DNA of 63,837 bases, filler included, from Octopus bimaculoides (Eukaryota): assembly GCF_001194135.2 (NCBI RefSeq). It is 5 parts of 4 records of this genome, joined end to end, with 100 filler letters (N's around TTAATTAATTAA, not from the genome) between each part and the next. Parts side by side here need not be neighbours in the genome. Positions count along the whole stretch, not along the records: positions 1 to 25,594 come from NC_068992.1; positions 25,695 to 49,771 come from NW_026439247.1; positions 49,872 to 57,854 come from NC_068987.1; positions 57,955 to 62,680 come from NC_068988.1; 1 more part is not named here. The stretch is one strand, 5' to 3'. Below the pieces are notes generated by a model, which did not search any database, was not told the origin of the DNA, and saw nothing but the letters and a program-made list of their open reading frames with translations. The position numbers were made by a program, and so were the translations under genes. Below are positions 1 through 63,837 of the stretch, one piece after another; the first letter of the stretch is position 1, and the number at the start of each line of letters is the position of its first letter.

Positions 1-75
1 TGTTAAACTTCCCCGGTGTAGTCTTTGTTAAACTTCCCCGGTGTAGTCTTTGTTAAACTTCCCCGGTGTAGTCTT
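1..75. repeat. 25-bp tandem repeat x3 (TGTTAAACTTCCCCGGTGTAGTCTT)
   Basis: Three exact units at 1-25, 26-50 and 51-75, running into (CTT)n/(ATT)n. Confidence 0.9.
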
Positions 76-87
76 CTTCTTCTTCTT

Positions 88-130
88 ATTATTATTATTA
101 TTATTATTATCATTATTATTATTATTATTA

Positions 131-197
<67 letters not shown>

Positions 198-272
198 CCA
201 GGTCACGGCTTGGAATCGAACTCAGAATTTTGGGGTTAGAAGCCCGCGCTCTTAACCACTACGCCATATACC
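88..272 (-). mobile_element. short tRNA-derived SINE with (AAT)n tail
   Basis: Reverse complement reads TGGCGTAGTGGTTAAGAGCGCGGG...GAGTTCGATTCCAAG (A and B boxes) then (AAT)n. Sister copy at 15427-15545. Confidence 0.75.
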
Positions 273-293
273 CAGGTTTGAACTTTCCCCAAG

Positions 294-337
294 ACACCTG
301 GTGAAGGCTGGGGGGTATCTCAGCCGAATCGTTGTGT
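294..337 (+). ncRNA. degenerate minimal type-I hammerhead motif (Penelope pLTR-like)
   Basis: Stem I ACAC/GTGT; core CTGGTGA (A6G); stem II GGCTG/CAGCC; GAAT (A15.1T); CGTT. Confidence 0.55.
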
Positions 338-719
338 TAACAACAAACAACATGAGGACAAATATCCGCCAAATGTAAATAATGTAAATAATGTACGTCT
401 GGTGCCTTTACACAAAACCCGGGTTCTACAGACATGGCACAGCAAGCCAAAGGAAGACGCTAGAATAAGAGAAAATACGAGAAAATGCGAGAAGAATGTA
501 AATGTAACAGGTGGAATGTTGAAAACACCAAAAAGACGAAAATGAAAAAAGAGAAAAAGAAAAGAGCCAGAGAATCTATGGTGCAGCTGTTCAATCCTGA
601 TAGGGTGGTATTTTCCAATTTCCCAAATGGGCCTTATCCATACGTTTACATCTGCTGAAAATTCCAGATCTGTGATTCAGCAGGGTGGTGGAGTTTTCGG
701 ATCTGAAAAGGATGTGAAA

Positions 720-836
720 AGGTGCATGCTTCCCAAGCAAATGCTTCTGGATTCAGTCCCACTGCGTTGCACCTTGGGCTATTGTCTTTTACCACAGTCT
801 CGGGTAGACGGAGACTGAAAGAAGCCCATCGTATAC
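720..836 (+). mobile_element. tRNA-headed SINE, 5' part with internal deletion (family A)
   Basis: GGATTCAGTCCCACTGCGTTGCACCTTGGG...GAAAGAAGCCC matches the reverse complement of the copies at 2492-2826 and 62781-63101. Confidence 0.7.
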
Positions 837-997
837 AATTGCTTCAATATTTCAGGAGTAGTCTGAAGTATCTAATCAACCAGGGGATAGTTAGACCCGA
901 AGGCACCCCTGGAGATTACTTGTGTGGGTACCGTCTTTGATAGAAGGTATCCAGAGGCAGGTAATTTATCGTTTAGATCGCAGTTTCTCCACTTAAT

Positions 998-1049
<52 letters not shown>

Positions 1050-1189
1050 CAAAGTTTNNNNNNNNNNNNNNNNNNNNNNNNNNNNNNNNNNNNNNNNNNN
1101 NNNNNNNNNNNNNNNNNNNNNNNNNNNNNNNNNNNNNNNNNNNNNNNNNNNNNNNNNNNNNNNNNNNNNNNNNNNNNNNNNNNNNNNNN

Positions 1190-1192
1190 ATA

Positions 1193-1223
<31 letters not shown>

Positions 1224-1450
1224 GTATGTGTGTGTATATGTGTTTATCCCCCACCACCGCTTGACAACCAGTAATTTCGTGTTTAATTCGCTGTAACTTA
1301 GCACATTGGCAAAAGCGATCGATATAAAAGTACCAGACTTAAAATAAAAAGTCCTGGGGTCGATTCAGTCGACTAAAACTTCTTCAAGGCGGCACCCCTG
1401 CATGGCCGTTGTGTAATGACTGATACAAATCAAAGATAAAAGATAAAAGA
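1190..1450 (+). mobile_element. SINE family A, 3' half
   Basis: CCACCACCGCTTGACAACC...CTGGGGTCGATT...GATAAAAG tail following a (TA/TG)n tract. Confidence 0.6.
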
Positions 1451-2491
1451 TGTATACATAGCAGTAGCAGTAGCAGCAGTAGAAGGATCTTAATATTTCA
1501 TTTCTTAAGAAAATATTCTATCTTTGTTTCTCTAATCCATAGATAGTAATATATCTATTATTTAAAACATCTAACTTTTTCCCAAGCCGGATGTTCCATG
1601 TAAATCTGCTATTCTTTATACTGCACACACATACATACACAGACATACACAGACATACACAGACATACACACACACAGAAACTCGTACGTACACACACTG
1701 AAAGAAATACACACCACCCATCTACCACACCTCTTCCTTCTGTCCTTTCCCATATCACATCGTGATTTAACTGCAAATGGCCAGGCACCCATGTCATAAT
1801 ACATAGACAAGAACGTACTCACATACATTCAAGCCTATACACCTATAAACGCTCTGAAAGAAGATACATTATATTTGCAAGCATCATTGACTTAGTACAA
1901 CCATTACCGCGGGAAGTTCGATTATTAAACCAATGAATTAGAAAAGAAATATACAGGAAATATCCTATTCAATGTCTTATATGAGATCATGATATACCAA
2001 ACTGTATTTGACAGTGTTTGGGAACAAAATACAATAACATCGACACGATATTCTCTTATTAAGAGAACAAAGAGTCGGTAGACGTCATTACATGATGGTG
2101 ATATCGCGCAAAAAGAAAGAAGGAAGTCTGCTACTGTCTTCATGATGTTGGATGTCTTTTATTAACTTTGTTGGCTAAAGTACAAAGAAATTTTTTATTC
2201 GCATACTTAGGAACTATTCTCTCTATGGTTGTTCAGTCCCCGGCCAGACCTGATCAGAATGACTTAGGGGTAAATGCCGCGACGATATCGTGTTTTTCCC
2301 AGCAACGTACATCCAGAGATATAAAAATTCTCCTTCTTCTCTCAAGGGGCCATGATCGTATTCGAGATAATTTATTCTTTTATTCTTTTATTCTTTTATT
2401 ATTTTATTTGTTTCAGTCATTTGAATGCAGCCATGCTGGAGCACCACTTGAGAAGAATTAGTCTAAGAAATCGATCGCAGGACTTATTTTC

Positions 2492-2826
2492 TAAGCCTAG
2501 TACTTATTTAAGACAACTACTTATTCTATCAGTCTTTCTTGCCGAACCGCAGAGTTACGGGGACGTAAACAAAGCAAAACCAAATGTGAAGCAGTGATGC
2601 TGTATAGCGGGGGACAGACACAGAAAGAAACAAGCGCATAAGCACACATACACGTGTATATTATACGACGGGCTTCTTTCAGTTTCCGTCTACCAAATCA
2701 ATTCACAAATTAGTCGGCCCGAGGCTATCGAAGAAGATACTTACCCAAGGAGTCATGCATTGGAACTGAACCCAGAATCCTGTGGTAGGGAAGCAAGCTT
2801 CTTACCGCACAGCCGCGTCTGCGCCT
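2492..2826 (-). mobile_element. SINE family A
   Basis: Colinear with 62781-63101 (GCCGAACCGC..GTTACGGGGAC, GACGGGCTTCTTTCAGTTTCCG, GGAACTGAACCC). Confidence 0.8.
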
Positions 2827-2904
2827 ATATCTCCTTACTATTTCTAACCAGTCACTCAAACTCATAAATGGAGATTTGTTGCCTTACTGCTGTATAAGAT
2901 ATTT

Positions 2905-3055
2905 AGCCCTGGGATGATGGTTGGTTAGTAGAAATCGTTAAGCACGCTGGGCAAAATGCATTGCAGTATTTTGGACATCTTTGCGCCCACAGTTCAAATT
3001 CAACCGAGGTAGACTTTGGCATTCATCGTTTCCGGGTCGGTAAACTAACTACTAG
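2905..3055 (+). mobile_element. SINE family B, diverged 5' part
   Basis: GAAATCGTTAAGCACGCTGGGC...GTTCAAATT..ACCGAGGTAGACTTTG, homologous to 23050-23268. Confidence 0.6.
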
Positions 3056-6053
3056 TTCTGCACTTGAGCCAGGGTAGTAAGACTTACGACTACCTCCGAA
3101 GTTGCTAAACTTGTGACAGAATTTAAAATTACTATTTTTAGTATTAAGCATCGTAGAAGAAGAAGAAGAAGAAGAAGAAGAAGAAGAAGAAGAAGAAGAA
3201 GAAGAAGAAGAAGAAGNNNNNNNNNNNNNNNNNNNNNNNNNNNNNNNNNNNNNNNNNNNNNNNNNNNNNNNNNNNNNNNNNNNNNNNNNNNNNNNNNNNN
3301 NNNNNNNNNNNNNNNNNNNNNNNNNNNNNNNNNNNNNNNNNNNNNNNNNNNNNNNNNNNNNNNNNNNNNNNNNNNNNNNNNNNNNNNNNNNNNNNNNNNN
3401 NNNNNNNNNNNNNNNNNNNNNNNNNNNNNNNNNNNNNNNNNNNNNNNNNNNNNNNNNNNNNNNNNNNNNNNNNNNNNNNNNNNNNNNNNNNNNNNNNNNN
3501 NNNNNNNNNNNGGGGATGAGGTGGGAGAGGGGATGAGGAGGAGGGAGGGGAGGAGAAGGGTGCTGGTGGTGATGCTAGTGCAGACGGGGGAGGAGAAGAA
3601 GAAGAATAGGAAGATGATGATGAAGAAAAGGAAGAAACAGAAGATGAAGGAGGAGAAGGAGAAGAAAAAGAAGAAAAAGAAAAAGAAGAGGAGGACGAGA
3701 CGGACGAGGTGGTCGAGGAGAAAAAGATGGAGGTGGTGGTGGTGGTGGTGTAGGTGGGGGAACGGGTGAGAAGAAGAAGAAGAAGAATGAAGAAGAAAGT
3801 CGAGAAGGAGGAGGAAGAGGAGGGGTAAAACAAAAAGAACAAGAAGGAGGAGAAAAAGGAGGAGAAAAAAGGAGGAGGAAGAGAAGTACAAAGAGAAAAG
3901 TGGAAGAGAGGAAAAGTGTTTTGGTGTTGGTGTTGATGAAGGCGATAATGATGATCCATATAGCAGGGAGTTGGCTGTTTAATTGAATGATACATTTATT
4001 TTTTAAATATCTAATCTACGAAAACTAAACAGCAACATGTACACATGCGCACATACATTCACACACACTCACACACATACATATATGTACATACATATGT
4101 GAGTGTGTGCGCATGTAGGTATGTATATAAATACATGCTCACAAACATACATAGAGATGGAGATGGACGAGAAAGATAGAACTCAATTTGCACTTTAAGT
4201 ATGTCTGAGATAGCATGCCCGTTTCTCGAAGCACTCAGGCACATGATGAGATTTCCTATGCATGATATTTTCATTACCACGCTATGTCATATTTTTCGCA
4301 TTCTCTTTTCCTTCATTTCTTTATTTCTCTTTATTTCCTTGAAACTTCCTTCAGCACGCCGACGAAAGGTGTGCCTCAATAATCAGGCAATTTTAACAAG
4401 TGTGATAGTAATTTCCGCTCAACTATCATTCTGTTTTCCTATTTTCCCCCCAACCACCCTTTCTTCCGCTATGCTATACAGATGCTAAATTACCGTATTA
4501 TAAACACATACTTAAAAGAAACATCTTATGGTCTGCCACATCTTGACTTCATAAAACACCCACTTATTTACGGTGATCGACCATTTGTAATATACACCTT
4601 TGACCTTCTTTAGTCAGTCAGTGTCGCAACTTTGACAACATCACTACATTATGACCTTATTAAAGTTGCCCTCTGCTTATCACCGTCTTTTGTTACCACT
4701 TCCTCTAGTGATATAAATATCCATAACAAAAGAAACAACAAAGGCAGTAACAGTGATGTCGTCCAATATAGTAAATTTGAAATTCATTAATTGCTTTACT
4801 TAATTAAGTTTTATTAATTGCTATGTCACATCTAAAAGCACAGCATAACCGTTAGCCATAAATCCAGCAACATAAGTCCGAGCAAAAAGATTACTCGGTT
4901 ACCGAGCTATAAATATCAGTTACGTGTTTTTCCTAAATCACATTTGAAAGGGGATAAACTGGAAAATGTAACTAACCCATGAAATATATATTAGACAACG
5001 GTCACGGCTAAAATCCGCTTTTCTTGATCCGGTATCCTATGAGTCTATCAAAAGCGTTGTATATATAACCTTGCGCAGTTCAAAGTTAACATTAATAGTA
5101 AGTGAAGATAGACATAAACGGATTGAGTCGAGTGAATTCTGATTAATTATTAAATATTCAATGAATGTTGTCATTTGATCATCGTAGTAATCAGCCAAAA
5201 GGACAGTTAAGCTAAATTTCACAGTGAAACTAAATATGTATAAATAGATATGATTCACATCTATATACCGTAGTCTCTTGAAAAGATTTTATTAATGCTA
5301 CGAAAGCAGACAGCGCTGAAAAATTAATTCCTTAATACACAACTGTTATGAAGGCTCCTTGAAGATTGTGGGCCATGAACCTTTAAGTTCCATTATTGAT
5401 CCGAGCAATATATGTGTGTACATTTAGTTATTCATAACCACACTGCATCGCTAGTTTAATAATTATTGTACTGTCATCGATTACCTTGTATATATATGTA
5501 AATGGGCAGTGGTTGTGATAGTGTTGAATTATATTTTAATTAGTGATAAAACTTAATAGTTTTGGGAAGGAGAAGAGAATGAACTCTGATGAATTATTAA
5601 TAAACAAGGGAACTACACACAACGATACTCAGAGTAATTGTTATGCGTAACTTTTTTGTTTATACTGCCTTGAAAAATTCCAAACCTTAATTCTTACTGG
5701 ATCCCCAGAGCAGGCGCAAGGAAGGGAATGAGCAACCTTTTGAACGTAAATAACGCCCGAATCGATGCAAGAGGAGGACATTTTTTTGTGTCCCTGGACG
5801 ATTGATTAAATTTACCAGGCAGACCTCGCTTCTGAGGCTCCGCTCGCTATGAAACATATGTAGTGAGGATTTTATTTAGTCTCTTCCTTAACTCTGGGAT
5901 TTTTATTCACATACCTGGCACTTTGGCCGCCTACCGTAAAATATAAAATATTGTTCTGGAAAGTTGTCTTCCTATATTTTCTACGGTTTGTTTGAAGCTC
6001 ACTTTCTTCCTACACCTCGATTCTTGGATCTTACATTGATGTGTTTGTGTGTT

Positions 6054-6127
<74 letters not shown>

Positions 6128-6902
6128 TGTGTGTGTGTGTGTGTCTCAAACAGAAAAATAAAGTCGGAGAATCAGGAGGAATTCATAGTAAGAACTCCAT
6201 CTAAGGAGCCTGCTTACATTAAAGAGAAAACAAATTTTAGTACAAAATTAACGTGATTGCACCACCTCTGAAAATCCAGCAAACACCAGCAGTCATATTA
6301 TTGTTGTGGAACGTCACGAGAAGTGAGACACAAAATACAATTTATTTTCGTGCGTTTACAGCTGTTTCATAATTTCCTTTCGTTTACGGCATCGACACTT
6401 AAGCGTTGGTAAATACACAGTATAAACATTTCGCAAACATATCTCATACATATACGCATACATGTGAAAACACGCAATTTTGTAGCTATTTGCTTATGCA
6501 TCCGAGTGAACTACCTTTGTGACTATATACAGAACATCTCGTATGATTTTTCCAGACATCTTAAAATGTATGCCTATTTGACATATAAGTGGTCTCTTAG
6601 GCACATCATTATGAAACCATAGGATTGCATCTATGCATACATAGGTACGTATATGCGTATATCAAGTGTGTGAACTGAACAGTGTGCGTACGTACCTACA
6701 AAATGGAGTAGTCTCCAGAAGCGTCACAATGTTTCTATGGCCGTTCACCTGACGTATTGATAATATAATGTTTGCGCAGTGCATAGTGATGCGAAATGGT
6801 GGTATTAGAGTTGTTCCCTGAATCAAAGCCAATGAAATGCAGAATCCTCGCGTCAGGCACCTAGTGGATTTTCAGCAGTTAAAGATTGAGAAGAAGAAGA
6901 AG

Positions 6903-6935
<33 letters not shown>

Positions 6936-6937
6936 AT

Positions 6938-6976
<39 letters not shown>

Positions 6977-7300
6977 GGGTGAGTGCGGCATATATTCCTT
7001 TATGTGCAAGCCTGAGGGTGTGTATTTGTGCTTGGTATGAGTAATAAATTCTTCATCTGCTTAAAATGCTGAATCTAAATATTATGCATTTTCATCTATT
7101 AAACAGGGTGTATTTGATCGTGTTAACCAATTGAGCAATAAGGATCCATATTTCAGGCGCCACATTATCCAAAAGCGCTATAATTAAATATTGATATAAA
7201 TGGTTTACATAAAGCTGAGTGCATAATTACAACAATTGCATACACATCAGTTTTGTGCCCTAATTCTCGGTTCACTTTTATTGCTTCGAAACACACACAC

Positions 7301-7338
<38 letters not shown>

Positions 7339-7501
7339 TCACACACACACGGGTGTGGGTGTGTGTGTGTGTGTGTGTGTGTGTGTATTGCGCCTGAAAT
7401 ATAAAGGCTTTTACAAAACGTTCTACAGCGTTAGAATCTTTCTATTTCTTTTTTATCATATATATGTTTGTCGGTGTGTGTATGTGTTTGTATGTTTGTA
7501 C

Positions 7502-7548
<47 letters not shown>

Positions 7549-9090
7549 TTATGTGTGAGTATGTATATGTATCTGATTCTGTGTGAGTATATGACATGTT
7601 GGGAAAAGCTATAACAGTAATGTTTAATTAAAGCTACAACACTAAAATCTTCGCTAATGCTTCTCGCAAACGAGATATTTCTCTTAACGAGTTGCAGAGG
7701 CTTAACTGTCAATATAATATAATGAGTAGCTTTAATTTTAGCGGAACGGACATAGTTTTCTGCTGTTTGCTCACAGTTATGCGAATGCATACACACACAG
7801 ATACATACATACATACATACATACATACATACATACATACATACATACATACACATACATGTGTAAATGTTCACGCCCGATTACAACAGACTATATTCAT
7901 TGTTGTGCATACAAACAATTCATAATAGTTATTAAACAAAAGATATGTACATTTGAAGAAACGGATGGAATTTGAGTGGATAGAAAGAACAAGCGAAATA
8001 GAATGACGATACCGATGAGGATAGCTATAAAGTATTTTAAACAAAATAATAAATAAAAAACATACGCGTTTTAAAGAATAAATATAGAAGAGAATGTGAA
8101 CGCAGGAAATGACAAAAGTACCAAGCTAGATGGGAACAACTAAATTAAATGTTGCATAAATTATTAGGAGAACCGAAAATGATAAAAAGTTTTTCGACAA
8201 CGTTCATGCAGAGTGGCTGAAGGACAATAACAATTAGATGCTAAAGCTCAACTCGATTCTTAGAAAACCTGCAGTGTCAGCGGATTGTGAATGGCTTTTC
8301 ATCGCTTGTCAGCTATTTATTATAAGTGATGTTGAATACGTACAAATGTAACCACCAAATGCTTCTCGGTGTTCTGTTTCTAAGAGGAGATTATTAAAGA
8401 ATAGATATATCGGAATACAAACAAAAGTATTATATCTAAAGATAGATACAATACCATTGTATTTATGCCTAGTTGGCAAGGTGTTGATTATTATATATGT
8501 GATAATCTTTGGTATGTTTGTATTCACGTCCTCACATAAAGAATGTATGCCAAGTTAATTTCTCTTCTTTGTTTGTGTTTCCTAGATTTAGTCGTATCTA
8601 TAGTTATTAGTTTAGGAGCATTTGTTCACAGGGCAATTTACTAAGATCTCCATTGTTGGTACTAATACTCCATAAATTCCATAGGATAAACACTGGTACC
8701 ATAAGCTTCAGATTTATAATTACCATTTCTTTTAACAGCTTTTTAGGCTTGAATTCCAGTAGTGTTGCTAACAAAAGTATACAATTACATTATTATTACT
8801 AGTAACACTTCCCTATTTGAGTCTTTTAAAATGCTGGTCTTGAGGCCTCTAATATATAGTTATAGTACTTAGTCTCTGCTTTGTGTTTTTGTTAGTCAAC
8901 CAAAAGAATAGATTATTAAATTTTCTCCATTCCATAATCAGTACTAGATCGTTTAGTCGTATTATTATCTTCGTGTGTCGTTATTGTAACTCTATAGATT
9001 TTAGGATCTTTACCAGTTACAGATTTAGTATTAATACATTCGTATTTAATTTTCCTGCATTATTGTTACGGCCTAGATATCAATGACATC

Positions 9091-9484
9091 TGGTGGCGCA
9101 ATGGCCCAGTGGTTAGGGCAGCGGACTCGCGGTCATAGGATCGCGGTTTCAATTTCCAGACCGGGCGTTATGAGTGTGTATTGAGCAGAAACACCTAAAG
9201 CTCCACAAGGCTCCGGCAGGGGAGGGGAGGGGATGGTGGCGAACCCTGCTGTACTCTTTCACCAAAACTTTCTCTCACTCTTACTTCCTGTTTCTGTTGT
9301 GCCTGTAATTCAAAGGGCCAGACTTATCACACTGTGTCACGCTGAATATCCCCGAGAGTTGCGTTAAGGGTACACGTGTCTGTGGAGTGCTCAGCCACTT
9401 GCACGTAATTTCACGAGCAGGTTTTTCCGTTGATCGGATCAACTGGAACCCTCGATGTCGTAAGCGACGGAGTGCCAACAGCAA
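9091..9484 (+). mobile_element. tRNA-headed SINE family C
   Basis: GGCGCAATGGCCCAGTGGTTAGGG head; colinear with 23693-24077 and with the decayed copy at 30003-30325. Confidence 0.85.
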
Positions 9485-10457
9485 TCGATGACTTCTACGT
9501 TAGACTCTGTAATGATTCTTGGTCGGGAGGGAGTGTCTATATTTCCGCCTCATTTTCCCGTCTCTATGGAGGGTAGTTTATATGTCGTATTTTCATTGCC
9601 TATTCATTATGTGCTGCAGCTGAGATCAACATTGCCTCTCATCCTTTACGGATTGCAATAAAATGCATTCAAGGATTCCAAAGTATATTGAGATTGTACA
9701 TGAGATGAAGTTCTGCATGGTGACTATAATCTGAGCTCATTTCCGTACAGTGGTTTGAGAATCACTTCACAGAAACTTTAATATTTGAATATTAAATAAT
9801 TTCTCTTGCGTTCGTCTAGGGACAAAAATATTCATTAATGGCTGTAATTGTGTACACGTTACATGACTTGTACATATATAATGATGTCCTGTATATCAAT
9901 GAAGATACAATGTTATCAAGATTTGAATGAAGCATACCAGAGAAATAGGGAAACGGAAATTTTATATAAACTTCTACATTTATATAGATCATGGTTATTC
10001 CATATTTGGAAAAGCGATATTATGTTCCATTAGTGCCATTAGCTATGAAAGATTAGCTTCAAAGTGTTGTGGAGAAATACCAAGCAATAATGCATTGCGA
10101 GAAACAAATTGTATTGCAAGATATAAGAGACCACTGAACAAAAGAAGGGGAAACTTGGCTGGTGTTTTGCATGTGAGATAGAGAAAAGTTTGTCAAACAT
10201 TATCCGTAGCAAACATTGTTTGTGTCAAACCTTTGAAGATTAAGAGATGAAAGAATTATAATGCAATAAAACGAGTGTGCGCAGATGTGGTTGTACGGAA
10301 GAAGCTATGGTTGTCATTGAGGAGCGTAAGAAATTCAAGAACAGAATTTAGTGTAGCCAATTTTGTTGCTAATTTCTAGTACAGTTTCGATGGAGGAGAA
10401 GTGTGTTCAAGAGGATTCCAAGCAAAACAAATACTTCATTTTATCAGGCATAAGATA

Positions 10458-11302
10458 CTAGGTCTAATCAATAAGTAACCGAACTTTTGCCATAGTAACG
10501 AAGGTAAAGCATGCAGAGTACAGCCGCTTGGCAAAGATTGATCTTAAACTCTACTGTACACGGACACTCTGTGTTAACGTTCTAGCTCATTTCTGCTGTG
10601 TACAACAGTACTTGGAAGGAAGGTGTGTAGCGTATAATCGTCGCATTGACCAAGGCAGAGTAAGTTGTCATGGCGATAACTACTCAGAAGTCAGTGCAAA
10701 GTTGCCTAAAGTGTATAGAGAGGAGTGTATGAGCCACACTCAAGTGTACGTGTCGTTTAGATGTTTCCAAGATGGCCGAAAAACGTCAATAGTGACGAAC
10801 ATTCTGGGAGACCCGCAACCAGGAGAACTGAGAAAAACATTGCAGGTGTGGGTCTGTGAGTTATCAGAGGATGTGAAGATTAGTTACGGTTCAGTTCAAT
10901 CCATCACCACTGAAGATTTGGGTATGAGGCGCGTGTCTGCTAAGTTTGTGCCAAAGCTGCTTACAGTTGACCAAGAAGACACTTGGGATTCAGTTGCTAA
11001 AAAGCTCCATGATTTTTAGCACAACGATGAAGACTTTTCGAAAATTTTGCATAGGCCACTGAAGAGGTATCGCCAAACTTTTCTCAAAATTTGATACAGA
11101 TTATGTCATGGTCAAAGCGACGATCACACGTCACACATTTTCTTTCCAAGCACTGCTGTGAAGACGGAAGTGAATTAGAACGGTAAAACTTAGTGCGCAT
11201 GCGCAGTAGAATTCAAAGTCAATCTTTGCCAAGCAGCTTCACTCCGCGTGCCTTAGCTTTGTTACTATGGAAACAGTCCAGATACTTATTGATCAGACCA
11301 CA
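10458..11302 (+). mobile_element. internally deleted mariner DNA transposon
   Basis: About 80-bp imperfect TIRs (GGTCTAATCAATAAG.../...CTTATTGATCAGACC) and TA on both sides. ORF 10528-11019 has the mariner N-terminal region with a (W/F)VPKLL motif; the DDD domain is missing. Confidence 0.88.
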
Positions 11303-12083
11303 TATGTCCTTCGTTTATTAAGATGGCCGTATTTAATTTCAAATGACTGCGTTTTCCTACCGCAATCTTCTCAAAATTCCACAAAGCAGCAATATCTGTT
11401 GGATAGTCGTTAGACATTTTGCGGTTACTTGCCTAGAACACTGAGTTGAATAAAAAGAAATATGAACACATGTGTTCCAGACACAACCATCGACTTTTGA
11501 CTTTAGGAAAGTATTATGTCTCAACGCTACTGCTATCTAGCACCTTCGGATGATCTCTACTGAACCGCTACACAACTGCTACTCGACTGCTACCCAACAC
11601 TCGACTGCAATTCAACACTCGACTGCTACTCAACAATGGACTGCTACTCAACACATCTACCACGGCCAGACTACCTCTATTTATATGTCTTGGGAGATCC
11701 TACTTCTTCGCCTGGGCGGGTCGACACAACAGAAAGTATTCAATGTGATTCTTAACTTTTAGGAAACAGTATAGGATGTAACAAAACTGAATTGCTGTTT
11801 CTAGAAGTTCATTCAACTGCATAACTGGAAGCAGTGAATCTTATTTCTTGCAGCACAATGCTTTTCTTTCTATTTCGTATGTTGTTTCTCCCTGCACAAA
11901 GCTTAAAAGCAAATTCCTTCAAAGGAATTTAGGTATCTGACGATTACATTTCTATCATTTAAAAAACAATTTAAGGGAATCAAATAAAAGCAGTGCATTA
12001 CGCTTCGGTTATTGTGAATACGAATCACCATTCGTACATTTACAATCAACTGCATGGACGCATACATTAATATGCACACACAA

Positions 12084-12157
<74 letters not shown>

Positions 12158-12164
12158 ATATATG

Positions 12165-12196
<32 letters not shown>

Positions 12197-12307
12197 CATG
12201 GCACAGTATGATTGAGAAACAGAGAATGACAGATAGATAAACAAATTNNNNNNNNNNNNNNNNNNNNNNNNNNNNNNNNNNAATACCATCTAAATATATA
12301 TACATAA

Positions 12308-12367
<60 letters not shown>

Positions 12368-12374
12368 ATATATG

Positions 12375-12406
<32 letters not shown>

Positions 12407-12792
12407 CATGGCACAGTATGATTGAGAAACAGAGAATGACAGATAGATAAACAAATTCATAATCAGATAGATAGACGGGTTGGTACATAAATGGATTGAT
12501 AGGGAAATAAATAAATAGATATATAATTTTCCATTCAATTTCGCCGTATAACCGTTCACCAGTAACTCTCTGTGCATAAAAACTACTAACATTAAAATTC
12601 GATATTCGTAAGGTCGCTACAAACAAGTGGAACCCAAATTCATTGATAAAACGTGAATGCAGTCACCCTGAAGCAACGCAAAGAGAAGGAACACATGTCA
12701 CCTCATGTTTATGACTCGAAGCTACATGTGTATCTGGGTGCTACTCTTCCTCTCTTTTCGTCTCTCTTTCCTCCTCTGTGCGTCTCTGTCTC

Positions 12793-12825
<33 letters not shown>

Positions 12826-12854
12826 GTCTCTCTGTCTCTGTATCTCTCTCTATG

Positions 12855-12914
<60 letters not shown>

Positions 12915-12973
12915 TCTCTGGACTTCTACCACAAAGGACTTTTCAATTCAATATTCACATAGTATTAGGTATA

Positions 12974-13186
12974 CAGGGTGTCCACAAAGTCTGGGTACAT
13001 GGGGATTAACACATACTTTTAAGAAATCATTATTTCTTTTAGCTAATTGTTTATGTTATGATATTATTTACTCCATGCACCCACATGGGGATTAACACAT
13101 ACTATAAGAAATTATCATTTCTTGTATTTAATTGTTTATGCTATGATTTTATTTTCTCCATGTACCTAGTCTTTGTGGACACCCTG
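12974..13186. mobile_element. Tc1/mariner-type MITE with internal tandem duplication
   Basis: TIRs CAGGGTGTCCACAAAG.../...CTTTGTGGACACCCTG, TA TSD, two approximately 85-bp internal copies starting CATGGGGATTAACACATACT. Confidence 0.85.
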
Positions 13187-13237
13187 TAGAATTATGTGAT
13201 ATACTTCCTGGTGCACCCCCATAAAGTATATGTGTGC

Positions 13238-13298
<61 letters not shown>

Positions 13299-15119
13299 GA
13301 GTATGTTATATACGAGGGAGTGCTGAAAGATTCGTGGCCGTAAGGGTAAGTCGGAAGGCCCAATACACACACAAGCACACACACACACATATACTTGTAA
13401 GTATATCTAGAGGGAGAGAACGCGAACGGTGAACTGCTTTAGCTGAAATATTGGTGACAAAGGAATTGATATTTTTGAGTTCCATCTTTCCACACGTTCA
13501 ACAAGATCTTCATATGCCACACTAGTACATATGTGCTTGTGTCTGGTCTTATGTGCTATTGTGGTCAGACACTTGCGTTAACACATTTATACTGTGTCGT
13601 ATGTAATTTATTCATGACCGTGGAGAAACATCAAAGTTTTTTCATTAGTACACTCTCAAGTTCAAATTACATTTTCTATCAATAAATAAGCCAGATTATC
13701 GGTTCCATCTTAAGGAAAAAAAAAACATGCCTTTTGAGTAGATCTTTCACTTTTACGCCAGATATTGCCTGGTCATATACGAAAACATTCTTGTATAGAA
13801 TTAGTTTCAAAATTTGTTTTACTGTAGTCATGATTCCCAAGGAAAATAGCGTTTCTAAAAAATCCTTTGATCTTCACATCAATTTTATTCCCGAGCATGA
13901 GTGTTCTACCATTTTGACGTTATACGACTAGCCCTAAGTATTTCTGTACATATATTTTCCTATCTCTCTGTCGTCATGTCTCATATTATGTGTTTACTAC
14001 CGATTTTTTATCTACCTCACTTCTATCCATTGAAGTTCATAGCGCCTATCACGAAGGTTCATTTTAAATATCACATTTCGTCTGCTTTTATGATATTTTC
14101 GGATATTCAACTTTCTACCAGTTTTCTCTTTTGAAATAAAATATTTTACTCCAGTTTAACATAATGTCGTACAGATGCAAATCACTTTTGGATATTGTGA
14201 TAAATATTTGAAATAGGCATATATATATCTATGTATGTATGTATATATANNNNNNNNNNNNNNNNNNNNNNNNNNNNNNNNNNNNNNNNNNNNNNNNNNN
14301 NNNNNNNNNNNNNNNNNNNNNNNNNNNNNNNNNNNNNNNNNNNNNNNNNNNNNNNNNNNNNNNNNNNNNNNNNNNNNNNNNNNNNNNNNNNNNNNNNNNN
14401 NNNNNNNNNNNNNNNNNNNNNNNNNNNNNNNNNNNNNNNNNNNNNNNNNNNNNNNNNNNNNNNNNNNNNNNNNNNNNNNNNNNNNNNNNNNNNNNNNNNN
14501 NNNNNNNNNNNNNNNNNNNNNNNNNNNNNNNNNNNNNNNNNNNNNNNNNNNNNNNNNNNNNNNNNNNNNNNNNNNNNNNNNNNNNNNNNNNNNNNNNNNN
14601 NNNNNNNNNNNNNNNNNNNNNNNNNNNNNNNNNNNNNNNNNNNNNNNNNNNNNNNNNNNNNNNNNNNNNNNNNNNNNNNNNNNNNNNNNNNNNNNNNNNN
14701 NNNNNNNNNNNNNNNNNNNNNNNNNNNNNNNNNNNNNNNNNNNNNNNNNNNNNNNNNNNNNNNNNNNNNNNNNNNNNNNNNNNNNNNNNNNNNNNNNNNN
14801 NNNNNNNNNNNNNNNNNNNNNNNNNNNNNNNNNNNNNNNNNNNNNNNNNNNNNNNNNNNNNNNNNNNNNNNNNNNNNNNNNNNNNNNNNNNNNNNNNNNN
14901 NNNNNNNNNNNNNNNNNNNNNNNNNNNNNNNNNNNNNNNNNNNNNNNNNNNNNNNNNNNNNNNNNNNNNNNNNNNNNNNTATATATATATACAGAGGGAG
15001 AGAGAGAGAGATCGCTTCGCACCGGATGTGCTCTTTCAGTGATACTCCCACCACCGATCACCCCATAGCTCTTTGGGCAGTTCCCAGCCTCTGTTCCTCT
15101 CTCTTCGTCGCGACCCACG

Positions 15120-15345
15120 TTTCGCTTCCATACTGCTCTCTCTCAAGTCTTCCAGCTATCTCGTCTAGTGTGAACACCGTGTTCTGCAGTAGCTTGGGAT
15201 TGAAGAACCCACAGCTATTTAATGCGTTGCCAAAATATCTAACTCGAGAAGAGTTAGATGTTTTTAAGAGGTCGCAGATGAACCTATATCACAGTAAGTA
15301 ACTCGAAAGAGGGCAGCTGTATTGAACTCCTTCCTTCACTAATAT
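15120..15345 (+). mobile_element. CR1-like LINE 3' remnant
   Basis: Translation SLGLKNPQLFNALPKYL..DVFK resembles the CR1 ORF2 C-terminus (GPxLFNxLP...FK), followed by GATGAACC..GAGGGCAGC. Confidence 0.55.
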
Positions 15346-15426
15346 CGAATCGCAAAAGTATGACCACTGGAAAGGTGATTACACTGGTGGTACACCAGCA
15401 TGGTGATAGACTATGGGCTTAAACAC

Positions 15427-15545
15427 ATAAAGCCCATGGACATGTGGCGTAGTGGTTAAGAGCGCGGGTTACTAACCCCAAGATTCCGTGTTCAATTCCA
15501 GGCAGTGACCTGGATAATGATAATGATAATAATAATAATAAAAAT
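15427..15545 (+). mobile_element. short tRNA-derived SINE with (AAT)n tail
   Basis: TGGCGTAGTGGTTAAGAGCGCGGG..GTTCAATTCCAGGCAGTGACCTGG(ATAAT)n. Confidence 0.75.
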
Positions 15546-17680
15546 AAAATGACTAATTATTAATTAATTAATTTTTACTCTATATCTGTATATNNNNNNN
15601 NNNNNNNNNNNNNNNNNNNNNNNNNNNNNNNNNNNNNNNNNNNNNNNNNNNNNNNNNNNNNNNNNNNNNNNNNNNNNNNNNNNNNNNNNNNNNNNNNNNN
15701 NNNNNNNNNNNNNNNNNNNNNNNNNNNNNNNNNNNNNNNNNNNNNNNNNNNNNNNNNNNNNNNNNNNNNNNNNNNNNNNNNNNNNNNNNNNNNNNNNNNN
15801 NNNNNNNNNNNNNNNNNNNNNNNNNNNNNNNNNNNNNNNNNNNNNNNNNNNNNNNNNNNNNNNNNNNNNNNNNNNNNNNNNNNNNNNNNNNNNNNNNNNN
15901 NNNNNNNNNNNNNNNNNNNNNNNNNNNNNNNNNNNNNNNNNNNNNNNNNNNNNNNNNNNNNNNNNNNNNNNNNNNNNNNNNNNNNNNNNNNNNNNNNNNN
16001 NNNNNNNNNNNNNNNNNNNNNNNNNNNNNNNNNNNNNNNNNNNNNNNNNNNNNNNNNNNNNNNNNNNNNNNNNNNNNNNNNNNNNNNNNNNNNNNNNNNN
16101 NNNNNNNNNNNNNNNNNNNNNNNNNNNNNNNNNNNNNNNNNNNNNNNNNNNNNNNNNNNNGTGTATATGGTTCTGCTAATTATAGCTTAATGGTAAAATT
16201 CAAGAGTCTTCGTTTTGGCGCGCTAATTCCAGGAATATGTCTGCAGAAAATATTTGCTGCGTCGAATATATCCAGTATGAGAACTCGGTAAGGGTTAATA
16301 TATTATTAAAAAATAGGGTAAACAATCATATATTAATTAATATCGATTAATTACCAGGAAGCTAGCACATTTAAAGAATCAAAGAGATTCAGAAACAGTA
16401 TCTCAGGGGATTAAAGTACATTTTTATATATGACGTTGACCACTAACGTGGATATTCAATGTGCTAGAAATAGATCACATCTTGTGTCTAATAAGACCTA
16501 AATTGTTCTCAACATGAAATATAGCGTGATATCAAAACATAAGCGGGCAAGACATTTAAGATCACCCCAAAAAATTATTATTAAACAGGGACCGGTTTCA
16601 AAATTGAACAATCTTACCGACTGTCTATTTCTCTTCAGCCTGATTTGTAATGCAACCATAATCATCAGAACCCCATACAAAGTTGAAGTATATATACATT
16701 TATGTGTGTGTGTGTGCATTTATGTGTATATGTGTGTGTGAATCTATTTGGATGTGTGTATGTGTGTATATTTGCGTGTATACGCATGTATATATTTATA
16801 TGTTCATATATGTCTGTAAATATCTCTGGACTCATTTTAAAACACATTCTGATCTTATGGCCATATGTTTTCTGTTCTGGTCTGTCTATTATCTATCAAC
16901 ACTCTTTTCAACCCTTCCCTCCCACCTCCATTGTTTTATCAGCACTCTCACACATACGCACAAAGTATAGCTCCTACTTCTTCTACCCCAACCTGCTCAC
17001 TCCGGCCAAATCTAATCTTGAAAAGCCTTAATGATTCTCTGAATTGTGTTGATATCTTGTTCTCAATGCATTTCTTTTCCCTCTTCTCTCCTTCACTCTT
17101 CGTCTCTCCCTTATCATATATGGATGTGCGAGAATATACATGTACATGCGTGTATGTGTGTTTATATCTCGTCTGACTATACATTTTTACTGATTGAGCT
17201 CTACGCATGCGTATAATCATCAGTAATCACATTTTGTAAAATTAAACTTCTTTAAATTTTGGGACGAGTCCATGGACGTCAGCCCCGACATGTGTGTTTT
17301 CATTGGTACTCCGCTTCTTGTGTATATGTAAAATTGTGTTTTCTCAAATAACTTGCACTTAATGTTTGAGGCTCCGATGAAGCTAAAGGGTATTACTGGG
17401 GCATTCAACTGCAGATCCAACGTATGTTAGCGGAAACAACTGCAAGTAAATAAAGTTCATTAGACAATAGATTATTACTTTGTAATCTCATTCTCTTGTA
17501 TATCCATACATGCACATGCACACGTACACGCGCACACAAACATACGCCCACGTACATATAAATACATATTCACACATACCATAGTAAGCACATAAAATTG
17601 AATCAATGTGGAAAAATGGTACTCGAATACCGGAAGTAGAGTAATACGCTTTATTAATAAAGCTGTAAAGATATCACAGT

Positions 17681-17722
17681 AACTGTTACTCAGAGTTTCA
17701 CGTTCCCGTCCGTCAGAAAGTT
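17681..17722 (-). ncRNA. type-I hammerhead motif, left member of a head-to-head pair
   Basis: Minus strand reads AACTTT-CTGACGG-ACG GGAA CGT-GAA-ACT CTG AGT-A-ACAGTT: stem I 5/6, A9G, GUA site. Confidence 0.65.
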
Positions 17723-17725
17723 TTG

Positions 17726-17765
17726 GTCGTCAAACGAACAGGAACGTTAAACTCTGAGTAACAAC
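17726..17765 (+). ncRNA. degenerate type-I hammerhead motif, right member of the pair
   Basis: GTCGT-CAAACGA-ACA GGAA CGT-TAA-ACT CTG AGT-A-ACAAC: same family as the left member, core mutated. Confidence 0.5.
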
Positions 17766-17835
17766 TTTTGTGATGTCTCTGCACAACATTCCTCCATGGC
17801 AAGATTTAATTTGTGTATACAAATTTAATTTGCGG

Positions 17836-17894
17836 TCGATGAGAAGAGCTGTTTTAACGATGCGTCCTGCCTAGCTCTTCGAAACACCGGTGTT
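17836..17894 (+). ncRNA. hammerhead-like motif with a 10-bp palindromic stem III
   Basis: TCGATGA, perfect stem II GAAGAGCT/AGCTCTTC, GAA, ACACCGGTGT, T. Stem I is not evident. Confidence 0.55.
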
Positions 17895-18540
17895 AAAAAG
17901 GAGGTAGCTGATGAAGTAGAATGTTCTGTATGTGGCTTGTGTGTTTTCTCGTCCCTGTTTTGTTTGCAATGTCCTGTACCCAGATATGCACCTATACATA
18001 CAGGTGGATGTCGGTATGCACATACCTGTACGTATATATGCATATACTCATTTACTATTTGTTTATATATNNNNNNNNNNNNNNNNNNNNNNNNNNNNNN
18101 NNNNNNNNNNNNNNNNNNNNNNNNNNNNNNNNNNNNNNNNNNNNNNNNNNNNNNNNNNNNNNNNNNNNNNNNNNNNNNNNNNNNNNNNNNNNNNNNNNNN
18201 NNNNNNNNNNNNNNNNNNNNNNNNNNNNNNNNNNNNNNNNNNNNNNNNNNNNNNNNNNNNNNNNNNNNNNNNNNNNNNNNNNNNNNNNNNNNNNNNNNNN
18301 NNNNNNNNNNNNNNNNNNNNNNNNNNNNNNNNNNNNNNNNNNNNNNNNNNNNNNNNNNNNNNNNNNNNNNNNNNNNNNNNNNNNNNNNNNNNNNNNNNNN
18401 NNNNNNNNNNNNNNNNNNNNNNNNNNNNNNNNNNNNNNNNNNNNNNNNNNNNNNNNNNNNNNNNNNNNNNNNNNNNNNNNNNNNNNNNNNNNNNNNNNNN
18501 NNNNNNNNNNNNNNNNNNNNNNNNNNNNNNNNNNNNNNNN

Positions 18541-18777
18541 TTCTCGCAGGTGTCGGATTCTGGCTGTTATTTCGTGGTGAACAATTCACACAAATAGGGT
18601 TGAGAAGCTGCGGTTGCTTGTGTACGTGGCGCTAAGCATTTCGCCCGGCGTACTAACGTTTCTGCCACGCCGGGCGAAATGCTTAGCGCCACGTACACAA
18701 GCAACCGCAGCTTCTCAACCCTATTTGTGTGAATTGTTCACCACGAAATAACAGCCAGAATCCGACACCTGCGAGAA
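18541..18777. repeat. perfect 111-bp inverted repeat with 15-nt spacer
   Basis: 18541-18651 is the exact reverse complement of 18667-18777; the centre is a SINE-B head fragment. Confidence 0.95.
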
Positions 18778-21756
18778 ACCATCTGTATCAAGTAGCCCGG
18801 CCCGGCATAGAAGCCTCAACTGCTCGACATGTGACTTAGCACTTCCTCAACGCCTCAACCTCTTATATACAGACTTTCTAAATCTTGTATAACTCTTCAA
18901 CGAAAACATAAAAAACAGACTTAGTCGCAACTCTTTTAAATAAAATAATATATATATATATATTGTACGAAACAATAACACTGATATAATTTGCAATTAC
19001 ACTCTGTTATCTTTGCCGTAAACAAATACAACGCATCGGATAGATATATAAAGTATATATACATGCATACATACATACATACATACATACATACATACAT
19101 GCATACATACATACATACATACGTACGTACAATGATCGGTTTTCTTTTCGTAAACGACGAATAAGAGTTCAGTAAAATAATGCATCAATCATGTTCTATG
19201 GACACGAATGTGTACCTTGAGGCCTGCTTATGCCTTGCAAATTTTTGGCAAATGGAAAAAGTTGATGACTCACTTTGCCTGAGAGCGAAACCACACATTG
19301 GTTTGTGGAGTGGATGCTAAGGCATTCTTTGCACCGGTCCACCAATCCACAGTGATAGGTAAGTTCTCCATCTAGAGGTGCAGCGTTTTCCCATCATGCT
19401 GTTATACTTGCATGAATTTGATCTCCATGTTGGAATCGACTTTGTCCTAATCTTTGAAATGAAGAGAAGCAGGCATAGCCTAACATAATTCAACAATTGA
19501 GCCGTTTCATACGCAAAGACTGCATCTTATATCAAAATACATAAAAGAGAAGGTGGCGTTCTAGAATGTAATAACTCAACAGACTGGGTTATTAAGATTC
19601 TAATATAGTCATACTTTTACAAAGTGGATTTTGATGAAAGGTTATTCTAATTTAATAATGAATTTGAAGCGTGTAGGCAGCTGTCGCAGAACAACGCACA
19701 TATAGACGGTGACACACACATATACACACAACTGCACAAACGCAACTTCACACACACACAGCTACGTGCACATATCATTATGTTTGGGTAGTATTCAAAG
19801 ACACAAAAGTATATTTAACATTTGCATTTTGCTGAGTTCTCAAGGCCAGATATACATAAAGGAGAAGCAATTGAGATTTTTCAAAGAAAATATATAACCT
19901 GCTATTAGTAGTACAAACATGCTATGACTTCATTTGAGTTCGAAAACAATTTTTCACTTCATATTTTTTTCTATTTTCCTAGAAGCTACCTTTAAATGAA
20001 TTAAATATTTTCCTTTGTTATCTTACAACATTTTCAAATATGGTTTTATAAATGGAATTGCACTCATTACACAAGCAAAATGAAATATTTGAAACAATGG
20101 AATATTGAACTATTCCTTAGAACAACCATCATATTTGGTAAGAATGAATATAACGTATCACACATGAAGCAATGTGTGATTGGCATATATTTTAATTATC
20201 CAGAGAAAACGAAAAGCAAAGTAAGTATTACACTTGTAAGAAGTGCCGGAAAGTTTAAGCTGATGTATTCTGTGGAGGTTTAAAATGAAAAAATATAAAA
20301 GAACGCAACACAGTAATATGTTGCTGCATAATTGCTTTTACAATTTAATGTTTTTCTGGGAAACATATAACTGTTAACCTTATTTATTTTTCTCATCTTG
20401 GTGGTCATCAATGTAGAATGAAGTATTAATGAAGAGGAGATAAGCTATACGTGAAACACTTGTATATGTCTCACCTTTCCTCCTTTTTAATACACACCCA
20501 TATATGTATATATAAGCATAAGTGCTCACACACAAAGACATCCACATACAATCACAAACGCACAGACAGACGCACACACAGACGCACACACACACATACA
20601 CATATGTATATTTATATATATACGAGCAACAAAAAAATAATTGGGAAGCCTGGTAGGAAGTTACCTAGAGCAAAGTGAGAGGTGTTACAGTAAAAAAACC
20701 GGAGTAAATAATTGTGACTAATACACTAATTAAGAAATTCCCAATGTGTGTGTATGTGTGTGTATGTGTGTGTGTATGTGTATGTGTGTGTGGGTATGTA
20801 GGTGTGTATTCAAACACACACATGTAAGATAAATATTTATATATATTTTCATTTATCTGTGTATAAATGTATGTGTGTGCGTGTATATGAATGTATGTGT
20901 GCGTGTATACATGTATATGTGTATGTGTAAATGTAATTCTGTATGTATGGGGTGGGGTACATGATGTATGCATGTTTTTATATCCCTAGATATTTGAATT
21001 CTTAAATCTACACATTGTCTATGTGTTAAATGAAAATTCATAATAATCGACACAAAAATTGCATCTCAAAACAATTAAGTGTTGACAAGAAGCAGGAAGA
21101 AGAAGAAGAAGAAGAAGAAGAAGAAGAAGAAGAAGAAGAAGAAGAAGAAGAAGAAGAAGAAGAAGAAGAAGAAGAAGAATCACAGCATCAAATATTATTA
21201 CGGCAACATGAGTAAAAATAACCTTAATAGACGCGAATCAAGAGATAAATTGATGCAAATTAGTGGAGAAAAGCAATGAATCCATCAAATATAAATGAAC
21301 CTTAAATGATACCTTTATGGCTGAAGATGTCAATTTACAACCGGTTCTCTGGAGAGATCGTACCGATTTTTAACACCACACTGAAGGAAATGTTCAACAC
21401 TTCATCGAAATTAATGGCATTCGTTCAAAGTAATTTTCCAAGGCTTCGTGCCAGTAAGTTAGTCCAAACAGATATTTAGAGAACTGATGTAAGTATTACA
21501 GCCTTTCTCTCTGCTTGAAAAATAAGGAAAGATTTAACTCTTCATCCAATAATGCGTTAGTCCTTATTTTCATGCCAATATATTTTTCAATAATGACCAT
21601 TGGGAAGACATTTACAGCAAACTATATAAATCAGAAGTGTATATATATTTGCATACAAAAGCAAACCTAACAACACACGTGCGCGTGCATTGAACTCATT
21701 ATGCTTGAATGTATATATAGTGCATGTATCTCTCTCTCTCTCTCACACTCTATCTC

Positions 21757-21798
<42 letters not shown>

Positions 21799-22364
21799 NN
21801 NNNNNNNNNNNNNNNNNNNNNNNNNNNNNNNNNNNNNNNNNNNNNNNNNNNNNNNNNNNNNNNNNNNNNNNNNNNNNTATATTAAGTATATGATTTAACG
21901 TATTAAACACAGTTCAATAAATTCTTCCATATTTATGTAATGGATGAGATTAGATGTTAAAATGGATTATAGTTTGTATTTCTCATGTTGCTATACAATT
22001 TGTATTATACAAAAAGACTCAGATTTTCATGAGAGAATATCGTAATTGTCATATTTGAACTTGTCAGAGGCTGGTATAAAAACAAAGAAAGAACGTCGGA
22101 AGTACATTATCGTATTGGATTAATGTATTCGGTCTCGCAGTCATGCCTATTTGAATCAAGACTAAGAAATATATAAGTGGGCGCTAATATATGTAATATT
22201 ATAAGCTGACATTCTCTCTATGAATTCCTATATGTGTGTCTATTTAGATCTCCTTAAATTAATTATATTACTGGAGTGTCTGTATTTGTATGTACGACGA
22301 GGAATCCAAATAAGGATGTGAATGAATTTTCAAATAAAAGTTTAGTTTTGCTTAAATGTCACAA

Positions 22365-22455
22365 GATCTCAAAAGGCGAAGTCGAGCTCGGCAGAAATTG
22401 AACTCCACGGACGAAACACTGCTAAGCATTCAGCCCGGCGTGCTAACGGTTCTGC
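22365..22455 (-). mobile_element. SINE family B, 5' fragment
   Basis: GGCAGAAATTGAACTC..GCTAAGCATTCAGCCCGGCGTGCTAACGGTTCTGCC. Confidence 0.65.
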
Positions 22456-23049
22456 CAACTCACCACCGATTTTCTGTTCTTTCCACATAGTGATAGACAT
22501 TTCAGATTGAATAACTTACGAGCCACGAATAGGTAATTTTCTTGAGCGTGTGACAAGAAAATGTGTGGTATTAATGGAAAACAGATTTTGGGTTCAAATC
22601 TTGCCAGGCTAGACCTTGCCGTTATTTATTTTCTAATTCATAACAATGTGCTTGAATCAAGAATTGATGACGATTTTAAGTATTTCTGCATATTAAATAA
22701 GCAACTGAAAACTTTCTGTGTCAAGATTTTGAAGGAAATAGAAAATTTAACGTAGATCTATAGCCTGCGAACTATTATAAAGATTAGAAAGGAAAGAAAT
22801 GCACGTCAATGATATACGGAACTCAGGATTTCACACTTTCATAAAGGAAAAGGTGACTGACTGAATTTCAAGCGAAATATGGATTATAAGACTTGTTGCA
22901 TCAGGTAATTAATCTAAATTTAGCGCTAGAGAACCAGCGACCGATGTATAAAAAATACAAGTGGAGACATGTTATTGTTTATTAATTAAAATTATTGGCT
23001 GAGTCTAAATTGATGCTTAATTGCTCCTTAGTTAATACTTAAATATTAT

Positions 23050-23268
23050 GGCAGAGAGCTGGCAGAATCGTTAGCATGCCGGGATAAATACTTAACGGTA
23101 TTTCGTCTGTCTTTACGATCTGAGTTCAAATTCCGCCAAGGTCGACTTTGCCTTTCATCCTTTCGGAGTCGATAAATATAGTACCACTTGCATACTGCGG
23201 TCGATCAGATCGACTGGCTCCCCCCCCCCAAAAAAAAAATTTCGGACCTTGTGCCTAGAGTAGAAGAG
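23050..23268 (+). mobile_element. SINE family B with 16-bp TSD
   Basis: TSD AATACTTAAATATTAT at 23034-23049 and 23269-23284; B-box GAGTTCAAATTCC. Confidence 0.88.
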
Positions 23269-23692
23269 AATACTTAAATATTATCAAATGTCATCAGGGG
23301 CGAAACGTATGTATTTATTGTGCTTCTACTTAACGATTTTAAACTTTGTTAGAATGCTAGATTGAGGTATTCTTCACATTTTATCCGCTAGGAATGTAAT
23401 GCATTTGAAACCAAGAAACCCATACGTATGCACAGAACATGTAGGCCATAAGCTATGTTTTACCTAAGCATATGATTCTTCTGGCTAGGCAATTAATTTA
23501 TATCGAAATTCCCGAGAATTTCGCTCACGCGAATTAACCAAAATGATTGTAAAAATATCACTATTAGGGCATTAAACAATTAATAATAAAACCATTGTCA
23601 AAAATATAATGTATGCAGTTTAATTATGGTGGAAAAGAATTCCACACCGTTTCACCATGGAAATAACTTTTCACATATAAATTATATAAATA

Positions 23693-24077
23693 TGGTGGAG
23701 GCGCAAATGCCCAGTGATTCGGGTAGTGGACTCGCGGTCGTAGGATCGCGGTTTTGATACCGAGACTGGCCGTTGTAAGTGTTTATTGAACGAACACAAC
23801 CAAAAGATCCACGAGGCTCCGGCAAGGGATGGTGGCGAATCCTTCGGTACTCTTTCACTACAAATTTCTCTCACTCTTTCTTCCTGTTTGTGTTGTACCT
23901 ATATTTCAAAAGGCCAGCCTTGTCACACACTGTATCACGCTGAATGTTCCCGAAAACTACATTAAGTGTAGACGTGTCCGTGGAGTGCTCTGCAACTTGC
24001 ACGTAAATTTTGCGAGCAGACTGTTCCGTTGATCAGATCAACTGGAACCCTCGTCGTCGTAACCGACGGAGTGCCGC
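23693..24077 (+). mobile_element. SINE family C
   Basis: Colinear with 9091-9484. Confidence 0.85.
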
Positions 24078-25186
24078 GACATAAAAATGCAACGTGAACT
24101 ATAGAAGCTATAGAGCAGAGAGACAAAACCGTTCTTAATTAAATCGTATCAATACATCATTGTATTAACTAAGTACATACGTAGAATGCCAAGCATATTA
24201 CCAATTTATAAAACCCTCTTAAATGCGCGTTTCTTTAGCATCCTGCTCTGTAGGTAAGTTGTTCCTCAAAATCTTAGTATGAAATTTCATTTTACAAAAT
24301 TTTAAAACCACGCAAAACTTTTTTTCAAGATTATTTCACAAATCAGTTCATTTACTTAGTGCAAATCTGTTGTGATTTACACACACACAATAAGAGAGTA
24401 TGCATCTGAATATGTCTTACTGCCTGCGTTAAGAAAATCTTGCTAAATGTTAAAATAATTGAATAAAACAATACTGCAAATCTCCCCTGTTTGAAATGCT
24501 AATCTCCCCTGTTTGCAGACTTAAGGACACAAAATGCTTGCGTCATGTAGCCAACTACAAACGGTGCTTCTTGCGGCTAAATAGCAATAGCATTCTTCCC
24601 TTTCCTGCGACTGCCACAAATGTTTGAATTTCTTTCACTATACATAACTATAATCACCCCAGATTTATGTTGCTAAAATGACGGGATAGACTACAATGCA
24701 CCGAAAGAGAAAAAGCAGAAATTACGAAACGTATACTAGAGAAAACACTTTGAAAATGTAATAACGATGCCAAAATGAATTAGGTAAAATAGTGATGCAG
24801 AGAGATATAAAACCTATTGAAAAGTGGGGAAGATTTTAACACGAAATATAAAGAAGAACAGGAAAACACTACATAATTGTTCGATTTATTTGTAATTATA
24901 AAATATACACATTAACTACATGATTCCTATCCACAGAAAAAAATAATAATTGGTAGAATAGCTAAATGTTATTACTTTAACTACTTAGGTAAAACAGTAT
25001 TACCGTAGTATTTAAAGCAAGATTTAATTCTGGCATATCAGCCACCGAACTAAGAACACATTAGATCTGACTTGTTCTTGCTTTAGGGGAAAAGATATAT
25101 AGATATTCCTTACATTACGCAACTCACAGATAAACAGAAACGCGTGAGAAGTATACACATAGACAAAAAAAACATGCATATACATA

Positions 25187-25239
<53 letters not shown>

Positions 25240-25532
25240 TCGTGTGCATGTGTGTGTGCGTGCATGTGTACGCATATATGTGTGCTTATTCGTTAATGCG
25301 TGATAAATTTACCAAAGCAGCTTCGCATAAAGCAGAATTGAAATGTGAACAAATACATTTCTTTATCTCAAACTAAATAAGTAATGGCGCCTCGGATCAT
25401 ATCACCTCAGTATTTTGCCGAGGATATTCTGACAATTAAAGCAAATTATTACATCAGCAACCAATGCTCCGCTAGCAGCTTTACACATACAAACTGAAAA
25501 TGATACACATACACTAATACATAAACTATAAT

Positions 25533-25594
<62 letters not shown>

Positions 25595-26211
25595 NNNNNN
25601 NNNNNNNNNNNNNNNNNNNNNNNNNNNNNNNNNNNNNNTTAATTAATTAANNNNNNNNNNNNNNNNNNNNNNNNNNNNNNNNNNNNNNNNNNNNTTCCAC
25701 TCACCTTGGACTAACAGCCACATGCCTTAGTACTTTATTAACCATATCATTCAACCAAATCATTCCCAATTTACAGTGTATTCAGAAATTATTTTTACAT
25801 CTTACAATTTATTGTATCGTCTTGATGTGTTGCATTCGATCAATGGAGCTCAAGTGGAAGTGTTCTGATGTTTCTAATAAAACTTTGTGTTTGCCAATAA
25901 ACTCTGCTGAGTTATCCTTTATTTTTCAATTTTTTTTCCTGAATTCTTCAAATAGTAAAATTAATTTATGGACAAATGTAGTAATATCTTTTTAAAATCT
26001 AAACTTATCTAAATCTAAATATATTTTTTCATTGCTTTTTTGGATAGGGAGATCGAGTAAATAATAGATTACTGACAAAATGCATTACAGTATTTATCCT
26101 TGTTCCACTAGATTATAAGTTCAAATCACACTCAGGTTCATGATTGTGTAGATTCTCTGAAATTGATGAAATATCAACACGATTGACCATATTTTTTCAT
26201 TAATTTTTCAG

Positions 26212-26354
26212 TTCTCCAAGAACAAGTCTATATATGGCATCACCAAAGTGTCTGCCATTTACTGGTATCTGGCAAAAGCCAGACATTTCTCAGTGTTACG
26301 ATATGACTATCACTCAACAACTAAAGAACATCATTAACGAAGGTATCGATATAG
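26212..26354 (+). CDS. adhesion GPCR, first visible exon (HormR domain C-terminal half)
   Basis: Acceptor TTTTTCAG, donor GTGAGT. Encodes SPRTSLYMASPKCLPFTGIWQKPDISQCYDMTITQQLKNIINEGIDI (C-x5-W-x2-PD-x-S-x-C HormR pattern). Phase 2 in, phase 1 out. Confidence 0.8.
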
Positions 26355-26463
26355 GTGAGTGAGCCATTGTGTTTCGAAATACTCTTACAATAGTAGTTGT
26401 AGTAGTAGAAGGAGGAGGAGGAAGATGAGGTGGAGGATTACAAACAATAGTGTAGCTCTAGAT

Positions 26464-26926
26464 CAGGGGTTCCTGAACTTTTTTCTGTGAGCCACATTTT
26501 CAGAATGAAAATTTGCTCATGCCTCACCAAAAGTTCAGAGAGAGGGTTAAAGGAAGATAACTGCAAGTTTGAAGTTGGAGCATTATCATTGATAACCCTC
26601 TCCTCCAATTTGCTATATTTACTAGTTACTATATTCTTAATGCTTGACATAATGCAAAAATATCACAATGATAAAATCAGTCAATAATTATTTATAATTG
26701 TTTATACTGGGACTTATGCATGCAATCACAGGTAATCCATAATAATCCACAAGTAATCCACAGGTAATCCATAATAACATTTTAAATTCTGAAATCGTAT
26801 CTATGTTTGGCATGTTAATTTTTTTAAACTGTTTCTAAATCTTTCATTGTCTTTAACCATTCCGTCTCACCTGCTATCCTCTTCTGCCATGCCTGTGAGG
26901 CACCCTACACCGTTTGAGAACCAATG
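26464..26926. mobile_element. hAT (Charlie-like) MITE
   Basis: Imperfect TIRs CAGGGGTTCCTGAAC / GTTTGAGAACCAATG; perfect 8-bp TSD CTCTAGAT at 26456-26463 and 26927-26934. Confidence 0.88.
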
Positions 26927-27611
26927 CTCTAGATAATCCCCTATACATATTCACTATATGTATTGTGAAAGGCATTCTAACCATGACCTTCCTATTTGCC
27001 CGACTGGGTGTATACGAACTAATGCCTGTGATATTTATCTCTTACTTCTTTTTTGATACCACCAATAACGGAAGAGTACATTTTTATATTTATTAGTGTG
27101 TGTGTGTTTGTGTTTATGTGTATGTATAAGCCAATCCATGATGTGCACAACACTTTACTAGTTATAATAGGGCTCCATATTTATGCAATGTTAAACTTCT
27201 GTACAGCAATATCTGCTGGAAGCGTAGCAAGAATAAATATGGAATTCATCGCTTCAGATCTCACTGTACACAGCTCAGATAGTGAATTCATATCAGTTGG
27301 CAGATGTAAGCACTGATCAGAAAACAGATTTGTTTGCTGAAATTATAAACAAAGTCACTGGCTTCTTTACTCATAGAGGTTTGGGTAGTTTTAGCTGACA
27401 GGACACATCTCAAAACATCAGAGTTCCAGAATCTCTTGTGTGCATAAGCCAAGTGTTCCATGAACACACTGTCATTGTAAATGGGAGAAATTCTTTCTCC
27501 TGATGTACACAACAGCAATTAACATAATTTGTGTTCATATCTGCAGTGAGGTATTTAGAACGAATATACAAATCTTAATTTCAGTGCAGAAAGAAAATGT
27601 GTGTGTGTGTA

Positions 27612-27932
27612 CAGTAAAACCTAACTTTATGAACACCTTTCATCATGAACAAATTGGTTTACGAACAATTTTTCAAACATGAAATGACCTCCGATGACAA
27701 ATGGTGCCTCGAGTGATGAACGCACAAGACGGCAGCAATGGTTGGTGCCAAGCTGGAACTATTAGTGGGAGAGTATCAGTTTCTCTCTAGCTTTCACTCA
27801 ATGCACATCTCTGTTCAAATTCCTGTGCCTTCTCTTGAATTTCTTCTGAGAAAAAATAGTTTTGTTTTATGAACACTTCGGATCACGAACTGTTTTTAGG
27901 AGAAATTAAATTCATAAATCGAGGTTCCATTG
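27612..27932. mobile_element. pogo/Tigger-like MITE
   Basis: CAGTAAAACCT..TTTATGAA / TTCATAAATCGAGGTTCCATTG termini flanked by TA. Confidence 0.7.
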
Positions 27933-28087
27933 TATTCATGATTAAAACTGTCAAAGAAAAAATATGCCGTATTGTTCATTTTGAGCTCTCAAACAGTATT
28001 AATCTCCCCCAACAGTGGGTCATTTGAATCACTTTTGGAAATATTATGTTAGAAGTTATTACTTAGGAAAGTTGAGTTTGTTATCAG

Positions 28088-28782
28088 ATTGTAGCAAGTC
28101 ATAAAAGGCGGCAATATGATGTAATGGTCGTTTGCCCGAACAAGCATAATTGTTGGTAATCCCATTGGTTAAAATTCCTACCCATTGGTTAAAATTACTG
28201 TCAAAGAGAATTCTTTCACAAAATACGGTTCTTAGAATAAACAAATTCATGTTCTTTTAACTGCTATAAAAAAATACACAGTTTCATAATTGCAGAAAGA
28301 AATTTCATTAGCAAGTTGAAAAACGTGAAGAAAGAGAAAATAATTACTACATTATTTTATTTATGTACATTTAGCATTTATAGTCCAATTGGAAAGTAAA
28401 GTCATTTTGTCATAGAGAATTACGACTTAAAATTCACACTAACTAATCCTTCATACTAACTACTAGAGTTCACAACAATTCAAATAAGTCTTGTTGGATT
28501 TTTATCATAGACATGGCATAAAAAATCGCCAATATCTCAATGAATGAGTGTCATAGAGTTTAGTAACATCCTACGATCACTGAGTAATTTCCCCCAAAAT
28601 CAGGGGTTTTATAACTGCTCATATCCGAATTCTAAGAATTGTATTCCGTGAAAGATTTCTTTGATGAAAGTTTAGAATTTGTATATGGGCAGCAATTTTA
28701 ACCAATGGGATTACCAACAATTATGCTTGTTTGGGCAAATGACCATTACATCATATTTCTGCCTTTTATGACTTGCTACAAT
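28088..28782. mobile_element. foldback element with approximately 150-bp inverted arms
   Basis: 28088-28176 pairs with 28694-28782 at about 90% identity; weaker pairing extends to about 28240/28627. Confidence 0.75.
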
Positions 28783-29096
28783 ATCTTTAAAACTCAGTTG
28801 TATTAACTTTCTATAGAGTGGTTGAGTAGATAAATGAAAGAGAAAACAATAGAGATATTGCTGGATCATGTCTTTACATACATTGTTATGTTGGTGGTTA
28901 TAAAATATTTAAATCTTCAATGACCCAGTCTGCATAGTTGTGTGTCATACAATATAAGAAATTTACCTCTCTCAAATGCTGCTATAGCACTATAAAATTA
29001 AAGAAATTTTTATTAACTTGTTGTGCTGTGATAGGTTCAATTTCTCATATGGCCCTGAGAAAGACTTATCAATATTAATCCATAGATTTTAGGCAA

Positions 29097-29270
29097 CGAT
29101 CTGGCAGAATTGTTAGTACACTGTGTAAAATGCTGAGTGGTATTTCGTTCATTTTCATGTTCTGAGTTCAAATTCCATTGAGATAAACTTTGCCTTTCAT
29201 TCTTTCAGAATCAGAGCACTGGAGTTGATTTACTCGACACTTAACCCTTACCCCAAAATTACTGGCCAAT
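29097..29270 (+). mobile_element. SINE family B, CpG-decayed
   Basis: CTGGCAGAATTGTTAG..CTGAGTTCAAATTCCATTG..CTTTGCCTTTCAT. Confidence 0.65.
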
Positions 29271-29682
29271 ATTAATCTATAGCTCAGTGACCTGTTTTTG
29301 TCTAGGTACATTTTGTCATTGGAAAAATAATTTCGATTAAATTAGTGACTGTTTGTGATGGCTGGTTCTATCACAGATCATTGGTTGCCAATGATATGTA
29401 CAAACATCAACCACCAAGAGTATGTCTTACTCAACTATAAAGTGTTATGTAACGCTCCCACTGTTTCATTTTAATGTTAAAGAACAGGAGACCTTAAGGA
29501 TGTACAACAAGGTGTATACAACTGATGAAGTGAACACATTTAGCAAATTTTGTGCTCTATAAAGTTAGAGTTATTAATTAACTTCCAGTGATTCATTAAT
29601 GTGATGTTAAATTCACATCTAATATTTCATCTGAAAGCGATTGTAAATTTCCTTAAATTTCGTGTTAAATTTTCCATTGTAG

Positions 29683-29914
29683 GAAATATCGAGGAGAAAT
29701 CTAAAGAACTCGTGAATATTTCACAGAAATCAGTGTATTTCAAAGAAGAAGATATTAACTTCGCTGTAGACATTCAGGAGAAAATGGTGCCATTGATATC
29801 GAATGTGTCTACGAATATAGTATTAAATTATATACTTCTTGGTATAAACAATATGATAAATGTACCAGAGACGGTTTTGGTTCAAGCAGAACACGCTAAC
29901 AAAACTGTGAACAG
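29683..29914 (+). CDS. adhesion GPCR exon (GAIN subdomain A)
   Basis: Acceptor TTCCATTGTAG, donor GTAAAA. Encodes GNIEEKSKELVNISQK...INNMINVPETVLVQAEHANKTVNR. Phase 1 in and phase 2 out match both neighbours. Confidence 0.85.
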
Positions 29915-29939
29915 GTAAAATTCAAATCACATTTGATGT

Positions 29940-29984
<45 letters not shown>

Positions 29985-30002
29985 GAGTAGTAGCAGTAGT
30001 AG

Positions 30003-30325
30003 TGAATGCTTAGTGGCTAGTGCATTTGGCGCATGACCGTAAGGTTGTGAGTACAATTCTTGGTGGTGTGTTGTTTCCTTGTGCATAACACTTTATTTCA
30101 CGTTACTCCAATACACTTAACAGGTAAAAAGGAGTTGTGCCTCTTGCTCAATGGGCCACTCTTGTCACATTCTGTGTCATGCTGAATATCCCTGAGAACT
30201 ACATTAAGGGTACTCATGTCTGTGAAGTGTTCAACCACTTGCACGTTAAATTGACAAGCAAGCTATTCTGTTGGTCAAATCAACTGAAACACTCGCCGAC
30301 ATATCCAATGGAGAGCCAAGCAAGT
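30003..30325 (+). mobile_element. SINE family C, CpG-decayed
   Basis: GTCATGCTGAATATCCCTGAGAACTACATTAAGGG versus CG-containing copies at 9091 and 23693. Confidence 0.7.
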
Positions 30326-30545
30326 CACTAGAAGAAGAAGAAGAAGAAGAAGAAATAGCAGCTGCAGTATAGATAAAAGTAGTTCCAGTTGTGCAAACAT
30401 GCAATAACAGCAGTAGTAGCAGCAACATTAAAAACATTAACATACAAAGATTTGTTAATCAAAATAATTAATGTAATTACACCTATAGCTAATTATGTAT
30501 TTCAAACACTGTTGATTGAAAGTTGTTGTCTTGATTTTATTTTAG

Positions 30546-30717
30546 AATGCTGGACATTATAGAAGCAATCACAGAAAAGATTTCACTGGAAGAGCCGCAA
30601 GTGAGAACTTTATATTCTAATCTTGGTATTGGTGTTACCAAAGTGGAGAACGGCACTTTTGATGGTGTATTCTATGGTATCTTAGATGGAAATAATGAAA
30701 CAGAAGCAAAGAATATG
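30546..30717 (+). CDS. adhesion GPCR exon (GAIN A/B junction)
   Basis: Acceptor TTTTATTTTAG. Encodes MLDIIEAITEKISLEEPQVRTLYSNLGIGVTKVENGTFDG...EAKNM. The donor GTACAA (phase 0) is weak, so the 3' end is less certain. Confidence 0.75.
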
Positions 30718-30984
30718 GTACAATCAATACTCTCTCATGATTACTCTCTTATTAACCATTTGTTCTAAACACCCAAGTTGATAAAATACATTAAACATAA
30801 TATCTTTATTGTCAAATAAAATAGTTATTGTACATTACTTGATGTAGGTTACAATTTAGATATAAAATACAATACATTTACACACATACACGCACACACA
30901 CACATACATACATATATATATATCATACAGATTACATAGGTTAGTAATAAAGCTAACAATAATAATGGTTTCAAATTTTGGCAC

Positions 30985-31165
30985 AAAGCCAAAAGCTTTT
31001 CAGGGTAGGGGATAGTCAATTACATTAACCCCAGTGTGTAACTGGTACTTATATAATCGAGCGTGAAAGGATGGAAGGCAAAGGTGCCCTCTGCAGAATG
31101 TGAGCTCAGAGTAAAGACAGACAGAACACCACTAAGCATTTTTTTTTCCAGCATGCTAACAGTTC
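30985..31165 (-). mobile_element. SINE family B, CpG-decayed
   Basis: CCCCAGTGTGTAACTGGTACTTA..GAAAGGATGGAAGGCAAAG..CTAAGCATT..CATGCTAACAGTTCTGCC. Confidence 0.7.
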
Positions 31166-31344
31166 TGCCTTAGCTAACATAGTAGTATCTTAGACATGTA
31201 CAATCGACCTCATTATTTTCCTGATCGACTGCTTCAGCAGAAAAATATAACAAAGAAGTTGGTGTGCATTTCATCTATATACATCATCATCAACAACAAT
31301 TTCATCATCATCATCATCGTCATCATCATCATTATCATCATCAT

Positions 31345-31520
31345 CGTCTAATGTCCACATTTCTTGCTGGCATGGATTTTACAGTTTGACATGATCTGAT
31401 GGGTTTAAGGACTGCATCATGTTCAGGTGTCTGCTTTAGCATGGTTTCTCAGTCAGATGGTCCTCCAACCACTCTACAGTATCACTGGATGTTTTTTCTT
31501 GTCCCACGACACTAATGAAC
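31345..31520 (-). mobile_element. RTE 3'-UTR fragment with (GAT)n tail, decayed
   Basis: (CAT)n then GTCTAATGTCCAC..TGCTGGCATGGAT, homologous to 49872-50115. A similar copy lies at 32160-32345. Confidence 0.6.
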
Positions 31521-31549
31521 CTTCTATGCAGCTTGCAGGCCTAGGAAAA

Positions 31550-33130
31550 TCCAATGGGTAAGGGCTTTTGGTAGCAGATAAGGGTTAAGTAATGACAGAA
31601 GAAGGCAAGGCAAAGCAGGTTCACATTTAGAGAAGAGGTGGGAATGGCAAATAAAGCAGAAGTAGTTGTGAAGAGATAAATAGTGGTGATGAGGTATCCA
31701 GGTGGTACCTCAAGGTATGAAGTGAGTTGGGACAGAAACACTAAGAGTGTGAGCAGTTGGGGTGGGGGTTGCAAAAGTGTAGGGGGAAGGAGTTAGGGGA
31801 AATGGTAGGAAGAGAGGTGGGCAATGTCTGTAAGGCTCGGGTAGGGTGAAAGGTGGGTGTAGAGTTGGGTATTATCAATGATGTGTGAATGAGGGGAGGT
31901 AGAGAGATGCAAAAAGAGAATAGAGAGAGAGAAACAGATAGAAAGATGAAGTCTGTTCCCATTAGCACTTTATTTCGTAAAAATTTCCAGTTTCCATCTG
32001 TAGCACAGGTATCTAAATCTATCTTACAATTGTATCAGTTAATATTTCTCTAAATCTATTCCCAGTTACAGGATTTTTTTGTCTCCATATCTCCTTCTCA
32101 GTGTCATACATATATACAGCTATATACAATATGTATGAATGTATATACATATATCATTTTCATCACTTAACATCTGTATTTCATGCTAGCATGGGTTGGA
32201 TGGTTTGATAGGATCTGACGAGTAAAAGGAGTGTATCGAGATCCAATGTTTGCTTTGGCATGGTTTCTGTAGTTGGATGCCTTTCCTTGTACCAACCTCT
32301 TGAAAACATGGACTGGGTGTGTTTTTGTGGTACCAGCACTAGTAAGATTTCTTAAAAGAGTGGGTATGCAGGGTTGTAGTAGGTGGTTTTGTGATACGTG
32401 TTGATTGACTAAAGTGTAATAGAGGGACAGGAAAAGGCAGGTAACTAGCTGCAGAGGAGATATATGAATGCCTTAGCTGGAAGAGGAGAAACGACAGTGG
32501 AGATAAACTGTCAGGGCATACCTTCAATTTACAACGTAGAGGGGGCAAAGTGAGTGAGAGAGAGAGAGAGAGAGAGAATAAGGACAAAAAATTGAAAGAG
32601 ACAGGAATGCCTAAATGAGTAGGTTCATGGATAGTGAGGAGGATGTGGTTGATGGCAATACATAAAAAGGGAGGTTGGAGGGTAATACTGTTATAAATGA
32701 GAAATAAGATGATGTGAAGAACAGGAGAGAGAAGGTATACAGTGACAGAGGTGGAGGTCAGAGGCACGGAGCGTGGATATACTGATAGTAAAAAAAGTGG
32801 GGTGAGTTTGATGACAGATATGAAAGGATATTCAGAGTAAGGATATGAAAGGATATTCACTGAAAATATATCAGTAAGGGATGATAATGGAATTGCAAGA
32901 TGGGTGGTAATGGAAGTAATTCCAAGGAGAGGGATAACTGATAACATAAAATGAATGGTGGTGGTGGAATATGTGCATTTCTGCTCTCGTATAATTACAA
33001 CAATTGAAGAAATAGTGCCGTAGTCAGTGGGCAATTGTGGTGTGAATGTTATGAAGATGAGTTGTTAGTAAAGCTTGACAGGTACAGAATGGGTGGAGAG
33101 GAATAGATATTAAATATTTGCTTTTAGGTC
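31550..33130 (-). mobile_element. heavily decayed L2/CR1-like LINE
   Basis: Minus-strand peptides QIFNIYSSPP (endonuclease-like) and HIIDNTQLYTHLSP (YADDTQLY-like); many stops. Resemblance only. Confidence 0.3.
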
Positions 33131-33615
33131 TTCAGTATTTCTTTGGCGGTAACAAAATAACCGATTGTTAATTCTAACAGCTTAACAATATTTGCTATGG
33201 AAGACAACTATGCTGAATATGAGCTTGCATTAACGACTCTGTCAATGAGATATGGGATGAATTGCATTGTTAAATTTTTCGGCACCTCCTTCATCTGTTT
33301 TAATCCCTTCCTATATTTTGCTTTATGATACCCACCTGTATGGTTTTTGGCAAAATTGAAAGAAAATCACTCAGCTAATTGGTTTTAAGTGTTCAAAGAA
33401 TTTGATTTTGACATTGGCTGTCATGGAAAAATTGCACACTTTCATGAAGACAAACCAGTAGTTGTTGACATGTGGAAGTGGTAACGACTTGACTAGGTTG
33501 ACTGAAATCAATGAAACAATTTTTAAGTAATAAATGCTATTTGCCAGTTCCATTCTTTGGTTTGTGTGTATGTGTATGAATATATATATGCTTATGTTTA
33601 TGTATACATGCATAC

Positions 33616-33655
<40 letters not shown>

Positions 33656-33763
33656 NNNNNNNNNNCTTTACAGGTTGTTATACCGAGTTAACGTGATACA
33701 TTTTGAGAATATATGGATAATAACAACAAATGGAACAAAACGCATGTCGATGAAAGTTCCTTT

Positions 33764-33853
33764 AATTCCTACATATGTTTCGAAACAAGTGAGGGTCATT
33801 TCGCAAAGAAGAAAGGGCTGCTGGAGACCTCATTTATTTCTCATCAGGGAGTT
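33764..33853 (-). ncRNA. type-I hammerhead ribozyme motif with intact core
   Basis: AACTCC-CTGATGA-GAAATAAATGAGG..CCTCACTTGTTTC-GAA-ACATATGT-A-GGAATT: stem I 5/6, 13-bp stem II, palindromic stem III, GUA site. Confidence 0.8.
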
Positions 33854-34396
33854 CATAATAAAACATGTAATAGCAAGACAAAAACGAAATGATGGGGTAA
33901 CTTACGAGCTGAGATGTTACATGGTCAGTGACCGTTAGAAGGTTTGTTTACATAGAGTTACGACGGGGTCAACGATATTATTCCATGGGCTTTAGGAATA
34001 AGAACGCTAGTTTACATAGAAATATAAAGGGAGGGTGTTTTTGATGTGATGCTAAAGGTTGAGGTCAAAGAGTTATTTGGGTATGGGGAGATAATTATAG
34101 TGAATATTTACATATGTGTTTGCTAGCGCACAGACACATATGTACAAACACGTGCGTGTACGCACATACACACATACATATGCGCACACCCATGTACACA
34201 TACCCGCACACCCACATACACCCATACACATACACACATCCATACAGAAACCTTCACATGTACATATGTACATACATGCTCACCTATACATACGTGCCTG
34301 TATATATACCTACATTCCTGTATATATACAAACATGCAAATACCCACACCCGCACACACATACATACGTATACATGCACATACACACACACCTACA

Positions 34397-34479
34397 TGAT
34401 GAGAAATAAATGAGGACTCCAACAGCTCTTTCTTCTTTGTGAAATGGCCCTCACTTGTTTCGAAACATATGTAGGAATT
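34397..34479 (+). ncRNA. 5'-truncated inverted copy of the same hammerhead
   Basis: TGATGA-GAAATAAATGAGG..CCTCACTTGTTTC-GAA-ACATATGT-A-GGAATT; C3 and the 5' strand of stem I are replaced by (CA)-rich sequence. Confidence 0.65.
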
Positions 34480-35663
34480 AAAGGAACTTTCATCGACATG
34501 CGTTTTGCTCCATTTGTTGTTATTATACATATATATATGAACAGCAGGTTGCAATAGTTCAACAAAAGGAAGAAGAAGAATAATTGTCATTAAATGTGAT
34601 CAAGGTGTTAAGAAACATCTATATTGCTAAAAATAGGAGTTAAATGCTCTAATACTGTAGCTAACATATATATCAAGGACTCTCCTCTCGTTAGACGACG
34701 TATGAGGGTTTGGCAATTTCTTGCCAAACAACCACACAGATGATTTGTTTATAATGATCAAATGTTTGTATAGACATAAGCTCACTCCCTCCATCAAGTA
34801 CAGATGATGAAATGAATGCCACATGTCAGATGATGAAATGAAGTGCTTTGCTCTAGAACACAACACAACATCTGGTCTGGGAATCGATCCCATGGTGTTG
34901 CAATCGTCCGTCTGTTTTTTTTAAAGCAATAGGATATGATTTGATGGAACTTCAGTTGCTGGTTAATTTATTGTATAGATGTTTCTTTGCTTGTTGGTTA
35001 GCCCAAAATTAGATCTCATTGAACAGACCTATGGTAAAATGCTTTCCGTTCTTAACTGTCCGTTCCTTTTGTATGCGAAGAACTACAGTGTCCAGTTTGT
35101 CCATCCAAGTTTATAATTGTAAGATATGCTTTTTGCAACCTTTGAAATTTGTAGAAATCGTTAACTGTAAGAATTTATATGATAATGTTTGAAATTATTA
35201 TATTACAAATTATTTACAATGATGTATATGTAATTGAAATGATAACAAAACGATTGTTTTCTTTCATTTTACACTCTTTCTCACTCATTTGTTCCCTTTA
35301 TTTATGTATCTATCTAGGTCTGTGCGATCTTTCGACATTGGTTCTTCTCTTTCTCTTCATCTTCCTTCACATTCTAGTTTCAAACTGGAATAAGACAAAC
35401 AAATTGACACAAGAGACAAAATTATGCATTGAAATGAATTTGGTAGGAAAAATATTTAGAAGAAAGCAATGAATAAGTACGATAACAATGGTGATTCATA
35501 CATACAGACATACATATTGCTGTTGTCAGCCAATAAAGTGAAGGGGACATTTGTGTCAATGTACAATTATGTGTATCTATGGGAGTATACATATGTATCT
35601 GGCTGTATGATGTATGTCTGTGTCTAGTTACAAAATGATTCAGAAATAAATAGTAGCAAATGA

Positions 35664-36786
35664 GGATCTAGTCAGTTTGGCTGCCAGCATCAATTCTATT
35701 TGAAATCATTCCATATTCAGTTTAATGATACACTCTTATTTGGCTAATGAATGACGGAAAAATCATTTTCGCTAAGAGTTATTAGCAATTAAAGTTTGAC
35801 AATTTTGGTAATTATGGCCAATCGTAAAGCCACAGACACATTCATGCTTGTTTCCATAGTAACAAGTGGAACATGAGAACACTTTTGTCTGCGAGAAAAT
35901 ACGTGTCTGTTTTCATAATAACAAGCAGAACTGAGAACTCTTTTATCTGCGAGAAAGCACATCTTGACTAATATATTGAAACCATTTTTTGATGGAGACA
36001 CTAAAAACAGAGGAGAATACTGTGTCGTACCTTCAAGTAAAGAAAACCCAAAAGAAAACTATGTAAAAGGAAGAGGCATGTTATGTATACAAAAAGACAT
36101 GGTGGGAACATGTACTGGCAATGCTCACACCAGACAGATTTTTCTGTATGCAGTGCCATGCTGGAAGAATGCATACATCACTCGATTCTTCCAGAAACCA
36201 CAATTTTCAGTGACGGTTACAATTTTGAGCATCGAATGATGAATCACAGCATTGGGTTTGTTAACCCGAAAGATGGTATCCACACTCAACAAGTGGAGAG
36301 TACGTGACCCTCTGTGAACTAAGGTAATGATGCTGTAGCACTCACTGTTCTATGGTAAATTCATATCTCTGTGAATTTATGTGGCGCAGGTGATTTGAAA
36401 ATTGTGATTTGCTTGAGAAATTGATTGAATGCATTTCTACCTTATGTTTTTAATTTTAAAAATATTTTGTAATGGGTTGCTTATTGCATGCTTAACTGTT
36501 TGTTTTTTAAGCATATTTTGTTCACTCTTTTATTTTCATATATAACATAGAAACATGTTTGATAACATTGTCATTTTATAAGATTTTGCTGGCAAATTTT
36601 TAAATTAACATAAATATTTATTTACATGAAAGAAAATTACCAGAAAACGTTCATCTAATTCTTCCAAATCTTTCTGTTAAAACTATATCGAAACCATTCG
36701 TGGGGAAAATTTGTAGTGTGACAAGTTTAAAAATTTTCAATAAACTTTAATGTTTTGAAATGCTGGCAGTCAAATTAACTAGATCC
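35664..36786 (+). mobile_element. Merlin (IS1016/IS1595-like) DNA transposon, decayed
   Basis: 27-bp TIRs starting GG (24/27 identical); 8-bp TSD GCAAATGA/ACAAATGA; transposase motifs ILPETTIFSDG..NHSIGFVNPKDGIHTQQVES and NSYLCEFMWRR. Confidence 0.85.
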
Positions 36787-37129
36787 ACAAATGATATCAA
36801 TGGTTGACAAGATTGAGAGTAAACATAGTTTTGCACAAAATACTGCTGCATTCATATTGCTAGGTAGAAGAGAAGAAGAAAGTGATTGAGATAGAAAGCA
36901 GAAAACTATTGAATAGACCAATAATTAGTTGCCCAATGTAGAAACCCCTATTGTTGCTTGTGTTTGAACTGGTGGCAGTGGGTGATAGTAGAAGTTTTAG
37001 CTCTTGTGCTAATTGTAATGTTTTAGTAATATAACAGTTGTGGAAGCAGAAATAACAACAGTAACAGCAGCAGTATAGTAGTATTTACTCTTTGACTATT
37101 TTAATTTTACTTTCATTTTCCTTCTCCAG

Positions 37130-37276
37130 ATATATAACTCCATGCAGCCTCAGCAAGTAGATACAACGGTGAACTTTATTTCATTACCAAAGAGCTTATT
37201 GAAACATTTGAAAGCTGATGAACAATCCTCCATTTCAAGGATTTCCTTTTCCTCCATGCATGATAAGCTATATAGG
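37130..37276 (+). CDS. adhesion GPCR exon (GAIN subdomain B)
   Basis: Strong acceptor TTTTCCTTCTCCAG, donor GTATGA, phase 0/0. Encodes IYNSMQPQQVDTTVNFISLPKSLLKHLKADEQSSISRISFSSMHDKLYR (ISLPxSLL and RxxF motifs). Confidence 0.85.
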
Positions 37277-38444
37277 GTATGAAACACAAATGGAAATTTT
37301 TCTTCTCAATAACTAGAAAATACTTTTTCATAATGGTTTTGTATCTATGTGAGCAGGTATGAAATTGTTCTCTACTAAATCTGTGCATTAGAGTCATAAG
37401 GGTAAAAAGTAATGATTGCGTCAAAAGTTTAAGGTGTTAGCTGTATAAATTCAACATGCCAAGCAGCAGAATGAGTTTGAGTGTGAATAGTTGTTGGTGA
37501 ATGTAGTTTGTTAAAGTTTATTCTGTCTTGATTTGTATTTTTGTATGAATATATTATCTTTGTTCATCTGTACTTGGTCAGTGGTATTGACCGAAAAAGG
37601 TAAAGTGGAAAGACTTGGAATTCGGGGGACTTATTTTTTGAATACGTCTATGTGTCCACTCAGTGGGATCTGCCAAATAGTAGGGTCTATTTGTTGTTGA
37701 TGAATAATTAGTCTATTTGCGAGTTTTGTTTGACTTATGTACTCATGATAAATTTTACATTTAATAGCATATATTAAATTTTTTCGCAAACAGGTAAAAT
37801 AATATTTTTGGTAAAAATCTAACCAGATTTAAATTTATAGTTTTATCACAAAGTTATTAGACATATTCACTGAGCTGTGTCAGCATCAATTTTTGGCGCA
37901 AAAAATATAGTCACATAATATTAATGCATGGATGAAGCAGGGAACCTACAAAAATTTCTAAGGCTAATCATGTGATCGTCCTCTACCACACTTAACAAAT
38001 TAAATTCAGACAGCCTTCATTGTTTGGGACTGTCACTAGATACATTCACTCAACCATGACAGCTTTGACTTATGGCACTAAAAATATTGTTACATAACAT
38101 TAAAGAACATACAAAGCAGGACTCTTAAAAAAATTTCTAAAGCCAAACCCATGATCATCCTCAGCCAATCAAATTGTATCCAAAACAGATGCTAAGTTGA
38201 GCCATGTTCTCTCTATAAAAAGAAGAGAATTTTTAAACTCCACTCAGAAGCAAGACAGTCACAGCATCATTGATCCATCTCTTTCTATCTAAAATTTTTA
38301 AAATCAAAGAAATCTGTGAAACTGGGTAAGTTTAAAAAATTAAAAAATCTAAACTAATCCCAGTTCATTTCCAACATTTTTCCTTCCTACCTACCAACAT
38401 ACCTACCTACTTACCTACCTACCTACCTACCTACCTTCCTTCCT

Positions 38445-41400
38445 TCATTCATTCATTCATGGTGGCTGTCTACTCCTTATGCAGAGTTTGACCACCTCCT
38501 GTACCTATACCTTAGATCCATCATGGCATCTGATTGGCTTTTTAAACCAGATAATGTTCTCCTGTATAAATTGGGGTCAAAGGATCTGTGTAGTAATTTT
38601 CCATATAGATTGCACATCCGATTTGGACCACCAATACCTGCAGATAAGTTCTGATCTTTGTGGATCTTAAAATGTCTTTTGAGATGGCTCTTTACAAATC
38701 ATTTGTCTTACCATCCCTGTTGTATTCTTATGAAATGTGGACTTGCGAACCTTTTGGCATACGTAGCATTCAAAGGTGTGCACACACATATAGGTAGAAT
38801 AGTTGGTGGAGGTTCGTTTTCCATGGGTTCGCAAATGAGATCTGAGCCCAGAAAAAGAAAGGCATCGTCTGTCACAAACTGTTCACACAAAAAGGTCATT
38901 GTGATTCACCTTCTCGATTGTAACATTTTTCCTTAAATCTCCTTTGAGTCTTGCATGTGTTATCCTGGCCTCTTCAAATGCTTTCACTCCACTCCACACT
39001 TTTGTTTGCCATCTAGCTCGATTCGAAGCAAGGGTTTCTATGTCTTCTGAATTCATTCTAAGTGGCTTTATAGTAGTCCTTACGCTGTCCTTAAATCTTT
39101 TTTTAGGTTTATGCCGATAGCGTTTCCCCTCTGCAAGCTCACCATTAAACAGCTGTTTGAGCATACGTTCATCCACCATCTGCAGATGCAGATTTAATGT
39201 TTAAAATACAATGAAGGCATTTTTGGTTGAATTGTTCTAACAATTTAAAATGCCTTTCATAACAAGTCCACATTTCACAAGAATACAACAGGGATGGTAA
39301 GACAAATGATTTGTCAAGAGCCATCTTTGTATCATTTATATGTCACTGGCACAAAACGTGTGACTCCAAGCCACCAAATGCTTTTGCTGCCCTTTGAATT
39401 CGCAGCTGTATTTCTGTATCAAGGTTTCCATCCTTTTGTACAGAGCTTCCAAGGTAGATGAAAGAATCGACAACCTCAAGTAACTTTCCCTTAACAAAAA
39501 TTTTAGCAGGGTTACAAACTGCACCACACGCAGGTTGATGCATTACAACTGTTTTTTTCAAGTTGATGGTCAAGCCAAAATCATCACAAGCCGAGTCAAA
39601 TGCAGATACAAGAGATTGCAGACCTGTTTCAGAATGACTGACAAGATCACAATCGTCAGCGTATAAAAGTTCCTTAATGAGTGAAGTAAAACCTTTGTTT
39701 TGAATTTCAGTCTGGTCAGATTAAAAACATTCTCTGTTGTTCGATATTTTATGTAAATACCCTCCTCAGAGTTTTGGAAAGCATGTGACAATGCAACAGC
39801 AAAATATATTGCAAAGAGGGTGGATGCATGACGGTCTCCTTGCTTTACTCCATTTTCCACAGCAAAAGATTCAGAGAGCCTCCTATCAAAGTTAACTCTA
39901 GCTTTCATATCTTGATGCAAAACCCTGATCATGTTTACAAATTTTTTTGGGGGCGGCAACCTATTTTCCTTAGAATTAGCCACAGAGCATTTCGATTAAC
40001 AGTATCAAATGCTTTGCTCAAATCAACAAAGCAATGGTATAGAGCAAGATTCTGTTCAATGCACTTCTCTTGCAATTGTCTGATAGTAAAGTTACAATCA
40101 GCTGTGCCTCTGGAGGAACAAAAACCACACTGAGACTCAGACACTATATTTGGAACTATGAAGGTATTTAAACGTTCTAATAAAATGTGGGCAAGTACCT
40201 TTCCAATCACAGACAAAAGCGAAATCCAACGAAAATTACTACACAGATCCTTTGGCCCCAATTTATACAAGAGACTAAAATGGCATCGGTCCAGTCTCGA
40301 GGCACTTTCTTGAGGTCTCCAACAGTGACAAATTAATATATTTAAGAATTCAAACATATTGTCACCCCCATATTTCAAGACTTCTGCACAGATTCCATCA
40401 GAACCCGGAGACTTATTGTTATTCAGCTTATTCATAGCTAAATAAATGTCATTTAGAGTTGGTTCATATCCAATCTCTTCTATAATTGGAAGATGTTCGA
40501 TTTTTTTCATCTTCCTCATGTCGGCGGATGATGGTCTATTCAAAAGTGCAGAAAAGTGGTTTACCTACGTCAGTCAGAAGCAAACATCCATTTGCTGTTC
40601 TCACTGGCGCTATTGAAGGTGATTTTGGGCCATATACCCCCTTAATATGAGAGTACAAACCTTTGGCATCATTTCTATCAGCTGCTTCTTGTGCCCCTTT
40701 TGCTCTATCATTCTACCATTCCTGTTTAATTTTCCTTAGAGCTTCATTTGAATTGGGGTTCAAGAACTGAGAAAGAAGTGTATTGCCTAAGTTTTGATTT
40801 TTTAAAAGTAGTTCATGAATTTCTGCTGATCTATCTGAGAACCAGTCACCTGACTTATGTGATTCAAATCCCATTGGATGAAATTGGAGCCTGAAATACT
40901 TTTGTTTTGAAATCTTCCCATAGATTGTTTGGGTCAAGATTGATACTTTCTATAGCATCGTGGAATCTTTGCAAGTTGCTTGATAATTTGAAGTCTGTAA
41001 CTTTTAACTTTTTGGGTACCTTAAGACCAGACAGTCGATTTCTAGGCATTATCGAAAAGTTTATTTTTCCACGCACTAGATGATAGTCAGTCCAGCTCTC
41101 TGCTCCTCTCATGGCTCAAACGCTAGAAACGTCTTTCATATCACGTTTTCTGATCAAAATATAATCTACGAGATGCCAGTGCTTAGATCTTATGTGCATC
41201 CAGGTAGTTTTATATTTATTTTTCTGCTTAAACAGAATGTTGGTGACAACCAGATTATTCTCAGTACAAAACGTCAAAGAGCTACTCCATTTTTATTACA
41301 TTTTCCAATCCCATGTCGACCTAAGACAGGCCATGAAACGTAGTCCTCTCCAATATGACCAGTTTGTCAGAAATTGGTACTTTCCTCAATAATTGTGCTA

Positions 41401-42260
41401 GATCATCATAAAACTGTCCTACAGTTTCATCAGAATGGGACATTCTGACAATGGTAAGAAACCTACCTTTGTCAGTGTAATATGGCATGACATGGTTCAT
41501 TCAGATATACCACTTGGAAGTTCTGCAATGGAGGATTCTAATGAATTCTTGAGAGCAAACCCAACACCAGATTCTCTATGCTGACCCTTAGGCAGGCCTC
41601 TCCAAAAGATAGTATATCCATAAGCAGATTCCATTACTTGACCCTCACCAGAGAGACGAGTTTCAGAGAGCGCAACTATATCAAGGAAATATTTCTTAAG
41701 CTCACATGCAATAAGTGCAGTACGCCTTTCTGGCCTCTTGTTGAAATTATCATCGAGAAGTGTGCGCACATTCCAACAGCCAAAATTCAAAGGATGTTTA
41801 TATTTACTTTTTCTTTAAGAATGTTTGACTATAGTGGCAGGATGATGACTGGGCCCAGCCTGTGATACACTGGAACACCTGCCGAACCAGACCTGTTCCC
41901 CTGATGTTCCCAAGCCTTTTCTGCCATTTACTGAATCTGTTTGAGACATTTTAGAGCAAGTTAGAAGTGCATTTTTAGGTTTCTGCCAACCAACCAATTG
42001 AATGATTTTACTAAGATCTGGTGTACAGGAAGTAACTGTGCAAATGAATAATTTTCAATGGGTGTAGCTTGCACTGCACTACCCACACCCACCTATTGGC
42101 CCAAGAAGATTTTTGCCGGTGTGACAAAACCAGAAACCTCCAAGGCATCAGGTTTTATTTCAGAGATTTCCTGCTCCTAGGTAGACTACCAACCAAGGTC
42201 AAAGAGATTCTACCTGCCCATGAAGTAAGCTATCCCATTCCAGACATCAAACCTTTACTC
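38445..42260 (-). mobile_element. near full-length RTE (BovB-like) LINE, inactivated
   Basis: Endonuclease FGCWNVRTLLD..DIVALSETR; RT FVDLSKAFDTVNR, GVKQG, LYADD (about 39655); C-terminal CDRRCLSFSGLRSHLRTH; (TGAA)n tail; frameshifts and one deletion. Confidence 0.92.
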
Positions 42261-42469
42261 AAACACTCTATAAAGTGATTAAATATCACACTGGTGATCG
42301 ATGCAGAATGGCTCATTCATACATAAAAAAAGGAAGAAAAGTATGATATGTGATTTGCAAATATAAATAAGAAATATAAATAATGTATATAAATATAAAA
42401 AGTAAAAGATATACAATTTAAAAAGATAAATAAAGATTTAAATATAATAATATATATATAAAAGTAAAA

Positions 42470-42508
<39 letters not shown>

Positions 42509-42819
42509 AATAAGAAAGATATACAGATATTTTGTTGGATGACCGTTGACTGCTCAGGAGTTTCTCTACCCTTTGACGGGTCTTATTTTTTCATCCCTAA
42601 TCACACCCTCCTCACCAAGCAAGCCTGGTCAGGTTGCCAGTTTAGTTGCCGATGACCCGACCATGCAACCGGTTGTACTGAATTACATGTTACCAGTAGC
42701 ACTCAGGAGCGACCTGACATACATGGATATACATACACACATACATAGTTATATGCATATATGTATGAATATACATTTAGAAATGAACATACTCACACAC
42801 ATATACACTGGCATCAACC

Positions 42820-43375
42820 ATTTTTCGAATGGTGCTTTTTACGTGTCAAAGCGTGGGTGCCAGTCAGGCAGGACTGGCATCAGTCATGCTCAAATGATGT
42901 TTTTTACGTGTCACTGGCATGGATTCCAGTCAGGTAGCACCGATATCTACCATGCTCGAATAATGGCTTTTATGTGCCACTGGCAGGGCGCCATGACTAC
43001 TATTTCACTTGGTTCAACAGGTCTTCACAAGCACGGTATATTTCCTGATGACTGAAGGGTACTTTTAAATTGGCCAGTTAAGTGACACTGACATTGGCCA
43101 CAGCTATGATCTCACTTGGCTTGCTGGGTCTTCTCAAGCACAGCATATCTCCAAAAGTCTTGGTCATTTGTCATTGCCTCTGCGAGGCCCAACATGTTTC
43201 ACCACCTCATCCCATGTCTTAGTGGGTCTACGTCCTCCACAGGTTCCCTCCACTGTTAGGGTGTGACACTTCTTCATACAGCTGTCCTCATCCATACACA
43301 ACACATGACCATACCAGTGCAGTAGTCTCTCGCCCACCACATCTGATGCTTCTTCTGTCCAACTTTTCTCTCAGG
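42820..43375 (-). mobile_element. second RTE family: ORF C-terminus plus repeated 3'-UTR
   Basis: Minus peptide resembling RRLHWYGHVLCMDEDSCMKK..GRRPTKTWDEVV, followed by three approximately 55-bp UTR subrepeats. Confidence 0.7.
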
Positions 43376-43467
43376 GTGTTTACACTCTGTCATGTATACT
43401 ATTTTATTCTTTTACTCATTTCAGTCATGCAGCCATGGCTATGCGGGAGTACCATCATGGTAACAAG

Positions 43468-43525
43468 TTCCCATGCTGGGAATCGAACCCGGGCTACTTG
43501 GGTGAAAGCCAGGAATCCTAACACT
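43468..43525 (-). pseudogene. 5'-truncated tRNA-Glu(TTC) fragment
   Basis: GTTAGGATTCCTGGCTTTCACCCAAGTAGCCCGGGTTCGATTCCCAGCATGGGAA; the 5' acceptor strand is absent. Confidence 0.7.
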
Positions 43526-43559
43526 GACATTACACATCCATTTATATATAATTACTTGT

Positions 43560-44035
43560 CAAACCAAGTGCACCCGTGCTACTGGCATGTAAAGCACACC
43601 TTTTGAGCATTGGTCTTCATGGAGGCAAAAGTGGCTGAGTTCCTTTCAAGCATTGAGCCTCATGGAGGCAAAGTTCCTCTCAAATGTTGGGCCTCATGGA
43701 GGTAATGACTAAGAACTTTGGCATTATGTTGTGCTTGAGAAGACCCATCAAACCGAGCAAAATCACAGTTATAGCAGATACTGGTGTCATACAAATTGGC
43801 ACCCATGCCAGTTGCATGTAAAAGCACCCCGGTGTCATGCAAATGGCACCCATGTTGGTGACATGTAAAAGCACCCATTACACTCTCTGAGTGATTGGTG
43901 TTAGGAAGGGCGTCTAGCCATAGAAAACTACGCCAATTAAGGGAGTCTAGTGCAGCCTTCCAGTGTACCAGCTCAGTCAAACCGTCCAACCCATGCCAGC
44001 ATGGACAGCGGACATTGAATGATGATGATGTTGAT
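43560..44035 (+). mobile_element. RTE 3'-UTR copy with (GAT)n tail
   Basis: AAAAGCACCC..CACTCTCTGAGTGATTGG..GCCAGCATGGA..(GAT)n. Confidence 0.7.
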
Positions 44036-45610
44036 GATATATACATAAACAAATATATATATGTAAACATGTACTTTCATTCTCCCCCATACCCATATAT
44101 ACATATATACATTTATATATGCATATACATAAAGATATCTATCTATCGCTTTGGAGAAAATGTTTGCATTACAACCACTCTTTCTCTGCAAGTGTTCTTG
44201 TCTTACATGACATTTTTCAGGTCTTCTATGACATGAAGAGAGAGTTGATCCTTGTACGTCATTCTAGAGCATCTGACTTAAGAATACCCATATCTCGGAA
44301 CTCACAGAAGCAGCTCACTCACTAATTCGTCCTTGCTTTGATAGTAGGGACCAGCATGTCTTGTCCCCCACTCTCAGGTGTTTGATGCGATGTCAGTGAT
44401 ATTTCCACAGAGCACTTCCTTTGTTTAATGCTGTTTCCATGATTAATTGAGGAAAGCACACAGCATTTTTCTATAGATCACATCAAACTTATTCTCCATC
44501 TTTATTGTCAGAATGCAAGCTGGTGAACCATAAAGAAGAAATGATTTTCTATGATTCAAAATTCCTTTTTCATTCAGTCAGGCTTCCAAATTATTCTTAA
44601 TTTGTCCAGTGCACTCCACATTTTTACTACACGGATTGATACCTCTTTTTTGGTGTATGTTTATTGACCTTCATAGTTACATTAGTTTTACTCTTCAGAG
44701 AGCTAGCATCAGATTTCCAACCAGGAAGATCACTGGTGCTGCTATGCAGACGATCTTGCACTACTTCATGGCAAGATAACAGATGCTTGAAAACTACTGC
44801 ATGCATTAGAAAAGTCAACTTGCAGGATCGGTTTTTATGTGAATGCTAGGAAGACTGAATAATTATGCTTTAATGGTCAGATTACCTCATTGAGTGGTAT
44901 ACTTTTGAATAAAGTCGAATGTTTCACCTTGCTCAGAAGTGATATCATATACATTCATATACATATNNNNNNNNNNNNNNNNNNNNNNNNNNNNNNNNNN
45001 NNNNNNNNNNNNNNNNNNNNNNNNNNNNNNNNNNNNNNNNNNNNNNNNNNNNNNNNNNNNNNNNNNNNNNNNNNNNATTTATTTATATATTTACACACAT
45101 ACACACACACGTGTGTGTTTGTTGGTTTTGCTATGTCAATATTCATGTACAGCAAAATGTGTTGAGAGAAAACTTTGGTGTAAGAAGAATCAAATGTAAT
45201 GTGCAAGAGAGAAAACAGCACTGATTTGTTTGTGTGAAACATATGGCTGAGGACAGCTGTATAAAGAAGTGCTGATTGCTTAAAGTGGATAAAGCCTATG
45301 AATGAGTAAGAAAGATGCAGGAAAATGTTGGAAAATAACTATGTAATTATTATTGCTATTGTTGTCATTGTTTCATTTCAAGGCTATATCTTTTTCTTCA
45401 CAAAATAAATGTGGGCCACTGTGACGTGAGCCAATGTTGGATGAAGTTGTGAAGGCTGGATCTTGAGATGCTGAGCATCATGGACGATGTATTAAGTTGT
45501 ACCTTCTAAAGTAATGATGTTTAAGTACAATAACAGTGGTGTTTGGTTGCTTCATACTTAAATGATGTTTTTAAGTTTTCTTATTAAATAAATTAATTTA
45601 CTCTTTACAG

Positions 45611-45742
45611 GTAATACGTAGTTCTAGTACCAAAGAAATTGCTAAAATTAACAGTTATATTATTGCTGCAAATATTCCTAACATTGAGAGCATAACCAAC
45701 CTTGATGAACCAGTTGCCATGTCATTTAATTTAATAATTCAG
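45611..45742 (+). CDS. adhesion GPCR exon (GAIN B, just before the GPS)
   Basis: Acceptor CTCTTTACAG, donor GTAATA, phase 0/0. Encodes VIRSSSTKEIAKINSYIIAANIPNIESITNLDEPVAMSFNLIIQ (NSxVIxA...NLxEPVxIxF GAIN motif). Confidence 0.87.
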
Positions 45743-46189
45743 GTAATAACTATATAATTATTATTGCTATTGTTGTCATTGTTTCATTTCAAGGCTATAT
45801 CTTTGTCTTCACAAAATAAATGTGGGCCACTGTGAAGATGGTGGCGGTGGTGGTGGAAGTAGTAGTAGTTGTTGCTGTTGTTGTTTTTGCTGCTGCTTCA
45901 TCATCATAAATGTATGAACATTTGCAATGGCGGATGTTGAGTTTTGTATTCAGAGTCAACCTTGCTCAATTTTGTGGTTCATAGATAGTCTCTGTCAAAC
46001 AAACAAGGTACATTCCACAAATCTAGTGTTCTAGAAACATTGCCTTCCCTTAGTGGAATGACATACTACACATTCTGTCAGAAAAAAATAAATCCGAAAG
46101 AGAAGCAGTAGAGTTATAGAGTAATAGAATAATTAGATAACAGGTTCCATGTCCATAAAGCACTATATATGGGTAGAGGCAAATCACAT

Positions 46190-46395
46190 CCATACTACCC
46201 ACTACACAACCAGTAATTATAGACTGTCCTACTTTCTCTCACAGGTATTACGACCTCTCATAGAAATGTCCCCAGATGTCTGTGTTAGCATGGAAGATCT
46301 CCTCAGTAAAATCAGTACTTGCAACCGCTCTAATGACCTTACAGGTTGTGTAGTGGGTAGTATGGATGTGATTTCACTCTATCCATCTATAGATA
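46190..46395 (+). mobile_element. Penelope-like element RT fragment
   Basis: SNYRLSYFLSQVLRPL...VVGSMDVISLYPSID (SxDVxSLYPSI RT motif typical of PLEs); ends in a microsatellite and gap. Confidence 0.7.
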
Positions 46396-47343
46396 TATAT
46401 ATGTATATATGCATATATACATATATATATTATTTTGTTTAAAAGAGTTCCAACTCTGTCTGTTTTTTATGTTTTATTTATATGCTTGTAAAATTAATGT
46501 GGGATATAGAATATGGAATATATATNNNNNNNNNNNNNNNNNNNNNNNNNNNNNNNNNNNNNNNNNNNNNNNNNNNNNNNNNNNNNNNNNNNNNNNNNNN
46601 NNNNNNNNNNNNNNNNNNNNNNNNNNNNNNNNNNNNNNNNNNNNNNNNNNNNNNNNNNNNNNNNNNNNNNNNNNNNNNNNNNNNNNNNNNNNNNNNNNNN
46701 NNNNNNNNNNNNNNNNNNNNNNNNNNNNNNNNNNNNNNNNNNNNNNNNNNNNNNNNNNNNNNNNNNNNNNNNNNNNNNNNNNNNNNNNNNNNNNNNNNNN
46801 NNNNNNNNNNNNNNNNNNNNNNNNNNNNNNNNNNNNNNNNNNNNNNNNNNNNNNNNNNNNNNNNNNNNNNNNNNNNNNNNNNNNNNNNNNNNNNNNNNNN
46901 NNNNNNNNNNNNNNNNNNNNNNNNNNNNNNNNNNNNNNNNNNNNNNNNNNNNNNNNNNNNNNNNNNNNNNNNNNNNNNNNNNNNNNNNNNNNNNNNNNNN
47001 NNNNNNNNNNNNNNNNNNNNNNNNNNNNNNNNNNNNNNNNNNNNNNNNNNNNNNNNNNNNNNNNNNNNNNNNNNNNNNNNNNNNNNNNNNNNNNNNNNNN
47101 NNNNNNNNNNNNNNNNNNNNNNNNNNNNNNNNNNNNNNNNNNNNNNNNNNNNNNNNNNNNNNNNNNNNNNNNNNNNNNNNNNNNNNNNNNNNNNNNNNNN
47201 NNNNNNNNNNNNNNNNNNNNNNNNNNNNNNNNNNNNNNNNNNNNNNNNNNNNNNNNNNNNNNNNNNNNNNNNNNNNNNNNNNNNNNNNNNNNNNNNNNNN
47301 NNNNNNNNNNNNNNNNNNNNNNNNNNNNNNNNNNNNNNNNNNN

Positions 47344-47876
47344 TATATCAGAGGCAATGACAAAAGACTGAGACCTCTGGAGATATGCTGTGACTGAGAA
47401 GACCCGGCAAATAAAGTGAGTTCACAGCTGTAACCTATACCAATGTCAGATAAGCAGCCCACTCAAAAGTACCTTGGATCGTAGGGTGACATACTGTGCT
47501 TGAGGAGACCTATTGAGTCAAGTACATCAAAATCAAATGGAAATTGTAGTTGTGATCCCTGTGCTGGTAGCATGTAAAAAAGCACCATCCGAATGTGGCT
47601 GATGCCAGTGCCACCTTTACTGGCTTCCATGCCGGTGGCACATAAGAATAAAAACAACTGATCATGGTCATTGCCAGCCCCCTCTGGCACCTGTGCCAGT
47701 GGCACGTATAAATCACCCACTACACTCTCGGAGTAGTTGGCATTAGGAAAGGTATCCAGCTGTAAAAACACTGCCAGATCAGATTGGAGCCTGGTGCAGC
47801 CTCCTGATGTCCCAGATCCCAGTCAAACCGTCCAACCGATGCCAGCATGGAAAACGGACGTTAAATGATGATGATG
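47344..47876 (+). mobile_element. RTE 3' end and 3'-UTR with (GAT)n tail
   Basis: Homologous to 42820-43375 (opposite strand) and to 49872-50115. Confidence 0.75.
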
Positions 47877-47887
47877 ANNNNNNNNNN

Positions 47888-47929
<42 letters not shown>

Positions 47930-47930
<1 letters not shown>

Positions 47931-48940
47931 GAGAGAAATGTGCCTTGTATTTAATGATTCTGCAAAGAAAAAGGCTTGGAGAAGCCGTTATGAAAGACTG
48001 CTGAATGTGGAGAATGAATAGGAGGAGTAGAGTCTGCCAAAGTTTGACCCAATTGAGGGACCAGCTATCCGAAATGACAGTGCACAGGTAGATAAAGCAA
48101 TTAAGGATATGAAAACAGGGAAAGCATGGCCCATCAGGAATCACTACTGGGATGCTTAAAATATCGAGTGGTGTGGGTTATGATCTTGTCACCCGCATCG
48201 TAAATCAGGTAGTTCACGACGGAGTCATACTCAGTGAATGGTGTAGTAGCACCATCGTCAACTGCTCCAAGGAGAAAGGTGATATTTTAGATAGAAATAA
48301 CTACAGGTGTATCAAATTATTGGATCAGGTGATGAAAGTTACAAAGAGGGTCATAGCCCAACTAATTAGGGAGAGAGTTAACCTAGATGCGATGCAGTTC
48401 GGTTTTGTGCCAAGTAGAAGCACCACTGGTGCTATATTTCTGGTAAAGCAACCACAGGAGAAATACCTAGCCAAAGATAAACCTTTGTACTTGGATTTTG
48501 TTGACTTGGAGAAAGCCTTTGACAGGGTCCCCCGATCCCTTATCTGGTGGTCAATATGGAAACTGGGGATAGACGAGTGGCTGGTAAGAGCTGTACAAGC
48601 CCTGTACAGGGATGCTGTCAATAAGGTGAGGGTTGGCAACGAGTATAGTGAAGAATTCTGAGTAGAAGTAGGGGTTCACTAAGGATCAGTCCTCAGCCCC
48701 CTCTTATTCATTATAGTCCTCCAGGCAATAACAGGAATTCGAGACAGGCTGCTCTTGGGAGCTCCTCCATGTTGATGACCTTGCTCTAATAGCCGAGTCA
48801 CTGCCAGAACTGGAGACGAAGTTTAGGGTGTGGAAGCAAGGTCTAGAATCAAAAGGCCTTAGGGTTTACTTTACCAAAACCAAAGTCTTAGTAAATAGGA
48901 AGGCTGTCAAATCACAACCCCCTGCTCGATCTGTAGAAAA
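47930..48940 (+). mobile_element. RTE LINE reverse-transcriptase fragment
   Basis: QFGFVPSRSTTGAIF..FVDLEKAFDRVPR..GSVLSPLLF..HVDDLALIAES; stops and frameshift. Confidence 0.88.
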
Positions 48941-49422
48941 GGCATGGGTAGAAACTCCATAGTATAGGATATTCCGTCATCATGGAAAAATGGGGAAAAT
49001 GAGAATGGTATATATCAATGAGATGACGACAAAGAAGAAGGAAGTAAAAGAATAAGGAGATCTCATAATTGGGGATATTCTGGAAACAGCTGTAAGACTT
49101 TGAATTTTTTTTTGCCAATAATAATATTCTATATGACTTCAGATGTTTGCCTTGCCTTGATATTTGTTGTCCTCTTTAACAATTATATATCCGCTGCATC
49201 GGAAATCTGCAATGGCTCCATGGCTACTGTCTCAGCTATAATCTTAGAGCCCTAGTAATCTGTTACAGTACTTACCTAGCGAGCCTAATTGGTTAGATCA
49301 CCTGTGAACTAAACCCCCATAGTTTGTATATATATTCATATATATATACACATGTAAATAAAGTATAAGGAAAGGAAAAATTGTACGTGTAGACAATTTT
49401 TAATTCATAATCCAGGTTAGTA

Positions 49423-49480
49423 CATACTACAAATTGTTTCGGAGTCTAATTAATTCCAAAGACAAAACTCATCTTGTAAT
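49423..49480 (-). ncRNA. strongly degenerate hammerhead-like motif
   Basis: ATTAC-AAGATGA-..GTCT..AGACTCC-GAA-ACAATTTGT-A-GTATG; core C3/U4 mutated, partial stems. Confidence 0.3.
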
Positions 49481-49717
49481 AAAAATTAGATTCTTTGTCA
49501 GGAATTACATACTGGTATGAATAATTACACCCAACATAAATATACAAAGACCTTTCATAATCCAGATAGGGTTATATATATATACATATAAATCTATACA
49601 TATATGTATATGCATCTATATATATACATATATATCTGTAAATATACATCTATATATATACATATATGTACATATATATATATATACGCATATATACATG
49701 CATACATATATATATAA

Positions 49718-49771
<54 letters not shown>

Positions 49772-49871
49772 NNNNNNNNNNNNNNNNNNNNNNNNNNNNN
49801 NNNNNNNNNNNNNNNTTAATTAATTAANNNNNNNNNNNNNNNNNNNNNNNNNNNNNNNNNNNNNNNNNNNN

Positions 49872-50115
49872 GGGTGGCACATAAAAGACACCATTTTGAG
49901 CATGGCCGTTGCCAGTACCGCCTGACTGGCCTTCATGCGGGTAACACGTAAAAGCACCCACTACACTCTCTGAGTGGTTGGCGTTAGGAAGGGCATCCAG
50001 CTGTAGAAACTCTGCCAAATTAGATTGGAGCCTGGTGTTGCCATCCGGTTTCACCAGTCCTCAGTCAAATCGTCCAACCCATGCTAGCATGGAAAGCGGA
50101 CGTTAAACGATGATG
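49872..50115 (+). mobile_element. young RTE 3'-UTR copy with (GAT)n tail
   Basis: GCACCCACTACACTCTCTGAGTGGTTGGCGTTAGGAAGGGCATCC..GCGGACGTTAAACGATGATGAT. Confidence 0.8.
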
Positions 50116-51198
50116 ATAGATAGATAGATAGATAGATGAGTGATACAAAAAAATTTGAAAGGTTTAATTATTTTATTCATAGTTCGTTTTAGCCATAACC
50201 TTCTGGTGTAGAGGTTAAAGTCCACAAGTGAAGTTTTGTTCTCAGCAAATGCTTACTCTTATTCTTAACCCTGGAGTGCAGAGCCACATACATAATTATC
50301 AGACTCAGATTTCAAGACAAGCTAAAAGGGAAAAGTCAAACTTAGAATCATTTACAACAGACCGGATGTGATAATAATAGTAAAGATTTTCTTTCTTTTT
50401 TATTGTTTATCCTGAGTAAAAAAGACAGTGCAAGACCTCTGAGAATTACAAAGTCTTGAAGTGGCAATGCTTGAGATACAAACTATAGACAAGAAGGATG
50501 ATCCAGTGTCATAATTCTGGAGAGGAGGTACAAATGTTTAGTACAAAGTTTGTAGAAGATTAAACACTAGAGAGATAAGAAGAGAAATTGAATGGTTGTA
50601 ACATCTGAGTGAGTGGGAACTGTCAATCAGTTTAATAATGATAATGATGGTGGTGTTGAAGATGAATATGTTAGTAGCATGAATAGATTAGATTCACTGA
50701 AGGTTAACATTTTCAAACAACTAAGGTCTATATGGGCAGTACTAATTCTGGTTTCTGCAAATGAGAGATAGTGTGTCAATCAGCAAGGGTAACTTGTCCA
50801 TACTTGGTAACCATTCTTCAACAACAATGTGAAACAAGGAAATGTGGATTTAAGTATTACTACCCAAATAGGAACCTGCTTTGGTTAAAGTTGGTCATAA
50901 ATCTGTGCAGGCTCGGGTTAGGTTTTTTTTAATTATTATAGAAGACTGGCAGTTGCTATGCAATTGTCCTCTCCCTGTACAACCAATTTTATCTAAGGGA
51001 AAATCTACCACTTTACAGCTAATACAGCTTGGCAACAATGCTAGTACAGGCATTGCTTTAGAATGCCAAAAGCTGGCACAGATCCTGAAAATCAACTCAC
51101 CTTAGATTGGTCCATTTACTTTGGTTCCAAAAGGATGGCAGCTAATGTTAACCGTAACAGGATTTGAACATAGAGTGAAGAGAGTAAGAACAAATACT

Positions 51199-51622
51199 TT
51201 TCTACTCTAGGCACAAGGTCCAAAATTTTGGGGGAGGGGACCAGTCAATTAGATCGATCCCAGTATGCAACTGGTACTTATTGATCCCGAAAGGATGAAA
51301 GGCAAAGTCGACCTCGGCGGAATTTGAACTCAGAACGTAAATACAGAAAAAATACCACTAAGCATTTCGCCCGGCGTGCTAATGTTTCTTATTTCTTTAT
51401 TGCCCACAAGGGGCTAAACATAGAGGGAACAAACAAGGACAGACAAAGGGATTAAGTCGATTACATCGACCCCAGTGCGTAACTGGTACTTAATTTGTTG
51501 ACCCTGAAAGGATGAAAGGCAAAGTCGACCTCGGCGGAATTTGAACTCAGAAAGTAACAGCAGATGAAATACCGCTAAGCATTTCGCCTGGCATACTAAC
51601 GTTTCTGCCAGCTCCCTGCCTT
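51199..51622 (-). mobile_element. SINE family B with duplicated core and 18-bp TSD
   Basis: TSD AGAGTAAGAA(C/T)AAATACT at 51181-51198 and 51623-51640; the GAAAGGATGAAAGGCAAAGTCGACCTCGGCGG core occurs twice. Confidence 0.88.
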
Positions 51623-52429
51623 AGAGTAAGAATAAATACTATAAGTCACTCTATGCAACAATCTATCAGCTCTACTAATTTGCCACTTTAATAAAGAACT
51701 ACCCAAATACATTACAGAAGAAATCCATTAGAATGAATTGACACAAGTAATCAAAGGCTGCATTATTTTTTATATAAATGTCCACAGAGTGCTGCGATGT
51801 GTTTAAAGGCCAAGTTAATTATAGATTTAAATTGACTCTCCATATACACTCCTTAAATGATCTATCTACATACATCTTCCTTAACTCTTTAGCATTTAAA
51901 CCAGCCAAATCTGGCTCAAATATTCTTCCATGTTTTATGTTCAAACTGGCCAGACCCAGCATCTCTCACCTTCCCTACAATGTCAGTCTAAAAATAAACA
52001 ATCACACCATTGAAATCTCAAAGAAAATGCATGGTTAAAACAAAACGATGGGAATAAATAAGCATTATATCTTGACAGAGTAATCTGAATGCTGAAGGGT
52101 TAAAACAAACCGAATAAGGACCACTAACCCCATTCAAGGACAAAATGTATGAGGAAAGCAGTTTCAACTGAGTGATCGATCGATCGATTGATCAATCAAC
52201 TAACCAATCAATCAATCAATCATTGCTGATTAAATTTCTTTTTAGATTGAAAAAATTTCAAATAAGAAGCAAAGGGGGGGGAGGGGGAGAAAAACTAAAG
52301 AAAGTGGAACATGTTTATCAGATTGTACTGATTTATCCAACGACACTCACTATTCACTCTATGTCTATGAAAACTATCAATATAATGGCTCACTCATGAA
52401 AGTGATTGCGCAGTTTAAAGGAGAGGATA

Positions 52430-52960
52430 TAATTGGTAGTGAAGTGGGTAATTGTGGTGATTGCAGCAACTGAAAGAATGATAACGATAAAGGCGATGGC
52501 GATGATGATGATAGTAATTGTGATGTTTGTTGAAGCACAGTGGTGATGTGCATGCTTAATAGTGGTTGCAGTGCTTATGACAATGATGGTTGTGGTACTA
52601 GTAGTAGAGATGGTAATAAAGTTAACAATGAGGATGATGACACCCCAGCCCCCATCCTATCCTGCTACCCTCAAGGTAATGATACTGACAATGGTGCTGA
52701 TGGTTATGGTAACGGTGATCAAAGTGGTGATGATTATAATGGTAATAACTGTAATGATGATAACAGCACTGTTCATGGTTATGATAATGTTGATGACTAT
52801 AGTGATAGCTATAATAATGGCCATAGTACTGATGAAGATGATAGTGATGATGATAACTATAATGATGATTATGATGATGATGATGATGACGACAGTGGTA
52901 ATGACACCAAACACTGTTGATGCTGACATCAGTGCAGATTTATCAGTGTCGCAGATTTAT
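52430..52960. repeat. degenerate (GAT/AAT/GGT)n low-complexity tract
   Basis: Trinucleotide periodicity, with ORFs open in several frames on both strands. Confidence 0.7.
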
Positions 52961-55109
52961 CAGTGTTGCAGATAGGTAGGCCATAATGTATATGCTGCTA
53001 TTTCGTTTTTGTTTTCTTTTTTCTTACTGTTGCTTTTGCATGAAGAATTTCGGGCCTACAACCAAATCATGTGTGCAGGTCACACATGCTGCACAAAACA
53101 GCTGGCCTGCACTTTCTGCATCTGTGGTTAGAACTTGCAACATCCCAACACCAACCATCCCAAACAAACAAACGATATTTCATTTAGTTGTAGTGGTGTC
53201 GGTAGAGGTGGTGCCAGAGGTATTAGTAATAGCAATGACAAAAGTAGCAATGGTGGAATAGCAGTAGCCATAGCAGCAGTAGTAGGTAATGGTAACTGAG
53301 GAAGGGAATGGGGAGGATTTAGCTATTTATTCTAGCAGCTTCAATGAGCATGTAGAAGCTCCCTCTTGGCTAATAACACTAGTGATGGTAAACGAGGATT
53401 AGTCATTGAGGTGATGGTGATGGTGGTACAGTTGTTGGGGCTAGTAGTAAGTGTAGCAACTTCTTTAATACATAAAGAGACTTTCACAGTTAAAGAGACT
53501 GATTCCTTGACCAAAAAGCCCAACAGGAAGTAATATGGACCTCAGTGGGAATTGAACCCAGAAAGGAACAGTAAGACAATGCACTAGACAGTGCAAAACA
53601 TCTCCTTACTCTTACACCAGAGATCAGTAACCCTTTTTTATTTTACATTTTGCCTATGGCCCACATGGATATGATAACATATCTTACAAAGTATCGCCAT
53701 GTATCCCCCTCGTTACTGCCATCACTGGCAAAGCTCATGTAAGCGAATTAGTCAGAACTCCTGCTCTGCCTTATATGGTTACTCAGCTTGCAAGAAATGA
53801 CAGCAGAATCTTCTTTCAATCATACACTATCATTTTTAAAAAATGGATAGTGATCATGGATGCAACTGCTTTGATCATGGATCTGCTTAAGCAGGGTTGG
53901 CTTAGGGCCATACAAGACTGAGTGGTCAACCTCAGAATGCCTTTGATTGTAGGTCTACTTGATGTGGTTGTTCTTTGATAAACAACAACCTTCTACATCA
54001 GTGATTTCTGAAGTTTTTTTTTTTTTCAGGATCAGAGGAACTTTCAAAGGAGTAACAATAAACCCAATACTTCCACAGGAATATCTTCAGTCATAAACAC
54101 ACATCCCAAAATCACCCCTCCCTCCTAAACCCGTTGTTTCCCTGGTGAACTAGCAACTATTTCACGATGTATTACTTTATACAGTGCAGACCCAGAGGGA
54201 AAATTACAGAAAATTACAGAAAATTAAGATGAAAAAAAAAAAATAAAATGAAATGAAAGAAAATATCAGGAAATGAAAAAAATATGTTTAAAAACTGAAG
54301 GGAAAATAAGAAAAATCAAAAGAAAATAACAGAAATTCAAGTAAATTCATCAGAAAATTGAGCAAAATGTAAACAATAAATGGAATGAAGGGGGAGAAAA
54401 TGAGTTCAAGAAATGAAGAGAAATAAAAAGGGGAGGAAAATATTTAAAGAGAAATATGAAATAAGATAAATTGAAAAAGAAAAAAGAAAAAAAGAAAAAA
54501 TCAAAACAAGTGAATCTGGTGAAATATTTTGCTGAAAAATGTTGAAAAGTTCACTGCACAAGAAAATGTCAATGAAACATCTCCCACTCCACCTGCTACA
54601 AGTGCCAGTCATGAAACAGACCTAACCTCACCTAACCTCAAATGCTTGCAGTGAACAAGGAGGAACAAGTGTTTCAGTAAAGGTTATTCAATTGTTCTGT
54701 CAAGATGGCAGGTTAGATGAGATAATCGACATTTCACTTCTGATGGTGGGGTCTCATAAGTTTGTTGTCTGTCAAATTCTCATAAGACAGAAGGCCAGTA
54801 AGCAAGTGATTGGCTAGGGACTCATCCTTCTTTCATGCAATGTAGTGTTAAGTAGGAGATAAAAATGCTTCCAACCAAATAGCAAATGCTTAATTTAAAT
54901 ATTCTGTGGAGAACACCTGAGGCCTGTTTTTGACTATTGAAGATGCAATATTAGCCACACATCCCCCACCCCACACCAAAATCCTTACATGCAGTTATCA
55001 ATATTAACAAAGCATTGCTGCTGTCTCTCTGCTGTGTATTTATAAACAAAATACTAAACAGTCTCCCTCACAAATAATGGCCGGGTTGCCAAATCTATAT
55101 AAAGCACAA

Positions 55110-55340
55110 TGACATCATCATCATCAAGTAACGTCTGTTTTCCATGCTGGCATGGGTTAGATGATTTGACAAGAGCTCATCAGCTGGAGGGCTGCCCGGG
55201 CTCCATGTCTGTTTTGACATGGTTTCTACAGCTGGATGCCCTTCCTCATGCTAACCACTTTACAGAGTCTACTGGATCCTTTTATGCAGTACCAGCATGA
55301 GTGCATTTATGAGATACTGGCACAGGTGCTTTTTACATGG
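55110..55340 (-). mobile_element. RTE 3'-UTR copy
   Basis: (CAT)n-AACGTCTGTTTTCCATGCTGGCATGGG..CTACAGCTGGATGCCCTTCC. Confidence 0.7.
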
Positions 55341-55554
55341 TACTGGCACCCATGAGCCTGTAAGATTAGGAATGCTCAGCTGAAGAGGGATGCAGGGGAC
55401 ATGTCCGTATGTAAGGATGACCAAAGTTTCTGAAACAGCGTATTACAAGGATGTCTTTTCACTCATTCTTTAAAAAATAATTGCATGATTTTTACCCGCA
55501 GAGCAAAAATTTCTCATGCAAGTTGCTTCAGTTGTCTCTTACACTGTATCATTT

Positions 55555-55922
55555 GAACATGATTGTTACCAGCGTCACCTTATTGGCACTTGTGCTGGTG
55601 GCATGTGAACAAAACAGTCAAGCGAGGTCGTTGCCAGTGCCGCTGGACTGGCTCCTGTGCAGGTGGCATGTAAAAACAAAAACCATTTGAGCGTGACCAT
55701 TGCCAGTACTGCCAGACTGGCCCTCATGCCGGTGGCACGTAAAAGCACCCACTACACTCTCGGAGTGGTTGGCATTAGGAAAGGCATCCAGCTGTAGAAA
55801 CGTTGCCAGATCAGATTGGAGCCTGGTGCAGCCATCTGGTTCACCAATCCGCAGTTAAAATCATCCAACCTATGCTAGCATGGAAAGCGACCGTTAAACG
55901 ATGATGATGATGATGATGATGA
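55555..55922 (+). mobile_element. RTE 3'-UTR copy with (GAT)n tail
   Basis: Colinear with 49872-50115. Further decayed copies lie at 56080-56270 (+) and 56430-56640 (-). Confidence 0.8.
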
Positions 55923-57607
55923 CATCTGTAATCCTATATCAACCATCAAGAAACGTAATTGCAAATAAACACACTAAGAGTAGCACATACCTAATACACA
56001 ATCTCCTCCTTACCAGCAACACCAAATAACATCAGATATAATCAATTACCACAATTTTCTTTGTGATCTCACTAGTACTGGTGGCATGAAAAAAAGCACC
56101 CAAAACACACTGTAAGATGGCTGGCATTAGGAAGGGTATCCAGCCATAGAAATTATGCCTAAGCTGACACCAGAGTTTGGTGCAGCCCTACAGCTCACTG
56201 GATCTAATGAAAAACCATCCAACCCATGTCAACATGGAAAACGGACATTAAATGATGATGATGATGATGCACACGTGAAAATCTGGGTAATTACATAGAA
56301 CATTCATAGGACATGTAAAAGCCACAGAAAATTAAGCAAAATGGCACAAACATACTCAGAGCATTCACAGGCAGTAGTACATTTTGCCAGCAGAAAATTA
56401 CAACACTAGTGTATCATCATTGTCATCAACAACATTATCATTTTTCACCTACTTTCCATGTTGGAATGTGTTGGACAGGTTGTCATGATTTAAGTTAATT
56501 CTTATTTGAAAATATGGTGTGCATGGGGAACCATATTTCACCCACTCACTTTATTTTGGCATGGTTTCTATGACTGCCAAACACCAACCACTTTGCAAGG
56601 CGTAGTGGATGCATTTTATTAAGGCACCATCACTAGAGAGGTTGTCCTGTCCTTGACAGGAATAAAGGCTCCTCCCAAACCTACAATTCTCTACTTATTT
56701 GCCAATTACCTTGCAGTATGCATTGGATGCATTTTGTCATGGTATCAACACTGGAGAGGTAGTCATGACTTCAACAAAACAAGACTTGCAAAACAGAAAG
56801 GAATCTTCCATGTATTGCATTGTCTTTGCTTGTTCTATGATTGATGTATTATAATTAGATTTGTCTTGTAAAACTCCCCTACTGAATAAAGACATTTCTA
56901 CAACAACCCTAGAACACGGCAACACCACCATCCTAAAAACACTATTCCTCCACTCACTCCAAATAAATATAAACACATGCACACAAACATAGAAGCATTA
57001 TTGGCAACTATGACTTGAGAGCCTCTGCTTGGTCACTTACTTAATCTGGTAGAAAAAGCAGCTAAATTCCATTCAAACAACATCCTGCCATCTTAAAATA
57101 GGAAGGATACTATTTGCATAAAAGTACTGATGCATTGTCTGAAAATAAATTGGAATGGATCATAGCTAGAATGCTTTAATCATAGGTTTGCCCAATCCGT
57201 ATTCAGCTGATCTTAAATAAGAACAACTACAGCATTTTCCCCAAAATAAGACTTCACTGGAATGCACATCATCAAATGATAAGTGAAAGTATCAACAACC
57301 ATGTAAATTTGCCAACCAGATCAGATCCTAATGACATACAAGAACAGACTGGAGAGAGGGAAGACAGAGAGGCAGACATTCCATGACTGCTACCCTGCAC
57401 TTTATTATATGGTAAGTCACAATTTGGTTGTTTATAATAGGATTCTCCAACCATCAGATAGCAGACCAGTACTGGGCCATGGCATATTTGGTACTGGGTT
57501 GCACAGAAAAAAAAAAAATTTTTAATTTCAATTTCATTTTATTGACTATCAAAGTCTGCAGGGTGTCTCTATGTTATATATGTATTACATATGTAACATG
57601 TTTATAT

Positions 57608-57647
<40 letters not shown>

Positions 57648-58125
57648 GGAGGTTATGAGCGGTAGTGGTGTCAACGAGACCCAAAGGTGTCAGGTAATGC
57701 TGAGTAAATGCTATGGATAGACCATAGTTAAGCTCCAGGTTCAGTGGTTATGAGCATAAGGGGTCCAACGTAGGTCATATATCAGCGTGTGTATATAGAA
57801 CATTTATAAATGTTCTAAAATCTACACAGCCTTGTTTTTTTTTTTTTATCTCATNNNNNNNNNNNNNNNNNNNNNNNNNNNNNNNNNNNNNNNNNNNNTT
57901 AATTAATTAANNNNNNNNNNNNNNNNNNNNNNNNNNNNNNNNNNNNNNNNNNNNTATATATACCGGTATGAATGCTTAGATACATATATACATGTGTGTG
58001 TCTGTGTGAGTGTCTTTTGCGTGTACAGGAATGTATATATGCGTCTTTGTCTGTTTCTACGTTTACCGGTATTTGTATATGCGTATGGCAATGTGTATAT
58101 ATAGTATTGATAGTTAGATAGCTAG

Positions 58126-58200
<75 letters not shown>

Positions 58201-59092
58201 GGAATACATAGATGTATTTATATATTTATTTATAGATCGATTGACAGGGAGATATGAATCTATGTATATTCCATATTATTTTGATTAAAATTTTCCTGTA
58301 AGAAACGTGCTGAGCTGTAAGTAAGCTGAAATGTTTCATTGCATGAAGATTTACATGTGCGTATGTGCGTGTATATGTATATGTGCATGTATCTATATAT
58401 TCATAATACATTTTTTTAAAAATTCCGACGTCCATATCTGTGAGAACATGAATCTTTCAATTTTATAACGCGATTTCGTACGTTTAGTATCAAATTTTAC
58501 TCCTGTTATTATCCATTTCAAACTCAAAGCGACGTGCTGTCACCTTTGTAGGCATGTGAGATAAAATGCTGCCAGACATAGTCCACGATTTTACGTTCTT
58601 AATGTTAAATTTCGTCGAGGTTGGTATTATATTTTTGTCTTTTCTTGTCGATATTTCTGTCTTTTGCGTCGATTACGTCGACTCCAACTCCGCACTGAAA
58701 TGAATGTAATCAATAAGTCCCTTTCCCTAAAATTTCAGACGCGTATTTGAAAGGATTATCCATATGAAAATCGATATTCAGAATGTTTGTAAGTACCAAT
58801 TATTTCAAAATAGACTTCGACTATTTTTATTCAATTGAAGATAAATTTCGGTAAATATATATATATATANNNNNNNNNNNNNNNNNNNNNNNNNNNNNNN
58901 NNNNNNNNNNNNNNNNNNNNNNNNNNNNNNNNNNNNNNNNNNNNNNCGCAGCCACTTGGCTGAAACACATAAATGAACATATATAGATATATATATTAAT
59001 AGAAAGGATAACAAAAGAAAGAAAGTGACTTCGATATTACGTAAATAGAGGAATTTATCTGTAAAAATATGTGACACTTATTCAGTACCCAT

Positions 59093-59153
59093 GATAAAAC
59101 TCCGAGTCTCGTATGCCGGGGTGGGAACCCGCGCCAACATCTCTTCAGTTATC
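59093..59153 (-). ncRNA. type-I hammerhead motif, left member of a palindromic pair
   Basis: GATAA-CTGAAGA-GATGTTGG..CCGGCATAC-GAG(A14G)-ACT CGG AGT-T-TTATC. Confidence 0.7.
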
Positions 59154-59198
59154 CGGTCATTGAAAATGGTCAGTTTTCACAGGAAATTTCAATGGCCA

Positions 59199-59259
59199 GA
59201 TAACTGAAGAAATGGCGGCATGGATTCCCACCCCGGCATCCGAAACTCGGAGTTTTATC
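59199..59259 (+). ncRNA. type-I hammerhead motif with intact core, right member of the pair
   Basis: GATAA-CTGAAGA-AATGGCGG..CCGGCATCC-GAA-ACT CGG AGT-T-TTATC: perfect 5-bp stem I, GUU site, imperfect base of stem II. Confidence 0.78.
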
Positions 59260-59449
59260 GTGGCTACCGAATAAGTGTCACATATTTGTGAATATATATA
59301 TAAGGTCTCTCGAACATGTAGAGTAAAATGCTCGTTATTTAATTGATGAGACGTATATAGAATCTTTCCCATGTAAAATGGTAAGAAATACCAACGTCCC
59401 GACCTGCATCCCTTTCAGTTTTATCAACTAAATACTAGTACATAATCCT

Positions 59450-59615
59450 TTCTAATATAGGCTCAAGGTCTGAAATTTCAGGTAAGGTGTGAATCAATTA
59501 CAAGGATCCCAGTGCTCAACTGGTACTTATTCTATCGAATCTCAAAGGATGATAGGCAAACTTGTCCTAGGCGGAATTTGATCTGAGAACGTAACGACGG
59601 ACGAAAGGAGCTAAG
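59450..59615 (-). mobile_element. SINE family B, diverged
   Basis: CCCAGTGCTCAACTGGTACTTA..GGCGGAATTTGATCTGAGAACGTAACGACGGACG. Confidence 0.65.
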
Positions 59616-59630
59616 GATTTACTACTACTA

Positions 59631-59708
<78 letters not shown>

Positions 59709-60732
59709 TTAATAATAATTATAAAGGATTGGAATAAAACAATCAGTTTTAAAGGATGAATTTAATAAATTGCATTGACATCACTTCTTGACGAGGCACA
59801 TATAGACGAATAGTTAAGAGACGGGATTCCCAATCACGAGTTCTTATTTTTGAAACTAGTTCGAGGAATCTTGGATAAAATTGAATTTCTGTAGCCTCTA
59901 TTTAAGTACATTTCATCTGGGTAGATATGCACATACGGGAATAGCACTAAGGCCTACAGAGATGATTCTAAGGGTAATTCAAAAGAACGTCCATGTTTTA
60001 TATTATTTCGAGATCCCCCTGCATGTGTACCAAGTTAAATTTGAATTAGTTTCTGTAATGAGTAGTCAACTTTGTGTTCATTAACGAGCTTGTAATTTCG
60101 CTGATCATTTTGTCAGCCTAACCTGAGCCAACTTCTCCTTTCTCTGTAAACATTCATCCGACTTTTGTCATGAATACTTGAAACTAACAGCTTAATAGAT
60201 ATTTCCCGTATATAAAGTGTTACATATTGAAATTTCTCTCTATCCGCTTTCTGTAGTCGACAATAATTGAACAAGATCAGCAACCCTCTCCATAAAGCGT
60301 ATCCTCAAATGTTTTTACTGGTGCAGGGTAGTAAGATAATTCAAATAGGTCAGTTATTTGGAGAAATATAAAACGCTTCAGGATGTTTTCATTGAAAATA
60401 GATGGAAAATAGTAAAATAATAGAATATGAATTTTTATCTTAGGGAATTGAAAATGCATGGAACAGAAATTTCCACTTAGCACTTGGAAATATATTGAAA
60501 TGCATATTATATAGGGGAAAAAATATCTGATATTTTATACTTAGAAAAGTTTGTTATGTTTTGATACCACTGGCATCTAAATTCCTAACACAAAGAAAGA
60601 GTGCACAGAGTAAATAATTTGAAAGGACTTCCAATATAAAGAGATAAATCCACAATACAAGTGGTTTCATTGGAAATAGATATCGAGTCTATTAACTTAT
60701 TGAAAACATTATATATATATATATATACGAGA

Positions 60733-60793
<61 letters not shown>

Positions 60794-62780
60794 NNNNNNN
60801 NNNNNNNNNNNNNNNNNNNNNNNNNNNNNNNNNNNNNNNNNNNNNNNNNNNNNNNNNNNNNNNNNNNNNNNNNNNNNNNNNNNNNNNNNNNNNNNNNNNN
60901 NNNNNNNNNNNNNNNNNNNNNNNNNNNNNNNNNNNNNNNNNNNNNNNNNNNNNNNNNNNNNNNNNNNNNNNNNNNNNNNNNNNNNNNNNNNNNNNNNNNN
61001 NNNNNNNNNNNNNNNNNNNNNNNNNNNNNNNNNNNNNNNNNNNNNNNNNNNNNNNNNNNNNNNNNNNNNNNNNNNNNNNNNNNNNNNNNNNNNNNNNNNN
61101 NNNNNNNNNNNNNNNNNNNNNNNNNNNNNNNNNNNNNNNNNNNNNNNNNNNNNNNNNNNNNNNNNNNNNNNNNNNNNNNNNNNNNNNNNNNNNNNNNNNN
61201 NNNNNNNNNNNNNNNNNNNNNNNNNNNNNNNNNNNNNNNNNNNNNNNNNNNNNNNNNNNNNNNNNNNNNNNNNNNNNNNNNNNNNNNNNNNNNNNNNNNN
61301 NNNNNNNNNNNNNNNNNNNNNNNNNNNNNNNNNNNNNNNNNNNNNNNNNNNNNNNNNNNATATATATATATGATATAGTTTAGGAAACAAAAAGTGACAA
61401 TGAATCTGACTAATATGCATATTGTTATAGAACAGTAAAATCAGAGCTTACTTGGAGTTAAATAGCAACCGCGCCAGCCATTACAACTTTGGTGAGTGTT
61501 TATGACGAAAGCTATAGCTAATATAGAGCTACCCTAGATAAGTTAACTGACGTAAGCCTAGACTGTATTTTCTGTATATTTTCAGTGCACGAGTTTTGCG
61601 TGAATGTAACTTTTTAACGGAATTTTAAAATAATTTTCTTCAATCGAATTACTGTTGCCACTCTTAAGACCACGTAACTTTCCAAATTGTGCCATTGTCG
61701 TATCATGCACGAACTGAAGTCTAATAAAGTATACTGAGCTCACGGTATCACAGAATTTTGAAGGGAATCTATATTATCGCAAGAATGTCATAAATATCAA
61801 CAATTTTCTGCTATGAAAAACGTTGAAATATTTCATATCTGGAAATCTAAATAATTATTCAATTCGAATACAAAGACAAAAGACACAATGAGCAGCAACA
61901 CACTATGAGTTTGTTTGTGGCATTTTGAAATGTGAAACATAGATATCTATTGTCAAATCTACATATAAAACACAAAGTATCAAAGAATATTCGATTATGC
62001 ATCACAAAAATCCGTTCAAGTACACCGGATTTTACACAATATAGCAAATATATTCATACATCACACTGACTGGGCCTGGTGTAAAAAGACTATTCATTTT
62101 CGTCTTTGCTCAAGACAAATTTATTCGTTGACAATCCGTACAGAGCGCTGGTGCATAACAATCATTCGTCAGAAAATGATTGCACAGAATACTGACATTT
62201 ACTTTTGCACAATGAAACAAACTATTGGTTTATTCTATTTTCCAACTAGTAATTCATAAACTTATACAAATGGATTATGTAACGTATGTTATGAAAACCC
62301 GATGCTGAGTAAATTCGATTTGTGTACTAGAGAAGATAGGAAAAATTATATAATAATAATAATAATAACAAAAATAATAATAATAATAATAATAATAATT
62401 TTAAGAATATTTTTTATTCTTAAAAAATGAAATTTCACTGCAATACAAAGCACAGGACCTCCTATGCACGATGTCTCAATGAAACACGTGCGATCACACA
62501 CGCAAAACCAACACCGGAAAGTTTACAAACTATATAAAAAAAAAGAAATGGAACAAAATAGTAAGTACATATATTGAATAATTACGCATACACTTGAACG
62601 TGTACACAATGATATATACGTTTTGATACCCATAGAACTACACATGCATCTTAATGTTTACAGAACTACGTAAAAATCACNNNNNNNNNNNNNNNNNNNN
62701 NNNNNNNNNNNNNNNNNNNNNNNNTTAATTAATTAANNNNNNNNNNNNNNNNNNNNNNNNNNNNNNNNNNNNNNNNNNNN

Positions 62781-63101
62781 TTTGTAAGCCTAGTACTTAT
62801 TCTATAGGTCTCTTTTGCCGAACCGCTAAGTTACGGGGACATAAACACACCAGCATCGGCTGTCAAGCGATGTTAGGGGGACAAACACAGACACACAAAC
62901 ACACACACACATATATATATATATATACACATATATACGACGGGCTTCTTTCAGTTTCCGACCACCAAATCCACTCACAAGGCTTTGGTCGGCCCGAGGC
63001 TATAGTAGAAGACACTTGCCCAAGGTGCCACGCAGTGGGACTGAACTCGGAACCATGTGGTTGGTAAGCAAGCTACTTACCACACAGCCACTCCTGCGCC
63101 T
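62781..63101 (-). mobile_element. SINE family A, young copy
   Basis: CpG-rich, colinear with 2492-2826, with a central (CA/TA)n tract. Confidence 0.85.
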
Positions 63102-63585
63102 ACTTGATCACTATAAACAATTCATTTTGTGCAGGTCGTTCGGCAAAAGCTGAACGTTCCTACGTCGTCCTCAACGGGTGAGTCCATCATATCATATCCT
63201 ATATAGTTTACTTCAAGTAAGATTTAAGAAAAAGTATTCCATCTGGTGAAAGATAAATATTGTTTAGTGTACACATTGTATAGTTATGAGCTACAAATAG
63301 TTTCATACATTGAACATATTATCATGGCTAGCGTCTCCAAGTAATGTTACGCACACACATGCACATACGTAAAGGTGCGTGGCTTAATAGTTAGGGTGCT
63401 GCATTCGTGATTGTATATGATCACAAACAATATTATATAGGCTGTTTTTTGTTTGTAGATATCATTATGCATATAAAAAGATCGGTACGTATATGTATGT
63501 ATGTAATATATATGTGTGTGTGTTTGACCGTTGACTGAACACTATTCAATTTTTTTTCTCCGTGTTTTTCTCCTTGTCTCCGTAT

Positions 63586-63622
63586 TCTTTCTGTTGAAGA
63601 GCGTAGCTCGAAACGTCAAAGA
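63586..63622 (+). ncRNA. minimal type-I hammerhead motif, A6U variant (Penelope pLTR-like)
   Basis: TCTTT-CTGTTGA-A-GAGC GTA GCTC-GAA-ACGT-C-AAAGA: 5-bp stem I, 4-bp stem II, ACGT palindrome, GUC site. Confidence 0.65.
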
Positions 63623-63773
63623 CTTTCCGTATTCCCGAGCGTCATACTAATATATACTTTTGTTATTTACACCACCTGTCCTCGTCTGTTGTTATTATTT
63701 GTATATTCTCCCATATATATATATATATATATATACATACATGCATACGTATATATTTATATACACACACACG

Positions 63774-63813
<40 letters not shown>

Positions 63814-63837
63814 CACACATAATTATACATACATAAT

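Follow-up and report, generated by a model that had tools for sequence, protein, structure and literature searches.

Results

Features of the window

The window, the whole stretch of Octopus bimaculoides DNA analysed here (63,837 nt, containing 4,250 N), holds three inverted repeats (IR1, IR2 and IR3) whose arms carry type-I hammerhead ribozyme motifs, a reverse transcriptase (RT) fragment of a Penelope-like element (PLE) with an inverted partner of its own, and several solo hammerhead-like motifs (Table 1).

Table 1. Coordinates of the hammerhead motifs, RT copies and associated sequence, in positions of the whole window; core changes are counted over 12 conserved letters (CUGANGA, GAAA, UH).
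Feature	Positions	Strand	C3	Core changes	Remarks
IR1 left arm	17664..17727	-	17716	1 (A9)	decayed type-I hammerhead; predicted cut after 17687; helix III palindromic; helix I 5/6 pairs
IR1 right arm	17734..17783	+		3	starts inside or at mutated core
IR2 left arm	33709..33851	-	33847	0	intact core; predicted cut after 33770; helix I 3 bp, II 7 bp, III 4 bp
Sequence 5' of IR2 left arm	33852..34110	-			non-repetitive; no above-chance match to PLE proteins
Part of IR2 spacer	34111..34396	.			CA/TA-rich, microsatellite-like, ~290 nt
IR2 right arm	34397..34534	+		1	5'-truncated at core U4; C3 and helix I 5' strand replaced by microsatellite DNA; ends in (TA)n
IR3 left arm	58998..59165	-	59148	1	inverted, 5'-truncated copy; GAAA box decayed; ends in (TA)n
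IR3 right arm, including "spacer"	59166..59287	+	59204	0	intact core; predicted cut after 59254; helix I 5 bp; helix III palindromic
PLE RT ORF fragment	46209..46392	+			through first catalytic Asp motif; ends in (TA)n
Inverted copy of RT fragment 3' end	46163..46216	-			shorter; 49/54 identical; no ribozyme
Solo, minimal, decayed	297..330	+		2	read by eye
Solo, type-I	16590..16638	-		0	intact; strict descriptor; helix I 4 bp, II 5 bp, III 3 bp palindromic
Solo, hammerhead-like	17836..17894	+		2	helix II 9 bp; palindromic helix III 5 bp; no helix I
Solo, doubtful	49420..49475	-		2	weak helix II; read by eye, no descriptor match
Solo, minimal	63591..63617	+		1 (A6)	helix I 5 bp, II 4 bp

Self-BLAST recovers the three inverted repeats that the original prediction placed near 17664-17783, 33708-34533 and 59065-59287. 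Their arms are 80-94% identical: 40/50 in IR1 (17664-17713/17734-17783), 134/143 (94%) in IR2 (33709-33851/34392-34534) and 95/113 in IR3 (59053-59165/59187-59299), and the mismatches (6-20%) are mostly transitions. Two further claims hold, namely that the 5' ends of the paired motifs face each other and that the repeats are mutually unrelated (no significant common sequence by self-BLAST; the best match between two repeats is equalled in 11 of 200 shuffles). The arms of IR1 and IR3 abut directly, with short spacers, and those of IR1 and IR2, as judged from sequence, are truncated unequally. The non-repetitive stretch 5' of the IR2 left arm is likely the element's own upstream part. (TA)n lies in or beside at least one end of IR2, IR3 and the RT pair, IR1 being less clear; in flanks read by eye, any target-site duplication is masked by (TA)n and assembly gaps. 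Elsewhere in the window a 111-nt inverted repeat, 100% identical, adjoins a gap at 18541-18777.

The PLE RT fragment reported near 46190 is confirmed at 46209-46394, by similarity and by motifs read by eye. Its relatives have an RT plus C-terminal GIY-YIG layout (also read by eye); Pfam recognises neither the fragment nor the GIY-YIG domain in the relatives. The inverted copy sits head-to-head with the direct one, overlapping it by about 8 nt, so that the head-to-head layout is present at 46163-46392 without a ribozyme. The window has four PLE-related pairs, every one of them head-to-head and none tail-to-tail. Within the window no RT/GIY-YIG ORF adjoins any of the three hammerhead units, and a tblastn touch of the IR2 arms on a GIY-YIG region (24 residues, E 3.3 and 5.7) is dismissed as chance.

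Hammerhead motifs

Each inverted repeat had been described as carrying a hammerhead on both strands, which overstates the case. The motifs are present, but only 2 of the 6 cores are intact and none of the 3 pairs has two intact cores; the whole motif occurs on both arms in IR3 only, and the right-hand ribozyme of IR1 is predicted from its sequence to be dead. Helix III is palindromic in all six paired motifs, while helix I measures 5 bp in both IR3 arms and is absent from the right arms of IR1 and IR2. A strict type-I descriptor matches the window three times (33847-, 59204+ and 16638-) against a mean of 0.02 in 300 shuffles: type-I hammerhead motifs in the window are real and beyond chance. 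Loose descriptors allowing 2-3 core changes give window counts at or near chance. Core decay matches neutral arm divergence, with changes at 6/72 core letters against a per-arm divergence of 5.3% (binomial p=0.28).

Searched with the Rfam hammerhead models, the window gives no match at E<=5 and three short stretches give none at E<=10. This weakens the assignment little, because the minimal PLE hammerheads of PMC4209133 were themselves found with custom descriptors. Rfam miRNA look-alikes fall below gathering scores, are driven by microsatellites or hairpins and are rejected as chance; ARAGORN reports no tRNA in the window. Nothing was recovered when metagenomic, prokaryotic and viral contigs were scanned for exact motifs, nor by a phage BLAST. 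The four solo motifs of the original prediction are of uneven quality: that at 63591 is good and that at 297 recognisable, the one at 17836 combines strong helices II and III with 2 core changes and no helix I, and the one at 49423 is doubtful. The intact solo at 16638 is an addition to that list.

The IR3 family in public contigs

Copy structure was sampled for the IR3 family only, by matching public contigs to 58930-59435 at 80% likeness in four runs (X1, X2, X5 and X23, the last of them contigs possibly derived from RNA). Summed depth per bin in X1 is 1.5e5-1.6e6 on the arms, 1.6e4 in the centre bin and 51.5 in the unique right flank, X2, X5 and X23 having no right-flank cover; the central dip recurs in those three runs. 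The arms of IR3 are those of a family with a very high copy number, and the centre of the unit is not common to the family's copies. Loose ends at 59167 and 59174 reveal family copies that run into their own upstream sequence rather than across the IR3 centre, and the apparent spacer of IR3 is this same upstream sequence, part of the right arm. The two ends of the unit differ as well. Only on the left arm do contig pieces continue past the hammerhead into 59010-59065, and there a family 3' tail of ~65 nt reaches to about 59000; the right arm stops at 59287 without the tail. Many family copies end at 59286/59066 or at 59056, in AT-rich or TA flanks. In IR3 one arm starts 17 nt ahead of C3 and the other about 38 nt ahead of it. 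The family majority has an intact GAAA at 59108, and the left copy in the window has therefore decayed.

At least 19 other distinct head-to-head joints occur in the family (12 among 15 listed of 70, plus 7 among 12 listed of 42). With sides of 24-37 nt, they all lie at different positions, at a depth of 35-163 that is near single-copy, and 6 of 12 listed joints are seen in two runs. No listed contig spans the centre of IR3 itself with 31 nt on each side. None of the 19 listed joints has a whole hammerhead on both arms, a count biased against long two-ribozyme pairs because the reference reveals junctions within its own arms only. A pile-up of joints at the predicted cut was considered and rejected: 1 of the 19 starts exactly there (59255), which is not significant with about 90 positions possible. 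The original prediction had named variable junctions and one-off units among the outcomes that would count against it, and for the IR3 family this part is seen in the contigs, with junctions that vary and are near single-copy and a centre that is not multi-copy.

Folding of the units

The expected competition between hairpin and ribozyme is supported by equilibrium folding, in which the ribozyme helices have pair probabilities of 0.00 in the whole unit versus 0.4-1.0 in the isolated arm. In this model, read-through RNA is predicted to form a hairpin at the expense of the ribozyme fold. Single-arm folding z-scores are mostly unremarkable (9/10 above -2).

Discussion

The pairs are very probably ordinary, decaying PLE insertions, each consisting of two 5'-truncated copies, one direct and one inverted, that meet head-to-head. 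A link to PLEs and their inverted pLTR copies was part of the original prediction, and it gains support from the truncated head-to-head arms and from the ribozyme-free RT pair of like layout. An inverted, 5'-truncated copy lying beside a direct copy, at the latter's 5' end, is a known type of insertion for endonuclease-bearing PLEs, with head-to-head the arrangement observed most often (Craig et al. 2021, PMC8557442 fig. 2; Arkhipova et al. 2013, PMC3846280). The octopus units resemble these inverted-pLTR insertions in having a tail at just one end (seen in IR3), in lying at microsatellite targets and in placing a hammerhead near the 3' end; they differ in that their arms are very short and lack an ORF, no target-site duplication is legible, and the IR3 tail measures ~65 nt instead of 30-40. 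In Schistosoma mansoni, dual opposite-strand hammerheads about 100-700 bp apart have been ascribed to truncated PLEs (Cervera and De la Pena 2014, PMC4209133). The motifs here share with the metazoan PLE minimal type-I hammerheads of that study a short helix I, a long helix II and a palindromic helix III, as well as a genome populated by many unrelated families whose motifs are mostly solo. Host and families are different, helix III palindromes extend to 4-5 bp in the octopus motifs, and cleavage here is predicted. The architecture is likely one already known in other animals, and not a new viroid-like element.

Such pairs could arise as follows. The PLE RT/GIY-YIG protein would nick AT-rich or (TA)n DNA, and, with uncleaved RNA as template, cDNA synthesis would start slightly downstream of the hammerhead, giving two tracts, either one from each DNA end or one of them by fold-back or self-priming. 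Both tracts would stop early and be joined via short stretches of microhomology. Since a mere 25-100 nt would separate the hammerhead from the 3' end of the element, both arms would often contain it, which would make the two-ribozyme pair a by-product of insertion. Transcripts reading through a pair would then adopt a long hairpin that leaves neither ribozyme folded, and the copies, as dead DNA, would decay. For PAc, a Poseidon PLE of Anolis, Frangieh et al. 2024 (PMC11167929) describe two internal start sites for RT, both past the hammerhead on its downstream side, with uncleaved RNA as template and AT-rich nicks on both strands. Those start sites fit arms that end here 25-100 nt past the cut, at alternative ends; the PAc results were obtained in vitro with an intact element, whereas the octopus units are described from sequence.

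The original prediction favoured discrete, non-autonomous elements that PLE RT re-inserts whole, with the hairpin regulating two ribozymes of opposite polarity. Three units within 64 kb, the short spacers of IR1 and IR3 and a very stable hairpin (-147 kcal/mol) would suit such elements, but the IR3 centre is not multi-copy, family junctions vary, no pair keeps two intact cores, core decay stays at the neutral level and the RT fragment shows a like layout with no ribozyme at all. We find the idea unsupported and consider it quite improbable. A narrower version, by which the IR1 and/or IR2 family spreads as a whole hairpin (a non-coding two-ribozyme palindrome using PLE RT in trans), is likewise quite improbable; if true, the ribozymes would be silenced by dsRNA, which in octopus could also enter the small-RNA or A-to-I editing pathways. 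A MITE or fold-back DNA transposon was rejected for IR3, whose ends are alternative and asymmetric and whose centre is unshared. Two independent insertions of one abundant family, in opposite orientation and in the same microsatellite patch, are very unlikely to account for the pairs. The ~290 nt of microsatellite DNA between the IR2 arms makes two separate insertions conceivable there above all, PLEs prefer microsatellites (PMC8557442) and the IR3 family is very abundant; set against this are the directly abutting arms of IR1 and IR3, the uniformly head-to-head orientation of the PLE-related pairs and the 94% identity of the IR2 arms.

If the units derived from a circular RNA of viroid-like or retroviroid-like type, with a ribozyme in each polarity, they would also carry motifs on both strands that pair in a rod-like fold, as do symmetric viroid-like circles (bioRxiv 10.1101/2022.07.19.500677). 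Each strand of the octopus units has one motif, however, so that no unit-length circle can be cut out; the arms are copies of one sequence, the cores have decayed, the units are not in tandem and IR3 family junctions vary. Such an origin is exceedingly unlikely, and the functional likeness to viroid-like RNAs that had been proposed finds no support in pairs without two intact cores and an IR3 unit that is not conserved as a whole. It is hardly more credible that the inverted repeats are fold-back artefacts of assembly or library. The assembly is gappy, the perfect 111-nt repeat adjoins a gap, and the IR3 centre is unbridged among listed contigs; yet a fold-back artefact would not yield arms diverged by 6-20%, mostly through transitions, and half of the 12 listed joints recur in two runs. 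Non-LTR retrozymes (Cervera and De la Pena 2020, PMC7229834; bioRxiv 10.64898/2026.07.22.740005) are likewise non-coding, PLE-related, high in copy number and equipped with a type-I hammerhead. They are direct tandem repeats with a ribozyme per unit and give circular RNAs, whereas the octopus units are arranged as inverted pairs in which each strand has a single motif; no unit is directly repeated in the window.

The literature searched lists no paper on a head-to-head, opposite-strand hammerhead unit of retrozyme-like kind and no catalogue of octopus PLE hammerheads; most subscription papers and Repbase/Dfam lay outside its scope. According to PMC8557442, the way in which the inverted ends of PLEs arise has yet to be settled. 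The octopus genome seems to contain many thousands of short copies and many independent head-to-head junctions; mapped across the genome, these could help to tell two-ended priming apart from the fold-back kind, and could reveal any accumulation of 5' ends where the ribozyme cuts. The motifs described here suggest that hammerhead families in octopus are numerous and are missed by Rfam.

Hammerhead motifs in head-to-head pairs

The three head-to-head inverted repeats of the original prediction (IR1, IR2 and IR3) are present, and sequence comparison bears out that they are mutually unrelated. The further claim, a hammerhead on both strands of each, stands only in part: two of the six paired motifs are intact, and the other four carry one to three core changes. 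A strict type-I descriptor, requiring the full set of 12 core letters, at least 3 bp of helix I and a fully palindromic helix III of at least 3 bp, matches the window three times. The average over 300 local shuffles is 0.02 matches; type-I motifs exceed chance. The matches are the left arm of IR2, the right arm of IR3 and a solo motif at 16638 absent from the original list. Loose descriptors (5 matches versus 1-7, and 45 versus 22-43, in 12 shuffles) are uninformative, and Rfam hammerhead models give no match in the window. In IR1 and IR2 the right arm starts within the core or at its edge. With 6 changes in 72 core positions and a per-arm neutral divergence of 5.3% (p = 0.28), the six paired motifs show core decay at the neutral level, and thus no sign of the pairs being maintained.

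Read-through RNA is predicted to fold into a hairpin of -147 kcal/mol. The proposal that this hairpin competes with the ribozyme is supported in equilibrium folding, where ribozyme helix probabilities are 0.00 in read-through RNA versus 0.4-1.0 in an isolated arm; this modeled competition points to silenced ribozymes, not a switch.

Features of the window, with arms of paired features separated by a slash
Feature	Position	Strand	Remarks
tRNA-like SINE head (-), with solo hammerhead at 297	198-350	-	(AAT)n tail; 87% to 15442-15513
Element, ~840 nt	10461-11299		terminal inverted repeats 77% identical
Solo type-I hammerhead	16590-16638	-	intact; palindromic helix III; strict descriptor
Second CUGANGA box	16668		30 nt upstream of solo hammerhead
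IR1	17664-17713/17734-17783	-/+	arms 80% identical
Perfect 111-nt inverted repeat	18541-18777		arms 100% identical; 15-nt spacer; adjoins N gap
Inverted repeat	28073-28796		166-nt arms 83% identical; 390-nt AT-rich interior
IR2	33709-33851/34392-34534	-/+	arms 94% identical
Broken LINE	38558-41814	-	Pfam RVT_1 and endonuclease matches
Two short inverted pieces	38558-38601, 38682-38745		near left end of LINE
RT fragment pair	46163-46216/46209-46392	-/+	left arm repeats final 54 nt of fragment
Further RVT_1 piece	48113-48658		
Repeat stub	58947-58980		high-copy; directly after N gap; GAAAC motif
IR3	59053-59165/59187-59299	-/+	arms 84% identical

Copy structure of the IR3 family

Contigs from 4 of 23 listed runs were aligned on 58930-59435 at 80% likeness. 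In one run (X1), depth summed per bin is 1.5e5-1.6e6 over the arms, 1.6e4 in the centre bin and 51.5 in the unique right flank, with single positions near the junction at 49-94 in one tabulation and 750-910 in another. Summed contig depth is not copy number, and the contrast of arm to flank implies, roughly, thousands of family copies. Family members run on into their own upstream sequence from loose ends at 59167 and 59174, so the 21-nt spacer is the right arm's 5' extension and the left arm a shorter inverted copy. Beyond the left arm's 3' end the family extends ~65 nt more, to roughly 59000, whereas the right arm's end at 59287 is common in the family; IR3 therefore has a tail on one end only.

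Twelve of the 15 joints listed (of 70 existing) pass from left arm to right arm, as do seven listed separately, the signature of other head-to-head loci. These 19 all lie at different positions (depth 35-163), and six recur in two runs. None of the 19 has a whole hammerhead on both arms, on a reference that shows only junctions within IR3's own arms and under-samples long pairs; one joint scored 0 has a whole right arm once intervening letters are counted. Among the contigs listed, none spans the centre of IR3 itself. Variation in the family is mostly C>T and G>A, as expected of decaying copies, and the letter that most copies have at 59108 brings back the GAAA box. At 59204-59245, helix II of the family pairs best when a single extra base separates it from the GAAA box, unlike the usual arrangement, with the unpaired base on the 5' side; core position 7 varies among copies. 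The repeat stub near IR3 continues into the same (TA)n as the IR3 tail, and could represent another pLTR's 3' half.

Origin of the pairs

Each pair is likely a real, mostly decayed inverted-end insertion of a Penelope-like element (PLE), an instance of a known architecture, with copy structure taken from the IR3 family only. PLE insertions are described as 5'-truncated, tailed at one end only and biased to microsatellites, often bearing at the 5' end an inverted copy that is 5'-truncated too (PMC8557442); inverted pLTRs are called a routine peculiarity (PMC8969392), and head-to-head is reported as the commonest arrangement observed, with self-priming proposed as its origin (PMC3846280). PLE minimal hammerheads have a palindromic helix III, and the Schistosoma mansoni dual motifs, on opposite strands ~100-700 bp apart and attributed to truncated PLEs, have the same architecture as our pairs (Cervera and De la Pena 2014, PMC4209133). 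Two truncated cDNA tracts would become joined 5' to 5', and both arms would often hold a hammerhead because the ribozyme lies only 25-100 nt from the 3' end. Every arm crosses the predicted cut site, which argues for uncleaved templates. For the Anolis PLE protein, nicking and extension are reported on both strands at AT-rich DNA, with starts at two internal sites downstream of the hammerhead and no need of cleavage (PMC11167929). In IR3 the shorter arm carries the longer tail, which mildly favours two priming events over one arm copied from the other, but endonuclease trimming could give the same lengths; IR2 could be two insertions.

The RT fragment serves as a ribozyme-free control: it too is paired head to head (same stop base on both arms, ~8 nt overlap at the junction), so the layout needs no ribozyme. 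Its shared arm end lies mid-RT ORF, a long way from a normal pLTR end, and coincides with a short TA-rich palindrome; this suggests priming at an internal site. Over 46209-46394 the fragment shares 90% identity with a predicted protein from Octopus vulgaris, which makes an Octopus the probable source of the DNA. Two relatives, P0003 and P0004 (63% and 56% identity over the fragment; ORFs of 788 and 982 residues), show RT and C-terminal GIY-YIG-type motifs by eye, with a weak Pfam RT match in one only. No ORF in the window is linked to any of the three hammerhead families.

The proposed viroid-like resemblance is not supported: viroid-like circles bear both-polarity ribozymes on unit-length RNA (bioRxiv 10.1101/2022.07.19.500677), whereas our pairs have one motif per strand and two intact cores in none of three cases. 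Retrozymes are described as direct tandems (PMC7229834; bioRxiv 10.64898/2026.07.22.740005), which the pairs are not. Penelope is reported as abundant in coleoid genomes (PMC8967140), 235 hammerhead 1 loci were counted in giant squid (PMC6962438), and the PMC8557442 supplements include cephalopod PLE families, perhaps already with these sequences.

Setting and other repeats

The window is animal DNA, rich in microsatellites, with 4,250 N. Among 45 ORFs scanned, the RT fragment included and the rest selected from 216 listed, Pfam recognised no host genes; matches at or near cut-off are LINE-type RT and endonuclease pieces only. The SINE head, for which ARAGORN makes no tRNA call, lies directly against a solo hammerhead (297) in head-to-head orientation; the two may form a composite element. 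No hammerhead was found in 28073-28796. Translations of the ~840-nt element resemble, by eye, a decayed Tc1/mariner transposase piece, with no Pfam support. The perfect 111-nt repeat probably reflects fold-back in the library or assembly, or else arose very recently.
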